DNA from: a bacterium
GTDB lineage: Bacteria; Fidelibacterota; Fidelibacteria; Fidelibacterales; Fidelibacteraceae
Direction of reading: 5' to 3'
DNA length: 64,000 nt
Assembly (NCBI GenBank): GCA_963676395.1
Contig: OY781066.1
Coordinates: 2,080,001-2,144,000 of the forward strand
The notes below the pieces were generated by a model that ran no database searches, was not told the origin of the DNA, and saw only the letters and a program-made list of their open reading frames with translations. A program made the position numbers and the translations under genes. This document shows, piece by piece, positions 1-64,000 of the stretch (positions are counted from its first letter, which is position 1; each line of letters starts with the position of its first letter).

Positions 1-2
1 TC

Positions 3-1082
3 CTAATCAGACTTATGGGTTCCTTGAACATTTGTTCTAAAGATCCTGTTATTCGTGTTTACGATCATGAAGTCAAAGGTAAGACCGTCATCAAACCCCT
101 GATGGGTGAGGATGGGAATGCGCCTCAGGATGCCGGTGTGATCAGGATCGATCATAACAGTTTTACCGGTGTAGCGGTATCGAATGGTATTTTGCCCAGG
201 TATGGTGACATCGATGCCTATGAAATGTCGGCGGGTTCATTTGATGAAGCTGTTCGTCAGATCATTGCGGTAGGTGGTAAGTTACCCAATCCAAATAAAA
301 AAGATGGTATTTTTTGGACCGTGAACGATAACTTTTGTGTTCCGGATTCGCTTTACGATGCAGAAAAAAATCCCGATGGTAAGTATAAGCTGGCGCAGTT
401 GGTGCGCATGAATGAAGCGCTATATGATATGGCTACGTATTTCAATATTCCGCTGACTTCAGGTAAGGACAGCATGAAGAATGATTTCAAAAAAGGTGAT
501 GTTAAGATCTCAGTACCACCGACCATTTTATATTCTATGGTTGCAAAGATTGATGATGTTCGCAAGACCTTGACATCTGATTTCAAAGAAGCCGGTGATG
601 TGATCTATCAGGTAGGAAAGACCTATAATGAACTTGGTGGTTCGGAATGTTATGCACTTTTTGATGTGCTGGGTGCGAATGTTCCCAAAGTCCGTAAAGA
701 TGATGCAAAACGTATTTATGATAAAATGAGTCAAGCTAATGAAGCTGGTTTGCTGGCATCGGTACATGATATGTCCGATGGAGGTTTAGCCGTTGCTCTT
801 GCCGAATCTGCATTCGGAGGTCGTAAAGGTTGTCAGATAGTGATCAACGAAACTGAAATAGGTGCTTTGGCTGAACTTTATTCTGAATCACACTCACGGT
901 TTGTTGTTTCTGTCGAAGCCACTAAAGCCGAAGAATTTGAAGCACTACTTGGTGCAGATTGTACAAAACTTGGCTTGGTGACAGATGAGGATAATATGAG
1001 CATTTTTGTTGAAAATAAAGAAGTTATTAAAAGTAAAGTTTCAAACCTGCATGAGGCCTGGAGCAATGGTTTAAGAAAATAA
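3..1082 (+). CDS. purL: Phosphoribosylformylglycinamidine synthase PurL, C-terminal part (truncated by the window start)
   Basis: Frame is open from the window edge. Motifs YDHEV, DNFC, SGKDSMKN, HDMSDGGL, LYSESHSRFVV. Directly upstream of purQ. Confidence 0.93.
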   Translation, partial: LIRLMGSLNICSKDPVIRVYDHEVKGKTVIKPLMGEDGNAPQDAGVIRIDHNSFTGVAVSNGILPRYGDIDAYEMSAGSFDEAVRQIIAVGGKLPNPNKKDGIFWTVNDNFCVPDSLYDAEKNPDGKYKLAQLVRMNEALYDMATYFNIPLTSGKDSMKNDFKKGDVKISVPPTILYSMVAKIDDVRKTLTSDFKEAGDVIYQVGKTYNELGGSECYALFDVLGANVPKVRKDDAKRIYDKMSQANEAGLLASVHDMSDGGLAVALAESAFGGRKGCQIVINETEIGALAELYSESHSRFVVSVEATKAEEFEALLGADCTKLGLVTDEDNMSIFVENKEVIKSKVSNLHEAWSNGLRK

Positions 1083-1092
1083 AGGAAGCATC

Positions 1093-1914
1093 ATGGTAAA
1101 AGCACTGGTCGTTACCGGTTTTGGTATTAACTGTGAAGAGGAAATGGCAGCAGCATATCGTCTTGCGGGTGCTGAAGCCACCATTTTGCATCTAAATGAA
1201 CTCTTTCAAGAAAGAGACAGCATTCATAACTACGATATTTTAAACTTTCCCGGTGGATTTTCATTTGGTGATGATATCGGTTCTGCAAAAGTCTTGGCTA
1301 ATAAATTTAAATTCAAGAAAATGAAATCCGGTAAACTGTTCATTGATGAGATTACACAGTTTTTAAATGATGGTAAATACATTATTGGTGTATGTAATGG
1401 TTTCCAAGCCTTGGTAAAAATGGGCTTACTGCCAAATATTGCTGGTAAGTTTGAACAAGAAGTCACGCTCACCAACAATGCTTCCGGTCACTTTGAAGAT
1501 CGTTGGGTACATTGTTTACTTACACCCGATAATCCTACGCCCTTTCTATCTGATCCTGCTATAAGCGGTATGGATTTGCCTGTGCGACACGGTGAAGGAA
1601 AGTTACTGATCCGTGATGATGAGATCCGTCAGGCTATTCTTGATAATAAGTTGAACGTACTGACCTATGCCGATAAGGATAAACAACCGACGGCTGAATA
1701 TCCTGCAAATCCCAATGGTTCCGACTTGAATTGTGCGGGACTTTGCGATCTTAGCGGTCAGGTATTTGGATTAATGCCTCACCCTGAAGCATATCTTTCA
1801 CTTTATAATCATCCGGATTGGACGGGTAAGAAACGCTCTAATCCAGATGTTTCGGAAGATGGGGAAGGATTGGGGATTTTTAAAAATATTGTAAATAAAA
1901 TTCAATCAAAATAA
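1093..1914 (+). CDS. purQ: FGAM synthase glutaminase subunit PurQ
   Basis: G.NCE, PGGFSFGDD, GVCNGFQ (catalytic Cys), HGEG and MPHPE motifs. Confidence 0.95.
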   Translation: MVKALVVTGFGINCEEEMAAAYRLAGAEATILHLNELFQERDSIHNYDILNFPGGFSFGDDIGSAKVLANKFKFKKMKSGKLFIDEITQFLNDGKYIIGVCNGFQALVKMGLLPNIAGKFEQEVTLTNNASGHFEDRWVHCLLTPDNPTPFLSDPAISGMDLPVRHGEGKLLIRDDEIRQAILDNKLNVLTYADKDKQPTAEYPANPNGSDLNCAGLCDLSGQVFGLMPHPEAYLSLYNHPDWTGKKRSNPDVSEDGEGLGIFKNIVNKIQSK

Positions 1915-1917
1915 CTG

Positions 1918-1945
1918 GTAGGGAGCGGTTGCAATCGTTCTTTAC
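1918..1945. repeat. 28-bp REP-like palindrome, degenerate copy
   Basis: gtagggagcggttgcaatcgttctttac aligns with the copy at 38235-38262. Confidence 0.65.
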
Positions 1946-1962
1946 AACATGAATGTTATAAA

Positions 1963-2928
1963 ATGACAAGCATCAGACAACAAGCTCAACATCGTCGCCT
2001 CCGAGTGGTAGCCTTTTACGAGAATGCCTGGGAGTTCATTGTTCGCCTGTTAATGGGGCTTGGGATTTATATCGTTTTACGCATTATTTTAATGAGCTAT
2101 CTCACAAGAGTACAAGGCATTGCACTAACTTTTGCCGATAGTTTGGCGGAGCTGAGTGTTTTATTGCTTAGCGCAATACTTATGATATTGTTCATTTGGT
2201 TTAAAGGTTCTCGCTCACATTTGGCGACTGCATTATGGATGCCGGCAATTTTGTGTTTAGTGATCGCGGATTCATTAAGATTGTTTCATCTTATAATGGC
2301 AGGACATACCTTTGATGCAATATGGGGTTATTTGCCTTTTTTAATTCCACTTATACTGATGTTGCTTTATTGGGCGCTTGATCCTGACTCTCTGATCTTT
2401 CGAATTGCCGCAAGCTTATTCTTTCTTGCGATGAGTATATTTTGGGTAAGTGATATTCCAAAGAGTTTACAAGAAGCCAAAGATGTTCAAAGCATGGTGA
2501 GAGCTTATCAGGAATTTTCAATGGTTTTGCAAGAAGATCATATGCTTGATTTTAAAAAGTCACCTAGGGCGGTTGAAACTAAAACCGTTACTAGTGTTTG
2601 GCATTCAAAGCTCGTTAATCAATACGATTATAAATTGGCTGAGGATATCCCGGAAGTGGAAAATATCTATTATGTGATGGGGACGGATATAATTATTTCT
2701 GGAGTTAAAGAAGAGCTTAAAGAAAGCACTCAAGTGTTGAGTTACGCTAAACTAGAGTATATTTCATTACATTATTTTTTCAAATATGTTACCAGCCGAA
2801 AAATAGTAACAAGGGATTTTCAATATACCGGCAACGCATTTTTCATAGTTAAATTGAAAAATAAGGAAGCGCTTGTCGTAGATAATGTATTGGTAAGAAA
2901 ACAAACAAAGGAGGCTATAGCGTCATGA
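1963..2928 (+). CDS. Hypothetical membrane protein (about 5 N-terminal TM helices plus a soluble C-terminal domain)
   Basis: 321-aa ORF with hydrophobic segments; its stop overlaps the purH start (ATGA). Confidence 0.75.
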   Translation: MTSIRQQAQHRRLRVVAFYENAWEFIVRLLMGLGIYIVLRIILMSYLTRVQGIALTFADSLAELSVLLLSAILMILFIWFKGSRSHLATALWMPAILCLVIADSLRLFHLIMAGHTFDAIWGYLPFLIPLILMLLYWALDPDSLIFRIAASLFFLAMSIFWVSDIPKSLQEAKDVQSMVRAYQEFSMVLQEDHMLDFKKSPRAVETKTVTSVWHSKLVNQYDYKLAEDIPEVENIYYVMGTDIIISGVKEELKESTQVLSYAKLEYISLHYFFKYVTSRKIVTRDFQYTGNAFFIVKLKNKEALVVDNVLVRKQTKEAIAS

Positions 2929-4529
2929 TCAAGATCAAACGAGCATTGATCTCAGTATCGGATAAAACCGGGATCGTGGATTTTGCAGCTGCACTGGAGA
3001 GACAGGGCTGTGAGATCATATCAACCGGTGGAACTAAGAAAGTCCTGCAAGAAGCGGGTATTGAAGTCACCGATATTTCAAAAGTCACAGGTAACCCCGA
3101 AGCTTTTGGCGGAAGAATGAAAACCATTTCTTTTCAGATTGAATCTGCCTTGCTTTATGACCGTGAAAAAGACGCTGAAGAGGCTAAATCTTTGAATATA
3201 GAGCCGATCGATATGGTGGTCTGCAACTTATACCCTTTTGCAAAAGTAAAGGCTCAGGGTGCAGATTTTCCGACGCTCATTGAAAATATTGATATCGGCG
3301 GTCCAACTATGGTCCGCGCTTCCGCCAAAAATTATAAATATGTCGCAACTGTTGTTGATCCTCTTGATTATCCTGCCTTGTTGGAAGAGTTAGTCAAGAA
3401 TGCCGGGGCGCTTGAAGAGTCGACTCGATTCAATTTAATGCGAAAAGCTTTTAATCACACCGCTGACTACGATGCATTGATCGCAACGACCCTGGATGCC
3501 GAAGCCGGTGAATTATCCGTGCGCTTGGCTTATGATCAAGCCAAGAAATTGCGTTATGGCGAGAATTCACATCAGGATGGTTATTTTCTGCGACAAAAAG
3601 GAGCAGACAGCTCTTATTATGATATGAAAGTTCTGCACGGTAAAGAATTGTCATACAACAATATGTTTGATATGTACGGCGCCATTGAGTCTATTCGCGA
3701 TATGCGTCAGCATGGTGTTGCCGTGATCAAACATGCCAATCCTTGCGGTTTAGCAACAGGGGACGATCAACGGAAATGTATGGAATTAGCATGGGCCGGT
3801 GATCCCGTATCGGCTTATGGTTCCGTGATCGCATTTAATACTGTTGTCGAACGTGAAACGGTTGAGTTTTTTGCCTTGGATGCCGAAGATAAAAGTAAGC
3901 GTAAATTTGTAGAAATAGTGGTTGCACCCGGTTTTACGCCTGATGCTCTCGAATACTTACAGCTTCACAAGAATTTACGTGTTGTTGAGTTTGACCCTCA
4001 TTTCTTATTTCCTGAAAAAGATATGAAGGTGTTGCATAATGCATTGTTATATCAGGATTCAGATCTTAAGATCAAAGCAAAAATGGATAATGTTACAGAA
4101 TTAAAAGCTAAGATAGATGATGAATTACTAGACTTTGGTTTAAAAACCGTACGTCAATTAAAATCAAATGCTATTTGTATTGTTCGCAAACTTAAAAGCG
4201 GTTATTGTCAACTTCTTGGTATGGGGTGCGGACAGCCTAATCGTTTAAATTCTACGGAATTGAGCGTAAAACGTTCACGCGAAAATTTAAAAGCGGAGTG
4301 GAACGGTGAAGGTAATGTAGAAGATTTTATTGCAGCTAAAATGTCTGAGGCCGTGTTGGTTTCCGATGCATTTTTTCCATTTCCCGATAATGTCGAAGTT
4401 GCCCACGAAGCCGGTTTAAGAACCATTGTTCAACCCGGTGGATCCATTCGTGATAAAAGTGTAATTGCGAAAGCGGATGAGTTGGGAATGGGAATGGTAT
4501 ATGTTGGGATGAGGCATTTTAAACATTAA
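2925..4529 (+). CDS. purH: Bifunctional AICAR transformylase/IMP cyclohydrolase
   Basis: ALISVSDKTG, STGGT, IDIGGPTM, LRYGEN, KHANPCG, SDAFFPF, QPGGSIRD, RHFKH. Confidence 0.97.
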   Translation: MIKIKRALISVSDKTGIVDFAAALERQGCEIISTGGTKKVLQEAGIEVTDISKVTGNPEAFGGRMKTISFQIESALLYDREKDAEEAKSLNIEPIDMVVCNLYPFAKVKAQGADFPTLIENIDIGGPTMVRASAKNYKYVATVVDPLDYPALLEELVKNAGALEESTRFNLMRKAFNHTADYDALIATTLDAEAGELSVRLAYDQAKKLRYGENSHQDGYFLRQKGADSSYYDMKVLHGKELSYNNMFDMYGAIESIRDMRQHGVAVIKHANPCGLATGDDQRKCMELAWAGDPVSAYGSVIAFNTVVERETVEFFALDAEDKSKRKFVEIVVAPGFTPDALEYLQLHKNLRVVEFDPHFLFPEKDMKVLHNALLYQDSDLKIKAKMDNVTELKAKIDDELLDFGLKTVRQLKSNAICIVRKLKSGYCQLLGMGCGQPNRLNSTELSVKRSRENLKAEWNGEGNVEDFIAAKMSEAVLVSDAFFPFPDNVEVAHEAGLRTIVQPGGSIRDKSVIAKADELGMGMVYVGMRHFKH

Positions 4530-4619
4530 CAGCCTACGGCGATCAGTTATTGCTAAATAGCATGCTGACAGTAATAGGCTGAAGGCTGAAAGCTTAAAAT
4601 AATAAAGAGGAGTACATAT

Positions 4620-5999
4620 ATGAAAGCCATGCAAACTATCTCAAGCCCACAGATTAAAAAGATCCATAAGGGCAAAGTGCGTGACAGTTTTAGAATTGAT
4701 GACAAACGTCGCTTGATCGTAGCGACCGATCGTATATCCAGTTTTGATATGGTTTTGGATTCTCTTATTCCGGGCAAAGGAGCTGTGTTGAATTCATTGG
4801 CTGCATGGTGGTTTGATAATACCAAAGATATTGTTGAAAACCATTTGATTAAACCTATTGGTGTGAATGCTTCTTTGGTTCATGATGTAGAACCCATTAA
4901 AATTGAGATGATTGTTCGTGGATATATTACAGGTTCGGCATGGCGTAAATACGAAAAAGGCGGCAGGGAAGTATCCGGTGTTGAAATTCCTGACGGTTTA
5001 AAGAAAAATGATAAATTTCCCACCCCGATTTTGACTCCGACCACCAAAGAAGAAAGTGATCGTGAAATCTCACGTGAAGATCTTTTAGCAGAAGGTTGGA
5101 CAACGGAAAATATCTATAAACAAATGGAAGAGTACTCACTCAAACTTTTCGAACGCGGTTCAAAAGTATTGAGAGAAAAGGGTATTATTCTTGTTGACAC
5201 AAAATATGAATTCGGTTTAAAAGATGGTAAGGTCATTTTGATCGATGAGATCCATACACCCGATTCATCACGATTTTGGTCTGCGGAAGATTATGAAAAG
5301 AATGTTGAAAAAGTCGAGCAGCTGGATAAAGAATTTGTCCGTACATACTTGATGAAAAATAAAGTAGATGGTAAGTATCCCACTACACTGCCCAACGAAA
5401 TTATTGCCGAAACCGTTCGTCGCTATGAAGGTATTTATAAAATGATTACCGCTGAAGATATTCTTCATGTTAAACGACCGGAACACTATCTTGCAGCATG
5501 TTTACAGGATGAAGGTTTGATGAAAGATGGATTTGTATCCATTATTATGGGCTCATCTTCTGATCTTCCTCATGCCGAGAAAATGAAAAACATCATTGAA
5601 AAATATGATATTCCATGTGATCTGCGTATCATGTCCGCTCACAAGAACGGAGAAGCTATTTTGACTATTGCTGATGAATATAACCATGCGCTTGAGCCTG
5701 TTACCGTGATCGCTGTTGCCGGACGTTCAAACGGACTTGGTGGTGCATTGGCGGCCAATTTGAGTTGTCCGGTTATTTCTTGTCCTCCATTTGCTGATAA
5801 AGTTGATCTGATGGTGAATATCAACTCATCCTTGATGATGCCTTCTAATACACCGGCAGCGACTGTTGTCGATCCTAAAAATGCGGCATATCTTGCGCTT
5901 CGTTCATTAAATCTTCATCGTTTGAAAAATGTGATATCAGATGAGATCGCTGAAATTAAAGCTGGGTTGTTGGAAGCTGATGCTAAAGTGAGGATGTAA
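4620..5999 (+). CDS. purC-purE: Fusion of SAICAR synthetase (PurC) and class II-like AIR carboxylase (PurE)
   Basis: N-terminal GKVRD, DRIS, DTKYEFG, DEIHTPDSSRFW. C-terminal MGSSSDL, SAHK, AVAGRSNGLG, PVISCPP. Confidence 0.93.
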   Translation: MKAMQTISSPQIKKIHKGKVRDSFRIDDKRRLIVATDRISSFDMVLDSLIPGKGAVLNSLAAWWFDNTKDIVENHLIKPIGVNASLVHDVEPIKIEMIVRGYITGSAWRKYEKGGREVSGVEIPDGLKKNDKFPTPILTPTTKEESDREISREDLLAEGWTTENIYKQMEEYSLKLFERGSKVLREKGIILVDTKYEFGLKDGKVILIDEIHTPDSSRFWSAEDYEKNVEKVEQLDKEFVRTYLMKNKVDGKYPTTLPNEIIAETVRRYEGIYKMITAEDILHVKRPEHYLAACLQDEGLMKDGFVSIIMGSSSDLPHAEKMKNIIEKYDIPCDLRIMSAHKNGEAILTIADEYNHALEPVTVIAVAGRSNGLGGALAANLSCPVISCPPFADKVDLMVNINSSLMMPSNTPAATVVDPKNAAYLALRSLNLHRLKNVISDEIAEIKAGLLEADAKVRM

Positions 6000-6013
6000 A
6001 GGATAAATAGAAA

Positions 6014-6041
6014 ATAAGGAACGGTCTAAACCGTTCCTTAC
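6014..6041. repeat. 28-bp REP-like palindrome
   Basis: ataaggaacggtctaaaccgttccttac, near-identical to 38235-38262. Confidence 0.8.
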
Positions 6042-6058
6042 ATTTTTGGATAAAATAC

Positions 6059-6085
6059 AAACGCCTCCCATTGGGAGGCGTTTTC
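6059..6085. terminator. Probable bidirectional intrinsic terminator between convergent purC/E and bioY
   Basis: aaacgcctccca-t-tgggaggcgttt perfect inverted repeat with A/T flanks. Confidence 0.75.
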
Positions 6086-6135
6086 TTATTTTGCTAGTGT
6101 AATGGACTGTTATAACCGTCCGATACACTTCATCA

Positions 6136-6678
6136 TTATTTTTTAATAATAGGGATCAATGCAAACGCAATAAAGGTTTTTACAATTGCACCGGGTAGAA
6201 AAGGGACAAAACCTGCTGCTAATACCGTATTCCATCCTGTAAAATTAGCTAGCCAGAGTAACCCAAATGCAAAGACAATTGCATGACCGATCATCAAAGC
6301 AGCGATTGCCGTATGAACTTTATTATACCAGCCTTTATCACCCAGCCAACCCATGACGAATGCGGCAGGTATGAATCCAAGCAGGTAACCGCAGGTCGGG
6401 CCGATCAGGGTTGCCAGTCCGAATGCGCCATTGGCAAATACGGGGAATCCAATAAATCCCATGGCAAGATAGGTGACTATTGCTGCCAGCGCACGTTTTT
6501 GTCCTAGCATGATTCCTGCGATCAAAACACCAAGCGTTTGACCTGTAACAGGGATCGGTTGAAGTGGAATTGATATGCGCGATAATGCTGCCAACATTAA
6601 AACGGCAGACATGATCATTGTTATTTCTTTAACAATGGGATTTGATGATACGATTGAAACCTTGCTTTCTGTTCTCAT
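6136..6678 (-). CDS. bioY: Biotin transporter BioY (ECF S component)
   Basis: P.P.TGQT, G.PVFA, GPT.GYL.GF and PF.PG..K motifs; hydrophobic 180 aa. Confidence 0.92.
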   Translation of the reverse strand: MRTESKVSIVSSNPIVKEITMIMSAVLMLAALSRISIPLQPIPVTGQTLGVLIAGIMLGQKRALAAIVTYLAMGFIGFPVFANGAFGLATLIGPTCGYLLGFIPAAFVMGWLGDKGWYNKVHTAIAALMIGHAIVFAFGLLWLANFTGWNTVLAAGFVPFLPGAIVKTFIAFALIPIIKK

Positions 6679-6887
6679 ATTACCTTCCTGTGATACTTAA
6701 TTTCAAGACGAGAAGATAAAATTAATAATTAAGAATTAAAAATTAAAAATGGAAAAAAGGTACCATAAATAAATTGGCAGGCGGGGAATACACGCGAGTG
6801 TTCTTGCTTATTCATGAGACTTATAACAGCTACGCGCTAAAACCAAGCCTTATGAATACTTTTATTAATAGGAATACAGATCACTGA

Positions 6888-7807
6888 TCACGGCAACACA
6901 TTTCCCGCTGCCCGATATACCTCATACCACTCTTCACGACTCATTTCAATATTCGTTGCTTCGCATATCTGTGTCAGTCGATCGGGCTTGGTCGTGCCAA
7001 CGATTGGCTGCATTTTTGCAGGATGTCGCAGTATCCATGCAATGGCAATGGCATTCTTGTTAGTATGTTTCTCTTGAGCAAGTCGATCCAATACGGTATT
7101 CAGTTCAAGGAAATCCGGATGATTGATAAATACACCTTCAAAAAAGCCGAACATAAATGGCGACCAAGGCTGAATACGAATATCATGTAGTCGGCAATAT
7201 TCCAGAATGCCACTATCATGATCGATAGATGCAGTGTTTTCCATGTTGACATTTAATCCGGAGTCGATCATACCTGTATTGGTAATGGAGAACTGAAGTT
7301 GATTGATGATCAGTTTTTGGTCTAAATATTCCTGTAAAAGAGCGATTTGCCCACTATTATGGTTTGAGACGCCGAAATGTCTTACTTTTCCCGTCGATTC
7401 AAGGGTAGAGAAGGCTTCTGCGACCTCTTCAGGCTCCATGAGTGTGATCCGGGTCGGTGCAAGAGAAAGGTATCGATATAATCCGTCTTTAGTCGTTTTA
7501 AACTTTCATTAACCGAGTGAAGGATATGTTCTTTTGAAAAATCGAAGAATCCCTTACGGATACCACATTTTGTTTGAATATAGATATTTTCTCTTATTTC
7601 ATCATTCATGTTAAGGGCTTGGGCAAAGATCTCTTCAGATTTTCCTGCTCCATAGATATCGGCATGATCGAAAAAGTTAATACCGCAGTCAATAGCGGTT
7701 TTTAATAAAAATTCTGCATCTTTGATATTCATCTTTGCAATGCGCATGCAACCGTGGATGATCTCGGATGTGGGAAGATCGGTTTGAGGGAGGGGAAGTT
7801 TTTTCAT
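6888..7807 (-). pseudogene. Aldo/keto reductase (YdhF/YcsN-like) split by a frameshift near 7440-7453; pseudogene or assembly error
   Basis: The N-terminal ORF (GCMR, FDHADIYG, QTKCGI, LLHRP) continues in another frame as MEPEEVAEAF...GVSN...NQLQ...PWSP...WILRHP. Confidence 0.8.
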
Positions 7808-7947
7808 ATGATTTTTAAGTTATGAGTTATAAGTGATGAGTACTCGAGGGGGCAATTTTCCTCTCCAGCAAATATCCCCGTGCTTGAAAGTAATATAAGC
7901 AATGCAATATATATTACTTTGTTTGGAATAAACGCTGTTTTTTTCAT
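7804..7947 (-). CDS. Small ORF (47 aa) with a signal-peptide-like sequence, not in the ORF track
   Basis: MKKTAFIPNKVIYIALLILLSSTGIFAGEENCPLEYSSLITHNLKII; RBS-like AGAAGGG upstream; stop overlaps the AKR start (ATGA). Confidence 0.45.
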   Translation of the reverse strand: MKKTAFIPNKVIYIALLILLSSTGIFAGEENCPLEYSSLITHNLKII

Positions 7948-8115
7948 TTTATACCCTTCTTGTTTAAGCTTTACTTAGATTCGATATATGTTAAAAACTT
8001 ATTAACATAATGTGGATGGGTGTAACTTGCATTCCTCTTTTGTATATGGTTTAATAAAAGGATAAAAAATTAAAATAGAAAAAGCGAGAAAAAATTACTG
8101 ATTACTAATCAGCGG

Positions 8116-8793
8116 TCATTTCAGATTATTGTTTACCGTTTCCTGCTTACTGAATTTCCGTCCTACCCACACAAAGTCATAGATTTGCCAAAACATTCGC
8201 TGTTCATCTTCCGTGCCGGGTTTATATACGTCTTCATGCCAATTATTTTTAAGAAGCTTTTTTATTTTTTTGGGATTGAGCTCATCCAGTTTCTCATAAA
8301 GATAATCTCGGACTTCGTAAGTGGTCCATTCAAAATCCTGGGGGTCAAAGGCAGCACATTTCAGGTATTTATATGACTGAAAATCATATTGTTCTGGACA
8401 TGGATGAAAATAGTTTGTTCGTTGCTCACCCTGTTTTTCTACGGCGGCACAAACAAGTTGTGAATCCATCATATGTTCATCATATAACCAGAGTTGAAGA
8501 TCATAAGCTTGCTTACCTTTTTTAAATGCTTTATCCCACTCATCATACATGCGTGCCATGGCATCCAACATACCTAAAAAAACAGGTAGGGGTGGTTTTT
8601 TTTTATTCATGGCATACCATGGCTTGATCCAAAGTCCGGCATGGTGATCTTTGAATTCATTTATGGCGTCCAATGGTGGTTCCTTGAATAATTCATACCA
8701 CATATTAATCCGTTTCATGAATTTACGTTCAGGAATTGGATGTGTGTGCATAGTTCTTTGGAGGTGTTTAAGTTGTTTTTCTAAATTTGGCAT
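8116..8793 (-). CDS. Hypothetical cytoplasmic protein
   Basis: ORF of about 225 aa. Start moved to MPNLEK because the track start at 8826 lies inside a hairpin. Confidence 0.7.
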   Translation of the reverse strand: MPNLEKQLKHLQRTMHTHPIPERKFMKRINMWYELFKEPPLDAINEFKDHHAGLWIKPWYAMNKKKPPLPVFLGMLDAMARMYDEWDKAFKKGKQAYDLQLWLYDEHMMDSQLVCAAVEKQGEQRTNYFHPCPEQYDFQSYKYLKCAAFDPQDFEWTTYEVRDYLYEKLDELNPKKIKKLLKNNWHEDVYKPGTEDEQRMFWQIYDFVWVGRKFSKQETVNNNLK

Positions 8794-8814
8794 AAATTTC
8801 TCTGATATAATGAA

Positions 8815-8837
8815 AAGCCGCAGCATTGCTGCGGCTT
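8815..8837 (-). terminator. Hairpin, probable terminator after the DUF4180 gene
   Basis: aagccgcagca-t-tgctgcggctt perfect inverted repeat, short T run on the minus strand. Confidence 0.55.
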
Positions 8838-8846
8838 AAATATAAG

Positions 8847-9209
8847 TTAATCACGTGTCAATAATTCAACGGCACGTTTAGCATCTTCAACGAAGATGAT
8901 GCGACCGGTTTTATTACTTTCGTACATAAAGTCTAACCAGCTTTTACGTTGCAGATCATCGAAATCACCAATTACGGCTAGATATTTATAGTAATTAATG
9001 ACTTTTTGCATGATTTCTCCCGCCAATTTTGTTTTCAGGTCAAAGAAATTATCATGTAGATGTTCTCGTTTAATCATGATCTTATTTGCACCTTGATAAT
9101 CGGCATTCCCTAATAGATCCAAGGCATCTTGTACCGTGGAAATTGGTTGTGATATAGATTCAAGTGCAGCGATTGTAGTATTGTTTATATTTAATATTGT
9201 CAGTTTCAT
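8847..9209 (-). CDS. DUF4180 family protein
   Basis: QDALDL, FFDLKTKLAGEIMQK..NY...LAVIGDF, F.YESN motifs. Confidence 0.85.
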   Translation of the reverse strand: MKLTILNINNTTIAALESISQPISTVQDALDLLGNADYQGANKIMIKREHLHDNFFDLKTKLAGEIMQKVINYYKYLAVIGDFDDLQRKSWLDFMYESNKTGRIIFVEDAKRAVELLTRD

Positions 9210-9289
9210 TTATCTTCCTAATGGTTTTGTTAAAAAAATGATCGGTTATCAATGAAGACAGACCGATCAGATAAAAAAATATCATTTGA

Positions 9290-9523
9290 TCAAGATCGAT
9301 CGTCGGGTGATTCTTCTGGATCTAAAAATTGATCTGAATCGGTATTATTCAGATCATTATTCACCTTTTTGATTTCTTTTGAACGTAAAATCAAGACAAT
9401 GAAAATACATAATAAACCCGGAAGAATATACAGGTAGTGTTTAACTGATACGGCAATAAGTATAAAGATTATTGCAAGAACAGCCAACAGTATATTCAGT
9501 AGGGCATAATTCCTTTTTTTCAT
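9290..9523 (-). CDS. Small two-TM membrane protein
   Basis: 77 aa with two hydrophobic helices; start overlaps the GDPD stop. Confidence 0.65.
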   Translation of the reverse strand: MKKRNYALLNILLAVLAIIFILIAVSVKHYLYILPGLLCIFIVLILRSKEIKKVNNDLNNTDSDQFLDPEESPDDRS

Positions 9524-10392
9524 TTTTCTCCGTATAATACTTTTCCAACTTCCAGCGGTCTATCTGTTGCAAAGATATCAATGCCGAGTCTTTCCCAGCG
9601 TTTGTACCAATGATCTCCCTTTGCTTCCGCTTTCTTGTCTAAATTACCAAGTGTTCCGCAATTGGCAAAGACTTTTTCTTCATGAAGCATGTTATAGAGT
9701 TTCTTTTTTTGTAAATGTGTACCGGTGAATGCCGTAATGCGGTTCATGGGGATCCCCGCATCCTTTGAGCGTTGTAATTCTTCTTCAGAGCGGATGGCTA
9801 GAGATAACATGAGGTCCTTATCAAGTTTATTGACCTTAACACCATCATTTATATTGTAAACAATGATTAATACATTGGCTTCAGTATCTGTTTTATGAAC
9901 AAGATCAACAACTTTTTCAAAAGGAACCCCGCGCTTGACATCAAGATTTAAGACGGTTTTTCCCTTTGCCCAGATCAGCGCTTTTTCCAAAGTCGGTACA
10001 CGAAAATTCGTAAGCTGTCCATTGTTATCTTCCAAAAATAGTTGTTCTATCGTTTTAAAATCGGTTTCATTTACAGAGCCTTCCCCTGTAGTTGTTCGTT
10101 TTAGATTCCAGTCGTGCATCAGTATTAATACTGAGTCTTTTGTAATTGAGACATCCACTTCGAGTGTTGATGGATAATGATCAAGAATATGGTCAAATGT
10201 CTCTATACAATTTTCCGGATAACCCGGATAAGGACCGCCGCGGTGCGCCGAAAGGATGGGCGTGGCGTTTTGTGACCAGGAAAAGAAATGTTGGATCTCT
10301 TCCACACTCTCAAAAGTGAGGTCCGGGACAGGATATGGTGGCTTAGCGACTAATATTGTAGCAATGAGTAAGAATGTTATTAGTTTATTCAT
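9520..10392 (-). CDS. Secreted glycerophosphodiester phosphodiesterase family protein
   Basis: SAHRGG, PEN, E.DV..TKD...ILMHD..L.RTT, LDVK, TDRP; signal peptide MNKLITFLLIATILVA; RBS AAGGGA. Confidence 0.88.
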   Translation of the reverse strand: MNKLITFLLIATILVAKPPYPVPDLTFESVEEIQHFFSWSQNATPILSAHRGGPYPGYPENCIETFDHILDHYPSTLEVDVSITKDSVLILMHDWNLKRTTTGEGSVNETDFKTIEQLFLEDNNGQLTNFRVPTLEKALIWAKGKTVLNLDVKRGVPFEKVVDLVHKTDTEANVLIIVYNINDGVKVNKLDKDLMLSLAIRSEEELQRSKDAGIPMNRITAFTGTHLQKKKLYNMLHEEKVFANCGTLGNLDKKAEAKGDHWYKRWERLGIDIFATDRPLEVGKVLYGEK

Positions 10393-10412
10393 ATTATTCC
10401 CTTTTTTATGGA

Positions 10413-10448
10413 TAATGTAAAGACGCAAAATATTGCGTCTTTACATTA
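10413..10448. repeat. REP-like palindrome (second family, 28-bp core 10417-10444), possibly also a terminator of cassette 1
   Basis: taatgtaaagacgcaa-aata-ttgcgtctttacatta, perfect 16-bp arms. Confidence 0.7.
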
Positions 10449-10479
10449 CAAATATATTCTGAATCAACACTGATTTAAT

Positions 10480-11835
10480 TTATTCTTCTCTATCGGGATC
10501 TTCAACGACAACGTCATCTACTTTGGTAAATCTTAAAACTCTGTTATTGCCATTATCAAAGGTGTAGAGTACTTCATCGTAAAAAGTAAGTGCCAAAGGA
10601 TTGTTCAGGAGATCGGGGTATTGTTGTAAAACAAGTGTATCTTTTACAACAAGAGAATCTCCTATATATGAGGAATCGCTTACTCTGATCCATTCCTCTC
10701 GTACTACGATAGATTTAATGAATTTACCTTGAGCTGAAAACATTTTTACATCACGATCTAATGTATCGAGCACAAAGATGCTATTATCGTTTGCTACGGT
10801 AATATCTCTGGCATAGCCATAAGCACCCAAACCCATGATGTCATCGATACCAACGAGAAATTGTGTGTTATAAGAACTTGAGTTTAGTTTATGTACAGAA
10901 AAATATTCTCCGGTTTGTGTGTAATAAACACTTCCACCATTATCTGATGCCATTGATATAGGTTGAGAAACCGTTCCGGCACCTGTTCCGGGTGTAGCGA
11001 TAAAGTCATCAAGCATACCGGTATACTGCCATACATTTTGACCGTTTTCCAAATGTACCAAGACCGTGGGTACCAGAAGTATTTCTAAAAGATAATTGTT
11101 TATGGCATCTGCCGCATAAATGGACATTTGGTCAGTCGCCGCCGGTGCTAAAGCAACAAATGATTTGTTCTGAGCGGCATAAATAGGATTTCCCCCAACA
11201 ATTGTTGTGCCGCTTGCGGTATCAACTAATCCATTTATATTAAGATCGGAGCTTGGATCATAAAAAATTCTTGGTGCCATCATTGAATCAATAGCGGCAG
11301 TGCTTGTACTGTCGATTACTTCTGAGCCTGAAATGGGTGAGTACCCCATGTAGAGTCCATCCAAAGGATGCATGGTAACCGTATCGGAGCCTACAAGGTA
11401 ATCCCGTTCAAGCACAATGCCTTTAATGCCGATGGTCGCTACAAATTGCGGCCAGAACCAGATCACATCACTATCATCGGTATAATACACATTAAATCTT
11501 GCATCTAAACATACCGCAGTCGGAGAAATGTTAAGATGTTTTAGTGAATCATATAAACCGTTTTCCACTTCTCCCGAAGGGCGGATAACAGTAATGCTGT
11601 TTGCGATAGAATCAGCAATATATATACGTCCGTCTTTAGAAGAAAAGGCATCAACAGGTGTGTGCAGATCCAATTCGCCAAAGGTCCAATCAGGAGTAAT
11701 TTGCACATATTTATTAGGATCATTGTTGATCCCGCCGTTTCCACCGCCATTGCTGGGAAGTGATATGTTTTCCGAACAGGAGATCAATAAGATGATCGTA
11801 AATAAGATCAGGGATGTTTTTAATAGATTTTTCAT
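10480..11835 (-). CDS. Lipoprotein with an NHL-like beta-propeller
   Basis: Lipobox LISC; repeats P.D....DGRIYIADS, IFVLDT, NNP..L....EVLY.FD.GNNRVLRF. Confidence 0.75.
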   Translation of the reverse strand: MKNLLKTSLILFTIILLISCSENISLPSNGGGNGGINNDPNKYVQITPDWTFGELDLHTPVDAFSSKDGRIYIADSIANSITVIRPSGEVENGLYDSLKHLNISPTAVCLDARFNVYYTDDSDVIWFWPQFVATIGIKGIVLERDYLVGSDTVTMHPLDGLYMGYSPISGSEVIDSTSTAAIDSMMAPRIFYDPSSDLNINGLVDTASGTTIVGGNPIYAAQNKSFVALAPAATDQMSIYAADAINNYLLEILLVPTVLVHLENGQNVWQYTGMLDDFIATPGTGAGTVSQPISMASDNGGSVYYTQTGEYFSVHKLNSSSYNTQFLVGIDDIMGLGAYGYARDITVANDNSIFVLDTLDRDVKMFSAQGKFIKSIVVREEWIRVSDSSYIGDSLVVKDTLVLQQYPDLLNNPLALTFYDEVLYTFDNGNNRVLRFTKVDDVVVEDPDREE

Positions 11836-12797
11836 TAGAAATTATAACTTATTTGAATTTGATTAACGATACCAAGATATATATGTGGACGAAATGCATA
11901 ATCGACCGTTAGGCCGGAATTCCATCGCTCAGTTGAAAATCCCAGTCCCATAGAAAAAGGGATCTCTGTTCCTATACAATAACCAGCGCGGACTTCCACA
12001 GCTTCAAAGAGTTTTGCATTCACGCCAAGAACATAGGTTTCATCATTGTCAACCGGGTGATTTAATTGTGCGGATACAAGAAGGTCCATGAAGTCATTTT
12101 CATAAATGGTTATAGAAGAGCCGATATGAAAGGTAGTGGGAGGAGCAAAAGTTGCGTATTCGCGTTCATCTCCATCACTTGAGATATAAGTGCCTGCGGG
12201 TCCTGCCGGAGTTCCGAAATTCAATAACGCAACAGCAAGAGTCATATCTTTAAATCCGGTTCTATAGAATGTTCCCAGATCCATAACAATGGATGTGGTT
12301 GCCATATCAAGGTATTCTTCCCTTACCATTCTTGCTGAAAAACCAAAAGAAAATCGATCGCTCATTTTACGTGAGGCATTTAAACCCACATAATAGTCGG
12401 CGTATGAAAAATAATCTCCGGAACCGTAGGGATTGTATTCGGTAGTGATTTCCATCGGATCCATGTGTAAGGCGCCAATTTCCACACCGAATGCCCAAGA
12501 GCCCATGGTATGAGCAGCCGCAATGTATTCGTAGCCGATACCGTCAAACCATTGTAGGTGGCTCAAACTTACAGATGTTCCCTCTAATTGCACCGTAATG
12601 GCAGGATTCCAATGGATGGCGGATGCATCGGAAACAACCGAAGTAAAAGCACCACCAATGCCGGCTGATGTTGCCGATGGATCAATTTTGAGGAAGTTGA
12701 AAATAGATGTTCCGGCTCTTTGTCCGCCTAAACCGGCGAATAGCATTGAAGCGCTAAAAAGTAGAACAATTGCGAATTTATGTTTGTTTTGTCTCAT
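11835..12797 (-). CDS. PorV/PorQ-family (UPF0164-like) outer-membrane beta-barrel
   Basis: GTS..NFLKI...A...G.GGA, AIHWNPA, D.G, DYAF, C-terminal YNF. Confidence 0.85.
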   Translation of the reverse strand: MRQNKHKFAIVLLFSASMLFAGLGGQRAGTSIFNFLKIDPSATSAGIGGAFTSVVSDASAIHWNPAITVQLEGTSVSLSHLQWFDGIGYEYIAAAHTMGSWAFGVEIGALHMDPMEITTEYNPYGSGDYFSYADYYVGLNASRKMSDRFSFGFSARMVREEYLDMATTSIVMDLGTFYRTGFKDMTLAVALLNFGTPAGPAGTYISSDGDEREYATFAPPTTFHIGSSITIYENDFMDLLVSAQLNHPVDNDETYVLGVNAKLFEAVEVRAGYCIGTEIPFSMGLGFSTERWNSGLTVDYAFRPHIYLGIVNQIQISYNF

Positions 12798-12800
12798 TTG

Positions 12801-15500
12801 TTAAAACCTTAAAAAGAGTCCTAGCATGATCTGGCGGGGTGAATAGTAACGGGATGGATCCAAATTGGGATTTCTTCCCGCATAGTAGGTGTATGAAATG
12901 ATCTCGCCGGGATCATAAGGTTGACCGGTAAAAGGATTGATCCTTCTGGGTACTTTGTAATTGAAAATATTTTCTACATCGATATAAAATCCGTATGTCA
13001 GGTTTTTATAATAGAAGTCTTTAGTAAATTTTAGATCAACCGTAATATAGGGATCCGCGATTTCGCCATAGGGATTGTCACTACGTGAAGTACCAATATA
13101 CCACATGGTTCCATCAGAGGTAGTTACCGTATCCAAAACTACACTTTCAGTATAGCGTTTTCCCGCTTGTGCTTCAATATGCGCATTTAATGACCAGTTG
13201 TTAATCCATGGAGAAAGATCATCTTCATACATATGAAGCCTGAGGTTTCCGATCAATCTGAAGGGCTCATCCCATGAAAGATAATTCTCGGTCAGAGGTT
13301 TTTCGGGGATCATACCTGCTTCAACCAATACATTATCATCGGGTGAGGAGCTTTTACCGGTTGTTACTGAATAGGTAAAAGAAGCATCGCCGCTGAAGAA
13401 TCTACCGGCGGTTTGACGGAACATAAATTCAAGTCCGTAAGAGCGGGCATAATCCATATTTAAATACATCATTAAGCTATAGTTTCCAACCAAGGGGTTG
13501 AAAGATGTAATGGTTTGTGCCGTTTCATAATCAAACATATCTTTGTAATAGGCTTTAAATTCGACGGCCGATGCGGCGGAGAACTTATGTTTTAGACCGA
13601 TCTCGTATGCCACGGTTGTTTTAGGATCTAAATTCGGGTTACCGATAAGTGAATAGGGGTTATCTGAAACGGTATTCAATTTGGCATAAACATAATTGTA
13701 AGTGGGTAGCTGTGAGAAATGCCCATAGTTAAAGTACAATACATCATTATCCGTAACCGGATGAGAAATACCCAAGCGAGGACTCAGGTGCCCTTTAAAT
13801 CTTGCACCAAAGAGATTATTGGTTTCATCAAAATAACGTTGCCTACCGGCTTCTGTGATCGTTAAGATATCCGGATTCATCATTGCTTCGGTGACTTCTT
13901 TTCCGATGAACCAGTAATCATAGCGCATACCGATATTTGCGATCATACCTTCGAAAGTGATTTTATCTTGTAGGTAAAAAGAACCATCGGAGGGTTTTAC
14001 ATTATAGTAATCATAACTTTCTCCCAAGCCGGAACCCAACCAAGGTTTATAAATATCAATAACCTGCATATCGGTTGAACGGTGTTCAAAGCCAGCCTTT
14101 ACTTTATGTCGAGTGCTTGGGTGATAGGTAAAATCAGTCGACAAGGTGAAATTTTTACTCCAGTAGTCATACCAATAGGGTGCATCACCATGATCCCAGA
14201 ACTCATCACCGGTATAAACCACAACATTACCAAATTCATCGCGAGTTGAATATTCGGTAGGATCTATATCAAGAATTTCATCGTATTGGGTCCAGTGTTT
14301 ATTTTGTACGGCTTTATGAAACGAGGTATAAAAGTAGCCGGCATTAACCGTATAAAATAGTTTTGGATTGATAGTATGAGTCCACAAGGCATTCACAACC
14401 TTAGATTCTGATGTAAAGGTGGGGTAATTATCCAGCATTTCTTGGAATGCATATGGATATGATGATTTTCTAAAATAGCCTTGATTGACATTTGCAGACT
14501 GGTTATATGAGATGGAAAATTTATATTTTTGTTGATAATTCCAAGAAAGCTTTGCCATGGTGGACATATTGTTCTCTTGACGATTAGTAAAGACATTCAT
14601 CCAATCCCGATAGGGATACAGTTTTTCAGAGCCCGGTAAATAGGAGTCGGATAAATATAGATATCCACTGACAAAATATGAAAGATACCCGGGAATAAGT
14701 TTACTGTTGCCATTGATCAGAGGTCCGCCCAAGGTGAATTCGATATTGTCTGTACCAAAGCCGTTACTTCCAAAAAGCTGGTCTGTTTTATATCTTGCGG
14801 AGCCTTCAAGATTAGCAGCACCTTCTTTTAATTTAACATCAATGATACCTGACATTGCTTGCCCGTATTCGGCATTAAATCCTCCGGTAATGATCTCTAA
14901 CTCTTCAATAGCGTTTGAATTAACATACAAACTGGAAGTTTGTCCGGTAAGGGGATCCTTGATTGAAAGTCCATCAACGATGAACTGTGATTCGTCAACT
15001 CGACCACCCCGGATATGGATTTCGTTGTTTGATGTAGAAACACCGGCTTGCTGACCGACAATATCTGCGACACTTTCAACGATCTTACCCAAAAGGTCAT
15101 CGGATGAAACCGAAACGGAAGACGCTGTTGATGTTGCATCGATCAGAGGTTTTTCTCCCACAACCACGACATCTTCGCCAAGGGCGAGAACAGTTGTTTC
15201 CAAGGCGACATCAATTTTAATGGTTTCATCTTGATCTAACTCTATACCACCGTGGATATATTGTTTATAACCGATCATAGAAACCATCATATCGTAGGTT
15301 CCCTGGCCCATACCTGTGATGGTAAATGAACCATCCATGGATGTTGCTGCCCCGTAATATGTACCTTTGAGGATGATATTTACACCTACCATTGGTTCCT
15401 TGGTTTCTGCATCGGTGACAACACCACGAATGACAGCTGCGCTTAAAATACAGCTTAAGGTTATTGTTAAAACAGCAATGTACTTGATAATTTGTTTCAT
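12801..15500 (-). CDS. TonB-dependent receptor with an N-terminal carboxypeptidase-regulatory-like domain
   Basis: IRGVVTDAET.EP..GVN, HIRGGR, GGFNAEYGQAMSG, SPRLG, GNPNL.P, C-terminal F. Confidence 0.92.
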   Translation of the reverse strand: MKQIIKYIAVLTITLSCILSAAVIRGVVTDAETKEPMVGVNIILKGTYYGAATSMDGSFTITGMGQGTYDMMVSMIGYKQYIHGGIELDQDETIKIDVALETTVLALGEDVVVVGEKPLIDATSTASSVSVSSDDLLGKIVESVADIVGQQAGVSTSNNEIHIRGGRVDESQFIVDGLSIKDPLTGQTSSLYVNSNAIEELEIITGGFNAEYGQAMSGIIDVKLKEGAANLEGSARYKTDQLFGSNGFGTDNIEFTLGGPLINGNSKLIPGYLSYFVSGYLYLSDSYLPGSEKLYPYRDWMNVFTNRQENNMSTMAKLSWNYQQKYKFSISYNQSANVNQGYFRKSSYPYAFQEMLDNYPTFTSESKVVNALWTHTINPKLFYTVNAGYFYTSFHKAVQNKHWTQYDEILDIDPTEYSTRDEFGNVVVYTGDEFWDHGDAPYWYDYWSKNFTLSTDFTYHPSTRHKVKAGFEHRSTDMQVIDIYKPWLGSGLGESYDYYNVKPSDGSFYLQDKITFEGMIANIGMRYDYWFIGKEVTEAMMNPDILTITEAGRQRYFDETNNLFGARFKGHLSPRLGISHPVTDNDVLYFNYGHFSQLPTYNYVYAKLNTVSDNPYSLIGNPNLDPKTTVAYEIGLKHKFSAASAVEFKAYYKDMFDYETAQTITSFNPLVGNYSLMMYLNMDYARSYGLEFMFRQTAGRFFSGDASFTYSVTTGKSSSPDDNVLVEAGMIPEKPLTENYLSWDEPFRLIGNLRLHMYEDDLSPWINNWSLNAHIEAQAGKRYTESVVLDTVTTSDGTMWYIGTSRSDNPYGEIADPYITVDLKFTKDFYYKNLTYGFYIDVENIFNYKVPRRINPFTGQPYDPGEIISYTYYAGRNPNLDPSRYYSPRQIMLGLFLRF

Positions 15501-15501
15501 A

Positions 15502-17022
15502 TTACTCGTTTATTTCAAATATGTGTCTGAATAGTTCGTCAAGATTGTTATTTCCTCTTAAATAATACAAAGGAATTGACATATAGTAACAGGTGCCATC
15601 TCCAATGGGAGTTTCGATCATGACTGTTGGTTCACCGGTATAATCACTGGTATTCAATGAGTCGTGTTCAAAATGATATCTTAATGTTGAAGTAGCACCG
15701 GGTTCAATGGCATATAGTTTATCTGCCAAAGTAGAGGAGGTTTTTAGAGTCAATTCACTATTTAATGTTGAGTCTCCCCAGCTAGGAATAATATTTACAT
15801 CCGAATATATACGACCGGTGGGGCTGTATTGATAGACTGTGTCGATATCCGTAAAGGTCCATACCGTGTCGGGGCGTGAGCCGGTAGCAACTTTTTGAGC
15901 GTTATTAACAAACAGTGTACCGCCATCACCAACAAAACGTGTTAAGGCCAAGGAAGCTTCATTTAATGAGTTTGATCCTCTAAAGGTAAACCAGAAGACG
16001 TTGGAAAAAGTACTTAAGTTAAGTTCGATATCTTCAGCGGAGTAGGGAATGGTGTTTGCCGTATTGTTGCTTCCCCCGCCAATTTCCCAAATAGAATAGT
16101 TATTTGCACCCAGTAAACCTTCTACAATACCTGTGTAGAGATTCTGGTGAGAATAAGCTACTTGATCTCCGGGGAAATCATTGACGATGAGCATATCACC
16201 TTTAGGTTCAATAACTTCCCATGTAAGGATCTCAGATTCATCTGAATTAGGATCCGGGAATGATATTATATCGCTTTCGGCACCAGCAATATCCTTAACT
16301 TTCAGGTAGAAACGATGTCTTCCTGCCGGGATCTCAGTCAGCATGATCTCACTGATATCTCCATCTAATTTAATCCATGTGCTGGTATCGTCTAAAGCAT
16401 AAAATACTTCTGTAATAGTTTCCCTTCCGTCAATATCAGAGACATCCCAGAAAAACGAATGGTGCTGGAAAGAATAATGCACTGAGTCTTCTGTTTTTGA
16501 GCTTTGAGGGATAGTGCCGAGTTTCCATTCAACCTCGGGAGGTGAGTTGAAAACCGGAAATGTCGCTATTGCTGGTGTTGGGTCAATGGCATTACTGTCA
16601 TCCACTGCCTGAACATAAAAAGAATACACATCAAGTTGTGTACGTAGCGGTAAATAAAAAATTGCTGATTCGTCCTGTGTGAAAATCGATGTATCCATAT
16701 AGGACCAACGGTAATAGTAGCCGATAACATTGCCATCGGGATCATCTCCCCACCAATGAACTTCTTGGACTGAGATGGTTGTATCCAATCCCATGATTAA
16801 TGTATCACCATCTTCTACCCAAACGGTATCTCCGTTATTGATCCAATAATCTCCGGGCCCCAATGTTGTATCGGGATTATAGAAAAATGAAACATGAGTT
16901 TCGGGAGGTAAGTTTCCGGATGTTGAATCAGGTAATTTTGGGTGAAACAGATCGCAGGCAACCAATGACAGTAAAATGATAACTGCGAATACAACTAATG
17001 TTATTTGCTTGGTATTTTTCAT
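15502..17022 (-). CDS. Lipoprotein of unknown function (Ig-like domains plus a C-terminal alpha/beta domain)
   Basis: Lipobox LVAC; NLPPET, W.G.DPDG.V.GY, F.V.AVD....DPTPA. Confidence 0.75.
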   Translation of the reverse strand: MKNTKQITLVVFAVIILLSLVACDLFHPKLPDSTSGNLPPETHVSFFYNPDTTLGPGDYWINNGDTVWVEDGDTLIMGLDTTISVQEVHWWGDDPDGNVIGYYYRWSYMDTSIFTQDESAIFYLPLRTQLDVYSFYVQAVDDSNAIDPTPAIATFPVFNSPPEVEWKLGTIPQSSKTEDSVHYSFQHHSFFWDVSDIDGRETITEVFYALDDTSTWIKLDGDISEIMLTEIPAGRHRFYLKVKDIAGAESDIISFPDPNSDESEILTWEVIEPKGDMLIVNDFPGDQVAYSHQNLYTGIVEGLLGANNYSIWEIGGGSNNTANTIPYSAEDIELNLSTFSNVFWFTFRGSNSLNEASLALTRFVGDGGTLFVNNAQKVATGSRPDTVWTFTDIDTVYQYSPTGRIYSDVNIIPSWGDSTLNSELTLKTSSTLADKLYAIEPGATSTLRYHFEHDSLNTSDYTGEPTVMIETPIGDGTCYYMSIPLYYLRGNNNLDELFRHIFEINE

Positions 17023-17034
17023 AATTTGAAAATG

Positions 17035-17062
17035 ATCCGCCTCTTCCGAAGAAGAGGCGGAT
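17035..17062 (-). terminator. Strong intra-operon hairpin with a C(UUCG)G tetraloop; partial terminator or mRNA stabiliser
   Basis: On the minus strand atccgcctcttc-ttcg-gaagaggcggat followed by catttt. Confidence 0.7.
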
Positions 17063-17076
17063 ACTATCCTAAACTC

Positions 17077-19728
17077 TTATTTTAAGAGTACAAGTTTGTT
17101 TGTAGCGGTGAATTCGGGTGTTTCGATACGATAGAGATACATACCTGATGAGAGGTGTGCGGCATTCCAACGTAAGTCGTAAGCACCGGCATTCATGCTG
17201 GTGTTGACCAATTCTTCAACCAGACGACCTGAGATGTCATAAACTGACAATTTTACGTCTGTGGCACTAGCCAATTCAAAACGAATGGTAGTTACAGGGT
17301 TGAAAGGATTGGGGAAGTTTTGATGCAATGCAAAGCTTGAAGGTATATCGGAAATTGCATCAGGAGGTGTTTCCATAAGTGTTACATCACCGTTTTTACG
17401 AACTTCGATCTTGATACTGCCATATGAGTACATGACAACACCTTTAACGGCGGCAAGTGAATCACCGGTAACCAAAGTATCGTTCCCAACAACAACATTT
17501 TCTTCATAGTTGATAACCATAACAGAATCTGCAACACAATCATCATCAAGTAAAAATGAGTTTGTACCATCGGTTAGTGTCAAATCGTAACTGTTGATAG
17601 ATCCAATTACCAATGGTGCTTCCAATTCAACCAGAACACCTTCGAATGATTCGGGATTAGCTTCCAATTCTGCAAGTGTTGCAGGGGTGGTACCAAGGGG
17701 ACCTTCACTTAGTTTTAGAGATACTGAGCCGTCAACATAAGTATTGGTCTGGTACTTCCAGTAAGCTTCATGGTCATCATCAACTTTACCGGTTACGGTA
17801 ACCAAGTCACCTTCAACGAGTGAGGCAATTTCGCTTGCAGGGGCAAGAACCCAAACACCGTTCCACGCACCTGTTGCAGAGGCAACAGGGAAAGCGCATT
17901 TATCGGCTGAATTTTTAAATGTAGCCATATCTGCACCATCACTCATCATGTAGGCATCGAATGTTACATTGCAACCATCTAGCGGACTTTTACCGCTTGC
18001 AGCGTGTGTATATTGAATGTCGTATACACTTACATTACCATCAATGACTTTGTATGTAAAGTAATTACTTTCTTCATAATTTGAAGGAAGTGCAGATACA
18101 TCGCTTGAATCATCAACAACATAGTAATAGTATTCAACAATAGCGTCATCAGCTTGCGCAGGGATAACACCTGTCCAGATATTGCCTGTACTTTCAGTCA
18201 TATTTACAGATGTAAAATCACCATCGTTGACTTTGTAATATATTTTTGCAGTGTCAATGTTTCTCAACGTTGAGATAAGAACATTGGCTGTAACGGTTTG
18301 AGTAGGTGTTGGGATATTAGCCGGTGTTCTTGAAGGGTTCAAGAGCATAGCAGGACCTTCACCCAAAACAATGTCTTCTTTGTAAAGCGGTTCGATTTTG
18401 TATGTTGTAGAATCGACATGAGAACCATAGTGATGATAGATCCATCCGGTGACAGATTCAATCGGGGTCATTACCGGAGGAGCAAGATAATCTTCCAAAC
18501 TATCAGAATCACTGTCTACAAGGATATCACCTGAGCCATCATCAATGCCCATAATTTCGTATTGTGGCGTATTATTTACAACCAAGGCATTTTCAATTTT
18601 TACAATATTGTTACCCCATTGTTCGGCTGTAAGAGGTATACGAAGATCACCGGTTGTTACAACTGCTGTATCAGGAAGAGCGCTAACGCCAACAACGTTG
18701 ACGTCGCCAACCAAGAAGAATTCAGTCATATTTGCAGGTGAAGTAGAATATTCACCGACATAACCGCTCATTTCAATGAGATCAGTGGCAAATAAGTCAG
18801 GATATACCGAAGCATCCTGGTTGTAGGATAGAATACATGACCAAGGACCGCCGTGTACATCTGATAGGATGAACTTAACACCATCTCCGGCATACGATAA
18901 ACCGGTAGGCATGGTAACAACGCCTTTAATGTGGAAAGTTGTATCGGCAGGGTTATCTCTATCGGCACCTTCATCAAAGTAAGATTTATCTGATTCGCCG
19001 TCTTTTAGTGCTTTCATAAGATCAGAGGCGCGAACTTGCTGAATTCTTTGAATACGAGTGTAAATTTTTGTTCCACCTTTTAAAGGACCTTCGATAATAT
19101 CCCATGCCAGGCGAGGTAGGATTTTAGGATTATCGTAAGAGTAATTCATAACACCTGTAATTGAAATTAATGAATCATATTCATCTTGCCAGAAATAATA
19201 TGGTGCTTGACCTTCGTCGTCAACCATAACTGAATCTGTCGCATCGCAAACTTCCCATTCACCGTAGCTTTTATCGGGATTAGAGATAGCTACATTTTTT
19301 AAACTGACAAGTACAGATTCATATTCTTCAAGTTTTGCATCGGCAGCGCTTAATACTAGTGGAGCAGGGCAACCAACACCGGCTTGTTCAACAACAACGG
19401 CTGTAACATCTTTAAGTCTTGTCATACCGTAGTTTTCATGTGTTGTACCTGAAATTGTGACCGAATCACCTTCAGCAACGATCGTCGTATCACCAACGAA
19501 AGATGAAATATTAGCACCGAGCTTGATATATAGTCCGCTCCAAGGGCCAGTACCGTCCTGAATAAACATGTAATCGCCACCCAAGGCATATGGTTCAACG
19601 GTAACAACACCGGAAACCGTTACAGCGGTTCCTTCGGCAACTGTACCTTGTTGGATATCACTGATCGTGGTCGCAAAAGCTGATACGGCCAAGACGAGTG
19701 ATATCATAATGATTAGAAATTTTCTCAT
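17077..19728 (-). CDS. Secreted protein with three tandem OB-fold-like modules and a T9SS type A/FlgD-Ig C-terminal sorting domain
   Basis: Signal peptide; repeats of I.DIQ...V.GVVT...F..D..GPWSG...GD.V...G; C-terminal NFPNPFNPVTTIRF...SSGMYLY...KLVLLK. Confidence 0.8.
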   Translation of the reverse strand: MRKFLIIMISLVLAVSAFATTISDIQQGTVAEGTAVTVSGVVTVEPYALGGDYMFIQDGTGPWSGLYIKLGANISSFVGDTTIVAEGDSVTISGTTHENYGMTRLKDVTAVVVEQAGVGCPAPLVLSAADAKLEEYESVLVSLKNVAISNPDKSYGEWEVCDATDSVMVDDEGQAPYYFWQDEYDSLISITGVMNYSYDNPKILPRLAWDIIEGPLKGGTKIYTRIQRIQQVRASDLMKALKDGESDKSYFDEGADRDNPADTTFHIKGVVTMPTGLSYAGDGVKFILSDVHGGPWSCILSYNQDASVYPDLFATDLIEMSGYVGEYSTSPANMTEFFLVGDVNVVGVSALPDTAVVTTGDLRIPLTAEQWGNNIVKIENALVVNNTPQYEIMGIDDGSGDILVDSDSDSLEDYLAPPVMTPIESVTGWIYHHYGSHVDSTTYKIEPLYKEDIVLGEGPAMLLNPSRTPANIPTPTQTVTANVLISTLRNIDTAKIYYKVNDGDFTSVNMTESTGNIWTGVIPAQADDAIVEYYYYVVDDSSDVSALPSNYEESNYFTYKVIDGNVSVYDIQYTHAASGKSPLDGCNVTFDAYMMSDGADMATFKNSADKCAFPVASATGAWNGVWVLAPASEIASLVEGDLVTVTGKVDDDHEAYWKYQTNTYVDGSVSLKLSEGPLGTTPATLAELEANPESFEGVLVELEAPLVIGSINSYDLTLTDGTNSFLLDDDCVADSVMVINYEENVVVGNDTLVTGDSLAAVKGVVMYSYGSIKIEVRKNGDVTLMETPPDAISDIPSSFALHQNFPNPFNPVTTIRFELASATDVKLSVYDISGRLVEELVNTSMNAGAYDLRWNAAHLSSGMYLYRIETPEFTATNKLVLLK

Positions 19729-19750
19729 CTGTTTTCTCCTTGTTTGTATA

Positions 19751-21901
19751 CTATTTTATTACAAGAAATCTGCCGGTTTTTATGTAACCGTTAGATTCAT
19801 TTTCGACTGCGAAAATATACATACCTGTTGCAAGCGCTTGATCGTGGTCCGTAATAAGATCCCAAGCATGTTCTCCGCCGGCATATGCGGTGTTAGAACT
19901 TAGGCCTTCTTGTAAGCGGCGGGTTTCACTTCCGGTATAGGTAGCTGCATCATGTTCAATGGTTTTCACCAATTCACCGGATATAGTAAAAACTCTGATC
20001 GTCGCTTTTGCCGGTAGACCGGTAAACCAGATCATTCTGTCACGTACACCTGAGCCATCCCATAATGCATTAACGCGGTAAGGGTTAGGATATACACCAA
20101 CTTCCGTTTCTTCGTCTTCAATGGATTGTTGACCGGTGATAACGGTGATCTTATTCTCTAATTGAGACGATTCAAGAGATTCAAGTCCGGTTCGAGCGTC
20201 ACCTCGATCAAATGAAGTGACCGCAAAGATATTTTTATCGGGCCAGCCGTTTAAAAGATTGGCATTTTCGAATTTGTAATAAAAGGTGTCTTGTCCAAAG
20301 ATCTCGTAAGATGGATTTCCTAATTCATCTTTAATACGGATATAGTCGAAACCCGTATTGTATCCAAGTTCATTCTTCAAGTCAAAGGTGGCAAGAAGTG
20401 TCCATTCGGCTGCTAACTGAGATGTTTTACGACGAGCGTAAACTTTGTAGCCTTCAAAATCTTTTTCACGAGAAATAGGATCTTCGGCAAATTCCGGGAT
20501 ATTGTTCCAATATAGTGTGACTTTACCTTTTTCGGGGACAACATGCAGTTTGGGTGAGGGAGGAGGTGCAGGAAGGACGAAACGATTTAATATGCCATCA
20601 CCATTCTGATCTTCATTGATCTCTGGATCCAAACGGCCATTTCCATTAACATCTTCGCCGTTAAATGCTTTTTGTGCCCAGTCTGCATTTACACGTAGAA
20701 GTGAACGACGAGCGGGAGTGTCATCGGGACCTTCGTTGGCCCATTGACCGCAAACGATGGCAAAAGCGACATCAATAGCTTGTCCGGGCTGAATTTCCCA
20801 TGAGGAGCTATCCGGAGTGGCAGGCTGAGTTCCAAAAGGCCCGGCCGAAACCAGGATCATCCATGAGGCAGGTTTTGATGGATAACCGGCATCTGTATAG
20901 TCCGATTCTCCGGGATGTTTGGGGACTGAATGACTTAACTTGTCATAACGTTCTTCATCGGTTAATGGCATAAAGTATTCTGGATAATCCATATCTAATG
21001 AGGTATTCCATTTCCATTGATCGTAATGTGTATCCCAATAGGCACGCGGTACCGTTTCGGTACCGAGAAAAGTAAATCCCACATAGGATTGGGCGTATCC
21101 GTTATCACCATCTTGATCAAACTGGTAAGCGATATCTCTTTCCAATCCTTCAAACGAATCATCGGGAATTGGATCAAAGATGGATTCATCATATCCATTT
21201 TGATTATCATACCAGCTCCAACCGCCACCGGGTTCATATATACTGGTATAATTCATATTACCTACGGCGGCATCTGCCCAAATACCTACGTAGGCATCAT
21301 TGATGATATCAGAACCGATATTGGTAATGTGATAGTTAAGGATCACAAAAGCATCCGTAAACGAGAAGTTCCAAGTATAAGTAGTAACATCAACCTGAAT
21401 ATTTAGAGGTTGGTGATCGACCACTTCACCTTGATCATGGAATGTTGCTTTGAAATCCTGATGCGATATGGCGTAAGGTGAGTAAACCTTTGAAGTTGGT
21501 ATAGATGAACGCTCAAAAATAGAGTCACCGTTATCGGTGAATTCAAATCCGGCTGAACCGTAATCAAAAACACCATCTACAACACCGGTACTTACGCGTT
21601 TTTCCCCATTGATCTTGCCGCCGACCCATAGACCGCCGTAAGACATATGTTCAACTTGTTCCTTCAAGTTGTCGGGATATTGTTTATACATACAAGAAGG
21701 CTGGTTAGGGTTGTTGTAACCCTCACCGATCACACCAAAGTTCGTAATTGTTAAACCGAGTTGTCCTACTGTAGTATAATGTACATAATCCGCCACTGAT
21801 GCGGAAGCTTTGGCCAAAGGCGCCGGATAGCGATCATTGGCAAAGGATTGACCTGCTAATATTAACAGAACAAATAGAAGAATTGGGAGCTGTTTTTTCA
21901 C
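19751..21901 (-). CDS. Secreted protein with an Fn3-like domain and a PNPY-type C-terminal sorting domain (GTG start)
   Basis: Signal peptide; PPPSPKL.V.P...KVTLYW, DFEGYKVY; C-terminal VYPNPY...FTGLP..ATIRVFTISGELV...WDL...ATGMY...GRFLVIK. Confidence 0.8.
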   Translation of the reverse strand: MKKQLPILLFVLLILAGQSFANDRYPAPLAKASASVADYVHYTTVGQLGLTITNFGVIGEGYNNPNQPSCMYKQYPDNLKEQVEHMSYGGLWVGGKINGEKRVSTGVVDGVFDYGSAGFEFTDNGDSIFERSSIPTSKVYSPYAISHQDFKATFHDQGEVVDHQPLNIQVDVTTYTWNFSFTDAFVILNYHITNIGSDIINDAYVGIWADAAVGNMNYTSIYEPGGGWSWYDNQNGYDESIFDPIPDDSFEGLERDIAYQFDQDGDNGYAQSYVGFTFLGTETVPRAYWDTHYDQWKWNTSLDMDYPEYFMPLTDEERYDKLSHSVPKHPGESDYTDAGYPSKPASWMILVSAGPFGTQPATPDSSSWEIQPGQAIDVAFAIVCGQWANEGPDDTPARRSLLRVNADWAQKAFNGEDVNGNGRLDPEINEDQNGDGILNRFVLPAPPPSPKLHVVPEKGKVTLYWNNIPEFAEDPISREKDFEGYKVYARRKTSQLAAEWTLLATFDLKNELGYNTGFDYIRIKDELGNPSYEIFGQDTFYYKFENANLLNGWPDKNIFAVTSFDRGDARTGLESLESSQLENKITVITGQQSIEDEETEVGVYPNPYRVNALWDGSGVRDRMIWFTGLPAKATIRVFTISGELVKTIEHDAATYTGSETRRLQEGLSSNTAYAGGEHAWDLITDHDQALATGMYIFAVENESNGYIKTGRFLVIK

Positions 21902-21925
21902 TATAATCCTCTGTTTCCAAGTGCT

Positions 21926-21954
21926 AAGATAAGGGCATTATATAGCAATGTCAA
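21926..21954 (-). promoter_or_regulatory. Putative sigma70 promoter of cassette 1
   Basis: TTGACA-17 nt-TATCTT on the minus strand, about 25 nt before the GTG start. Confidence 0.55.
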
Positions 21955-22522
21955 AAAATAAAAAATATTTTTCATTGTCAATATCTTGTGTATTACTCTG
22001 TTGATGTACACAATATATGTAGTTTTTTGCTTTGGGATTTATCATTGAATCATTCAAGTTAAAGATTAAAAGTCGTTATATACTATTTATTGGCAATAAG
22101 TAAATGGAGAAATGCCTGAAATACCGAAGAAGTGAAGTTATAAGCAAATGAAATTAAAAACCCGCATTTGTAATTATTTACCTGTTTTTGCTTTACTTAA
22201 ATTTATTTATTGAGATAAGTGCTTATACGTTCTTCTACATTTATGTGTAGATTTTATATCATATAGAGTCATCGTATCAATGCTAGACTTCTTCGGGGAA
22301 AGCCCTGATATCAGGCGTATCACTTGTTCGTCCGTTTTTAGGCATATTAACTCTGGTGATAAATACATTTATATAAGGCGTAAATACGCTGGGTTGGGTC
22401 GGAAATATTCCACTTACTGAAGCTATTTCTATAGATCAGATATATTCATGGTAGTGTAGCTATCATTGCTGATAGTGGAGAATATTTAAAAAAACATCGG
22501 CAAATGAATTGATCATAAATAT

Positions 22523-22550
22523 TTGACAGATTATTTAAAATAAGGATAAT
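22523..22550 (+). promoter_or_regulatory. Putative sigma70 promoter upstream of purB
   Basis: TTGACA-16 nt-GATAAT. Confidence 0.35.
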
Positions 22551-22745
22551 ATGTTTAAGGTTTTAAGTATAATAAGTATCAGTCGTGTTCTAAACCTATA
22601 TAAAATTGGTTGCTCATTATTTATAATTAATAATTCAATATTCACTATTCATAATTGCCTTAGGAGAATTGTTGCATTATATTTCAGCGTGGATGGTGAA
22701 TCGCTCGATTTGCCGGGTAAAAGGGTAAAAAGTAAAGGATCAGAG

Positions 22746-24104
22746 ATGTTAAAAGCAATTTCTCCTCTCGATGGCCGTTATTTAAAGCGAGTCGAGGTGC
22801 TCGGTGATTATTTCTCAGAATTTGCATTGATGGGCTCACGCGTATGGGTTGAGTGTCAATTTTTGCTGGCTTTAGATAAAACAGGACTTTTTGATCCTCT
22901 CAGTTCGCGTGAGATTAAGAAGATCCAAAAGCAACTTGAATTATTTACCGAAAAAGATTATTTGGCAATTAAAGAAATTGAAAAGACCTTAAATCATGAT
23001 GTAAAGTCTTGTGAGGTTTTTTTAATTAATACCCTTGGATTAAAACATCCTAATATGATCCATTTTGGGTTAACATCCGAAGATGTTAATAATCTTTCTC
23101 ATACATTATTATTAAAAAGGTACCGCGATGAAGTCCAGCTTCCCGCCTTATCGGATTTTTTAGGCTTTCTTGCCGGAAAAATTAAGGAATGGAAAAGCAT
23201 TCCTATGCCGGCTAGAACGCATGGCCAAATGGCTTCACCAACCACGGTCGGAAAAGAATTTGCCGTGTTTGCATCTCGTATACTGCGTCAGTATTCAGCA
23301 CTGAAAAATTTCACCTTTAGAGGTAAGTTAAACGGTGCTACAGGTAATTATTCTGCCTTTACATCTGCCTCTAAAGATGTTGATTGGATAAAGTTTTCAA
23401 AGGATTTTATTGCCGGGATCGGCTTAGATATTAATCCTGTGACAACCCAGATCGAAGATCATGATAATTGGGCGGAATATTTTTTCCTGACAAAAATGAT
23501 CAATACCATCTTGATTGATATGAATGAAGATATGTGGGTTTATCTGATGTTGGGATATTTAAAGCAAGAAGCAAAAACCGGAGAAGTAGGCTCTTCGACC
23601 ATGCCTCATAAGGTTAATCCAATAAATTTTGAGAATTCTGAAGGTAATTTAGGCATCGCCAACTCATTGCTTGAACATTTTACAAGCAAACTTAGTCGCT
23701 CACGTTTACAACGTGATCTTTCAGATTCTACCGTAGAAAGAAATTTTGGTGTAGCACTTGGTCATACACATCTTGGTTTGGTTGAAACTATGCGAGGATT
23801 GAAAAAGCTTACCGTGAATGTTGAGTTTTGTGAGAGTGAGTTACATCGTTATCCGGAGTTATTGGCTGAACCTATTCAGACAATCTTACGTCGAGAAAAT
23901 TTTGCTAATCCCTATGATGTAATGAAAAATCTTACGCGAGGAAATGATTTTACAGTCGCAAATTTGAATAAGTTCATTGATACACTTAAAGTTGAAGATA
24001 AAACCCGTATGGAACTCTCACAATTGAGGACATATTCTTATGTTGGCCTGGCGGAGAAAGTCTGCGATGACCTATTGAAAGAGTTGAAGAGTTTAGGGTT
24101 CTAG
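22746..24104 (+). CDS. purB: Adenylosuccinate lyase
   Basis: AISPLDGRY, NHDVK, HFGLTSED, RTHGQ.A.PTT, GSSTMPHKVNPI. Start reset from 22551 to MLKAISP, which has the RBS AAGGA. Confidence 0.96.
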   Translation: MLKAISPLDGRYLKRVEVLGDYFSEFALMGSRVWVECQFLLALDKTGLFDPLSSREIKKIQKQLELFTEKDYLAIKEIEKTLNHDVKSCEVFLINTLGLKHPNMIHFGLTSEDVNNLSHTLLLKRYRDEVQLPALSDFLGFLAGKIKEWKSIPMPARTHGQMASPTTVGKEFAVFASRILRQYSALKNFTFRGKLNGATGNYSAFTSASKDVDWIKFSKDFIAGIGLDINPVTTQIEDHDNWAEYFFLTKMINTILIDMNEDMWVYLMLGYLKQEAKTGEVGSSTMPHKVNPINFENSEGNLGIANSLLEHFTSKLSRSRLQRDLSDSTVERNFGVALGHTHLGLVETMRGLKKLTVNVEFCESELHRYPELLAEPIQTILRRENFANPYDVMKNLTRGNDFTVANLNKFIDTLKVEDKTRMELSQLRTYSYVGLAEKVCDDLLKELKSLGF

Positions 24105-24346
24105 AGCTTCGTTTAGTTTGTCGGATTGATTCATTCTACATTGAGCGGGTGAAAAATCGAACGGTTGGGTAGGTATAGATTGAAACGACTTAAACGCTTA
24201 AGAACATCCGAACAGGAAAAAAGGATATTTGAAGAATTATCATCAATATTTTCTGCGGTGGTATGCTATCGGACCACTTGCATTCGTATTCTCTAGATAG
24301 AAATTAAAAGTGATAGATTATTATTTTAAACGAAAAAGGTTTTGAT

Positions 24347-25606
24347 ATGAATATTGTCGTAATAGGCTCCGGTGGTCGAGAACATGCTCTAGTTTGGAAG
24401 TTGGAACAATCACCTTTGGCAGAAAATGTTTTCGTTTTGCCCGGAAATGGCGGTACTAAAAACAATGTTGATATTGATGCTTCAGATATTGATGCTTTAA
24501 AAGCATTTTGTGAAAAAGAAAATGTATCTCTTATCGTTGTTGGACCTGAGATCCCTCTTGCAGATGGAATTGTGGACGCTTTTAATGATTCGAATGTGTT
24601 AGTTTTTGGTCCGGATAAAGCAGCGGCTCAATTGGAAGGTTCTAAGATCTTTTCAAAGAAATTCATGCAGAAGCATGGTGTTGCTACAGCGGATTTTAGG
24701 ATATTCACAGCAGCAGATGATCCTGTAGGTATGATCAAAGATTATGAAGGCAATGTAGTTATTAAATATGATGGCCTTGCTGCCGGTAAAGGTGTGTATG
24801 TTTGTTCATCTGAAGCTGAAGCTTTCGAAGCGGTAAATGATATCAAGATAAAATATGGTCAGGATGCCGAGTATATCATGGAAACCAAGTTTTATGGTCA
24901 GGAATTGTCGATAATTGGTATTACAGACGGTAATGCTATTTCCTGTTTACTACCTTCACAAGATCATAAAGCTGCTTTTGATGGCGATAAAGGTCCCAAT
25001 ACCGGTGGTATGGGTGCTTATTGTCCGGCTCCTTTGGCGACAGACGAATTACTAATGAAGATAGATGATACAATTATTTTACCCACTTTGAATGGTATTG
25101 AGGCAGAAGGTTTTAATTATAAAGGCGTGATCTACTTTGGTATTATGCTTGATGAAGATGGCGAACCTAAATTACTTGAATATAATGTGCGTTTTGGTGA
25201 TCCCGAAACCGAGGTGATCCTTCCTTCGTTGAAAAGTGATCTGTTAGAACTTATTCTTGCTGTTTTTGATGGTTCTTTGGGGGACATGGAATTGGAATTC
25301 AACGATGGATATTTCGTTGATGTTGTACTTACATCTGGTGGTTACCCCGGAGCCTATGAAAAAGGAAAAGAGATCACAGGTCTTGATAATCTAAGTGCAG
25401 ATACTATATGCTTTCATGCCGGAACGAAAGAAAGAGATGGAAAGTTGCTTACATCCGGTGGACGCGTATTAAATATCGTTTGTAAAGATAGAAGTCTTGA
25501 AAATGCTGTTAATAAATGCTATGAAGAGATATTGAAAGTAGAATTTAAAAACATGGCATATCGTAATGATATTGCCCATAAGGCTTTGAATCAATCATTA
25601 AGATAA
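24347..25606 (+). CDS. purD: Phosphoribosylamine-glycine ligase
   Basis: GSGGREHAL, LEGSK, DGLAAGKGV, GPNTGGMGAY, EYNVRFGDPE. Confidence 0.97.
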   Translation: MNIVVIGSGGREHALVWKLEQSPLAENVFVLPGNGGTKNNVDIDASDIDALKAFCEKENVSLIVVGPEIPLADGIVDAFNDSNVLVFGPDKAAAQLEGSKIFSKKFMQKHGVATADFRIFTAADDPVGMIKDYEGNVVIKYDGLAAGKGVYVCSSEAEAFEAVNDIKIKYGQDAEYIMETKFYGQELSIIGITDGNAISCLLPSQDHKAAFDGDKGPNTGGMGAYCPAPLATDELLMKIDDTIILPTLNGIEAEGFNYKGVIYFGIMLDEDGEPKLLEYNVRFGDPETEVILPSLKSDLLELILAVFDGSLGDMELEFNDGYFVDVVLTSGGYPGAYEKGKEITGLDNLSADTICFHAGTKERDGKLLTSGGRVLNIVCKDRSLENAVNKCYEEILKVEFKNMAYRNDIAHKALNQSLR

Positions 25607-25607
25607 C

Positions 25608-25635
25608 CTAGGGGACGGTCTGGCCCGCTCTGCAT
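25608..25635. repeat. 28-bp REP-like palindrome, strongly degenerate
   Basis: ctaggggacggtctggcccgctctgcat aligns loosely with the 38235 family. Confidence 0.4.
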
Positions 25636-25673
25636 AAAAAATATACCTTGGATTTTAATTCAAGGGAAACAGG

Positions 25674-26411
25674 ATGAACAAAAAAACATCACATCGCGGT
25701 TTAACATCACAATCGGCAGATAGATATATCGATTCATCGATCCCTCGACTTTTTTCTCAACGTTTCAACGTATTTAACTTTAAACGAATTATCCTTCTTG
25801 TTGCAATTCTTGTTTTGTTGACTTCTTGTATAGAGTATCGTGAAGAGCTTTGGCTGGAGCACGATCTATCGGGACGTATTCATTTTGATATTGGCTTACC
25901 CTCGATGACAGGTATTGAAGACGATGATATATCAGAGTTGAGCATTGTCGCTTTGTGCGATACGGTAGAAGGTATCACTGTGACCGATCATAGTACGTAT
26001 TTGATCGATGAGAATACCTGGATACATGTCGAGTTGACTTTTGATAATATTTATTTGTTGAATGAAATAGAAAACGAATGGTTTGGTAAATTTTATATTT
26101 TTGATGAACAAGGCAGTCGAACCTTGAAACGATTTATTACCATGAGCGATACGATAAAGGCCAGTTCCGGTAATTTTGCCAATGTGTTGAAATATGCAAT
26201 GTTAGGTCAGTATTCATGGATCTATACTTTGCATTTTCCCGATGAGTTGTATGAGGTCAACGCTCACCTTGCCAGAACGGATACGACGAGAAATACGGCT
26301 GTCTGGGAGTATAGCCTTGCCTCACTGATAAATGAACAGAAAACGATCATGGGGCGTTACCGGCAACGAAACAGCTTTAATCGATTTATAAACAACATTT
26401 TTAAGCGATAG
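25674..26411 (+). CDS. Hypothetical lipoprotein-like protein
   Basis: Hydrophobic segment and LTSC lipobox at residues 39-52, preceded by an unusually long N-terminal segment. Confidence 0.7.
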   Translation: MNKKTSHRGLTSQSADRYIDSSIPRLFSQRFNVFNFKRIILLVAILVLLTSCIEYREELWLEHDLSGRIHFDIGLPSMTGIEDDDISELSIVALCDTVEGITVTDHSTYLIDENTWIHVELTFDNIYLLNEIENEWFGKFYIFDEQGSRTLKRFITMSDTIKASSGNFANVLKYAMLGQYSWIYTLHFPDELYEVNAHLARTDTTRNTAVWEYSLASLINEQKTIMGRYRQRNSFNRFINNIFKR

Positions 26412-26415
26412 AACT

Positions 26416-26988
26416 ATGAAAAAAAGAATTGCAATCTTCATCTCGGGTCGCGGAAGCAATATGGACGCCATACTGCGTCAGGCACGAGAGGGGATTTTAA
26501 AGCAAGCCTGTGATGTGGTATTGGTTTTTGCAAACAAGCAAAGTGCACAAGGTTTGCAAAGTGCCAAAGCAGCAGGATTTCCGGTTGCTTGTATTCCTTC
26601 AAAAGGTAAAAAACGTGAAGTTTACGATAACGAAGTGATTGCCCTGTTGCAAGAGTATTCTATAGACTATATAATTCTTGCAGGTTATATGCGTTTGCTA
26701 AGCGGGGATTTTATTCAAGCATATAAACAAAGGATCATTAATATTCATCCGGCTGACACACGGGCGTTTCAAGGTGTTGGAGGTTACGAATGGGCTTGGG
26801 AAAATGGTTTAAAGAAAACGGCCGTAACGGTTCATTATGTTGATGAAGGTATGGATACGGGCGATATCATTGAATTACGAGAATTGGATATTAGTGACTG
26901 TAGTAGTCTTGAAGAAGTTGAAAAGAAAGGTTTGGCCTTAGAGCACAAAATGTACTCTGAAGTGTTAAAGAATATATTTGACAAATAA
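26416..26988 (+). CDS. purN: Phosphoribosylglycinamide formyltransferase
   Basis: ISGRGSN, LAGYMRLL, INIHP, TVHYVDEGMDTG. Confidence 0.95.
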   Translation: MKKRIAIFISGRGSNMDAILRQAREGILKQACDVVLVFANKQSAQGLQSAKAAGFPVACIPSKGKKREVYDNEVIALLQEYSIDYIILAGYMRLLSGDFIQAYKQRIINIHPADTRAFQGVGGYEWAWENGLKKTAVTVHYVDEGMDTGDIIELRELDISDCSSLEEVEKKGLALEHKMYSEVLKNIFDK

Positions 26989-27035
26989 TGGTCATTAAAC
27001 AGAGTGTTTATTGACGATAAAGGAGAGAAAAATAC

Positions 27036-28472
27036 ATGTGTGGCATATTGGGAATTTGCGGATTTGAAGATGTTTCGAATGAACTGGTGAACGGTTTGGT
27101 TTCTATTCAGCATCGCGGGCAGGATGCTGCGGGGGTCTTAACTTTGAACGAAGGTCGTTTCCGGATGCATAAGGGTACAGGTCATGTCTCTGAAGTATTC
27201 AAGAATTACGATGTGAAAAAATTAAAGGGTAATGTCGGTTTGGGACATGTGCGTTATGCAACCGTCGGTTCCACCGAAGCGATGGATGCTCAGCCCTATG
27301 CGGTGAATTATCCTTTTGGGATTGCCATGGTGCATAATGGAAACGTGATTAACTTTGTTAAATTACGTAAAGTTTTAAATGATCAGTTTCATCGTATGGT
27401 GGAAACATCCAATGATGTGGAACTGTTGCTTTATACATTTGCCGCTTATTTACAGGAAAAGAATTTATCCAATATTGAGCTGAAAGACCTGTATGAGACG
27501 GTAGAATTTGTTCAACGTACTGTTAAAGGCGCCTATTCATGTATTACTTATATTAAAAGTAAAGGTTTTTTAGCCTTTACAGATCCTTACGGTATTCGTC
27601 CCCTTATGTTAGGCAAGAAAGTTACCGATCGGGGAACTAAGTACATTTTTACATCAGAAACGGCTGTGTTTGATTATCTTGGCTATGATTATGTCCGTGA
27701 TCTTGAAGCCGGTGAAGCGGTGTTTATTGATTTGAACAATAAATTGCATTCCAAAATTCTTGAACGCAAGAGACCTTCATTTTGTGTGTTTGAGTACATT
27801 TATTTTGCCCGTGAAGATTCTGTATTCCGTAATCGTTTGGTAGCAAGTGAACGCGTACGTATGGGCAAAGCACTCAAAGAACGTATTGAGGAAGCTAAAG
27901 TTGATCCGGATATTATTATTGATGTTCCAAATTCAGCGTATTTCTTTGCTTCCGGTCTGGCCGAAGAGATCGAAGCACCTTATCGACGCGGTTTAGCTAA
28001 AAATCGATTCGTAGGTCGTTCATTTATTACGCCTAACGCCGAATTGAGAAAGCGCGTTGTTCGTCAGAAACTTAATCCCATGAAAGATATTGTGCATGGT
28101 CGTAAAGTAGCTGTTGTAGATGATTCGATCGTTCGAGGAACGACATCAAGACATATTATTCATATGCTTAAAGAATGCGGTGCCAAAGAGGTTTACTTTG
28201 TTTCGGCGTCTCCTGCCGTAAAATATCCTTGTATCTACGGCATTGATATGTCAGTCAAGAAAGAGTTGATTGCAGCGAATAATAATGAAGAAGAGATCGC
28301 AGAAAGTCTTGGTTGTGAAAAGGTTATTTACCAAAGTGTAGAAGGATTGCGTGATTTGTATCACGATCTACCGATTTGTGATGCCTGTTTTTCCGGTGAA
28401 TATCCCACCGGTATCACCCAGGAGATTCTGGATCAGATTGAATCGGAAAAATTAAAATCAGATAGAGTATAA
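27036..28472 (+). CDS. purF: Amidophosphoribosyltransferase
   Basis: MCGI, QHRGQD, GHVRY, HNGN, CVFEYIYF, VDDSIVRGTT, CDACF. Confidence 0.97.
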   Translation: MCGILGICGFEDVSNELVNGLVSIQHRGQDAAGVLTLNEGRFRMHKGTGHVSEVFKNYDVKKLKGNVGLGHVRYATVGSTEAMDAQPYAVNYPFGIAMVHNGNVINFVKLRKVLNDQFHRMVETSNDVELLLYTFAAYLQEKNLSNIELKDLYETVEFVQRTVKGAYSCITYIKSKGFLAFTDPYGIRPLMLGKKVTDRGTKYIFTSETAVFDYLGYDYVRDLEAGEAVFIDLNNKLHSKILERKRPSFCVFEYIYFAREDSVFRNRLVASERVRMGKALKERIEEAKVDPDIIIDVPNSAYFFASGLAEEIEAPYRRGLAKNRFVGRSFITPNAELRKRVVRQKLNPMKDIVHGRKVAVVDDSIVRGTTSRHIIHMLKECGAKEVYFVSASPAVKYPCIYGIDMSVKKELIAANNNEEEIAESLGCEKVIYQSVEGLRDLYHDLPICDACFSGEYPTGITQEILDQIESEKLKSDRV

Positions 28473-29972
<1,500 letters not shown>

Positions 29973-30076
29973 ACAGTAGGTAGTGTTAAATGAGTCTTTA
30001 ATGGAATTTTATACTTTAAACTTACATTTGCACTATATAAGTTGATAAGTCTATTAAGCAAAAAAGTCATTTTAAA

Positions 30077-30613
30077 ATGAAAAGAAAAATTTTACTCCAT
30101 ACTTGCTGTGCCGTTTGTGCCAGCGCCTGTATCGAACGTTTGCGTTCGGAGGAGATCGAGCCGGTGATGTTTTTTTCTAATCATAATATTGCTCCCAAAG
30201 AAGAATATGATAAACGTTTGGAAGCAGCCAGGAATTTGGCATCGGAATGGAACGTAGAGCTTGTAGAGGACAGCTATAACCACAATGCTTGGCTAAAAGC
30301 CATTGAAGGTTATGAGAATGAACCCGAAAAAGGATTGCGTTGCGGAAAGTGTTTTGACTACAGCTTGGGACGTGCACATAAATATGCTAAAGAACATGGA
30401 TTGGAAAATTTTACAACGACATTGACCGTGTCACCACATAAGATCTCCAAAATGATCTTTGAGATCGGTGAGAAATACCCCGGGTATGAGCCTTGGGATT
30501 TTAAGAAAAAAGATGGTTTCAGGCGAAGTAATGAAATAAGTAAAGAATTAAAATTGTATCGACAAAAGTATTGCGGTTGCGAATTCTCATTGAGAGATAT
30601 GCGCCCTGAATAA
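30077..30613 (+). CDS. queH: Epoxyqueuosine reductase QueH (DUF208)
   Basis: LLHTCCA.C, EPEKG.RC..CF, TTTL.VSPHK, YRQ.YCGC.FS. Confidence 0.92.
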   Translation: MKRKILLHTCCAVCASACIERLRSEEIEPVMFFSNHNIAPKEEYDKRLEAARNLASEWNVELVEDSYNHNAWLKAIEGYENEPEKGLRCGKCFDYSLGRAHKYAKEHGLENFTTTLTVSPHKISKMIFEIGEKYPGYEPWDFKKKDGFRRSNEISKELKLYRQKYCGCEFSLRDMRPE

Positions 30614-30627
30614 AAGGAAATATATAA

Positions 30628-32172
30628 ATGAACAGTAACAAAATTCTCATTCTTGATTTTGGGTCTCAATATACTCAATTGATCGCACGTCGTATTCGCG
30701 AGGCGAATGTCTATTGTGAGATCCATCCTTATAATGTAGACTTTGATAAGATAGAAGCTTTTGATGCTCAGGGACTTATCTTGTCCGGTGGCCCTTCAAG
30801 CGTATATGATGAAGAAGCACCGCATCCCGATAAGCGGATCTTTGAACTTGAAATTCCTGTATTGGGAATTTGCTATGGATTGCAGCTGTTAAGTCAGCAT
30901 TATCATGGCAAAGTTGCGCGCGCCGAACACCGTGAATATGGTCGTGCTCACCTGAAGATTGATGATAATTCCGATCTGTTCAAAGGTATCTCCAATGAAG
31001 AGGACCTTGTTGTTTGGATGAGTCATGGTGACCGCGTAGATGCTATGCCCGATGGTTTTGGTATTATTGCGCATACCGATAATGCTCCCATTGCTGCGAT
31101 AAAACATGAATCTCGTTCCCTTTTTGCAATTCAATTTCATCCGGAAGTCGCTCACACCGATCGTGGCATGGATATATTAAAGAATTTTGCTGTGGGAATC
31201 TGCGGATGCGAGCAGAATTGGACACCGGAAAATTTTATTGATTCCGAAATAGAAAAAGTTAGAGAGATCGTAGGAGATAAACAGGTAATCTGTGGACTTT
31301 CCGGTGGTGTGGATTCATCGGTCGTTGCTGTTTTGTTACATCGTGCCATTGGTGATCAGCTGACCTGTGTTTTTGTAAATAATGGCCTGCTTCGTTTACA
31401 TGAGGCGGAGGAAGTTCAAAAAACTTTTCGTGATCGTTATAATATGAAATTGGAATATGTTGATGCCGAAGAACAATTTTTAACGGCACTTAAGGGTGTG
31501 ACCGACCCCGAAAAGAAACGCAAGATCATTGGTAATCTCTTTATTGATGTATTTGAAGAGACGGCTAATCGTTTGGGGGATTTTGATTTTCTTGCGCAGG
31601 GAACACTTTATCCTGATGTGATTGAATCCGTATCGTTTAAAGGTCCTTCCGCAACGATTAAATCTCACCATAATGTTGGTGGTTTACCCGAAAAAATGAA
31701 ATTTGATTTGATTGAACCTTTACGTGAACTTTTTAAAGATGAAGTTCGCCGGGTCGGAAAGCAAATGGATATGGATGATGAGTTGATTTGGCGCCATCCT
31801 TTTCCGGGGCCAGGTTTAGGGGTTCGTATCCCCGGTGCCATTACAAAGGAAAAATGTGATATTCTTCGTGAAGCGGATTACATTGCCATGGAAGAGTTAC
31901 ATCTAAATGATCAGTATCATAAAATTTGGCAGGCTTTTTGTGTGCTGCTACCTGTACAATCTGTTGGAGTGATGGGGGATGAACGTTCATATGATTATGC
32001 TGTAGCGTTTAGAGCAGTTACTTCATTGGATGGTATGACAGCCGATTGGGCTCATGTACCTTATGAGGTGTTGGCTAAGATCTCAAATCGGATCATTAAC
32101 GAGGTAAAAGGAATTAATCGCGTTGTTTACGATATATCTTCCAAGCCCCCTGCAACCATTGAATGGGAATAA
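30628..32172 (+). CDS. guaA: GMP synthase (glutamine-hydrolysing)
   Basis: [50 protein letters not shown]. Confidence 0.98.
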
Positions 32173-32394
32173 TTAAGTTTAGATACAAGGGATAAATCCT
32201 GAATTTCATCTAATTTTAATTTTATCTGATGATTGGAATTTGCTTTTTGTCTCTTTATCTTTATATTCTACGGCTTATTTATGTACTCGGGTTGGGAAAA
32301 AGGAACTTGATCTAATACTTAAAGCGAAGTTAAAAGTATTGCACGTTTGGTAGTGCATAAAATATTCTTGTAATAATAAATATGGGAAGCTGAT

Positions 32395-33741
32395 ATGGGA
32401 AGTACACCAACAATTGAATCTCGTCGTTTAATTACTTTTGATCTGATGAAGGGTTATGCTGTGATCGGCCTTTTATTTTTGCACGGTCTTATTCATGGCA
32501 CCTGGCATTCTGCCGATACTGCATTATCAATTTTACCAGTATGGCTACTTGTGATATTGGCTCCTTTGATCATTGCTGCAACCTGGGGTGGAGGATTTGC
32601 ACTTCTAAGTGGCTTTGTAAATATGTTCAATGCCTTAAATAAAATGAGTAAGGGGTATAAAAGAAAAGATGCTTTAGTACCGATTATATTAAATTCTATC
32701 ATCATTATTTTATTGGATCCTGTTCGCTGTTATTTTTTAGTCGTGCCTTGGAAAAGATTATTTTCGGGAAATACGGGATATTCGTTGATTAATAATTTAA
32801 TTGTGAATTCAAAATTGGAGTTTCCTCCATTTGAACAGATTATTTCACCGGGTGCTTTACCTATGATAGGAATTGCAGGTTTATTATGTGCATTATTTAT
32901 AAGCATTTATTTTGACAAAGATGGTAAATCCAGAGGGCATTCGCATTTACATATTATATTGCTGAGTATTGGGCTGCTTGTTTTTCTTTTTGGAGAACCA
33001 ATTAGTCACGCAATGTATACTTTAGAAAAAGATATGTTCTTTAGAGGTGGAATACTTAGAATCTTAGCATATCCCCTTGTAATGATTGGAGGAGATATCT
33101 TGTCTTTCCTTCCTAGTGGTGGTTATGCATTTCTTGGTATGAGTTTTGCATTGATTTATTTGCAAGATGATTCAAAGTCAAAAATTAAGAAATATTCTCG
33201 TATTATATCAGCTGTAAGCGGTCTCATATTTTTGATATTTATCTCAATTATGGTCCAACAATCCGGTGATGTGAGCACTGTGATCAGTAAATTATTTGAT
33301 TATCGTGTTCCAACTCGGGCACTTACCTTTTTTAATGCTACCATTATTACAATTATACTGTCAGCTTTGTTAAGGCACTATGAATATGATACTGCTGATA
33401 TTTATAAGGCAAAAGCTCGGAAAACGGTATGGGTTCGTCGCTGGGGTATGATGACACTGACATTGTATATGCTTGATCCCATTTTCAATTCAGCTTTCTC
33501 CCAATTATTTCATATGTGGTTTGGTGATCCTTCATTAAAAGTTGATGCTTTCATGACAAATGTACCGGCAATCTTTCTGTTTGCGGCAACAATTATTTGT
33601 TTTTGGTTTAGCTTGATCTGGGCATGGGAAAAAATTGCTTTTAAGGGTAGTTTGGAGTCTCTTATTGTTTGGTTCGGTGGTCTCTTTCGCAAGAATAAGT
33701 CGCAGCGCTTGAATGTGAAAAAAAATCTCTATTTGGAATAA
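32395..33741 (+). CDS. Polytopic membrane protein, HGSNAT/DUF1624/DUF418-like (acyltransferase-3 superfamily)
   Basis: N-terminal R...FD..KG.A......H, about 10 TM helices, C-terminal G.M.LT.Y...W.....GSLE. Confidence 0.6.
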   Translation: MGSTPTIESRRLITFDLMKGYAVIGLLFLHGLIHGTWHSADTALSILPVWLLVILAPLIIAATWGGGFALLSGFVNMFNALNKMSKGYKRKDALVPIILNSIIIILLDPVRCYFLVVPWKRLFSGNTGYSLINNLIVNSKLEFPPFEQIISPGALPMIGIAGLLCALFISIYFDKDGKSRGHSHLHIILLSIGLLVFLFGEPISHAMYTLEKDMFFRGGILRILAYPLVMIGGDILSFLPSGGYAFLGMSFALIYLQDDSKSKIKKYSRIISAVSGLIFLIFISIMVQQSGDVSTVISKLFDYRVPTRALTFFNATIITIILSALLRHYEYDTADIYKAKARKTVWVRRWGMMTLTLYMLDPIFNSAFSQLFHMWFGDPSLKVDAFMTNVPAIFLFAATIICFWFSLIWAWEKIAFKGSLESLIVWFGGLFRKNKSQRLNVKKNLYLE

Positions 33742-34028
33742 ATGAACATTTTTAATCTATCGACCTATTCACGATTAGGGGATGTTGTTTACGTTGATTA
33801 TGTGAGCCTTAAATAGCTGTATATAATCGTATAATATTTCCCCGAAAAATTGTGGTAGGGTTTTACATTTGGGCAAGGTGTCGCAGGATTATTGTTTACT
33901 CTCATATCTTTTTCATTATTCTTTTATTTTGATTATAATTTTAATCTCAATACTTATCTTGGTCTTACTCGCATGACATCGTATATTTAAAGATTAAAGA
34001 AAAATATTTGAAAAGAGAGGAGTCTGCG

Positions 34029-35072
34029 ATGAGTGTAGACCAAAAAGTAAGAGAGAAGATCTTAGCATTTCCCAAAATCGATTTGCATTGCCACCTGGAT
34101 GGCTCAGTCCGTCCCGAAACAATTGTTGAACTTGCCAATGAGCAAGGTGTAAAATTGCCTTATGATTCATTGAAAGCTATGAATAAATATTTACACTGTG
34201 ATAATGCAACATCATTACCCGATTATTTAAAACGCTTTGACGTGACACTTTCCGTTATGCAGGATGAGGCTTCTGTTGAGCGTGTTACCTATGAATTATG
34301 TGAAGATGCCGCCAAAGAGAATATACGTTGGCTTGAAATACGGTATTCACCTATCTTGCATACTCAAAAAGGAATGCGCAATGTTGATAATCTGGAAGCG
34401 GTAATACGCGGTATGAAACGTGCTGAACGTGATTTTGGTATTATGGGAGGGGCGATCGTTTGCGGTATGCGCTCTTTTGATCCTAAAATATCGGTTGAAC
34501 TGGCAGAGTTGGCCGTTGCATATAAAAATAGGGGAGTTGTCGGCTTTGATCTTGCAGGCCCCGAAGAAAACTATCCCGCAAAGGATCATGAAGAAGCTTT
34601 TAGGTTAGTATTGAAAAACAATATTAATATTACGATCCATGCCGGTGAAGCTTATGGTCCCGAAAGCATCCATCAAGCTGTCCACTATTGCGGTGCCCAT
34701 CGTATCGGTCACGGTACACACCTAAAAGAAGATGGGGATCTGATGAATTATATTAATGATCACCGTATATGCCTTGAAATATGTTTAACTTCAAATCTGC
34801 AAACTAAATCGGTGCCTTCGCTTGAAGAACACCCATTTAAATTTTATCGTGATTATGGATTACGTTTAAGTTTGAATACAGATAACAGATTGATGTCTAA
34901 TACCTCTGTTACCGACGAATTATGTTTGGCTTATGATGCATTCGATCTTTCTATGGATGACATAAAGAGTATCATTATTGATGGTTTTAAATCAGCTTTT
35001 ATTCATCATCGTGATCGCAAAATGCTTGTACAGGAAGTCGCAATGGAATTAGATAAGTTTGTGAGAATATAG
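34029..35072 (+). CDS. add: Adenosine deaminase
   Basis: PK.DLHCHLDGS, DLAGPE, HAGE, RIGHG, CLTSN, NTD; RBS GAGGAG before ATG 34029. Confidence 0.95.
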   Translation: MSVDQKVREKILAFPKIDLHCHLDGSVRPETIVELANEQGVKLPYDSLKAMNKYLHCDNATSLPDYLKRFDVTLSVMQDEASVERVTYELCEDAAKENIRWLEIRYSPILHTQKGMRNVDNLEAVIRGMKRAERDFGIMGGAIVCGMRSFDPKISVELAELAVAYKNRGVVGFDLAGPEENYPAKDHEEAFRLVLKNNINITIHAGEAYGPESIHQAVHYCGAHRIGHGTHLKEDGDLMNYINDHRICLEICLTSNLQTKSVPSLEEHPFKFYRDYGLRLSLNTDNRLMSNTSVTDELCLAYDAFDLSMDDIKSIIIDGFKSAFIHHRDRKMLVQEVAMELDKFVRI

Positions 35073-35122
35073 TCAACAGCCAACAGTCTTTAGCTCCATA
35101 GCCGATAGCTGACAGCTTAATT

Positions 35123-35596
35123 ATGCAAGAAATCGAACGAAAATTTCTGATAAAAAAACCTTCGACAGTTCTAAGTCTGCCTTCGGTTCATGTTATCCAA
35201 GGTTATTTATTGTATGCCGATGATGGAACGGCTAGAGTGCGTATTATCGACGGGAAGTCAGCAGTTCTTTCAATAAAAAAAGATATCACTCAACTCACTC
35301 GTTGGGAGTTTGAGTATGATATTCCCGTTAAAGATGCCCGTACCATGATCGAGCAATGCTGCAATGGCAAAGTGGTGGAAAAACGACGTTGTTTCCCCGT
35401 GGTGGGGGGCAAAACATGGGATGTGGATATCTTTCTTGGTAAAAATTTAGGACTGATCATTGCTGAGATAGAACTTGATAGTGAAGATGAGGTATTCGAT
35501 AAGCCGGAGTGGCTGGGTGAGGAAGTTACGGGTGACTTAAGGTACTATAATGCGTATTTGGCTAAGAAACCCTTTCAAGAACAACCGAATGAGTGA
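35123..35596 (+). CDS. CYTH domain protein (triphosphate tunnel metalloenzyme)
   Basis: EIERKFL, QGYL, RVR, EFEY.IP, AEIEL, W.GEEVT.D.RY.N. Confidence 0.92.
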   Translation: MQEIERKFLIKKPSTVLSLPSVHVIQGYLLYADDGTARVRIIDGKSAVLSIKKDITQLTRWEFEYDIPVKDARTMIEQCCNGKVVEKRRCFPVVGGKTWDVDIFLGKNLGLIIAEIELDSEDEVFDKPEWLGEEVTGDLRYYNAYLAKKPFQEQPNE

Positions 35597-35643
35597 ATGG
35601 ACCAATGTTGATATAGAAAGTAGGATTCTGAAATAATAGTAAT

Positions 35644-35699
35644 TTTCCACTTTCCACTCACTACTTACCACTCACTACTTACTACTTACTATTTACCAT
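35644..35699. repeat. Degenerate heptamer tandem repeat, 8 units
   Basis: tttccac tttccac tcactac ttaccac tcactac ttactac ttactat ttaccat. Confidence 0.8.
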
Positions 35700-35857
35700 C
35701 TCTTAATCATTCTGATCTTTTTCTTTGTTTTTTAAATATCACCTCAACCTTAATTCTTGATATGTAATCTTAATCATATTCCTTAAATGTCTCTTGTTTC
35801 TTAAATAAAAAATGTTATATTTCGGCGACTGAGATGACTCACACAATCGGAGGAAAA

Positions 35858-37060
35858 ATGAAAGTCTTGATCATCAATTCAGGTAGTTCATCCGTAAAGT
35901 ATCAGGTTATTGATACAGCTACACAGGATTATCTTGCAAAAGGTTTGGTTGAAAAGATCAATCTTGAGGGTTCTCGTGTAAAGCATCAAAATAAAGGTGC
36001 TGACAAGATAACCATTGAGAAACCGATCGAAGACCACGATGTTGCCATTGATTTGGTATTATCACTATTAGTCGACGAAAAAGACGGTGTTCTTGATAGT
36101 TTTGAAGACCTTGACGCCGTAGGCCATCGTATTGTACACGGTGGAGAAAAATTTAATTCATCTGTAAAAATTACTGATGAAGTTATGACTGTTCTTGAAG
36201 AATGTACACCCTTAGCTCCTTTACATAACCCTGCAAATATCGCCGGTATTCTTGCTGCAAAAGCTAAGCTTCCCAATACACCCATGGTAGGTGTTTTTGA
36301 TACGGCATTTCATTCTACAATGCCCGATTATGCTTATATGTATGCGCTTCCAAAAGAATATTATGAAAAGTATGCCATTCGTCGTTATGGCTTTCATGGC
36401 ACATCTCATTATTTTGTATCTCGTCGTTTTGCCGAACTGGTTGATAAACCGGTTGAAGAGCTTAACCTGATCTCATGTCATATTGGTAACGGAGCTTCAG
36501 TTTGCGCTATTCAAGGTGGAAAATCAATTGATACATCAATGGGATATACACCACTAGAAGGTCTTATGATGGGGACTCGTTCCGGTGATGTGGATGGTGG
36601 CGCCGTTTTAAAGATTGCAGAATACGAAGATATGTCTATCAACGATATGAACATGATGCTAAATAAAAAAAGTGGTATCATGGGCATATATGAAAAATCA
36701 TCAGATCTTCGTGATATTGAAGATGGTGTTGCTGCCGGTGATGAAGTTGCAACATTGGCATTTAATATGTTCAATTATCGTATAAGAAAATATATTGGTG
36801 CTTATGCTGCTGCATTAGGTCATGTAGATGGTATTATTTTTACCGGCGGTGTCGGTGAAAATGGTCCGTTGACTCGCGAACCCGTATGCGGTAACCTGGA
36901 ATGCATGGGCTGCTATATCGATGATGAAAAAAATGATGCCGTTATTCGCGGAAAAGAAGGTTTTATTTCAACCGATGATTCACGCGTGAAAGTTGCTGTT
37001 ATTCCTACAAATGAGGAATTGGTTATCGCTTTGGAAACTGAAGCGATCGTCAACAACTGA
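35858..37060 (+). CDS. ackA: Acetate kinase
   Basis: INSGSSSVK, GHRIVHGG, APLHNP, VFDTAFH, YGFHGTSH, TPLEGL.MGTRSG, PTNEEL; RBS GGAGG before 35858. Confidence 0.97.
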   Translation: MKVLIINSGSSSVKYQVIDTATQDYLAKGLVEKINLEGSRVKHQNKGADKITIEKPIEDHDVAIDLVLSLLVDEKDGVLDSFEDLDAVGHRIVHGGEKFNSSVKITDEVMTVLEECTPLAPLHNPANIAGILAAKAKLPNTPMVGVFDTAFHSTMPDYAYMYALPKEYYEKYAIRRYGFHGTSHYFVSRRFAELVDKPVEELNLISCHIGNGASVCAIQGGKSIDTSMGYTPLEGLMMGTRSGDVDGGAVLKIAEYEDMSINDMNMMLNKKSGIMGIYEKSSDLRDIEDGVAAGDEVATLAFNMFNYRIRKYIGAYAAALGHVDGIIFTGGVGENGPLTREPVCGNLECMGCYIDDEKNDAVIRGKEGFISTDDSRVKVAVIPTNEELVIALETEAIVNN

Positions 37061-37081
37061 AGGTCATAAATAAATGTTGAT

Positions 37082-37106
37082 AAGATACACTCATTGAGTG
37101 TATCTT
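37082..37106. terminator. Hairpin between ackA and prfB
   Basis: aagatacactca-t-tgagtgtatctt perfect inverted repeat. Confidence 0.5.
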
Positions 37107-37126
37107 GTCGTATTAGGAGCTTTTTT

Positions 37127-38224
37127 ATGCAAACACCCGAACAACTCAAAGATACTTTTGAAAAAACTCTCAAGAAATTTGAGGAAGTGGCAGCTTATAC
37201 CGACTTAGATGAGAAAAATGCCAAAATTCTTGAATTGCGCAAAAAAACACTAGAGCCAAATTTTTGGAATGATAATTTATCAGCACAAAAGGTAACAAAA
37301 GAGATCTCAGGACTGGAATTTGAGGTTAAACGCTGGAAAGAATTGAATCTTTTGAAAGAAGATATCGACTTGCAGTGGATGCTAATGGAAGAAGACGCTG
37401 TAGATATGGAAGAATTATCTGAATTGGTGAATAAATTCGAACAACGTATCAATGATCTTGAGATAGAAAAACTGCTTTCGGGTGAGCAGGATAAAAATAA
37501 TGCCATTTTGGTAATTCATCCCGGAGCGGGTGGTACAGAATCCCACGATTGGGCTTCTATGCTTTACCGTATGTATACTCGTTGGATGGAACGACGTGGT
37601 TATGAATACTCTGTAATGAATTATCAGCCCGGTGATGAAGCCGGTATTAAGGAAGCTGTAATTGAGGTAAAAGGTCCTTATGCTTACGGTTACCTTAAAG
37701 CCGAGATCGGTGTACATCGTTTGGTGAGAATATCACCCTTTAATGCTCAAGGTAAACGCCAAACCTCCTTTGCTTCAGTTTTTGTATATCCCGAAGTGGA
37801 TGATGATATCGAAATTGAAATTAATCCTTCGGATATCCGAATTGATACCTTTCGCGCCAGCGGAGCGGGGGGACAGCATGTGAATAAAACAGACTCAGCG
37901 ATCCGCATTACGCATATTCCTACAAACATTGTGGTTTCCTGCCAGAATGAACGTTCTCAGCACAAAAATAAAGAATCTGCCATGAAAGTGCTGAAATCAC
38001 GACTCTATGAAGAAGAAGTTAAAAAACAACAAGCTGAAAAAGCCGAGTTAGATAAAACTAAAACAGACATCGGTTGGGGTTCACAGATACGATCCTATGT
38101 GTTTCAGCCATATACCCTTGTTAAAGATACACGCACAGCTTACGAATCCGGAAACCTTCAACATGTGATGGATGGAGATATCGACGGGTTTATTCAGGCT
38201 TATCTGAAGTGGGTGATTTCTTAA
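37127..38224 (+). CDS. prfB: Peptide chain release factor 2, one continuous ORF
   Basis: GAGGTES.DW, SPF recognition motif, GGQ, WGSQIRSY; RBS AGGAG before ATG 37127. Confidence 0.96.
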   Translation: MQTPEQLKDTFEKTLKKFEEVAAYTDLDEKNAKILELRKKTLEPNFWNDNLSAQKVTKEISGLEFEVKRWKELNLLKEDIDLQWMLMEEDAVDMEELSELVNKFEQRINDLEIEKLLSGEQDKNNAILVIHPGAGGTESHDWASMLYRMYTRWMERRGYEYSVMNYQPGDEAGIKEAVIEVKGPYAYGYLKAEIGVHRLVRISPFNAQGKRQTSFASVFVYPEVDDDIEIEINPSDIRIDTFRASGAGGQHVNKTDSAIRITHIPTNIVVSCQNERSQHKNKESAMKVLKSRLYEEEVKKQQAEKAELDKTKTDIGWGSQIRSYVFQPYTLVKDTRTAYESGNLQHVMDGDIDGFIQAYLKWVIS

Positions 38225-38234
38225 ATCATTCCAT

Positions 38235-38262
38235 GTAAGGAACGGTCGTGACCGTTCCTTAC
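38235..38262. repeat. 28-bp REP-like palindrome, best-preserved copy
   Basis: gtaaggaacggtc-gt-gaccgttccttac perfect inverted repeat. Confidence 0.85.
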
Positions 38263-38381
38263 ACATTCAATGTTTCATTTATTGCATTTAACTATCTTAT
38301 TTCGTAAAATTCAAAATCACGGAACATATTTGCTTTTTGTGCAATATAACAAAGGTTTTCTAATCTAATTCGGGGTAAGTA

Positions 38382-39371
38382 ATGAAAAAGAATATCGTTT
38401 CCTCAGTCCTTTTATTATTGGTCTTATTATTAGCAACATCATGTTTGTTTGGACCTGATATCGTCGTAAATAAAACCATAAAGATCAAAGTGGGGGAAAA
38501 ACTCTACGCAGAAGATGATGTATGGGTTCAGCTAGACAGTATTACTCTTGATACTCGGAATTATTTAACAAATACTCACGGTCGAGTTGTAATGAAATTT
38601 ACAATTGGTCAGGATAGCTCAGGTGGTGAATATTGGAGAGAACAACACACTTTTGTTAGTGATACGCTAAGTAGTCGTACATTTAGTTCCTATTGGCAGC
38701 CACCTGTTCTCGGTGGTAAATCTTATGTTATGACAGTTACGGGTATAGAACCGCAGAGAGTTGGTGAAGTAGATATTCCACAAGCTGATTACAGTATTTC
38801 TTTTGTTCTCGAAGAGGGTTTTTTTGCTGAAAAGCCCAATATTTATCTCTATCCCAAACGCAAAACTAAAATGAATGTCTCTTTAAACTTTCCACAGGGA
38901 GGCAGAGTCGTGAAATCCGATCCTAGCTATCCACAAGAATGGCAAAAGATTTCGGTAAAACCGAATGGCTTAATCGACGGGAAACACGATTTCTTGTTCT
39001 ATGAAGCATCCTTACCTGTGAAATGGCAGTACGATGAGGGTTGGTCCGTTCCCCGGACAAATTTAGAGTCCTTTTTTATTAAAAATTTAAAAGCCTACGG
39101 TTTTAACGATGCCGAGATCCTCGATTTTGTGGAATATTGGATACCTAGACTGACCGAATATCCCTTTTACAATATTTATCCTCAGCATACTCAAAAGATC
39201 AACGAGGTGGTTTCTTTAAATATAAGCAAGAGACCTAAATCTGTTCTGAGAATGTTCTATGTGATCGAACCGACAATGTCAATGCGTGCAAAAGATATTC
39301 CTGCACCTATGATACCGACTTTCGAAAGAAAAGGATTTACGGTCACAGAGTGGGGAGTTGTATTTAAATAA
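38382..39371 (+). CDS. Lipoprotein with a C-terminal KPNIYLYP domain of unknown function (paralog 1)
   Basis: Lipobox ATSC; KPNIYLYP, FLFYEA, YGFN..EI.DF.EYW.P.L, V.EWGV. Confidence 0.8.
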   Translation: MKKNIVSSVLLLLVLLLATSCLFGPDIVVNKTIKIKVGEKLYAEDDVWVQLDSITLDTRNYLTNTHGRVVMKFTIGQDSSGGEYWREQHTFVSDTLSSRTFSSYWQPPVLGGKSYVMTVTGIEPQRVGEVDIPQADYSISFVLEEGFFAEKPNIYLYPKRKTKMNVSLNFPQGGRVVKSDPSYPQEWQKISVKPNGLIDGKHDFLFYEASLPVKWQYDEGWSVPRTNLESFFIKNLKAYGFNDAEILDFVEYWIPRLTEYPFYNIYPQHTQKINEVVSLNISKRPKSVLRMFYVIEPTMSMRAKDIPAPMIPTFERKGFTVTEWGVVFK

Positions 39372-39393
39372 GAAAATTTTAAATAATGCAAAT

Positions 39394-39431
39394 GTAAAGA
39401 ACGATGGCCCCGACGCTTCGGGGTTCCTTAC
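39394..39431. repeat. REP-like copy interrupted by a 16-bp mini-palindrome
   Basis: gtaaagaacgatgg [ccccgacgcttcgggg] ttccttac. Confidence 0.55.
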
Positions 39432-39452
39432 AAAGAGATAAAGGAATAAACC

Positions 39453-40451
39453 ATGAAACGCATCCTAGCCTTTATATTAACAATTATAATCGTCACTTTC
39501 ATTTTTTCGGGATGTAAAAATCCACCTATTGATACGTATGATGATTTTGATTTTTTGGATACTGTCATCATAGCGGTTGGTGATACTTTGTATGAAAATG
39601 AAAATTATTGGGTGACAGTAGATAGTATTATTGAAGATAGTCGTTGTCTATCAGGAGTAGATTGCGTTACTGCCGGACGAGCAATTGTTAGATTTACAAT
39701 GCCAACACTTTCATTTTATAATGGAGGTGTAATGACGATAGATGTTGCTACTGATACTCTTTCGGAAAGGTACATCTATTTACCTCTGCTTGAGGGTAGT
39801 ACAGAAGGTGAATTCAAACTATTGGATGTATTACCTTATCCGGTTCAGGGAGAAGTTATTTTACAAAAAGATTATATGGTAAAAATTTTAATTGATCATA
39901 CTGTGATCATCGATCGCAAGCCCAATCTCTATCTTTACCCCGAAAAGAAAACCAAAATGACCGTTTCCATGGATTTTCCACATGGTGGGGAAGTGGTAGA
40001 ATCTGATCCTGCTTATCCAAATGAATGGAAAAATATTAAAGTAAAACCCAATGGAAAGATCAACAAAAAGCATGATTATCTCTATTACGAATGTGAAATA
40101 CCGGATATTTGGCAGTATAGCGAGGGTTGGGTGGTTAAGCAGGAAGAGTTAACTGAATTTTTTACACAAAATCTCAATGATTATGGTTTTAATGAAGCTG
40201 AAATTGAAGATTTTATTGAATTTTGGATACCTAAGTTGATTCATGCCCCTAATTATAAAATTTTCCCCCAATATACCGAAATGGTTAATCGTGTTATTAA
40301 ATTATGGATTTCACCCAGACCTGAATCTCTCATGCGTTTACACTATGTGATTGTGCCATCGGACGATGTTTCTGATTTGCCTGTTCCCGAAATACCCAAA
40401 TATGAACCGCAAGGCTTTACGGCTAGGGAATGGGGAGTTATTTTGAAATAA
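39453..40451 (+). CDS. Lipoprotein with a KPNLYLYP domain (paralog 2)
   Basis: Lipobox FSGC; DSRC....DCV.AG; same C-terminal domain as paralog 1. Confidence 0.8.
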   Translation: MKRILAFILTIIIVTFIFSGCKNPPIDTYDDFDFLDTVIIAVGDTLYENENYWVTVDSIIEDSRCLSGVDCVTAGRAIVRFTMPTLSFYNGGVMTIDVATDTLSERYIYLPLLEGSTEGEFKLLDVLPYPVQGEVILQKDYMVKILIDHTVIIDRKPNLYLYPEKKTKMTVSMDFPHGGEVVESDPAYPNEWKNIKVKPNGKINKKHDYLYYECEIPDIWQYSEGWVVKQEELTEFFTQNLNDYGFNEAEIEDFIEFWIPKLIHAPNYKIFPQYTEMVNRVIKLWISPRPESLMRLHYVIVPSDDVSDLPVPEIPKYEPQGFTAREWGVILK

Positions 40452-40516
40452 AATGTTATGCTAAGGGCAACTCTAGGGGCACTCGTACATATTTATTTAA
40501 ATTGAAGGAACAAACA

Positions 40517-41509
40517 ATGAAAAAACTTCTCCCAAGCCTCTTCGCCATCACGCTGATCGTGGTGATATTTAGTGGGTGTAAACCACTTCTCCCATTAGAT
40601 AAAGACCAATTTGAATTGGGCGACACAGTTCAGGTTAAAGTTGGTGAAACAGTATATGAAAATGAAGATCTTTGGATACGATTAGATAGAATAATTCATG
40701 ATGACCGTTGTTGTCTGGTTTGTGACTGTGTAATTCCAGGTGGAGTAAAAGGAGAATTTAGCATTGGATTTGGAGATTCGACTATTACAGGTATATTTCA
40801 AACTGATTCTATGTCATGGATACCTATTAGGCTTCCGGGTGGTGATATTTTTGCTGATTATTATAACCTTGTTGTTATTGATGTCCAACCTGGACGAAGT
40901 ACTCCCACTACTGTCATACCTCAAAAGGATTATGTCATTAGTTTTGTACTTGAAGGCGGTATGTCGGTCGATAAACCCAACATCTACATCTATCCTACCA
41001 AGAAAACTCGAATGACGGTGTCACTTGATTTACCTGAGGGTGGTAAAGTCACCGAATCTATTCCAGAATATCCCAAAAAATGGAAAAATATCCGCGTGAA
41101 ACCCGATGGTACCATTAATCGCAAGTTTGACTATTTATTTTATGAAGCGGATCTACCCGGAGATTGGCAAAAAGAAGAAGGTTGGTGTGTTGCCCGGAAA
41201 GATCTTGAATTTTTCTTTATGTTGAATTTGCGTGATTACGGGTTTAACAAAAAAGAGATCGCTGATTTTATAGAATGGTGGATACCACGCTTGAAAGATA
41301 AACCGTATTATAAGATTTATCCTCAACATACAGCTAAGATAAACGAAATCGTTCCCCTTAAGATCAACAAAAAAGTCGATTCGCTTCTGCGACTATTTTA
41401 TTTTATTGAAGGTTCTGATTATAAATGGCACATGAAAGAACCCCTTGTACCCGAATTTAAACGCGATGGATTTGTTGTGACGGAATGGGGCGTGTCGCTT
41501 ATTGATTAA
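40517..41509 (+). CDS. Lipoprotein with a KPNIYIYP domain (paralog 3)
   Basis: Start reset to MKKLLP (RBS AAGGA); lipobox FSGC; D.RC....DCV.PG; same C-terminal domain. Confidence 0.8.
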   Translation: MKKLLPSLFAITLIVVIFSGCKPLLPLDKDQFELGDTVQVKVGETVYENEDLWIRLDRIIHDDRCCLVCDCVIPGGVKGEFSIGFGDSTITGIFQTDSMSWIPIRLPGGDIFADYYNLVVIDVQPGRSTPTTVIPQKDYVISFVLEGGMSVDKPNIYIYPTKKTRMTVSLDLPEGGKVTESIPEYPKKWKNIRVKPDGTINRKFDYLFYEADLPGDWQKEEGWCVARKDLEFFFMLNLRDYGFNKKEIADFIEWWIPRLKDKPYYKIYPQHTAKINEIVPLKINKKVDSLLRLFYFIEGSDYKWHMKEPLVPEFKRDGFVVTEWGVSLID

Positions 41510-41565
41510 TGAGCTCAGGAGATATGTAGCAGCGCTACCGTTTATCATAATATGAAAAAATCTCT

Positions 41566-41593
41566 GAAAGGAACGGTTTAGGCCGTTCCTTTT
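41566..41593. repeat. 28-bp REP-like palindrome
   Basis: gaaaggaacggtttaggccgttcctttt. Confidence 0.75.
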
Positions 41594-41804
41594 ATTATAA
41601 AGTGAATTTATCTTTCATTTTTTAAGTATCTTACGATTCACGAATATATTACTCTATATAGCAACAATTAATAAAACAATCCTCGAGAATCTTGATTTTT
41701 TACTGTCAAACTGACTCATCATTTATTACATTATCGAAAGTTCCGACACAGAGGGTATGAGCATCGGAATATCAACAAAATCAAAGAAAAGTGACTGTTA
41801 CCAC

Positions 41805-42863
41805 ATGATTGCAAAACTAGTCTTAGAGAATGGTTTGAGCTTCGAAGGGAAAGCCTTCGGTGCACCCGTTTCCACCTCTGGCGAGGTGGTTTTTAATACC
41901 GGTATGGTTGGCTATCCTGAAGCCCTGACCGATCCGTCGTATTATGGACAGATTTTGACTTCAACCTATCCGCTTATTGGCAACTATGGAGTTCCTGATG
42001 AAAAAGAAGCGGATATATGTAAACGCCAGTGGGAATCCGATCGCATTCAAGCTTTCGGTTTTATTATCTCCAATCTTTCAGACATCCATTCACATTGGGA
42101 TGCCGATATGAGCCTGGATGAATGGCTCAAAAAAGAAGGCATTCCCGGAATCGCTGGAATAGATACCCGTGCTCTGACAAAAATCCTTCGCGAAAGCGGT
42201 ACTATGCTAGGCAAGATCATTGTGAATGATCAAGATGTCGATTTCTATGATCCCAACAAAGACCTGCTCATCGAAAAAGTTTGTGTGAAGGAACCTGTAG
42301 AGCATGGAGAAGGAGACAAAACGGTTCTACTTGTTGATTTTGGTTGTAAGAACAGTATTATCTCAAACGTGGTCAAACGTGGCTTTAAGGTCATTCAAGT
42401 TCCTTATAACTACGATTATTCTCGTGTTAAATATGATGGCATTGTGCTTTCTAGCGGACCGGGAGATCCGGCCGAATACAGCTTTATGGCTGAGAAGATC
42501 AAAGCCTTTATGGATGAAAAGAAACCTATGCTGGGTATTTGTCTGGGACATCAGCTAATGGCACTTACTGCCGGGGCAAAGACCTATAAACTGGGTTATG
42601 GACACCGCTCTCAGAATCAGCCGGTGATCGATAGGTTAAGTGGTCGTGCTTATGTAACAACACAGAACCACGGTTATGCTGTAAATATGAAAACTATCCC
42701 AACAGGTTTTATTTCCTGGTTTGAGAATTTAAACGACGGTACGAACGAAGGATTGTGGCATAAGAATCTGCCGATTCTTTCGACTCAGTTTCACCCCGAG
42801 GCTATGCCGGGTCCGGTGGATACCGCCTTTATATTTGATGAATTTAAACGCTGCTTCGAATAG
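41805..42863 (+). CDS. carA: Carbamoyl-phosphate synthase small subunit
   Basis: GEVVFNTGMVGY, YPLIGNYG, GIDTRALT, GICLGHQ, QNHGYA, QFHPEA; start reset to MIAKLVLE. Confidence 0.96.
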   Translation: MIAKLVLENGLSFEGKAFGAPVSTSGEVVFNTGMVGYPEALTDPSYYGQILTSTYPLIGNYGVPDEKEADICKRQWESDRIQAFGFIISNLSDIHSHWDADMSLDEWLKKEGIPGIAGIDTRALTKILRESGTMLGKIIVNDQDVDFYDPNKDLLIEKVCVKEPVEHGEGDKTVLLVDFGCKNSIISNVVKRGFKVIQVPYNYDYSRVKYDGIVLSSGPGDPAEYSFMAEKIKAFMDEKKPMLGICLGHQLMALTAGAKTYKLGYGHRSQNQPVIDRLSGRAYVTTQNHGYAVNMKTIPTGFISWFENLNDGTNEGLWHKNLPILSTQFHPEAMPGPVDTAFIFDEFKRCFE

Positions 42864-42871
42864 GGACAAAT

Positions 42872-45800
42872 ATGAATAAACAGATCAAAAAAGTTGTGAT
42901 TTTAGGTTCCGCCGCCATTAAGATCGGCGAAGCGGGCGAATTTGATTACTCGGGATCTCAGGCCATTAAAGCCTTAAAAGAAGAAGGTGTTAAAACCATT
43001 TTGATCAATCCGAATATTGCTACGATACAAACATCGGATTATTTGGCTGATAAGGTCTATTTGCTGCCGGTCACGGTAGATTTCGTGGAAAAGGTTCTTG
43101 AAAAAGAAAAACCGGATGGAATTTTACTGTCATTCGGTGGTCAAACCGCTTTAAATTGCGGACTTGAACTCTATGATAAAGGCATTTTGAAGAACAATGG
43201 TGTTGAAGTGCTGGGAACGCCGGTTGAAACCATTCGGAACACCGAAGATAGGGAAAAATTCAACTCTGCTTTAGATGAGATAGGTGTTCATTATCCTAAA
43301 AGTAAAGCTGTGAATTCGGTAGAAGAAGCTATTGAATATGCTGAGGAGATCGGCTTTCCTGTGATGATGCGTATTGCTTACGCACTTGGCGGGCTTGGTT
43401 CGGGTGTGTGCCGTACCAAAGAACAATTGATCGATCGTGCTACCAAAGCTTTTACTTATACATCTCAGATCCTTATCGAAGAATGGCTGGGCGGCTGGAA
43501 AGAAGTCGAATACGAAGTTGTTCGTGATAAATATAATAATTGTATTACCGTCTGTAATATGGAAAACGTGGATCCTTTGGGTATTCATACGGGTGAAAGT
43601 ATCGTGGTGGCACCATCGCAAACGCTATCCAACAGTGAATATCATAAATTGCGCGAGATTGGTATTCGTGTGATTCGTCATCTTGGCGTAGTAGGTGAGT
43701 GTAATATTCAGTATGCTTTGGATCCTTTCTCTGAAGAATATCGTGTGATTGAAGTAAATGCACGATTGTCGCGTTCATCAGCTTTGGCATCAAAAGCAAC
43801 CGGTTATCCCTTGGCTTTTATTGCAGCTAAACTCGGTATGGGTTATGGTTTGCACGAACTATCAAATGCCATTACCGATACATCCGCTTTCTTTGAACCT
43901 GCATTGGATTATATTGTTGTCAAGATGCCACGATGGGATCTCAAGAAATTCCGTAATGTATCTCGTCGCATCGGTTCTGCTATGAAATCGGTGGGTGAGG
44001 TCATGGCTATTGGTCGTAATTTTGAAGAAACCCTGCAAAAAGCCATTCGTATGCTCGGAACCGGCGCTAAAGGATTGGTCGCCAATGAAAAGTTTACAAC
44101 CAGCTCAATGGAAGATTCTCTAACGAAACCTTCTGATGAACGTCTTTTTGCTGTGGTAGATGCCTTTAAACAAGGTTACAGTATTGATCGAGTTCATGAA
44201 TTGACTCGAATTGATAAATGGTTCCTGCATAAGATCAAGAATGTTGTCGATATTGCTCTTCGCCTGAGAAGCGGGGAAGAATTGAGCGATGAACTTCTTT
44301 TGGAAGCCAAGAAAAAAGGTTATTCCGATGAACAGCTTTCTATTGTTGCAAGTAAGCCCGAAGAAGAGGTATATGAGCAGCGTGTAAACGCCGATATTCA
44401 TCCTCATATAAAACGAATTGATACAGTAGCTGCCGAATATCCTGCGAAAACAAATTACCTCTATCTGACTTACGAAGGTATAGAGGATGATTATAATGAA
44501 AAACATCCAGACGCTGCCATTATTTTGGGTGGTGGACCTTATCGAATCGGTTCGTCGGTTGAATTTGACTGGTGTTGCGTGATCGCAGGTAAAACCGTTC
44601 GAGAAGCGGGAAAAACATCCATTATGATCAATTGTAATCCGGAAACGGTTTCAACGGATTATGATGAATTTGATGCACTCTTTTTTGAAGAGTTGACATT
44701 CGAAACCGTTCGAGAAATTTATAACAAAGTTGATCCGGAAGGTTTTATCCTTTCTATGGGTGGGCAAATCCCCAATAATCTGGCGGTTCGTTTAAACGAG
44801 AACGGTTTACGTATCCTGGGTACAAGCACAGAGAATATCGATCGTGCCGAAAATCGTTCGAAGTTCTCAGCTATGTTAGATGATCTTGAAGTTATGCAAC
44901 CCGAATGGAAGGCCTTGACTGATCATAAATCCGCTCTCAAGTTCGCGAATGATGTGGGGTATCCTGTATTGGTGAGACCTTCATACGTGTTGTCCGGTGC
45001 GGCCATGGCTGTTGCAACCTCGGATCTTGAATTAAAGGGATTTTTACTGGCTGCTGCAGATGTATCCAATGAATACCCGGTTGTTATTTCTAAATTTTAT
45101 GAGAATGCCAAAGAACTGGAATTTGATGCCGTAGCGCAGAATGGTGAGATCATTTGTTATGCTATTTCCGAGCACGTTGAAAATGCCGGAACTCACTCCG
45201 GTGATGCCACACTGGTATTACCTCCACAAAGAACTTATTTTGAAACAGAACGGCAGATTCGTAAGACTTCGGCTAAGATTGCAAAAGAGCTTAATATCAA
45301 CGGACCTTTGAATATCCAATATATCGCCAAGAATAATGAAGTCCGCGTGATCGAATGTAATCTGCGTGCATCGCGATCATTCCCCTTTGTATCCAAAACC
45401 CTGAATAAGAATTTTATTGAGGTGGCAACCAAGGTTATTATTGGCAAGAAACAGGAAAAAGTCAGAATTCCGCTTTACGACTATGAATATGTGGCCGTAA
45501 AAGCTCCACAATTTTCCTTTACACGTCTTAGAGGAGCTGATCCCGCCACAGGTGTGGAAATGTCCTCAACCGGTGAAGTTGCTTGTCTGGGAGATAATTT
45601 CTACGAAGCATATATCAAAGCTCTTATCTCAGTAGGATTTAAATTTCCAATTACGTCTGTATTGATCTCTTCCGGCCCTACGTCATCGAAAGCCGAGCTA
45701 TTGGAATCCGTTAGAATGCTTTCAGATATGGGCGTTATAATTTTTGCTACCGGTGGAACTCAAAAGTTCCTGGTTGAGCATGATGTACCTTCATTGAAAT

Positions 45801-46060
45801 TAAATTGGCCTTCTGATGAAGAAAAACCGGATGTTATTGAATATCTCAAAGAAGGTAAAGTTGATCTAGTTGTAAATATTCCCAAGAATTACAACGAAGA
45901 TGAGTTGACCAACGATTATACCATTCGCCGTGCGGCTGTTGATTATGCAGTACCGCTGATCACCAATCGTCAGGTTGCTCAACGCCTTTTCGAGGCTATC
46001 TCAAAAACTGATATGGATTCACTCAAGATCAAAAGTTGGGATGAATATCGGGTGAAATAA
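42872..46060 (+). CDS. carB: Carbamoyl-phosphate synthase large subunit
   Basis: GEFDYSGSQA, duplicated ATP-grasp domains, NARLSRSSALASKATGYP, NCNPETVSTD, C-terminal MGS domain. Confidence 0.97.
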   Translation: MNKQIKKVVILGSAAIKIGEAGEFDYSGSQAIKALKEEGVKTILINPNIATIQTSDYLADKVYLLPVTVDFVEKVLEKEKPDGILLSFGGQTALNCGLELYDKGILKNNGVEVLGTPVETIRNTEDREKFNSALDEIGVHYPKSKAVNSVEEAIEYAEEIGFPVMMRIAYALGGLGSGVCRTKEQLIDRATKAFTYTSQILIEEWLGGWKEVEYEVVRDKYNNCITVCNMENVDPLGIHTGESIVVAPSQTLSNSEYHKLREIGIRVIRHLGVVGECNIQYALDPFSEEYRVIEVNARLSRSSALASKATGYPLAFIAAKLGMGYGLHELSNAITDTSAFFEPALDYIVVKMPRWDLKKFRNVSRRIGSAMKSVGEVMAIGRNFEETLQKAIRMLGTGAKGLVANEKFTTSSMEDSLTKPSDERLFAVVDAFKQGYSIDRVHELTRIDKWFLHKIKNVVDIALRLRSGEELSDELLLEAKKKGYSDEQLSIVASKPEEEVYEQRVNADIHPHIKRIDTVAAEYPAKTNYLYLTYEGIEDDYNEKHPDAAIILGGGPYRIGSSVEFDWCCVIAGKTVREAGKTSIMINCNPETVSTDYDEFDALFFEELTFETVREIYNKVDPEGFILSMGGQIPNNLAVRLNENGLRILGTSTENIDRAENRSKFSAMLDDLEVMQPEWKALTDHKSALKFANDVGYPVLVRPSYVLSGAAMAVATSDLELKGFLLAAADVSNEYPVVISKFYENAKELEFDAVAQNGEIICYAISEHVENAGTHSGDATLVLPPQRTYFETERQIRKTSAKIAKELNINGPLNIQYIAKNNEVRVIECNLRASRSFPFVSKTLNKNFIEVATKVIIGKKQEKVRIPLYDYEYVAVKAPQFSFTRLRGADPATGVEMSSTGEVACLGDNFYEAYIKALISVGFKFPITSVLISSGPTSSKAELLESVRMLSDMGVIIFATGGTQKFLVEHDVPSLKLNWPSDEEKPDVIEYLKEGKVDLVVNIPKNYNEDELTNDYTIRRAAVDYAVPLITNRQVAQRLFEAISKTDMDSLKIKSWDEYRVK

Positions 46061-46108
46061 AATACAATAAATGATCCGTTGCATGAGATTAATTTTTTCA
46101 ACGGAAAT

Positions 46109-46162
46109 TATCATTTTGACCGGAATAAGGAACGTTTAGTGGCGAATGCTGCGGAGAAATCC
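46109..46162. repeat. Half copy of a MITE/REP-like element related to 62881-63067
   Basis: tatcattttgaccgg matches the reverse complement of 63053-63067 at 13/15; ends in ggagaaatc. Confidence 0.45.
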
Positions 46163-46454
46163 AAAATATGACGGTTGAAATCAGTAGCTGAATATTCATT
46201 TCTCGTTTGAAATCTTTTCATGTCTTTTCAAAAAAGCAGACTAGGTAGAGTTGACAGTATTGTTTCATTTAAATGATATCCACTTTACACAACGGGTAAT
46301 AATGTAATGTGAGGACTGGGGAAATGTAGTCTTTTTTTGTGCTTTTGAAATAATAAAGCATCAGGTAAGTCGCACTTTACTAAATGGTTATATATGCTGA
46401 ATAGTATTATTAATTCGACTAAATGGAAAACATTATTATTTAAATTAAAAAATA

Positions 46455-46483
46455 TTGCCAATGAAAATATCTTATAGTAAATT
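46455..46483 (+). promoter_or_regulatory. Putative sigma70 promoter of cassette 2
   Basis: TTGCCA-17 nt-TAAATT, about 50 nt before ATG 46534. Confidence 0.45.
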
Positions 46484-46533
46484 GAGAAACATTTTTATTA
46501 TAGTGAATTAAGCTAATTATAATGGAGGTTGAA

Positions 46534-48351
46534 ATGAGAAGAACACTTGTTATTGTACTTGTGTTGTCATTTCTTGCATTCGCTTTTGCTCAGGATGCTG
46601 CTACGGCGGTTTGTGGGGTAAATAACGGTGCAAAAATTTGGCAAGAAGACTTTTCCGGCGCTGCACGCGGCATTGCCGGTGGCGTGGATTTAGATGGTGA
46701 TGGTTATCTGGAAATTTACGCAACAAACTATGGTGAAGGAAACTATATCGTTGGTTTCGAAGCGATCGGTGGTGATACACTTGAATATTTCTGGCGTTCG
46801 AATGAGGATACGACAGGTGCCAGTGATTTATATTCATCGGGCACACGTTTTGTTCAAACTGGTGATATTGATGGAGATGGTGCCGGTGAGGTTATTTTCT
46901 TCCGCGGTCGTTATTCTACCGTTGCTCAGGCAGGTCTTTATATTTACGAGATCGATAGCGACAATACTTTTAAAGAGGCTAAATTTTATGATTTTGCTGA
47001 TTTGAGCGCTCTTTATAATTTTAATGGCGAAGGTAAAGTCGTGGCCAATGGTCGCGTTGAACATTTTGTTGTTCGTGATGTTGATGGTGACGGAAAAGAT
47101 GAGATTATTTACACCAATAACGGTGGCTCATATGTTATTGATCGTACAGATGAAACAGCAACCGATACGACAGATTATGGTCACTCAGAAGATTTTATTG
47201 CCGTACTTTCAGCGACAGATGATCTTCAGGGATTTGGTCGTTTGCAGTGTGAATTTATTACCTCAGCTCGTGATATTGACATGGGTGTCCTTGGGTTAAC
47301 AAAAGATGATCCAATGTTTGGAAGAGATAATAGACTGGGTGGTGGTTCTCCCAATGCTGTTGAGGTTACGGATATTGATGGTGATGGACATAAAGAAATT
47401 GCATGTTTCGTATGGAACTATAACAATGTGTTCTTTATTGAGTCAACAGGTCCAGATACATACACATTTGGCGATACAACATACCAATATCTTACTGCTC
47501 CTGATGGCGTTTGTTTGCTCCAACCCGTTGTTGGCGATATAAACAGTGATGGAAAAGACGAAGCATATTTCTTTGACTACAATACAACGACCGCTTTTCA
47601 GGTATTTGATAATAATGATGATGCTACCAATTTTGATTCGACTGAATATGTTGTAATTAATGATGGAGAAAATGACCCTCATTCTATTTGTGGTGGTGTT
47701 TCCGGTGATATTGATGGTGATGGAAATAATGAAATTATCTTTGGTGACAATGCCTCTGAAGGTGATATTCTTGTTTGGGATGGTACAAGCTGGGATGTAT
47801 ATCATTCAGTTGAACCGGATACAAATATGTATAAAGGCACTGTAGCAGGTTTTGCAGGAAAATTTGTTGATCATTTAACTGATATTGATAATGATGGTTA
47901 CATGGAAGTAATTGCATGTTATCAAAGTGAAATTGATTCAGTTGAAGAGATTATCGGTACTGATACTAATCTGGTAGCCAATCCTTTTTATTCACCAATT
48001 CGTATCATTGAGTTCGGTGATGATGAGTTAGGTGAAGTTGTAGCGATTGATCCTGTTGTTATCACTCCTGATGACTTCAAATTGAATGCTGCATATCCTA
48101 ACCCATTCAATCCAACAACTTCAATTTCTTATTCTTTACCTTTGGCTAAAGAAGTATCATTGAAGATCTACAATGTACGCGGTGAATTAGTTAATGTATT
48201 AGTAGACAATCAAAGAGTTGAAGCGGGTACACACAATGTTGTATGGAACGCAACCGACATGATGGGTGCTCCTCTAGCAACTGGTGTATATGTATATACT
48301 TTGACATACGGTAATTTCTCAAAATCACAAAAAGTGACTCTGTTGAAATAA
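46534..48351 (+). CDS. Secreted FG-GAP/VCBS-repeat (beta-propeller) protein with a T9SS type A/FlgD-Ig sorting domain
   Basis: Seven D.D.DG..E repeats; C-terminal AYPNPFNPTT...ATGVY...KVTLLK; RBS GGAGG. Confidence 0.85.
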   Translation: MRRTLVIVLVLSFLAFAFAQDAATAVCGVNNGAKIWQEDFSGAARGIAGGVDLDGDGYLEIYATNYGEGNYIVGFEAIGGDTLEYFWRSNEDTTGASDLYSSGTRFVQTGDIDGDGAGEVIFFRGRYSTVAQAGLYIYEIDSDNTFKEAKFYDFADLSALYNFNGEGKVVANGRVEHFVVRDVDGDGKDEIIYTNNGGSYVIDRTDETATDTTDYGHSEDFIAVLSATDDLQGFGRLQCEFITSARDIDMGVLGLTKDDPMFGRDNRLGGGSPNAVEVTDIDGDGHKEIACFVWNYNNVFFIESTGPDTYTFGDTTYQYLTAPDGVCLLQPVVGDINSDGKDEAYFFDYNTTTAFQVFDNNDDATNFDSTEYVVINDGENDPHSICGGVSGDIDGDGNNEIIFGDNASEGDILVWDGTSWDVYHSVEPDTNMYKGTVAGFAGKFVDHLTDIDNDGYMEVIACYQSEIDSVEEIIGTDTNLVANPFYSPIRIIEFGDDELGEVVAIDPVVITPDDFKLNAAYPNPFNPTTSISYSLPLAKEVSLKIYNVRGELVNVLVDNQRVEAGTHNVVWNATDMMGAPLATGVYVYTLTYGNFSKSQKVTLLK

Positions 48352-48364
48352 TCATGATGATCCT

Positions 48365-48394
48365 AAGGGAGAGGTCTTCCTCTCCCTTTTTTTT
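48365..48394 (+). terminator. Intrinsic terminator inside cassette 2
   Basis: aagggagagg-tctt-cctctccctt followed by a T tract. Confidence 0.8.
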
Positions 48395-48433
48395 GTCTTG
48401 TCTTAATTTTATTTGTTATAAAAAGGAATTAGA

Positions 48434-51250
48434 ATGCAAAGGAAGTTGTTTATTGTAATATTTGCAATCTTCTCCATTATCTCAGTTGTATTTGCTGGTA
48501 CCTCCGGTAAAATTGCCGGAACGGTTCTTGATAATGACAGTGGCGATCCATTGATCGGCGTAAATGTCATGCTTGCAGGTACTTCAGTGGGAGCTGCCAC
48601 TGATCTAGAGGGTTATTTTACCATACTTAATGTATCTCCCGGTGTATATGAATTGGTTGCAACATCAATTGGTTACAAAACTTTTCGTATGAAAGATGTT
48701 CGTGTGTCAGTGGATCATACGACAAATATTGACATTAGCATGGAAACATCTGTTATTGCAGGTGAGGAAGTGGTTGTTGTAGCACAAAAAGAATTGATCC
48801 AGAAGGGGCTGACCTCCTCCGAGTCAAGTATTTCTGAAGATGAACTGGAGGCTATGCCGGTTGAATCATTTACCGGACTTTTAGCAACGCAAGCAGGGGT
48901 GACACAAGGTTCTGACGGTAAATTACACGTTAGAGGTGGTAGGTCCAGTGAAATTACATACATGGTTGACGGTATTCCGGTATCCAGTGATCTTGGCCTT
49001 TCGTTATCTACAAATGTTATTTCAGAATTAACATTGATTTCAGGTACTTTTAATGCTGAGTATGGTAAAGCCATGAGTGGAATTGTTAATATCGCCACTA
49101 AGGAAGGTGCTACAGAATTTAAATCACGGATTACAGCACAATTGGGTGATATGTTAACTTGGAACGATACCCATATCAAAGGAAATGAATTTAATCCGTT
49201 GGTATTTCAGCGTTATGATTTAGATATTAGCGGCCCTATCTCATTTTTATCTCAAGGATCTTATTTTATTACGGGAACGATAAGAAATAATTTGGGATGG
49301 CGTTATGGTGTGCGTGAGCATACAACTTATGATTATGGCCAAATTGGGAATAATAGTGCTAGGGTTCTGATGACCGGTGACAGTGCCTATGTACCTATGA
49401 ACACGAGCAATTCAGAAAAAATTATGGCAAAAATGTCATTTAAACCTCTGAAAAATACGAAACTTATGTATCAATTTATTGGTGATTTTGGCAGTTGGCA
49501 AAATTACGAACATCGTTGGAGATATGCTCCGGACGGACGTTATCAATATCATTCAAATGATATAATGCATGCGTTGCATATTACTCAAACGATTAATGAA
49601 AAAACATATTTTACTTTGAAATATTCATATAAATCAAGTCATTCGGAACAGTATGTAAATAAGATCGAATGGCCGGATAATTATAATGAAGATATCAATG
49701 GTAATGGTGTTATCGACATTATCCCGGGTTTGAATGTTTCCGAAGATCTAAACGGTAATGGTGTTTTAGATGATAATCTTGCCATAGATTGGGAATTTGT
49801 AAATAAATATGGTGCGTTTGTTCCCAATGATACCTGGTATAGCATCAATTTAGGTGATACGACTATCAATATTCCTTATTATGTTCAGGATAATGGAAGA
49901 ACCGATGTTCCGGCCTATCATTTTTATTATGGTGGACAAAGCATGGGGTATTACATTTCCGAAGACAAATCACACACTGTAAAGTTTGATTTTACTTCTC
50001 AGGTTAATCGCGAGAATCAAATTCGTGCTGGAATTGAGTTTAATGCATACGAGAGACATAGAAATTCTTCTGTTTTGCAGATGAGTGAGCAAGATGGAAC
50101 AATTCCTCCATTTATTCAAAATGCCGGTGTTGCAAATCATGATTATTATACGCATAATCCCGTTGACTTCTCAGCGTATATACAGGATAAAATTGAAGTT
50201 AAAGATATTATTATCCAAGCTGGATTGCGTTATGATTACTTTAATGCAAATACTATTTGTATCGATCCTTTGACAAGCGATACAACAAATGCCAGCGCTA
50301 AACATCAATTAAGTCCTCGTTTGGGAGTATCATTTCCCATTACTGATCAAGGATTTATCCACTTCTCATATGGGCACTTCTTTCAGATGCCCTCTTTTTA
50401 CTACTTGTATACCAACCCGCTTCAGAAGCGGGGAGCCAGTGTGTCCAGATTTGGAAATCCTGATATTGACCCTCAAAAAACAGTTATGTATGAACTTGGT
50501 TTACAACAGCAGTTATCACCTTCAACAGCTATTGATTTGACTATCTTTTATCGAGATATTATCAACTGGTTATCTACGGAGTACAATTTTGTTGACAATG
50601 CTTATAAATACACACGCTATATTACTGAAGATTATGGTAACGTGAGAGGTATTACCTTTGCTTTTACACAGCGAGGTGGGCAGATGCTGACTTTTAATGC
50701 CGATTACACCTATCAGATTGCTGAAGGTAATGCTTCGTCTCCCGATGCAAAGTATTATGATGCTTTAAATAATGTCGAAAGTGAGACCAAGGTTGTTCCT
50801 TTAGACTGGGATGTACGTCACAGTATCAATGGTAACTTAACCATTACACCCATGAAAGATCTCGGTATTGGTATTTTAGGTAGATTCTCAACAGGGAAGC
50901 CATATACACCAACTGTACAAGGTCAAAGAGATGCGGAAGAAAACTCAGACAGAAAACTGTCAGAATTCACCGTTGATTTTAAAGTATTTAAATATTTTAA
51001 TATTGGTAAGCAACGTTTCAGTGTGAACCTAAAGGTATACAATTTACTTGATAGGGCAAATGAATTGGTTGTATTTACAGATACAGGTAGATCGGGTTAT
51101 ACGCTGACTCCTACATATGTTGGTGATCCGGCAGAAAAATATTCCGGTACTCCAGGTATTCATTCGTTGGAAGAATATCTGTATACACCCACGAATTATT
51201 CCACACCGAGACAGATACTCTTGAGTGTCAGTTGGGATATAAACTCTTAA
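48434..51250 (+). CDS. TonB-dependent receptor, paralog of 12801-15500
   Basis: GKIAGTV.D...GDPLIG.N, HVRGGRS, GTFNAEYGKAMSG, SPRLGVSFP, GNPD..PQKT..YELG. Confidence 0.92.
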   Translation: MQRKLFIVIFAIFSIISVVFAGTSGKIAGTVLDNDSGDPLIGVNVMLAGTSVGAATDLEGYFTILNVSPGVYELVATSIGYKTFRMKDVRVSVDHTTNIDISMETSVIAGEEVVVVAQKELIQKGLTSSESSISEDELEAMPVESFTGLLATQAGVTQGSDGKLHVRGGRSSEITYMVDGIPVSSDLGLSLSTNVISELTLISGTFNAEYGKAMSGIVNIATKEGATEFKSRITAQLGDMLTWNDTHIKGNEFNPLVFQRYDLDISGPISFLSQGSYFITGTIRNNLGWRYGVREHTTYDYGQIGNNSARVLMTGDSAYVPMNTSNSEKIMAKMSFKPLKNTKLMYQFIGDFGSWQNYEHRWRYAPDGRYQYHSNDIMHALHITQTINEKTYFTLKYSYKSSHSEQYVNKIEWPDNYNEDINGNGVIDIIPGLNVSEDLNGNGVLDDNLAIDWEFVNKYGAFVPNDTWYSINLGDTTINIPYYVQDNGRTDVPAYHFYYGGQSMGYYISEDKSHTVKFDFTSQVNRENQIRAGIEFNAYERHRNSSVLQMSEQDGTIPPFIQNAGVANHDYYTHNPVDFSAYIQDKIEVKDIIIQAGLRYDYFNANTICIDPLTSDTTNASAKHQLSPRLGVSFPITDQGFIHFSYGHFFQMPSFYYLYTNPLQKRGASVSRFGNPDIDPQKTVMYELGLQQQLSPSTAIDLTIFYRDIINWLSTEYNFVDNAYKYTRYITEDYGNVRGITFAFTQRGGQMLTFNADYTYQIAEGNASSPDAKYYDALNNVESETKVVPLDWDVRHSINGNLTITPMKDLGIGILGRFSTGKPYTPTVQGQRDAEENSDRKLSEFTVDFKVFKYFNIGKQRFSVNLKVYNLLDRANELVVFTDTGRSGYTLTPTYVGDPAEKYSGTPGIHSLEEYLYTPTNYSTPRQILLSVSWDINS

Positions 51251-51265
51251 GTTATGAGGATTGTA

Positions 51266-54200
51266 ATGAAATCTATAAATAAAATCATTGTCCTCTTTCT
51301 TGTTATTTATTGTTCTTTCCTTTTTGCACTGGAACCTGGGGCAAAGGTAACATCCGGTAATGAAAAAGAGGTATTTTTTAGAAAACAACAAGCTATGCAG
51401 CAACCAACGATCACGGATGAAGAACGTCCTGTGCCACGAGAAGCTATCGTATCGGGTAACCAGATAAGAACTATTGTATTTGATTACGGTTCAATTGGTC
51501 ACCCCTCAAGAGAACCTTCAATGGAATGGCCTATTTATTCCGCTCACGGTTATGCATACGAATTTGGCCCTCTTGTAGGTGTTGAAGTACCCGTTGATAC
51601 AAACGGTTATTATATTTCCGCTTATTCAGGTGATGAAGGTCAAAAAGAACTCGATACGAGCGTACCGGGTTATGATACAACTTACTATATTGTAACAGAC
51701 GGTTTACTCTCCGGTGGTGGTGTACTGATGAATGAAGTCAGTCCTACTAACTATCGTTGGGGATGGGAACCATTAGATGGTTATGGAAACGATGAAAGTG
51801 AAAGCATTCCTTTATCACATAAACCTGAAACATGGAATCCCGACTGGGGTAACAACTGGCCGGGTACATACAAAGCCGGTGTTTCATCTGCAGATCAGGC
51901 GATCTATTATGAAATGGACGATCGTTACAATTTAGAATTCTACCCTGCATTTAAACCCTTTCATCCAGACGATGTAACGGCTATTGATTCTGTTAAATTG
52001 ACTTATGGTGGTACTGGTTTACATGTTGTGGTTAGAGCTTATCAGTGGTCTAACCCTGAAGCAAATGATGTGATTTTCTTTGTTTATGAAATCACTAATG
52101 AAAGTCATAATGATTACGAAAAGGTCGTATTTGGTATGTTTGGCGATCCGCATATTGGTGGATCAAACGATTATTCCGATGATATGGCTTATTTTGATAA
52201 TACCTTAAATATGGTTTACGGTTACGACGGTGATAATCGTGGTGACTGGAATGGTATTACAGGTTGGTTAGGTTATACTTTTCTCGAAAGCCCCGGTAAC
52301 CCCTATGATGGTATTGATAATGATAACGATGGCATGGTTGATGAATCTATGCAGGATGGTATTGATAATGATGGCGATTGGGATGCCGAAGTACACGATG
52401 TTGGCGAAGATGGTTTAGGACCATTAGATCCCGGTTACCCCGGTCCCGATTTTGGTGAAGGTGACGGTGTTCCAACTCCTGGAGATCCTGATGATCCTAC
52501 CAAACCGGGTGAACCGAATTTTGATGCAACTGATCTTGATGAGGCCGATCAGATTGGTTTGACTAGTTTCGATGCTTTTGAATATGGTGCATCAGGCGTT
52601 CGCTACGATAATGCTATGTGGGCAAAGATGACCCCCGAAGTTCCTTTGACTGACGATAATACGGAAATCACTCAGCGTGCGGATAATATTTTCCTTTATG
52701 GAACAGGTTACTTTCCTTTGAAAGCAGGAGATTCTCAGAGATTTTCGATTGCCTTGTTGATGGGAGTTGATAAACGTGATCTTTATGAAACGGCAAATAC
52801 GGTACAGACTATTTATGATAACGGATACCAGTTTGCTGTGGCTCCGTACAAGCCAAAACTTACGATTGTTCCAGGGGATGGACGTGTTTCATTATATTGG
52901 GATGATGCTGCTGAGAATTCATATGATCCACTGTTTGGATATGATTTTGAAGGTTATGCAATCTATCGTTCGACCGATCCGGGTTTTAATGAATGTTTAA
53001 CCATTACAAATGCATTCGGTGTTCCGACATTGCATAAACCCATTGCCAAATTTGATCTTGATAATGGTATTACCGGTCCTGCTACAGTAGGTAATGGTGG
53101 TGTTCATTATGATTTAGGTACGGACAATGGTTTGGTTCATGAATATGTTGATACCGGACTTGTAAATGGTGTTACATACTATTATGCCGTTTGTTCTTAC
53201 GATATAGGTGATACCAGTGGAATTCACAATTTAACGCCGACAGAATGTACAAAGATTATTGACCAGGATCCTTATACAAAAGAGATTACATTGGATGATA
53301 ATACAGGTATGGCGACACCTCAAAAAGCCTCACCCGGTGTACAAGCTCCCGAACTGTTTAATGGTGAGCTCGATCGTACAAAATGTAAATCGGGGACGGG
53401 TGATATTGATATTGAATTTGTTGATATGATCAATGTTAAGAGTGATATGGAATATGAGATAACATTTGAAAACAGTGGTGTTGGTGGTGATCTTGAAATG
53501 TCAGTAACCAATTTGACAACGATTTATCATGATACTATTGAAGTTGTTACTACCCTGTGGACTCAAATGAATAAAACGCAGGTTTCACATGTTGAGGCAC
53601 GTGATAATGCTGGTAATATAATTTCACCGACACTTTATAATGTGGATAATGCAATCGGTCGTATTCAATTCGATGATAGTCTTCTGAATGAAACGGTCTA
53701 CTTAACATTTAATTATAAACCAATATTTAGAACGACGTATTTGGATAAAGAAGATGGTATGCCTGTTTTTGACGGCATGAAAATTTATGTCCAAAATGAC
53801 AACTTGGAAAGAAGTGACGAAAGAAGTGGGTGGATAAACAGCGAAACTAATTTATTGTCAAGCGTTACGTTGGAATCGGATATGATCTATGCACACGACT
53901 ATAAATTGGTATGGAACAGTGCGTACGAAAGTAGTCCCACTGTATTTAATCAATATGCACCTTTCAAGGTATATGACATGTATGATACCAGTGTAGCTCC
54001 TATTTATTTTTCTCCCCATGTAAATGGTCATTATACTATTAATTCGGATATTTTTATTTTGAGTGAAGCAACGGCATCACCGGACTACAATTTATGGCGA
54101 ATTTGGTTCAAGAATCCTGTTGTGGGTGAAACGATTATGCCTCAGGATGGTGATGAGTATAGAATTACTCTGAATAGACCATTTATTGCAAGCGATACAA

Positions 54201-54592
54201 TCAGTTTCAGTACCTTACCCGCTGAGTATGATCCTTCAGAAATTGATAATCCATTGGATGCGATCGTAGTGGTGCCGAATCCTTATACGGCCCAAGCTAT
54301 TTGGGAACCGTCTAATGGTTATGTCTCGGGGCGTGGTGAAAGACGGGTTTATTTTACTAATTTACCCCCTGTCTGCACTATTAAGATCTTTACTATCAGT
54401 GGTGAACATGTGAGAACACTTGAACACAATGACGGTGGAGACGTTAATCGGGTCATGTTCGATGGATCGGAATCCTATGATCTATTGAATAAGGATAATT
54501 CCGATATTGCTTTTGGTGTATATTTATGGCAGGTAGACGCCAAAGCATCGGGATTGGGTATTAAAACAGGAAAATTTGCGGTGATAAAATGA
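51266..54592 (+). CDS. Large secreted protein with acidic Ca-binding-like repeats, an Fn3-like domain and a PNPY-type sorting domain
   Basis: Signal peptide; DGIDND.DG repeats; P..PKL...PGDGRV.LYW, DFEGY; C-terminal VVPNPY...FTNLP..CTIKIFTISGE...GKFAVIK; RBS GAGGA. Confidence 0.82.
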   Translation: MKSINKIIVLFLVIYCSFLFALEPGAKVTSGNEKEVFFRKQQAMQQPTITDEERPVPREAIVSGNQIRTIVFDYGSIGHPSREPSMEWPIYSAHGYAYEFGPLVGVEVPVDTNGYYISAYSGDEGQKELDTSVPGYDTTYYIVTDGLLSGGGVLMNEVSPTNYRWGWEPLDGYGNDESESIPLSHKPETWNPDWGNNWPGTYKAGVSSADQAIYYEMDDRYNLEFYPAFKPFHPDDVTAIDSVKLTYGGTGLHVVVRAYQWSNPEANDVIFFVYEITNESHNDYEKVVFGMFGDPHIGGSNDYSDDMAYFDNTLNMVYGYDGDNRGDWNGITGWLGYTFLESPGNPYDGIDNDNDGMVDESMQDGIDNDGDWDAEVHDVGEDGLGPLDPGYPGPDFGEGDGVPTPGDPDDPTKPGEPNFDATDLDEADQIGLTSFDAFEYGASGVRYDNAMWAKMTPEVPLTDDNTEITQRADNIFLYGTGYFPLKAGDSQRFSIALLMGVDKRDLYETANTVQTIYDNGYQFAVAPYKPKLTIVPGDGRVSLYWDDAAENSYDPLFGYDFEGYAIYRSTDPGFNECLTITNAFGVPTLHKPIAKFDLDNGITGPATVGNGGVHYDLGTDNGLVHEYVDTGLVNGVTYYYAVCSYDIGDTSGIHNLTPTECTKIIDQDPYTKEITLDDNTGMATPQKASPGVQAPELFNGELDRTKCKSGTGDIDIEFVDMINVKSDMEYEITFENSGVGGDLEMSVTNLTTIYHDTIEVVTTLWTQMNKTQVSHVEARDNAGNIISPTLYNVDNAIGRIQFDDSLLNETVYLTFNYKPIFRTTYLDKEDGMPVFDGMKIYVQNDNLERSDERSGWINSETNLLSSVTLESDMIYAHDYKLVWNSAYESSPTVFNQYAPFKVYDMYDTSVAPIYFSPHVNGHYTINSDIFILSEATASPDYNLWRIWFKNPVVGETIMPQDGDEYRITLNRPFIASDTISFSTLPAEYDPSEIDNPLDAIVVVPNPYTAQAIWEPSNGYVSGRGERRVYFTNLPPVCTIKIFTISGEHVRTLEHNDGGDVNRVMFDGSESYDLLNKDNSDIAFGVYLWQVDAKASGLGIKTGKFAVIK

Positions 54593-55599
54593 GAAAATAT
54601 ATTAAATACTTTTTATGCTTTATCGTTGCAATCTCTCAATTGTTTGCAACAACCAAATCAGGTACCTCTGCTGCTCAATTCCTGAAGATCGGCACTCAGG
54701 CCGGAACTTTGGGCATGGGGGAAGCCGTTGTCGCCAATCCCGTAGGTCTTTCCGCAATACAGTGGAATCCCGCCGGTTTGGCACGCTATGGTACACAGAC
54801 TGCCTCTTTCTCACAGTCAAACTGGTTGGTAGATACCGATTTTATGAATGCGGCCGCTGCCATTAATTTAGGCAGAATGGGTGCTGTCGGTTTCCAGTTA
54901 ACCATGTTGGATTACGGTGAAATGCGGGTTCGTACCGAATATGAACCCGATGGAACAGGGGAGTACTTTTCTGCTCAGGATTTTAACATGTCTTTAGCCT
55001 ATGCTAATAATCTAACTGATAGATTCTCTATTGGTGGTCAGGTTAAATATATTCAGCAGACTATTTGGCACATGAGTGCCTCAACCATCGCTTTTGATGT
55101 AGGCGCCTTGTTTACAACACCTTTCAAAGATATCCGTTTGGGTATGTCTATTACTAACTTTGGTGGTTATATGAGATTGACTGGTCGTGATATTAGTTTT
55201 TACGAAGATCCTGCTGAAGATATGTATGGTAACAATGGACATATTCCCGCTGAGTATACTATGGACAGTTGGGCCCTGCCTTTAACCTTTAGAGTTGGCC
55301 TCTCAGGCGATATTATTGATAAAGGCTATCTGCGTTGGACTTGGGCAATTGATGCGCTCCATCCCAGCGATAACACCGAATACATTAATGTGGGTACAGA
55401 ACTTGCACTTTGGAAGTTATTGTATCTTCGTACCGGCTATCGTACCATATTCATGGATGAAAGTCAGGGTGGTTTTACTGCCGGTATAGGCATGAACTAT
55501 AAATTCTCAGGGAATACAGGCGTTAATTTTGATTATGCTTTTGTATCTTACGGAGACCTTGGTTATGTAAATATGTTTACGATCGGTTTAGACTTCTAA
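54589..55599 (+). CDS. PorV/PorQ-family outer-membrane beta-barrel
   Basis: GTSAAQFLKIG, WNPAGL, FDVG, LP.TFRVG, DYAF, C-terminal F; ATGA overlap with the upstream gene. Confidence 0.88.
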   Translation: MRKYIKYFLCFIVAISQLFATTKSGTSAAQFLKIGTQAGTLGMGEAVVANPVGLSAIQWNPAGLARYGTQTASFSQSNWLVDTDFMNAAAAINLGRMGAVGFQLTMLDYGEMRVRTEYEPDGTGEYFSAQDFNMSLAYANNLTDRFSIGGQVKYIQQTIWHMSASTIAFDVGALFTTPFKDIRLGMSITNFGGYMRLTGRDISFYEDPAEDMYGNNGHIPAEYTMDSWALPLTFRVGLSGDIIDKGYLRWTWAIDALHPSDNTEYINVGTELALWKLLYLRTGYRTIFMDESQGGFTAGIGMNYKFSGNTGVNFDYAFVSYGDLGYVNMFTIGLDF

Positions 55600-55623
55600 A
55601 CCATCTTAAAATAGTATGATATG

Positions 55624-55655
55624 AGCACCGTGTAGAAATATGCGGTGCTTTTTTT
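55624..55655 (+). terminator. Intrinsic terminator at the end of cassette 2
   Basis: agcaccgtgt...atgcggtgct followed by a T tract. Confidence 0.75.
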
Positions 55656-55721
55656 ATAGAAACTGGAAGGGAGTAAGGAGATTTTATGATCTGTGCCCCT
55701 AAGCCTTAGTAAAGGTCAAGT

Positions 55722-55850
55722 GAGGACTGCTCTAGCAGTCCAGTATTGTAGCTAAAATACACCCAAAATAGAGGGACTGTCTAAGCAGTCTAATATAATA
55801 GCTAGAATGCACTCGAAATTTAAAGGACAGCATCGCAGTCCAATATAATT
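55722..55850. repeat. Degenerate tandem repeat, 50-bp period, about 2.6 copies, each with a GGACTGC-N3/4-GCAGTCC hairpin
   Basis: GCAGTC at 55735, 55785 and 55835; the sequences between hairpins also resemble each other. Confidence 0.8.
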
Positions 55851-55874
55851 CAATTCTCAAATTTTTAATTGAAT

Positions 55875-55902
55875 AAAAAGAAGGCCCGTCTAAACGAGCC
55901 TT
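55875..55902 (-). terminator. Intrinsic terminator of the TPR lipoprotein gene
   Basis: Minus strand aaggctcgt-ttag-acgggcctt followed by cttttt. Confidence 0.65.
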
Positions 55903-55944
55903 GTTGTTTTGTGTCTATTTGGTGGCTGATATACCTATCCGTTA

Positions 55945-56814
55945 CTATTGCGTCGCGTATTGTTCAATGATTCCGATCTGTCTGATCGCAATGCTTACAT
56001 GTTCGGAGTTAGGGTAGTAGGTGAGTAGATTCTGGAATTCAACAATCGCTGAGCGCATTTTGCCCATCTTGAAATAACAGAAACCCAGTTTTAACTGTGT
56101 ATCATCATATTTATCAAAAGCATTGGTATCGAAAACAAGGTTGAATGCGTTGAACGCTTTTTTGTACTGACGAAGAGCATAGTAACTTTCTCCTATCCAG
56201 TACTGAATATTGCCCGCTAAATAATGTTTGGGTTGTTCCATAATAAGTGATTCGAAGATCTCAATGGCATCACCGTAGCGTTGATAATAGAATTTATTCA
56301 AAGCTTCTTTGTATCTATCCATAAAAGGATCGGTACGGACAATTTTTTTCACCTTTAGTTCGGGAACGATCACTTCAGGTTTTACGATCTTAACTTCTTC
56401 AATACGTTCTTCCGGGATGTCTTCCATCGTTGGTACGGTTTCTTGGGCAATAACTTCGGTAGCACCGAAAAAGATGGGCATGGTATTTAATTCTTGCAGG
56501 TAACCATTCATGCTGTAGAGTACACTTAAAAGTGTGTCGTACTTCATTTCCATGATGTCGTTTTCAGCTTCGATCCTGTCAAGCTGAGCGTGGAGTTTTG
56601 TCGTCCTCTGAATATAATATTCGTCCATGGAGGCGAAGGCCAAGGTCATGGTGTCTTTCATATTCTCAATTTTTTGATCAAGGACCAGAATATCTCTGTC
56701 ATTACTCTTGATGATCACAGAATTATCGCCGGTGACTTCTTTGGCTCCTGAACACGCAGAGAAGACCATAGCAACAATAAGAAAGACCATTAACGGAAAA
56801 AATACTTTTTTCAT
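55945..56814 (-). CDS. TPR lipoprotein, CpoB/YbgF-like
   Basis: Lipobox FSAC, coiled coil, C-terminal TPRs (Y..A.....Y..A...F, N.QYWIGE.YY, YP.SE). Confidence 0.75.
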   Translation of the reverse strand: MKKVFFPLMVFLIVAMVFSACSGAKEVTGDNSVIIKSNDRDILVLDQKIENMKDTMTLAFASMDEYYIQRTTKLHAQLDRIEAENDIMEMKYDTLLSVLYSMNGYLQELNTMPIFFGATEVIAQETVPTMEDIPEERIEEVKIVKPEVIVPELKVKKIVRTDPFMDRYKEALNKFYYQRYGDAIEIFESLIMEQPKHYLAGNIQYWIGESYYALRQYKKAFNAFNLVFDTNAFDKYDDTQLKLGFCYFKMGKMRSAIVEFQNLLTYYPNSEHVSIAIRQIGIIEQYATQ

Positions 56815-56937
56815 GATAGACCTCGTTAAGTTTATGCTCAAAAATATCAATAAATTCCTGAGTTCCCAAAAAATATTTTATATTTTATGTGATTTTTTAG
56901 CATGTTTTTACTTATTTTATGTACAAAAGAGGTGATT

Positions 56938-57162
56938 ATGAAAGAAAAAGAAGTAAAACTGGTTGAATTTCAGAATGATATGTTGGCTGAAATGGTTAAA
57001 AACGTACTGGAAGAAAAGGGAATTTCCTTTCGAGCAAAATCAGATATCATGCAGTCTGCGCTCATTGTTGAAGGAAATGCGGCTGCCGGTGCCTTCACGA
57101 TCATTTATGTAAAGGAAAAGGACCACAAAGCGGCCGAAGAGGCAATAGCGGGAATGGTTTAG
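56938..57162 (+). CDS. DUF2007-like small protein
   Basis: AEM.K..LEE.GI ... IYV...D...A pattern; RBS GAGGTG. Confidence 0.65.
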   Translation: MKEKEVKLVEFQNDMLAEMVKNVLEEKGISFRAKSDIMQSALIVEGNAAAGAFTIIYVKEKDHKAAEEAIAGMV

Positions 57163-57172
57163 GAAAGGATCT

Positions 57173-58432
57173 ATGCAAAAACTAAGAACCATCAAAGGTA
57201 CACACGACATTCTCCCATGGGATATCTATAAATGGCAAACCATAGAAAACACGCTACGCGAGGTTTTTTCCGCTTATACGTGTAAAGAGGTCAGAACCCC
57301 GATTTTTGAACGGACACAACTTTTTGCCCGCGGAGTGGGTGAGTTCTCGGATATCGTATCTAAAGAAATGTACACATTTCAGGATAAAGGAAAAGATTCC
57401 TTGACCTTACGTCCCGAGTTGACCGCTTCCGTAGCGCGTTCTTATATTCAGCATAATTATCAACAGGAAGCTCCTCTGCATAAACTGTGGTACTTTGGTC
57501 CTTTATTTAGGCAAGAAAGACCTCAAGCGGGTCGCCAACGTCAGTTTCACCAATATGGTATCGAAATGATCGGCTCAGCGAATCCGGAAGCGGATGCAGA
57601 GGTGATTGAGATAGCTGCCGGTATTTATGCTAAATTAGGTCTTAAGAACTGGGAATTGCATATCAATTCCATTGGTAGTATCGAAGCTCGTAAAATTTAT
57701 ATGGATGTTTTAAAAGAAGCGCTTGCCGATCGTAAAGAGGAGCTTTGCGAAACCTGTCAAGGTCGATATGATGGAAATATCCTCCGTCTTTTCGATTGTA
57801 AGAATCCGGGTTGCAAAGAGATCATGCATGATCATGCACCTTCGATTTTAGATCACTTGTCCGAAGAAGACAGTGAACATTTTGAGCAAGTAAAAACACT
57901 GTTAAGCGCAGCAGGAATTGATTATGTATTAGATCATACCCTGGTTCGTGGATTGGATTACTATACACGTACTACATTCGAAATTAAAGGCACTGCCTTG
58001 GGTGCACAAGATGCACTGTGCGGTGGTGGTCGTTATGATAATTTAATTTCCGATTTGGATGGTCCTAAAACTCCGGCTGTGGGTTTTGCGGCCGGTGTAG
58101 AGCGTTTGGTTCTTGCCATGGAAGCGGAAGGTCTGTTTGACGAAGATCAAAGCTTTGTAGATCTTTATATTGCTCCAATGGATATAAATTGCTTTACGGG
58201 AATATCTCCATTTGTCCATGAATTGCGCGAAAAAGGTTATCGCGTACATGTGGAACTAATGCGTCGCTCGGTGAAAGCCATGATGCGTGATGCCAATCGT
58301 CAAAAAGCTACCTGGGTCGCCGTTATCGGAGAGCAAGAGCTTGAAAGTGGATTGATTAAAATGAAGAATATGTCAGCAAACGAACAAGTCGAAACCAGAA
58401 TTGCCGACATTGAAAAAGTCATAAACGGGTAG
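57173..58432 (+). CDS. hisS: Histidine-tRNA ligase
   Basis: KEMY.F.D, LRPELTA, FRQERPQ.GR.RQF.Q, LVRGLDYY, GGGRYD. Confidence 0.97.
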   Translation: MQKLRTIKGTHDILPWDIYKWQTIENTLREVFSAYTCKEVRTPIFERTQLFARGVGEFSDIVSKEMYTFQDKGKDSLTLRPELTASVARSYIQHNYQQEAPLHKLWYFGPLFRQERPQAGRQRQFHQYGIEMIGSANPEADAEVIEIAAGIYAKLGLKNWELHINSIGSIEARKIYMDVLKEALADRKEELCETCQGRYDGNILRLFDCKNPGCKEIMHDHAPSILDHLSEEDSEHFEQVKTLLSAAGIDYVLDHTLVRGLDYYTRTTFEIKGTALGAQDALCGGGRYDNLISDLDGPKTPAVGFAAGVERLVLAMEAEGLFDEDQSFVDLYIAPMDINCFTGISPFVHELREKGYRVHVELMRRSVKAMMRDANRQKATWVAVIGEQELESGLIKMKNMSANEQVETRIADIEKVING

Positions 58433-58435
58433 ATC

Positions 58436-59209
58436 ATGAAAAGTAATGAATATATTATGGACCATTTTAAAGGTTCACAGGCCAAGATCGGTATTGTATT
58501 GGGTTCCGGTTTAAACAATCTTTTGGATGCTGTGGATATTGAAAAGACATTGTCTTATGGTGATATCCCGGATTTTCCTCAGTCAACCGTTGAGGGACAC
58601 GAAGGAGCATTCGTGCTCGGGAAAACCAATGGTGTTTCCATTCTTGCGGCAAAAGGTCGCTTTCACTATTACGAAGGTTATGATCTGGATGAAGTCCTTG
58701 CAATTATGCGCACATTCAAGGCAATGGGTATTGAACATGTGATCATTACCAATGCCGCCGGTTTGATGAATAAAGCTTATAAACCCGGTGATATTTTACT
58801 TATCAAGAATTGCATTGATAACACGAAGTTGACAAGCGGTTTGAAAGAAGGATCAGATATCATCTCTGAAGATGAAACCGCTATCGCAAAAAAGGCCTGC
58901 GAAGTTTCGGGAGTTGCACTTGGAGAGGGGACCTATGTGTGGACAACCGGTCCATCATATGAAACACCTTCCGAGATCGATTATTTTATCTCTATCGGAG
59001 GTGATCTTGTCGGAATGTCAACGATGCCTGAAATTATGTGGGCGAGAGAGCAGGGAATGAAGGTTTATCCTTTTTCTTGTGCAACGAATTGGGCTGCCGG
59101 GATCTCGGCGCAACCACTTACGCATGAAGAGGTTAGTGAGACGGCAAATCATGTCCGTGAAGACTTGACTAATTATATTTTAACCCTTTGCAAATTAATC
59201 GGAGACTAA
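58436..59209 (+). CDS. punA: Purine nucleoside phosphorylase (trimeric PNP-I family)
   Basis: IVLGSGL, STVEGH.G, GRFHYYEG, TNAAG, GPSYETP.E, VGMST.PE, HEEV. Confidence 0.9.
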   Translation: MKSNEYIMDHFKGSQAKIGIVLGSGLNNLLDAVDIEKTLSYGDIPDFPQSTVEGHEGAFVLGKTNGVSILAAKGRFHYYEGYDLDEVLAIMRTFKAMGIEHVIITNAAGLMNKAYKPGDILLIKNCIDNTKLTSGLKEGSDIISEDETAIAKKACEVSGVALGEGTYVWTTGPSYETPSEIDYFISIGGDLVGMSTMPEIMWAREQGMKVYPFSCATNWAAGISAQPLTHEEVSETANHVREDLTNYILTLCKLIGD

Positions 59210-59215
59210 GAATAG

Positions 59216-61102
59216 ATGACACAACATCCCCCCGGATGTAATAGAATAGCTGGACGTACTTATTTTACTTTGTATGCCCCGTATGCAAAAAAATTACGCC
59301 TTTTAATTTATAAAAAATGCAATGATGATAAAGCCTTATTAACCTTACCAATGCGTGCGGTAAACGGTGGATTCTGGGAGTACTCGGACATTCGTGATTT
59401 TGAAGGTTTTTATTATGCCTTTCAAATGAATGAGAAGCCACAGCTTATAACGGATCCCTATGCGCGTTCGGTTTCGACGTTTAATGATCATCATCAAGAT
59501 GGGAAAGCTTATATATATAACTCCAACTTTGATTGGGGAAAAGATACCTTTATATCACCCCGTGATCCTCGTGATCTGATTATTTACGAGGCACATGTAA
59601 AGGATATGACGGCCTTAAAAGCTTCCGGAGTAAGAAAAGGTGGAACATATAAGGCCCTGATGGGCAAAATCCCTTATTTGAAAAATCTGGGGATTAATGC
59701 ACTTGAATTATTACCGATACAACTTTTTGCAAACTATGAACCTCCTTACGCAACGGGATCGGATCATAGTCGTAATACATGGAATCCCTATGCCTACAAT
59801 CACTGGGGTTACATGACGTCATATTTCTTTGCACCTGCAGGTATTTATTCAAGCAAGGGAACAAGAGAATTCGGAAAGTGGTCGGATCCCAAAGGAAAAG
59901 AGATCGATGAGTTTAAAGCTTTGGTGAAAGCTTTGCATAAAGAAGGAATTTCTGTAATCATGGATGTGGTGTATAACCACATTTCACAATTTAATAATAA
60001 TCCTTTACGTATGCTTGCTGAGGATCATTATATTGATGCTCACGCCAATAATAGCGGTTGTGGAAATGATATTAAAAGTGAATCTCCTGTGGCAAGAAGG
60101 TTGATTATCGACTCTATTCGCTATTGGATGGAAGAATTTCATGTGGATGGATTCAGATTTGATCTGGCCGGATTATTGGATGATGAAACATTGATGCAAA
60201 TTCGTCAGACCGCTATGTCGCTAAACCCGAATGCCATACTTCTTGGAGAGCCTTGGGGCAAACGTTATTTTCCACAGCGTATGAGTGATTTGAATTATGG
60301 CGTATGGAATGATGTTTACAGAAATGGTATTAAGGGCGAAAATCCTACAGATCGCTTAGGTTATATTTTTGGCCAATGGGATTATCATTTACATAAAGAT
60401 AATTTTATCAAGTTGCTTACCGGCTCACTCAGAATGGATGGTGGTATTGTTGAAGATTCACGGAATTCGGTGAATTATATTGCTTCACATGATGGTTATA
60501 CCTTAGGTGATTTCATTCGAATGGCGCTTGGACGTAAAACCACTGATATTGTTTTAACCGAAAAAGAGTTGAAAATACATAAATTGGCTGCCTTTGTTTT
60601 AGCAATGTCTCAAGGTATTATGATGATGCATGCAGGTCAGGAATTTGCCCGCACCAAGATCGTGGTTAAAGAGGGTAATGTTGTTGATGCTCTTCATGGA
60701 AGATGGGATCATGACTCTTACAATAAAGATAATGAAACCAACTATATCAATTTTGAAGAAGCTGAAATTAATGCAGATCTTAGGAAGTTCTACAAAAAGC
60801 TTATTTCACTTAGAAAAGCATTTCCTGAATTACGCTCTGCAGATAGAAAGAAAATATCGACGCTTTATGCTAAAGGCAGTGAATTTGGACTCGGATATCT
60901 GTCGCGCTCATCTAAAAGAATCTGTGCGGTTTTGGTCAATTCTTCTCCCAATTTAAATGCGGAATTTGATTTGGATCCCGGTGTTTGGGATATTTGTGTC
61001 ACACCCGAAAAAATCACGAGAAAAGGCTTTGAAAAGCGCAAAGGTGGATCGGTCGATATTCCTCCGCAAGGATTTATGTTGTTGGTGAAAAAAGTAAATT
61101 AG
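59216..61102 (+). CDS. GH13 pullulanase/glycogen-debranching-type enzyme
   Basis: DPYA, IYE.HV.D, WGY, MDVVYNH, DGFRFDLA, GEPW, SHD catalytic motifs. Confidence 0.88.
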   Translation: MTQHPPGCNRIAGRTYFTLYAPYAKKLRLLIYKKCNDDKALLTLPMRAVNGGFWEYSDIRDFEGFYYAFQMNEKPQLITDPYARSVSTFNDHHQDGKAYIYNSNFDWGKDTFISPRDPRDLIIYEAHVKDMTALKASGVRKGGTYKALMGKIPYLKNLGINALELLPIQLFANYEPPYATGSDHSRNTWNPYAYNHWGYMTSYFFAPAGIYSSKGTREFGKWSDPKGKEIDEFKALVKALHKEGISVIMDVVYNHISQFNNNPLRMLAEDHYIDAHANNSGCGNDIKSESPVARRLIIDSIRYWMEEFHVDGFRFDLAGLLDDETLMQIRQTAMSLNPNAILLGEPWGKRYFPQRMSDLNYGVWNDVYRNGIKGENPTDRLGYIFGQWDYHLHKDNFIKLLTGSLRMDGGIVEDSRNSVNYIASHDGYTLGDFIRMALGRKTTDIVLTEKELKIHKLAAFVLAMSQGIMMMHAGQEFARTKIVVKEGNVVDALHGRWDHDSYNKDNETNYINFEEAEINADLRKFYKKLISLRKAFPELRSADRKKISTLYAKGSEFGLGYLSRSSKRICAVLVNSSPNLNAEFDLDPGVWDICVTPEKITRKGFEKRKGGSVDIPPQGFMLLVKKVN

Positions 61103-61255
61103 TGATCGCTTAGCGCTAGCCTGGAATCATGAATTAGGAATAAGATCTTAAGATTGATTTCAATAGACAGGAACAAGCAATTATGAAGTATTCACCCAAA
61201 GGAATTCCTCCGGGATAAGCTCCAAGCTATTTAAACCTTAACCCTTTTTACTTGT

Positions 61256-61702
61256 ATGAAATATCTAATTATATCCTCCTGCCTTCTTGGTGCCAACTGT
61301 CGTTACGATGGGGGGACGAATGCGCTCGCAGAGGACATTCTGGCGCAATTGAACAAAGCATTTGTTTTAATCCCCGTTTGTCCCGAGCAAATGGGTGGTT
61401 TATCTACACCCAGACTTCCGGCGGAGATCAGAGGCAAAAAGGTCATCCGCAAGGATGAAGTGGATGTTACAAAAGAATTTCAGCTCGGTTCTCGTGAAGC
61501 TTTAGCATTCGCGAAGCGCTATAAAGCAAGGTATGCCTTATTGAAGGCATATTCACCTTCGTGTGGAAATGAAACTGTGTATGATGGCAGTTTCTCAGGA
61601 ACTTTAATTGAGGGAAAGGGAACTACGGCAAAAGAATTTGATAAATTTGGAATAAAAGTGTATAATGAAACGCAAATAAATGATTTATTAGGAGAAGTAT
61701 AA
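61256..61702 (+). CDS. DUF523 / 2-thiouracil desulfidase (TudS) family Fe-S protein
   Basis: SSCLLG.NCRYDG, CPE..GGL.TPR, SPSCG motifs. Confidence 0.88.
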   Translation: MKYLIISSCLLGANCRYDGGTNALAEDILAQLNKAFVLIPVCPEQMGGLSTPRLPAEIRGKKVIRKDEVDVTKEFQLGSREALAFAKRYKARYALLKAYSPSCGNETVYDGSFSGTLIEGKGTTAKEFDKFGIKVYNETQINDLLGEV

Positions 61703-62821
61703 ATGTTTGATCCAAGAGAAAAAAAACTGGCTGAATTATTGGTGAATTATTCATGTAATGTACAAAAAGGCGAAAATGTATTGATCGAAGCCTTTGATAT
61801 TCCCGAAAGCTTTGTGAAATTATTAGTGAAAGCAGTTCGGGGACGCGAAGGAAATCCTTTTGTTACCATCAAATCTAATACGATTCAACGAGAATTATTT
61901 TTAAACGGTACGGATGAACAGATCAAGTTTGCAGGTGAATATGAAGCGATGCGGATGAAGAATATGCAGGCTTATATCGGTGTGCGCGGTTCACAAAATA
62001 TTACGGAATTATCCGATGTGCCGGCCGATGATATGAAACGTTATCAAACACTTTGGAGTCAACCGGTACATTCAAAAATCCGTGTTCCCGAAACCAAATG
62101 GGTCGTACTGCGCTGGCCAACACCTTCGATGGCTCAGCAGGCAGGTTTAAGTACCGAAGAATTTGAAAACTTTTATTTTGATGTATGCACTTTGGATTAT
62201 CCTAAAATGGCCGAAGCGCAGAAAGTACTGATGGCTTTGGAAGAAAAAACCGATAAAGTCCATATTAAAGGTCCGGGTAAAACCGACCTGAAATTTTCTG
62301 TGAAAGATATCCCCGTGATCCAATCCTGCGGTTTGCGTAACATTCCGGATGGTGAAGTTTTTACTGCGCCTGTTCGTGATTCTGTGAACGGTGTGATCGA
62401 ATATAATACACCCACTCTTTATCAGGGAACGGTTTTTAATGACATTACATTGACATTCAAAGATGGCAAGATCGTCAAAGTTGAAGGCGACAATGTAGAA
62501 CGCCTGGAAGAGATTTTTAACACCGATGAAGGTGCCCGCTATGTGGGTGAATTTGCTATTGGTATGAATCCTTATATCAATCGTCCTATGAAAGATATTC
62601 TTTTTGATGAAAAGATCGCCGGATCTATTCATTTTACTCCCGGAAATTCTTATGATGATGCTTTTAATGGTAATCAATCTGCCATTCACTGGGATCTTGT
62701 TTTACGTCAAACACCCGAGTGTGGGGGTGGTGAGATCTGGTTTGATGATGTATTGATCCGAAAAGATGGAATTTTTGTGCTGGAAGAATTGAAAGCGCTG
62801 AATCCGGAGAATCTAAAATAG
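61703..62821 (+). CDS. M29 family aminopeptidase (AmpS/AmpT-like)
   Basis: NIPDGEVFTAP, GEFAIG, FDEKIAGS.H...G..Y, SAIHWD. Confidence 0.92.
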   Translation: MFDPREKKLAELLVNYSCNVQKGENVLIEAFDIPESFVKLLVKAVRGREGNPFVTIKSNTIQRELFLNGTDEQIKFAGEYEAMRMKNMQAYIGVRGSQNITELSDVPADDMKRYQTLWSQPVHSKIRVPETKWVVLRWPTPSMAQQAGLSTEEFENFYFDVCTLDYPKMAEAQKVLMALEEKTDKVHIKGPGKTDLKFSVKDIPVIQSCGLRNIPDGEVFTAPVRDSVNGVIEYNTPTLYQGTVFNDITLTFKDGKIVKVEGDNVERLEEIFNTDEGARYVGEFAIGMNPYINRPMKDILFDEKIAGSIHFTPGNSYDDAFNGNQSAIHWDLVLRQTPECGGGEIWFDDVLIRKDGIFVLEELKALNPENLK

Positions 62822-62880
62822 AACAATCGATTGAGGAATGAGTGAATAATTGATAGACTATGGTCAAAGTTAAGTTCGCT

Positions 62881-63067
62881 GTTATCTCGAGTAAAGCACT
62901 TCGTATCTAGTGCGTAGCCGAGAGATCTCAAATGATAGCTTAATTATGCATGTGCTTCAAGCTTAATGTTGAACATAATGTTGATTTTGTGATATTATTA
63001 GGGCTTAACGAAAGGAATTTATACACGTTTAAGATCTCTCTACTCGTTTCACTCGGTCGAAATGATA
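62881..63067. repeat. MITE/REP-doublet-like non-coding element
   Basis: Left arm gttatctcga...gagagatctc and right arm agatctctc...tcgaaatgata. Inner 9 bp are perfectly inverted, outer arms partly inverted. Confidence 0.5.
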
Positions 63068-63108
63068 GAAACCCTCAGGGCAATTGAAAAGAACAAGAAA
63101 TTGAACTT

Positions 63109-64000
63109 ATGAATCAAACTTCTAACATCGTCTCAGTCCGTAAAGTAGAACGCTACGATCAGGAAAAGATCTACACGGCTGTTGAAGAGATCTACAAAGC
63201 TGCGGATGGTCCCGATCCCAAAGGCAAGAAAGTATTGCTGAAGCCCAATGTATTGACCGATGTAAGACCGGAGCAAGCCGTCACCACGCATCCGGAAGTA
63301 TTTCGTGCTTGTGCCAGATATTTCCGGGATAGGGGAGCTACGGTTGTAGCGGGAGATTCACCGGCTTTGCACAAAAGTGGTTTTAAACCTCAAAAGTGTG
63401 GTCTTTGGGCGGTTTGTGAAGAATTGAAGATCGAATGGATAGATTTTACCATAGATCCTATTCATAAAGGTGGATTTAAGTTTGCGCGCATACTGGAAGA
63501 CGTCGATATGGTGGTTTCTTTGCCAAAACTCAAGACGCATGAATTCGCTTATTACACCGGAGCCGTAAAAAATCTATTTGGTATGATGCCCGGACTTTCT
63601 AAAGCCATGATGCATGCAAAATATCCGAATAGAAACTCATTTTCGGCTATGATCGTGGATGTGATGAATGTGATCAAGCCATCTTTTGCTATTATGGATG
63701 GCATTATCGGGATGGAAGGTGCGGGTCCGCAAAATGGTAAACCTAAACATATAGGTCTTATGTTGGGTTCCTCCAATTTGATCGCATTAGATATTATTGC
63801 TTCAAGTATTATCGGTTATAATCCCATGGACATTCCACAATTAGGATATGCGGTGGGGAAAAATATTCAGGTATCTGATGTAAAAGATGTGCAGATCGAA
63901 GGTGGTAGCTTAAAAGATTTTAAAGTCAAGAATTTCAAGCGTATCCCTATTCAACATCATTATAATTTTGCCATTATGGGCGTACGATACGAGCGACTTC
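63109..64000 (+). CDS. DUF362 family protein (runs off the window end; not in the ORF track)
   Basis: MNQTSNIVS...VLLKPN....TTHPEV...GDSP...LPKLKTH....TGAVKNLFG..PG..K...H...DGI.GMEG.GP. Confidence 0.88.
   Translation, partial: MNQTSNIVSVRKVERYDQEKIYTAVEEIYKAADGPDPKGKKVLLKPNVLTDVRPEQAVTTHPEVFRACARYFRDRGATVVAGDSPALHKSGFKPQKCGLWAVCEELKIEWIDFTIDPIHKGGFKFARILEDVDMVVSLPKLKTHEFAYYTGAVKNLFGMMPGLSKAMMHAKYPNRNSFSAMIVDVMNVIKPSFAIMDGIIGMEGAGPQNGKPKHIGLMLGSSNLIALDIIASSIIGYNPMDIPQLGYAVGKNIQVSDVKDVQIEGGSLKDFKVKNFKRIPIQHHYNFAIMGVRYERL

Follow-up and report, generated by a model that had tools for sequence, protein, structure and literature searches.

What kind of system is encoded by two loci that each set a TBDR beside a PorV-like barrel and two proteins with T9SS-type CTDs, and that carry no SusD? 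The window in which they lie is the whole 64,000-nucleotide stretch analyzed here, from a marine-type bacterium, and we asked how far its two loci are alike, how far their arrangement extends beyond this genome, and what it may do.

Gene content of the two loci

A preliminary description had placed four component classes (a TBDR, a PorV-like barrel, a protein with a PNPY-type CTD, and a type-A T9SS cargo protein) at 10480-21901 on the minus strand (locus A) and at 46534-55599 on the plus strand (locus B). Open reading frames and family scans confirm all four in both loci. Position 46534 is the second ATG of the FG-GAP reading frame, which opens at 46522; locus A comprises the genes listed for it and two further lipoprotein genes, six in all; and the quoted motifs are all present, with two spacings off by one (the actual spacings are GTS...FLKI and PKL...P). 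Housekeeping genes flank the loci, whose features are as follows.

10480..11835, minus strand: locus A NHL-repeat lipoprotein, 451 aa, lipobox LLISC (family scans)
11835..12797, minus strand: locus A PorV/PorQ-family barrel, 320 aa (NF033709, 141.7 bits)
12801..15500, minus strand: locus A TBDR, 899 aa (CarbopepD_reg, Plug, and barrel domains)
15502..17022, minus strand: locus A lipoprotein, 506 aa, lipobox SLVAC (no known family in family scans)
17077..19728, minus strand: locus A type-A T9SS cargo, 883 aa (TIGR04183, 44 bits)
19751..21901, minus strand: locus A PNPY protein, 716 aa (PNPY-CTD HMM, 119.7 bits; no Pfam family)
46522..48351, plus strand: locus B accessory gene, FG-GAP propeller and type-A CTD, 609 aa (TIGR04183, 39.5 bits)
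48365..48388, plus strand: terminator-like hairpin, 10-bp stem then T run, downstream of the FG-GAP gene and ahead of the TBDR gene
48434..51250, plus strand: locus B TBDR, 938 aa (insertion with two NGNGV[IL]D motifs)
51254..54592, plus strand: locus B PNPY protein, 1112 aa (no Pfam or NCBIfam family)
54589..55599, plus strand: locus B PorV/PorQ-family barrel, 336 aa (NF033709, 198.3 bits)
55623..55650, plus strand: terminator-like hairpin, 12-bp stem then T run, after the barrel gene

The strong hairpin at 48365-48388 splits the FG-GAP gene from the locus B trio of TBDR, PNPY protein, and barrel. The two TBDRs have CarbopepD_reg, Plug, and barrel domains in common and are 28% identical (BLASTP, E = 1e-87); against the SusC/RagA model TIGR04056 (cut-off 368 bits), the locus A receptor scores 63.6 bits and that of locus B 87.2 bits, the latter over its N-terminal part only. 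The barrels are 30% identical (BLASTP, E = 5e-41), and both pass the PorV-family model NF033709 (cut-off 90 bits) while remaining below the cut-offs of the PorQ model (81.9 bits for A, 94.8 for B) and of the PorV model (44.7 and 62.3 bits); the barrel scan also returned a weak UPF0164 match. Among eight longer barrel relatives found, none is fused to a PNPY protein or to a TBDR.

The pair of cassettes first described is part of a larger set, as the genome harbors four and, in addition, one whose PNPY protein is a distant relative, and the four strong scorers of the PNPY-CTD HMM in this genome (116-137 bits) all sit in such cassettes. Loci A and B had been taken for paralogues, a view we revise: they are old and of different cassette types, not recent paralogues. 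Eleven TBDR ORFs were found in the genome (phmmer), six of which reach 170-474 bits in comparison with the window's two TBDRs and all lie in PorV-like cassettes, whereas the remaining five score below 85 bits and lie outside them; the association between this TBDR subfamily and the PorV-like cassettes is more than chance.

The absence of SusD/RagB extends from the cassettes to the whole genome. Scans of the cassette proteins and of the other window ORFs found no SusD, and PF07980 and PF14322 had zero matches genome-wide, with a positive Bacteroides thetaiotaomicron control. A T9SS core had been expected elsewhere in the genome and is seen in part: SprA, PorU, and a PorV candidate are found, whereas GldL, GldM, and GldN were undetected and GldK gave weak matches only, in searches for which no positive control rang. 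The same holds for GldM in five other cassette-bearing genomes, where it was likewise undetected and no positive control rang. The term T9SS-dependent is therefore based on SprA, PorU, the PorV candidate, and 76 CTD-bearing ORFs.

A trio conserved across FCB phyla

A survey of gene neighborhoods, covering the 80 best of 576 related loci, which contain 95 PNPY genes, bears out the proposed enrichment of PNPY genes beside TBDR and PorV-like genes. In this sample, a TBDR gene lies immediately upstream of the PNPY gene in 78 of 80 assessable cases and a PorV-like barrel gene immediately downstream in 74 of 75, with both present in 61 of the 63 cases that could be fully assessed. By their record titles, the related loci belong to Neomarinimicrobiota, Rhodothermales, Calditrichota, KSB1, Ignavibacteria, WOR-3, and Delongbacteria. 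The fixed core is thus the trio of TBDR, PNPY protein, and PorV-like barrel, in nearly invariant order and conserved across FCB phyla, and the modular unit proposed earlier is real and anciently conserved. Its suggested fourth part is facultative: 22 of 31 cassettes have a type-A cargo gene as an immediate neighbor.

Of the 151 phylum members with completeness of at least 90%, 146 have a match to the PNPY profile, which also hits 2248 representatives among 1.84 billion proteins at E 1e-30. In cassettes A and B, the three components each rank the same foreign loci in nearly identical order. Pairwise identities of PNPY proteins and barrels correlate over 47 cassettes (r = 0.71, with the same nearest neighbor in 29 of 47), a co-divergence expected from linkage alone.

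Locus A represents a distinct, phylum-wide six-gene operon form. Of 20 genomes sampled from the phylum, 18 retain its gene order, and the NHL lipoprotein gene follows the barrel gene in all 20 sampled loci. Of the phylum's 301 genomes, 160 encode the 506-aa lipoprotein; an Atlas search places it among unnamed Fidelibacterota clusters, the nearest named one being DUF4960 at 0.90, which serves as a lead only.

The PNPY protein and its barrel

By profile comparison with hhalign, homology of the 716-aa and 1112-aa PNPY proteins extends over 333 columns (probability 100, E = 4.6e-47), and BLASTP aligns their CTDs (35% over 129 aa, E = 3e-18) and Fn3 blocks (28%, E = 5e-9). In the 716-aa protein, a signal peptide, a partial supersandwich core, and an Fn3-like block precede a divergent type-A-like CTD that ends in GRFLVIK; in the 1112-aa protein, the CTD, also divergent and ending in GKFAVIK, is preceded by a signal peptide, a supersandwich with an acidic insert of the DGIDNDGDW type, Fn3, and variable beta domains. 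Precomputed Pfam domains are absent from 113 of the best 120 PNPY homologues, and every source-given name among these is "hypothetical protein" or gene-call coordinates only. An AlphaFold2 model of the 1112-aa protein (mean pLDDT 79.7, pTM 0.68) resembles over residues 55-680 the N-domains of GH15 glucoamylase and of GH65, GH94, GH116, and GH149 enzymes (Z 18-20.7, 233-270 aligned residues, rmsd about 3), which points to a sugar-enzyme-type N-terminal supersandwich, a shared fold that does not show sugar binding. PorZ (5m11) is also among the Foldseek matches.

The PNPY CTD, first put forward as a class apart, proves to be a distinct and divergent relative of the type-A CTD: its profile aligns with that of the genome's type-A CTDs over 79 columns (probability 96.4, E = 1.1e-9) with an insertion of some 16 residues following PNPY, and the curated CTD models of the Pfam and NCBIfam scans do not match it. 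The C terminus of the 716-aa protein weakly resembles the CTD end of NF052228 (T9SS_PorZ; 23 bits, cut-off 260).

That the PNPY protein is held by its cognate barrel was part of the preliminary description, and the CTD placement now has a model in its favor. We modeled residues 21-336 of the locus B barrel with PNPY residues 990-1112, alongside three controls. The cognate pair reached a complex score of 0.92 vs 0.00 for the best control, with runs sharing at least 88% of contacts and a partner pLDDT of at least 75; among solved complexes 116 of 157 attain this mark, and among mismatched pairs 2 of 215, counts that hold roughly because our own alignments were used. As PorV structures are solved (6h3i, 8gl6-8gln), the score could stem from resemblance to already known PorV complexes and not from this pair. 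Interface positions are conserved on the barrel (mean 0.69 vs 0.56) and on the CTD (0.73 vs 0.59), and the conserved N-terminal GTS...FLKI segment of the barrel falls within the predicted interface; its position on the most conserved, family-wide residues argues for class-level, not paralogue-specific, recognition. On this modeling, the PNPY CTD would stay tethered on the barrel, which fits the uncleaved CTDs held by PorV-like barrels in PorZ-PorQ and PorU-PorV, as reviewed in PMC10202324.

The Porphyromonas gingivalis PorQ-PorZ and PorV-PorU pairs likewise join a barrel to one CTD-retaining surface protein (PMC10202324). Unlike them, the cassette barrels fall short of the PorQ and PorV equivalog cut-offs, the PNPY protein has no PorZ or PorU body, and there are several copies per genome, each TBDR-linked. 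PorP/SprF with type-B CTD cargo such as SprB resembles the cassettes in that a cargo-specific PorV-like barrel gene adjoins the cargo gene, but the cassette CTD is a type-A variant, the cassette barrel passes the model of the PorV/PorQ family, and PorP/SprF has no described link to a TBDR. BamG-BamH of the Bacteroidota BAM provides a structural precedent for barrel-tethered surface partners: BamG, a 14-stranded FadL/PorV-like barrel, packs on the larger barrel BamA, and its loops hold an extracellular protein (PMC12578637). That machine and its families differ from those of the cassette.

Cargo, proposed function, and alternatives

The 883-aa and 609-aa cargo proteins both pass TIGR04183 (cut-off 23 bits) and have the CTD alone in common (37%, E = 6e-18, BLASTP). 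The former contains several OB-fold domains and an Ig-like domain, matches the N-terminal part of ExeM/NucH (53.6 bits), and yields a model resembling OB/HIN folds (Z 10-12). Nine of its 14 orthologues match DUF5689 (best E = 5e-16), and nine of 14 match the tRNA_anti-codon OB family; the window's own protein matches neither at E 0.01. As reported in PMC12478041, the ddbABCDEF DNA-utilization locus, to which Riemerella natural-transformation genes are related, includes three nucleases and DdbD, a DUF5689 protein adjacent to the TBDR DdbC and its proposed DNA-binding partner, with a reported likeness to HIN/OB DNA binders that the 883-aa model repeats. Locus A also pairs a TBDR with an OB-fold protein whose orthologues match DUF5689, so capture of nucleic acid by locus A is likely. 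In contrast to ddb, its OB protein is a T9SS cargo, its six genes contain no nuclease domain, and it further encodes a PorV-like barrel, a PNPY protein, and two lipoproteins besides.

Locus B consists of the bare trio accompanied by an FG-GAP cargo gene, and its substrate may be a glycan. Domains in 35 scanned cassette neighbors include FG-GAP (8), CBM20 (4), Amidase_2 (4), GH18, CBM4_9, and CBM9. The idea that the variable type-A cargo sets specificity agrees with this varying domain content across loci, but the middle domains of PNPY proteins vary too, so specificity need not sit in the type-A protein alone.

Our preferred reading, held with slightly better than even confidence, is that loci A and B are examples of an uncharacterized FCB capture-and-import module made up of a TBDR, a tethered PNPY protein, and a dedicated barrel. 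Sec would take the PNPY protein across the inner membrane and SprA across the outer one; the protein's CTD would remain uncleaved and bound to the PorQ-like barrel dedicated to it, in the manner of the PorZ CTD with PorQ and the PorU CTD with PorV, leaving the protein surface-tethered without a lipid anchor. There it may bind a polymeric substrate and hand it, or fragments of it, to the co-expressed TBDR for TonB-powered import, with adjoining ordinary type-A cargo adding substrate-specific binding or cutting. The modeling covered the PNPY CTD and the barrel, and the physical link of these two to the TBDR is read from gene order; the SusD-like cap over the TBDR that the preliminary description proposed for the PNPY protein is a putative role. 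In Bacteroidota, the same capture role is played by lipoprotein partners: SusD, surface glycan-binding proteins, and DdbD.

We give a minor but appreciable chance to a competing account. In it, the barrel acts only as a shuttle dedicated to exporting the odd PNPY CTD, in the way that PorP/SprF barrels serve type-B cargo; the exported PNPY protein would be released or fixed to the surface by PorU, and the TBDR would belong to the same pathway with no stable tether or complex. Such a shuttle would need the modeled CTD-barrel recognition just as much, would suit an interface on conserved positions, and is compatible with an association to the TBDR known from gene order; PorP/SprF-like barrels are described as cargo-specific transport partners (PMC10202324). 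However, nearly every cassette (74 of 75) provides each PNPY gene with a barrel gene, a ratio of one to one that, with a general PorV candidate in the genome, exceeds what a catalytic shuttle needs, and the barrels lean towards PorQ, the anchor (82-95 bits vs 45-62 for the PorV model).

Less probable still is a surface-coat, adhesion, or cell-cell interaction device whose TBDR serves signaling or an unrelated small ligand. Adhesins often contain NHL propellers, FG-GAP, Fn3, and acidic repeats of the calcium-binding type, neither window locus encodes a degradative enzyme, and the flanking genes are housekeeping ones, but the TBDR is the most constant neighbor (78 of 80), the cargo at other copies carries CBM20, GH18, CBM4_9, CBM9, and Amidase_2, and the locus A cargo shares its family, DUF5689, with DdbD, a partner in DNA uptake. 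It is very improbable that the barrel is a FadL-type channel importing a hydrophobic or small product next to the TBDR, with the PNPY CTD an ordinary cleaved secretion signal: PorV is a FadL homologue (PMC12578637) and the UPF0164 match leans the same way, yet the barrels pass the PorV/PorQ and not the FadL model, GTS...FLKI lies in the predicted CTD interface, and a CTD-bearing gene always precedes the barrel gene.

The capture-and-import module probably takes the role that SusC/SusD has in Bacteroides. Both systems set a TBDR with an N-terminal CarbopepD_reg-type domain directly beside the gene of a large surface partner, have accessory surface binding or hydrolytic proteins nearby, and occur as many paralogous loci per genome (RagA/RagB being of the same kind). 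They differ in that the window TBDRs fail the SusC/RagA model, there is no SusD fold or family, the PNPY partner is a Sec/T9SS-type protein with a CTD and not a lipoprotein, and a third gene, that of the PorV-like barrel, is obligatory. Our literature searches found no published description of the trio, and the module represents a very widespread yet undescribed outer-membrane system.

Two loci and a recurrent gene trio

Locus A (10480-21901, minus strand) consists of six closely packed genes with intergenic gaps of -1 to 54 nt, and locus B (46522-55599, plus strand) comprises a gene trio and an FG-GAP gene. Both encode a TBDR, a PorV/PorQ-family barrel and a PNPY protein, a large secreted protein that carries a divergent relative of the C-terminal sorting domain (CTD) of type IX secretion system (T9SS) cargo. 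The flanking genes serve housekeeping functions, among them the biosynthesis of purines and pyrimidines.

Features of loci A and B (window positions)
Locus A, gene 1, 19751-21901, minus strand: PNPY protein, 716 aa
Locus A, gene 2, minus strand: type-A CTD protein, 883 aa
Locus A, gene 3, minus strand: lipoprotein, 506 aa
Locus A, gene 4, minus strand: TBDR, 899 aa
Locus A, gene 5, minus strand: PorV/PorQ-family barrel, 320 aa
Locus A, gene 6, minus strand: NHL lipoprotein, 451 aa
Locus B, plus strand: FG-GAP protein with type-A CTD, 609 aa
Locus B, 48365-48388: strong terminator-like hairpin between the FG-GAP and TBDR genes
Locus B, 48434-51250, plus strand: TBDR, 938 aa
Locus B, plus strand: PNPY protein, 1112 aa
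Locus B, plus strand: PorV/PorQ-family barrel, 336 aa
55623-55650: second hairpin, after the locus B barrel gene

The composition profile reveals no GC anomaly at either locus and thus gives no sign of horizontal transfer; σ70 promoter scans found no excess over shuffled sequence (38 found versus 40.7 expected, and 43 versus 42.1). A look for sequencing runs containing the stretch turned up one of DNA type and none of RNA. A gene for a secreted GDPD-family phosphodiesterase (9520-10428, minus strand) lies immediately 3' of locus A in the same orientation and was placed outside the cassette because none of 20 related loci has it. Elsewhere on the minus strand, the region 6888-7807 seems to hold an aldo-keto reductase gene that is split or frameshifted: its two ORFs, 7382-7807 and 6888-7439, overlap and match Aldo_ket_red over profile positions 2-112 and 117-286, respectively.

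The window lies within a single 2.34-Mb contig with an estimated completeness of 95%. A phmmer search of the genome's ORFs recovers four PNPY proteins, each adjoining a same-subfamily TBDR and a PorV-like barrel. A fifth cassette (contig coordinates C1:608142-626320) combines two TBDRs of the same subfamily with a single PorV-family barrel (194 bits), two lipoproteins and three proteins of 740-784 aa ending in KKFIIIR, which match the PNPY profile weakly (81, 50 and 34 bits) and, on these scores, are distant PNPY-family relatives. An orphan copy is found at C1:665655-668009.

The closest related loci are labeled Candidatus Neomarinimicrobiota, with identities up to ≈80%, and PNPY proteins are present in 146 of the 151 near-complete genomes of the phylum that were searched, as well as in several sister phyla. 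A scan with one genome per species yielded 576 confirmed PNPY relatives, of which we examined the best 80 loci, a non-random sample of those nearest to the 1112-aa query. These best 80 loci contain 95 PNPY genes. Where the upstream neighbor could be assessed, it is a TBDR in 78 of 80 cases; the direct downstream neighbor is a PorV-like barrel in 74 of 75, and 61 of 63 genes have both. Three cases deviate: one locus has the order TBDR-barrel-PNPY, and another, counted twice, carries a tandem of two PNPY ORFs. The observation of the preliminary description that the two loci share the same components is confirmed, and the cassette reaches far beyond these two loci. The four components that it gave as the unit are replaced by the trio of TBDR, PNPY protein and barrel as the invariant unit, since a same-strand type-A CTD gene directly adjoins just 22 of 31 cassettes (counting those flanked on each side by 2.5 kb or more). 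No description of an operon of this kind (TBDR, PorV-like barrel, CTD protein) was found in the literature searched, with most subscription journals outside its coverage, and a review of glycoside transporters dated September 2026 (PMC13543919) mentions neither PorV nor "type IX."

The members of the trio are co-inherited. The TBDR, PNPY protein and barrel of cassettes A and B order foreign loci nearly identically, and over 47 cassettes the PNPY and barrel identities correlate with r of 0.71 (maximum of 1000 label permutations, 0.248), with the same nearest neighbor for both proteins in 29 of 47. In five of six tandem cassettes, the PNPY protein and barrel pair with the cassette of another genome and not with the adjoining one. 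As judged from these identities, the co-inheritance pattern shows old en-bloc duplication and not co-adaptation; linkage alone suffices. Eight longer relatives of the barrel are fusions to TPR, OmpA or other domains, and none of the eight is joined to a PNPY protein or TBDR, which is weak evidence either way.

Relation to known families and a predicted CTD-barrel tether

The trio differs from the core of a SusC/SusD-type PUL in both of its parts. The two TBDRs score 63.6 and 87.2 bits with the SusC/RagA model TIGR04056 and thus fall below the family cut-off of 368.25, the alignment of the 938-aa TBDR being confined to its N-terminal part, and an adjoining SusD/RagB-family lipoprotein is missing from both loci. 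The claim that SusD is absent holds on a wider scale: family scans detect no SusD family among the cassette proteins and other ORFs of the window, and PF07980 and PF14322 have zero matches genome-wide, with a positive Bacteroides thetaiotaomicron control.

Both barrels pass the PorV/PorQ-family model NF033709 (141.7 and 198.3 bits; cut-off 90) and fall below the cut-offs for PorV proper (NF033710; 44.7 and 62.3 bits, cut-off 250) and PorQ proper (NF033711; 81.9 and 94.8 bits, cut-off 220); on these NCBIfam models, they lean toward PorQ rather than PorV without passing either equivalog cut-off. The 883-aa and 609-aa proteins pass TIGR04183 (44 and 39.5 bits; cut-off 23) and PF18962 (42.2 and 31 bits; cut-off 27), and neither model matches the 716-aa or 1112-aa PNPY protein at E 0.01. 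Profile comparison places the PNPY CTD in remote homology to the type-A CTD (probability 96.4, E 1.1e-9), with an insertion following the PNPY motif; by this comparison, it is a divergent subclass missed by the curated CTD models.

The PNPY family is large. Its profile retrieves 14167 representatives at E 1e-3, 6410 at E 1e-10 and 2248 at E 1e-30, the weaker tiers possibly including Fn3-only or CTD-only matches; among the best 120 homologues, every source-given name is "hypothetical protein" or bare gene-call coordinates, and 113 carry no precomputed Pfam domain. An AlphaFold2 model of the 1112-aa protein (mean pLDDT 79.7, pTM 0.68) returned low TM scores only in a whole-chain Foldseek search. 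Re-alignment with residues 55-680 alone indicates that this region of the model resembles the supersandwich at the N terminus of bacterial glucoamylase and of GH65, GH94, GH116 and GH149 enzymes (Z 18-20.7 over 233-270 aligned residues, rmsd ≈3); the catalytic (α/α)6 domain is not present in the model. The predicted likeness to the N-domains of sugar enzymes is one of fold and does not in itself demonstrate sugar binding. The supersandwich is followed by an acidic insert of the DGIDNDGDW type, modeled with lower confidence, an Fn3 domain, more β domains and the CTD; the 716-aa form has the supersandwich core, Fn3 domain and CTD in common with it. Two NGNGV[IL]D motifs lie in an insertion of the locus B TBDR at approximately residues 408-445, and a similar GEDVNGNGRLDPEINEDQNGDGILNRF stretch is found at approximately residues 415-440 of the locus A PNPY protein; these calcium-binding-type motifs are common to a receptor and a partner family.

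A single complex prediction, of barrel residues 21-336 with PNPY residues 990-1112 from locus B, gave a score of 0.92 (three runs: 0.91, 0.92, 0.92) versus 0.00 for the best of three controls, with at least 88% of contacts common to the runs and a partner pLDDT of at least 75. Of 157 solved complexes, 116 attain this mark, as do 2 of 215 mismatched pairs, counts that are only approximate because custom alignments were used; PorV structures have already been solved in SprA complexes, and the score may therefore reflect likeness to those structures. The predicted interface joins the GTS...FLKI segment of the barrel to the VVPNPY motif and C-terminal strands of the CTD. These positions are more conserved than the remainder of either chain, and the model thus supports class-level recognition, not paralogue specificity. 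A review reports that the CTDs of PorU and PorZ are kept on PorV and PorQ and suggests that cognate PorV-like barrels shield CTDs from cleavage (PMC10202324). In the complex model the partner CTD lies on the barrel, which may point to a tether of this PorQ-PorZ type. The interpretation given in the preliminary description is thus supported in part: that the PNPY protein is tethered by its barrel is plausible and has the backing of a model; the pairing with one cognate PorV paralogue, also part of that proposal, goes beyond what this class-level model supports.

Secretion machinery, accessory cargo and locus A

The T9SS core anticipated elsewhere in the genome was recovered in part. The SprA/Sov translocon (TIGR04189, 706.1 bits; cut-off 200) and PorU sortase (NF033707, 612.6 bits; cut-off 420) score well over their cut-offs, and a 466-aa PorV candidate reaches 256.8 bits with PorV_fam and 208 bits with the PorV model, whose cut-off is 250. 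Matches to GldK are weak (best 67 bits versus a cut-off of 350). GldL, GldM and GldN gave no match with TIGR03513, TIGR03517, TIGR03523, PF12081 or PF19841; because no Gld model surpasses its cut-off in a control genome, and four match nowhere, their absence is not established. GldM likewise has no match in five further genomes that carry cassettes, two of them Rhodothermales chromosomes, with the controls equally silent. An HMM built from CTDs of the genome itself finds a type-A CTD at E < 1e-5 in 76 ORFs.

A second PorU-like protein (1605 aa, 210 bits, below cut-off) and its own weakly PorV-like barrel are encoded together 8 kb upstream of SprA (C1:1318727-1324587), and the two may form a second sortase-barrel pair. 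Another small pair, at C1:1783823-1787164, consists of a 536-aa protein whose end is weakly CTD-like and, after it, a barrel of the PorV/PorQ family (307 aa, 90.2 bits); a 262-aa putative outer-membrane protein comes next, and the stretch lacks a TBDR.

We scanned 35 neighboring CTD proteins (31 of 36 found, leaving out four cut ORFs and one near-duplicate, plus four from the host genome) and identified FG-GAP in eight, CBM20 in four, Amidase_2 in four, and GH18, CBM4_9, CBM9, PKD and MAM-like domains in one each; 14 have the CTD alone. By domain content, this accessory repertoire follows the logic of polymer-utilization loci.

Locus A is widely conserved. Of 301 genomes sampled from the phylum, 160 encode its 506-aa lipoprotein. 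Among 20 of these matches, chosen non-randomly from different families and on long contigs, 18 keep all six genes in identical order; of the other two, one is rearranged and one shows no PNPY gene in the stretch retrieved. All 20 have the four-gene core of lipoprotein, TBDR, barrel and NHL protein. The model of the 883-aa cargo contains predicted OB-fold domains, with residues 15-125 and 565-683 resembling OB/HIN folds (Z 10-12), among them dsDNA-bound HIN domains. Nine of 14 orthologues match DUF5689 (best E 5e-16), and nine of 14 match the tRNA_anti-codon OB domain; the window protein itself matches neither at E 0.01. DdbD, a DUF5689 family member, has been proposed to bind DNA as the partner of the TBDR DdbC, encoded in the ddb DNA-utilization locus, which is related to Riemerella natural-transformation genes (PMC12478041). 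A DUF5689 partner beside the TBDR may be the point of likeness, DUF5689 being matched by orthologues of the locus A cargo and not by the window copy. Unlike the ddb locus, which holds three nucleases, locus A has no nuclease catalytic domain in its six proteins, an ExeM/NucH match being confined to model positions 40-115. Taken together, the OB/HIN folds, DUF5689 orthologues and kinship to DdbD suggest that locus A most likely captures nucleic acid, with no nuclease within the locus.

A possible TBDR-barrel-PNPY machine

Polymer harvest in the Bacteroidota relies chiefly on TonB-dependent uptake with a surface partner, which, to our knowledge, has been studied almost exclusively as SusC/SusD-type pairs with lipoprotein partners. 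The host phylum is abundant in ocean and sediment. Drawing an analogy, one tentative reading, which we consider rather unlikely, is that the trio is one machine, in which the PorQ-like barrel would dock against the TBDR barrel, as BamG does on BamA, and hold the PNPY protein above the receptor mouth as a T9SS-delivered lid without a lipid anchor.

If this single-machine reading is true, the trio would be a second, independent answer to the SusC/SusD problem and the principal means of polymer uptake in many uncultured FCB phyla (Marinimicrobia, Calditrichota, KSB1, Ignavibacteria, WOR-3 and Rhodothermales), and its substrate classes would include nucleic acid in the case of the locus A type. 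On the broader reading of the trio as a capture-and-import module, it probably couples type IX secretion to TonB-dependent import via an unannotated protein family with thousands of members. If that broader reading is right, it would name the main partner of these TBDRs, assign a function to many extra PorV/PorQ paralogues outside the Bacteroidota, and make substrate prediction testable for uncultured FCB lineages, for example, for DNA, starch, chitin and peptidoglycan-type loci.
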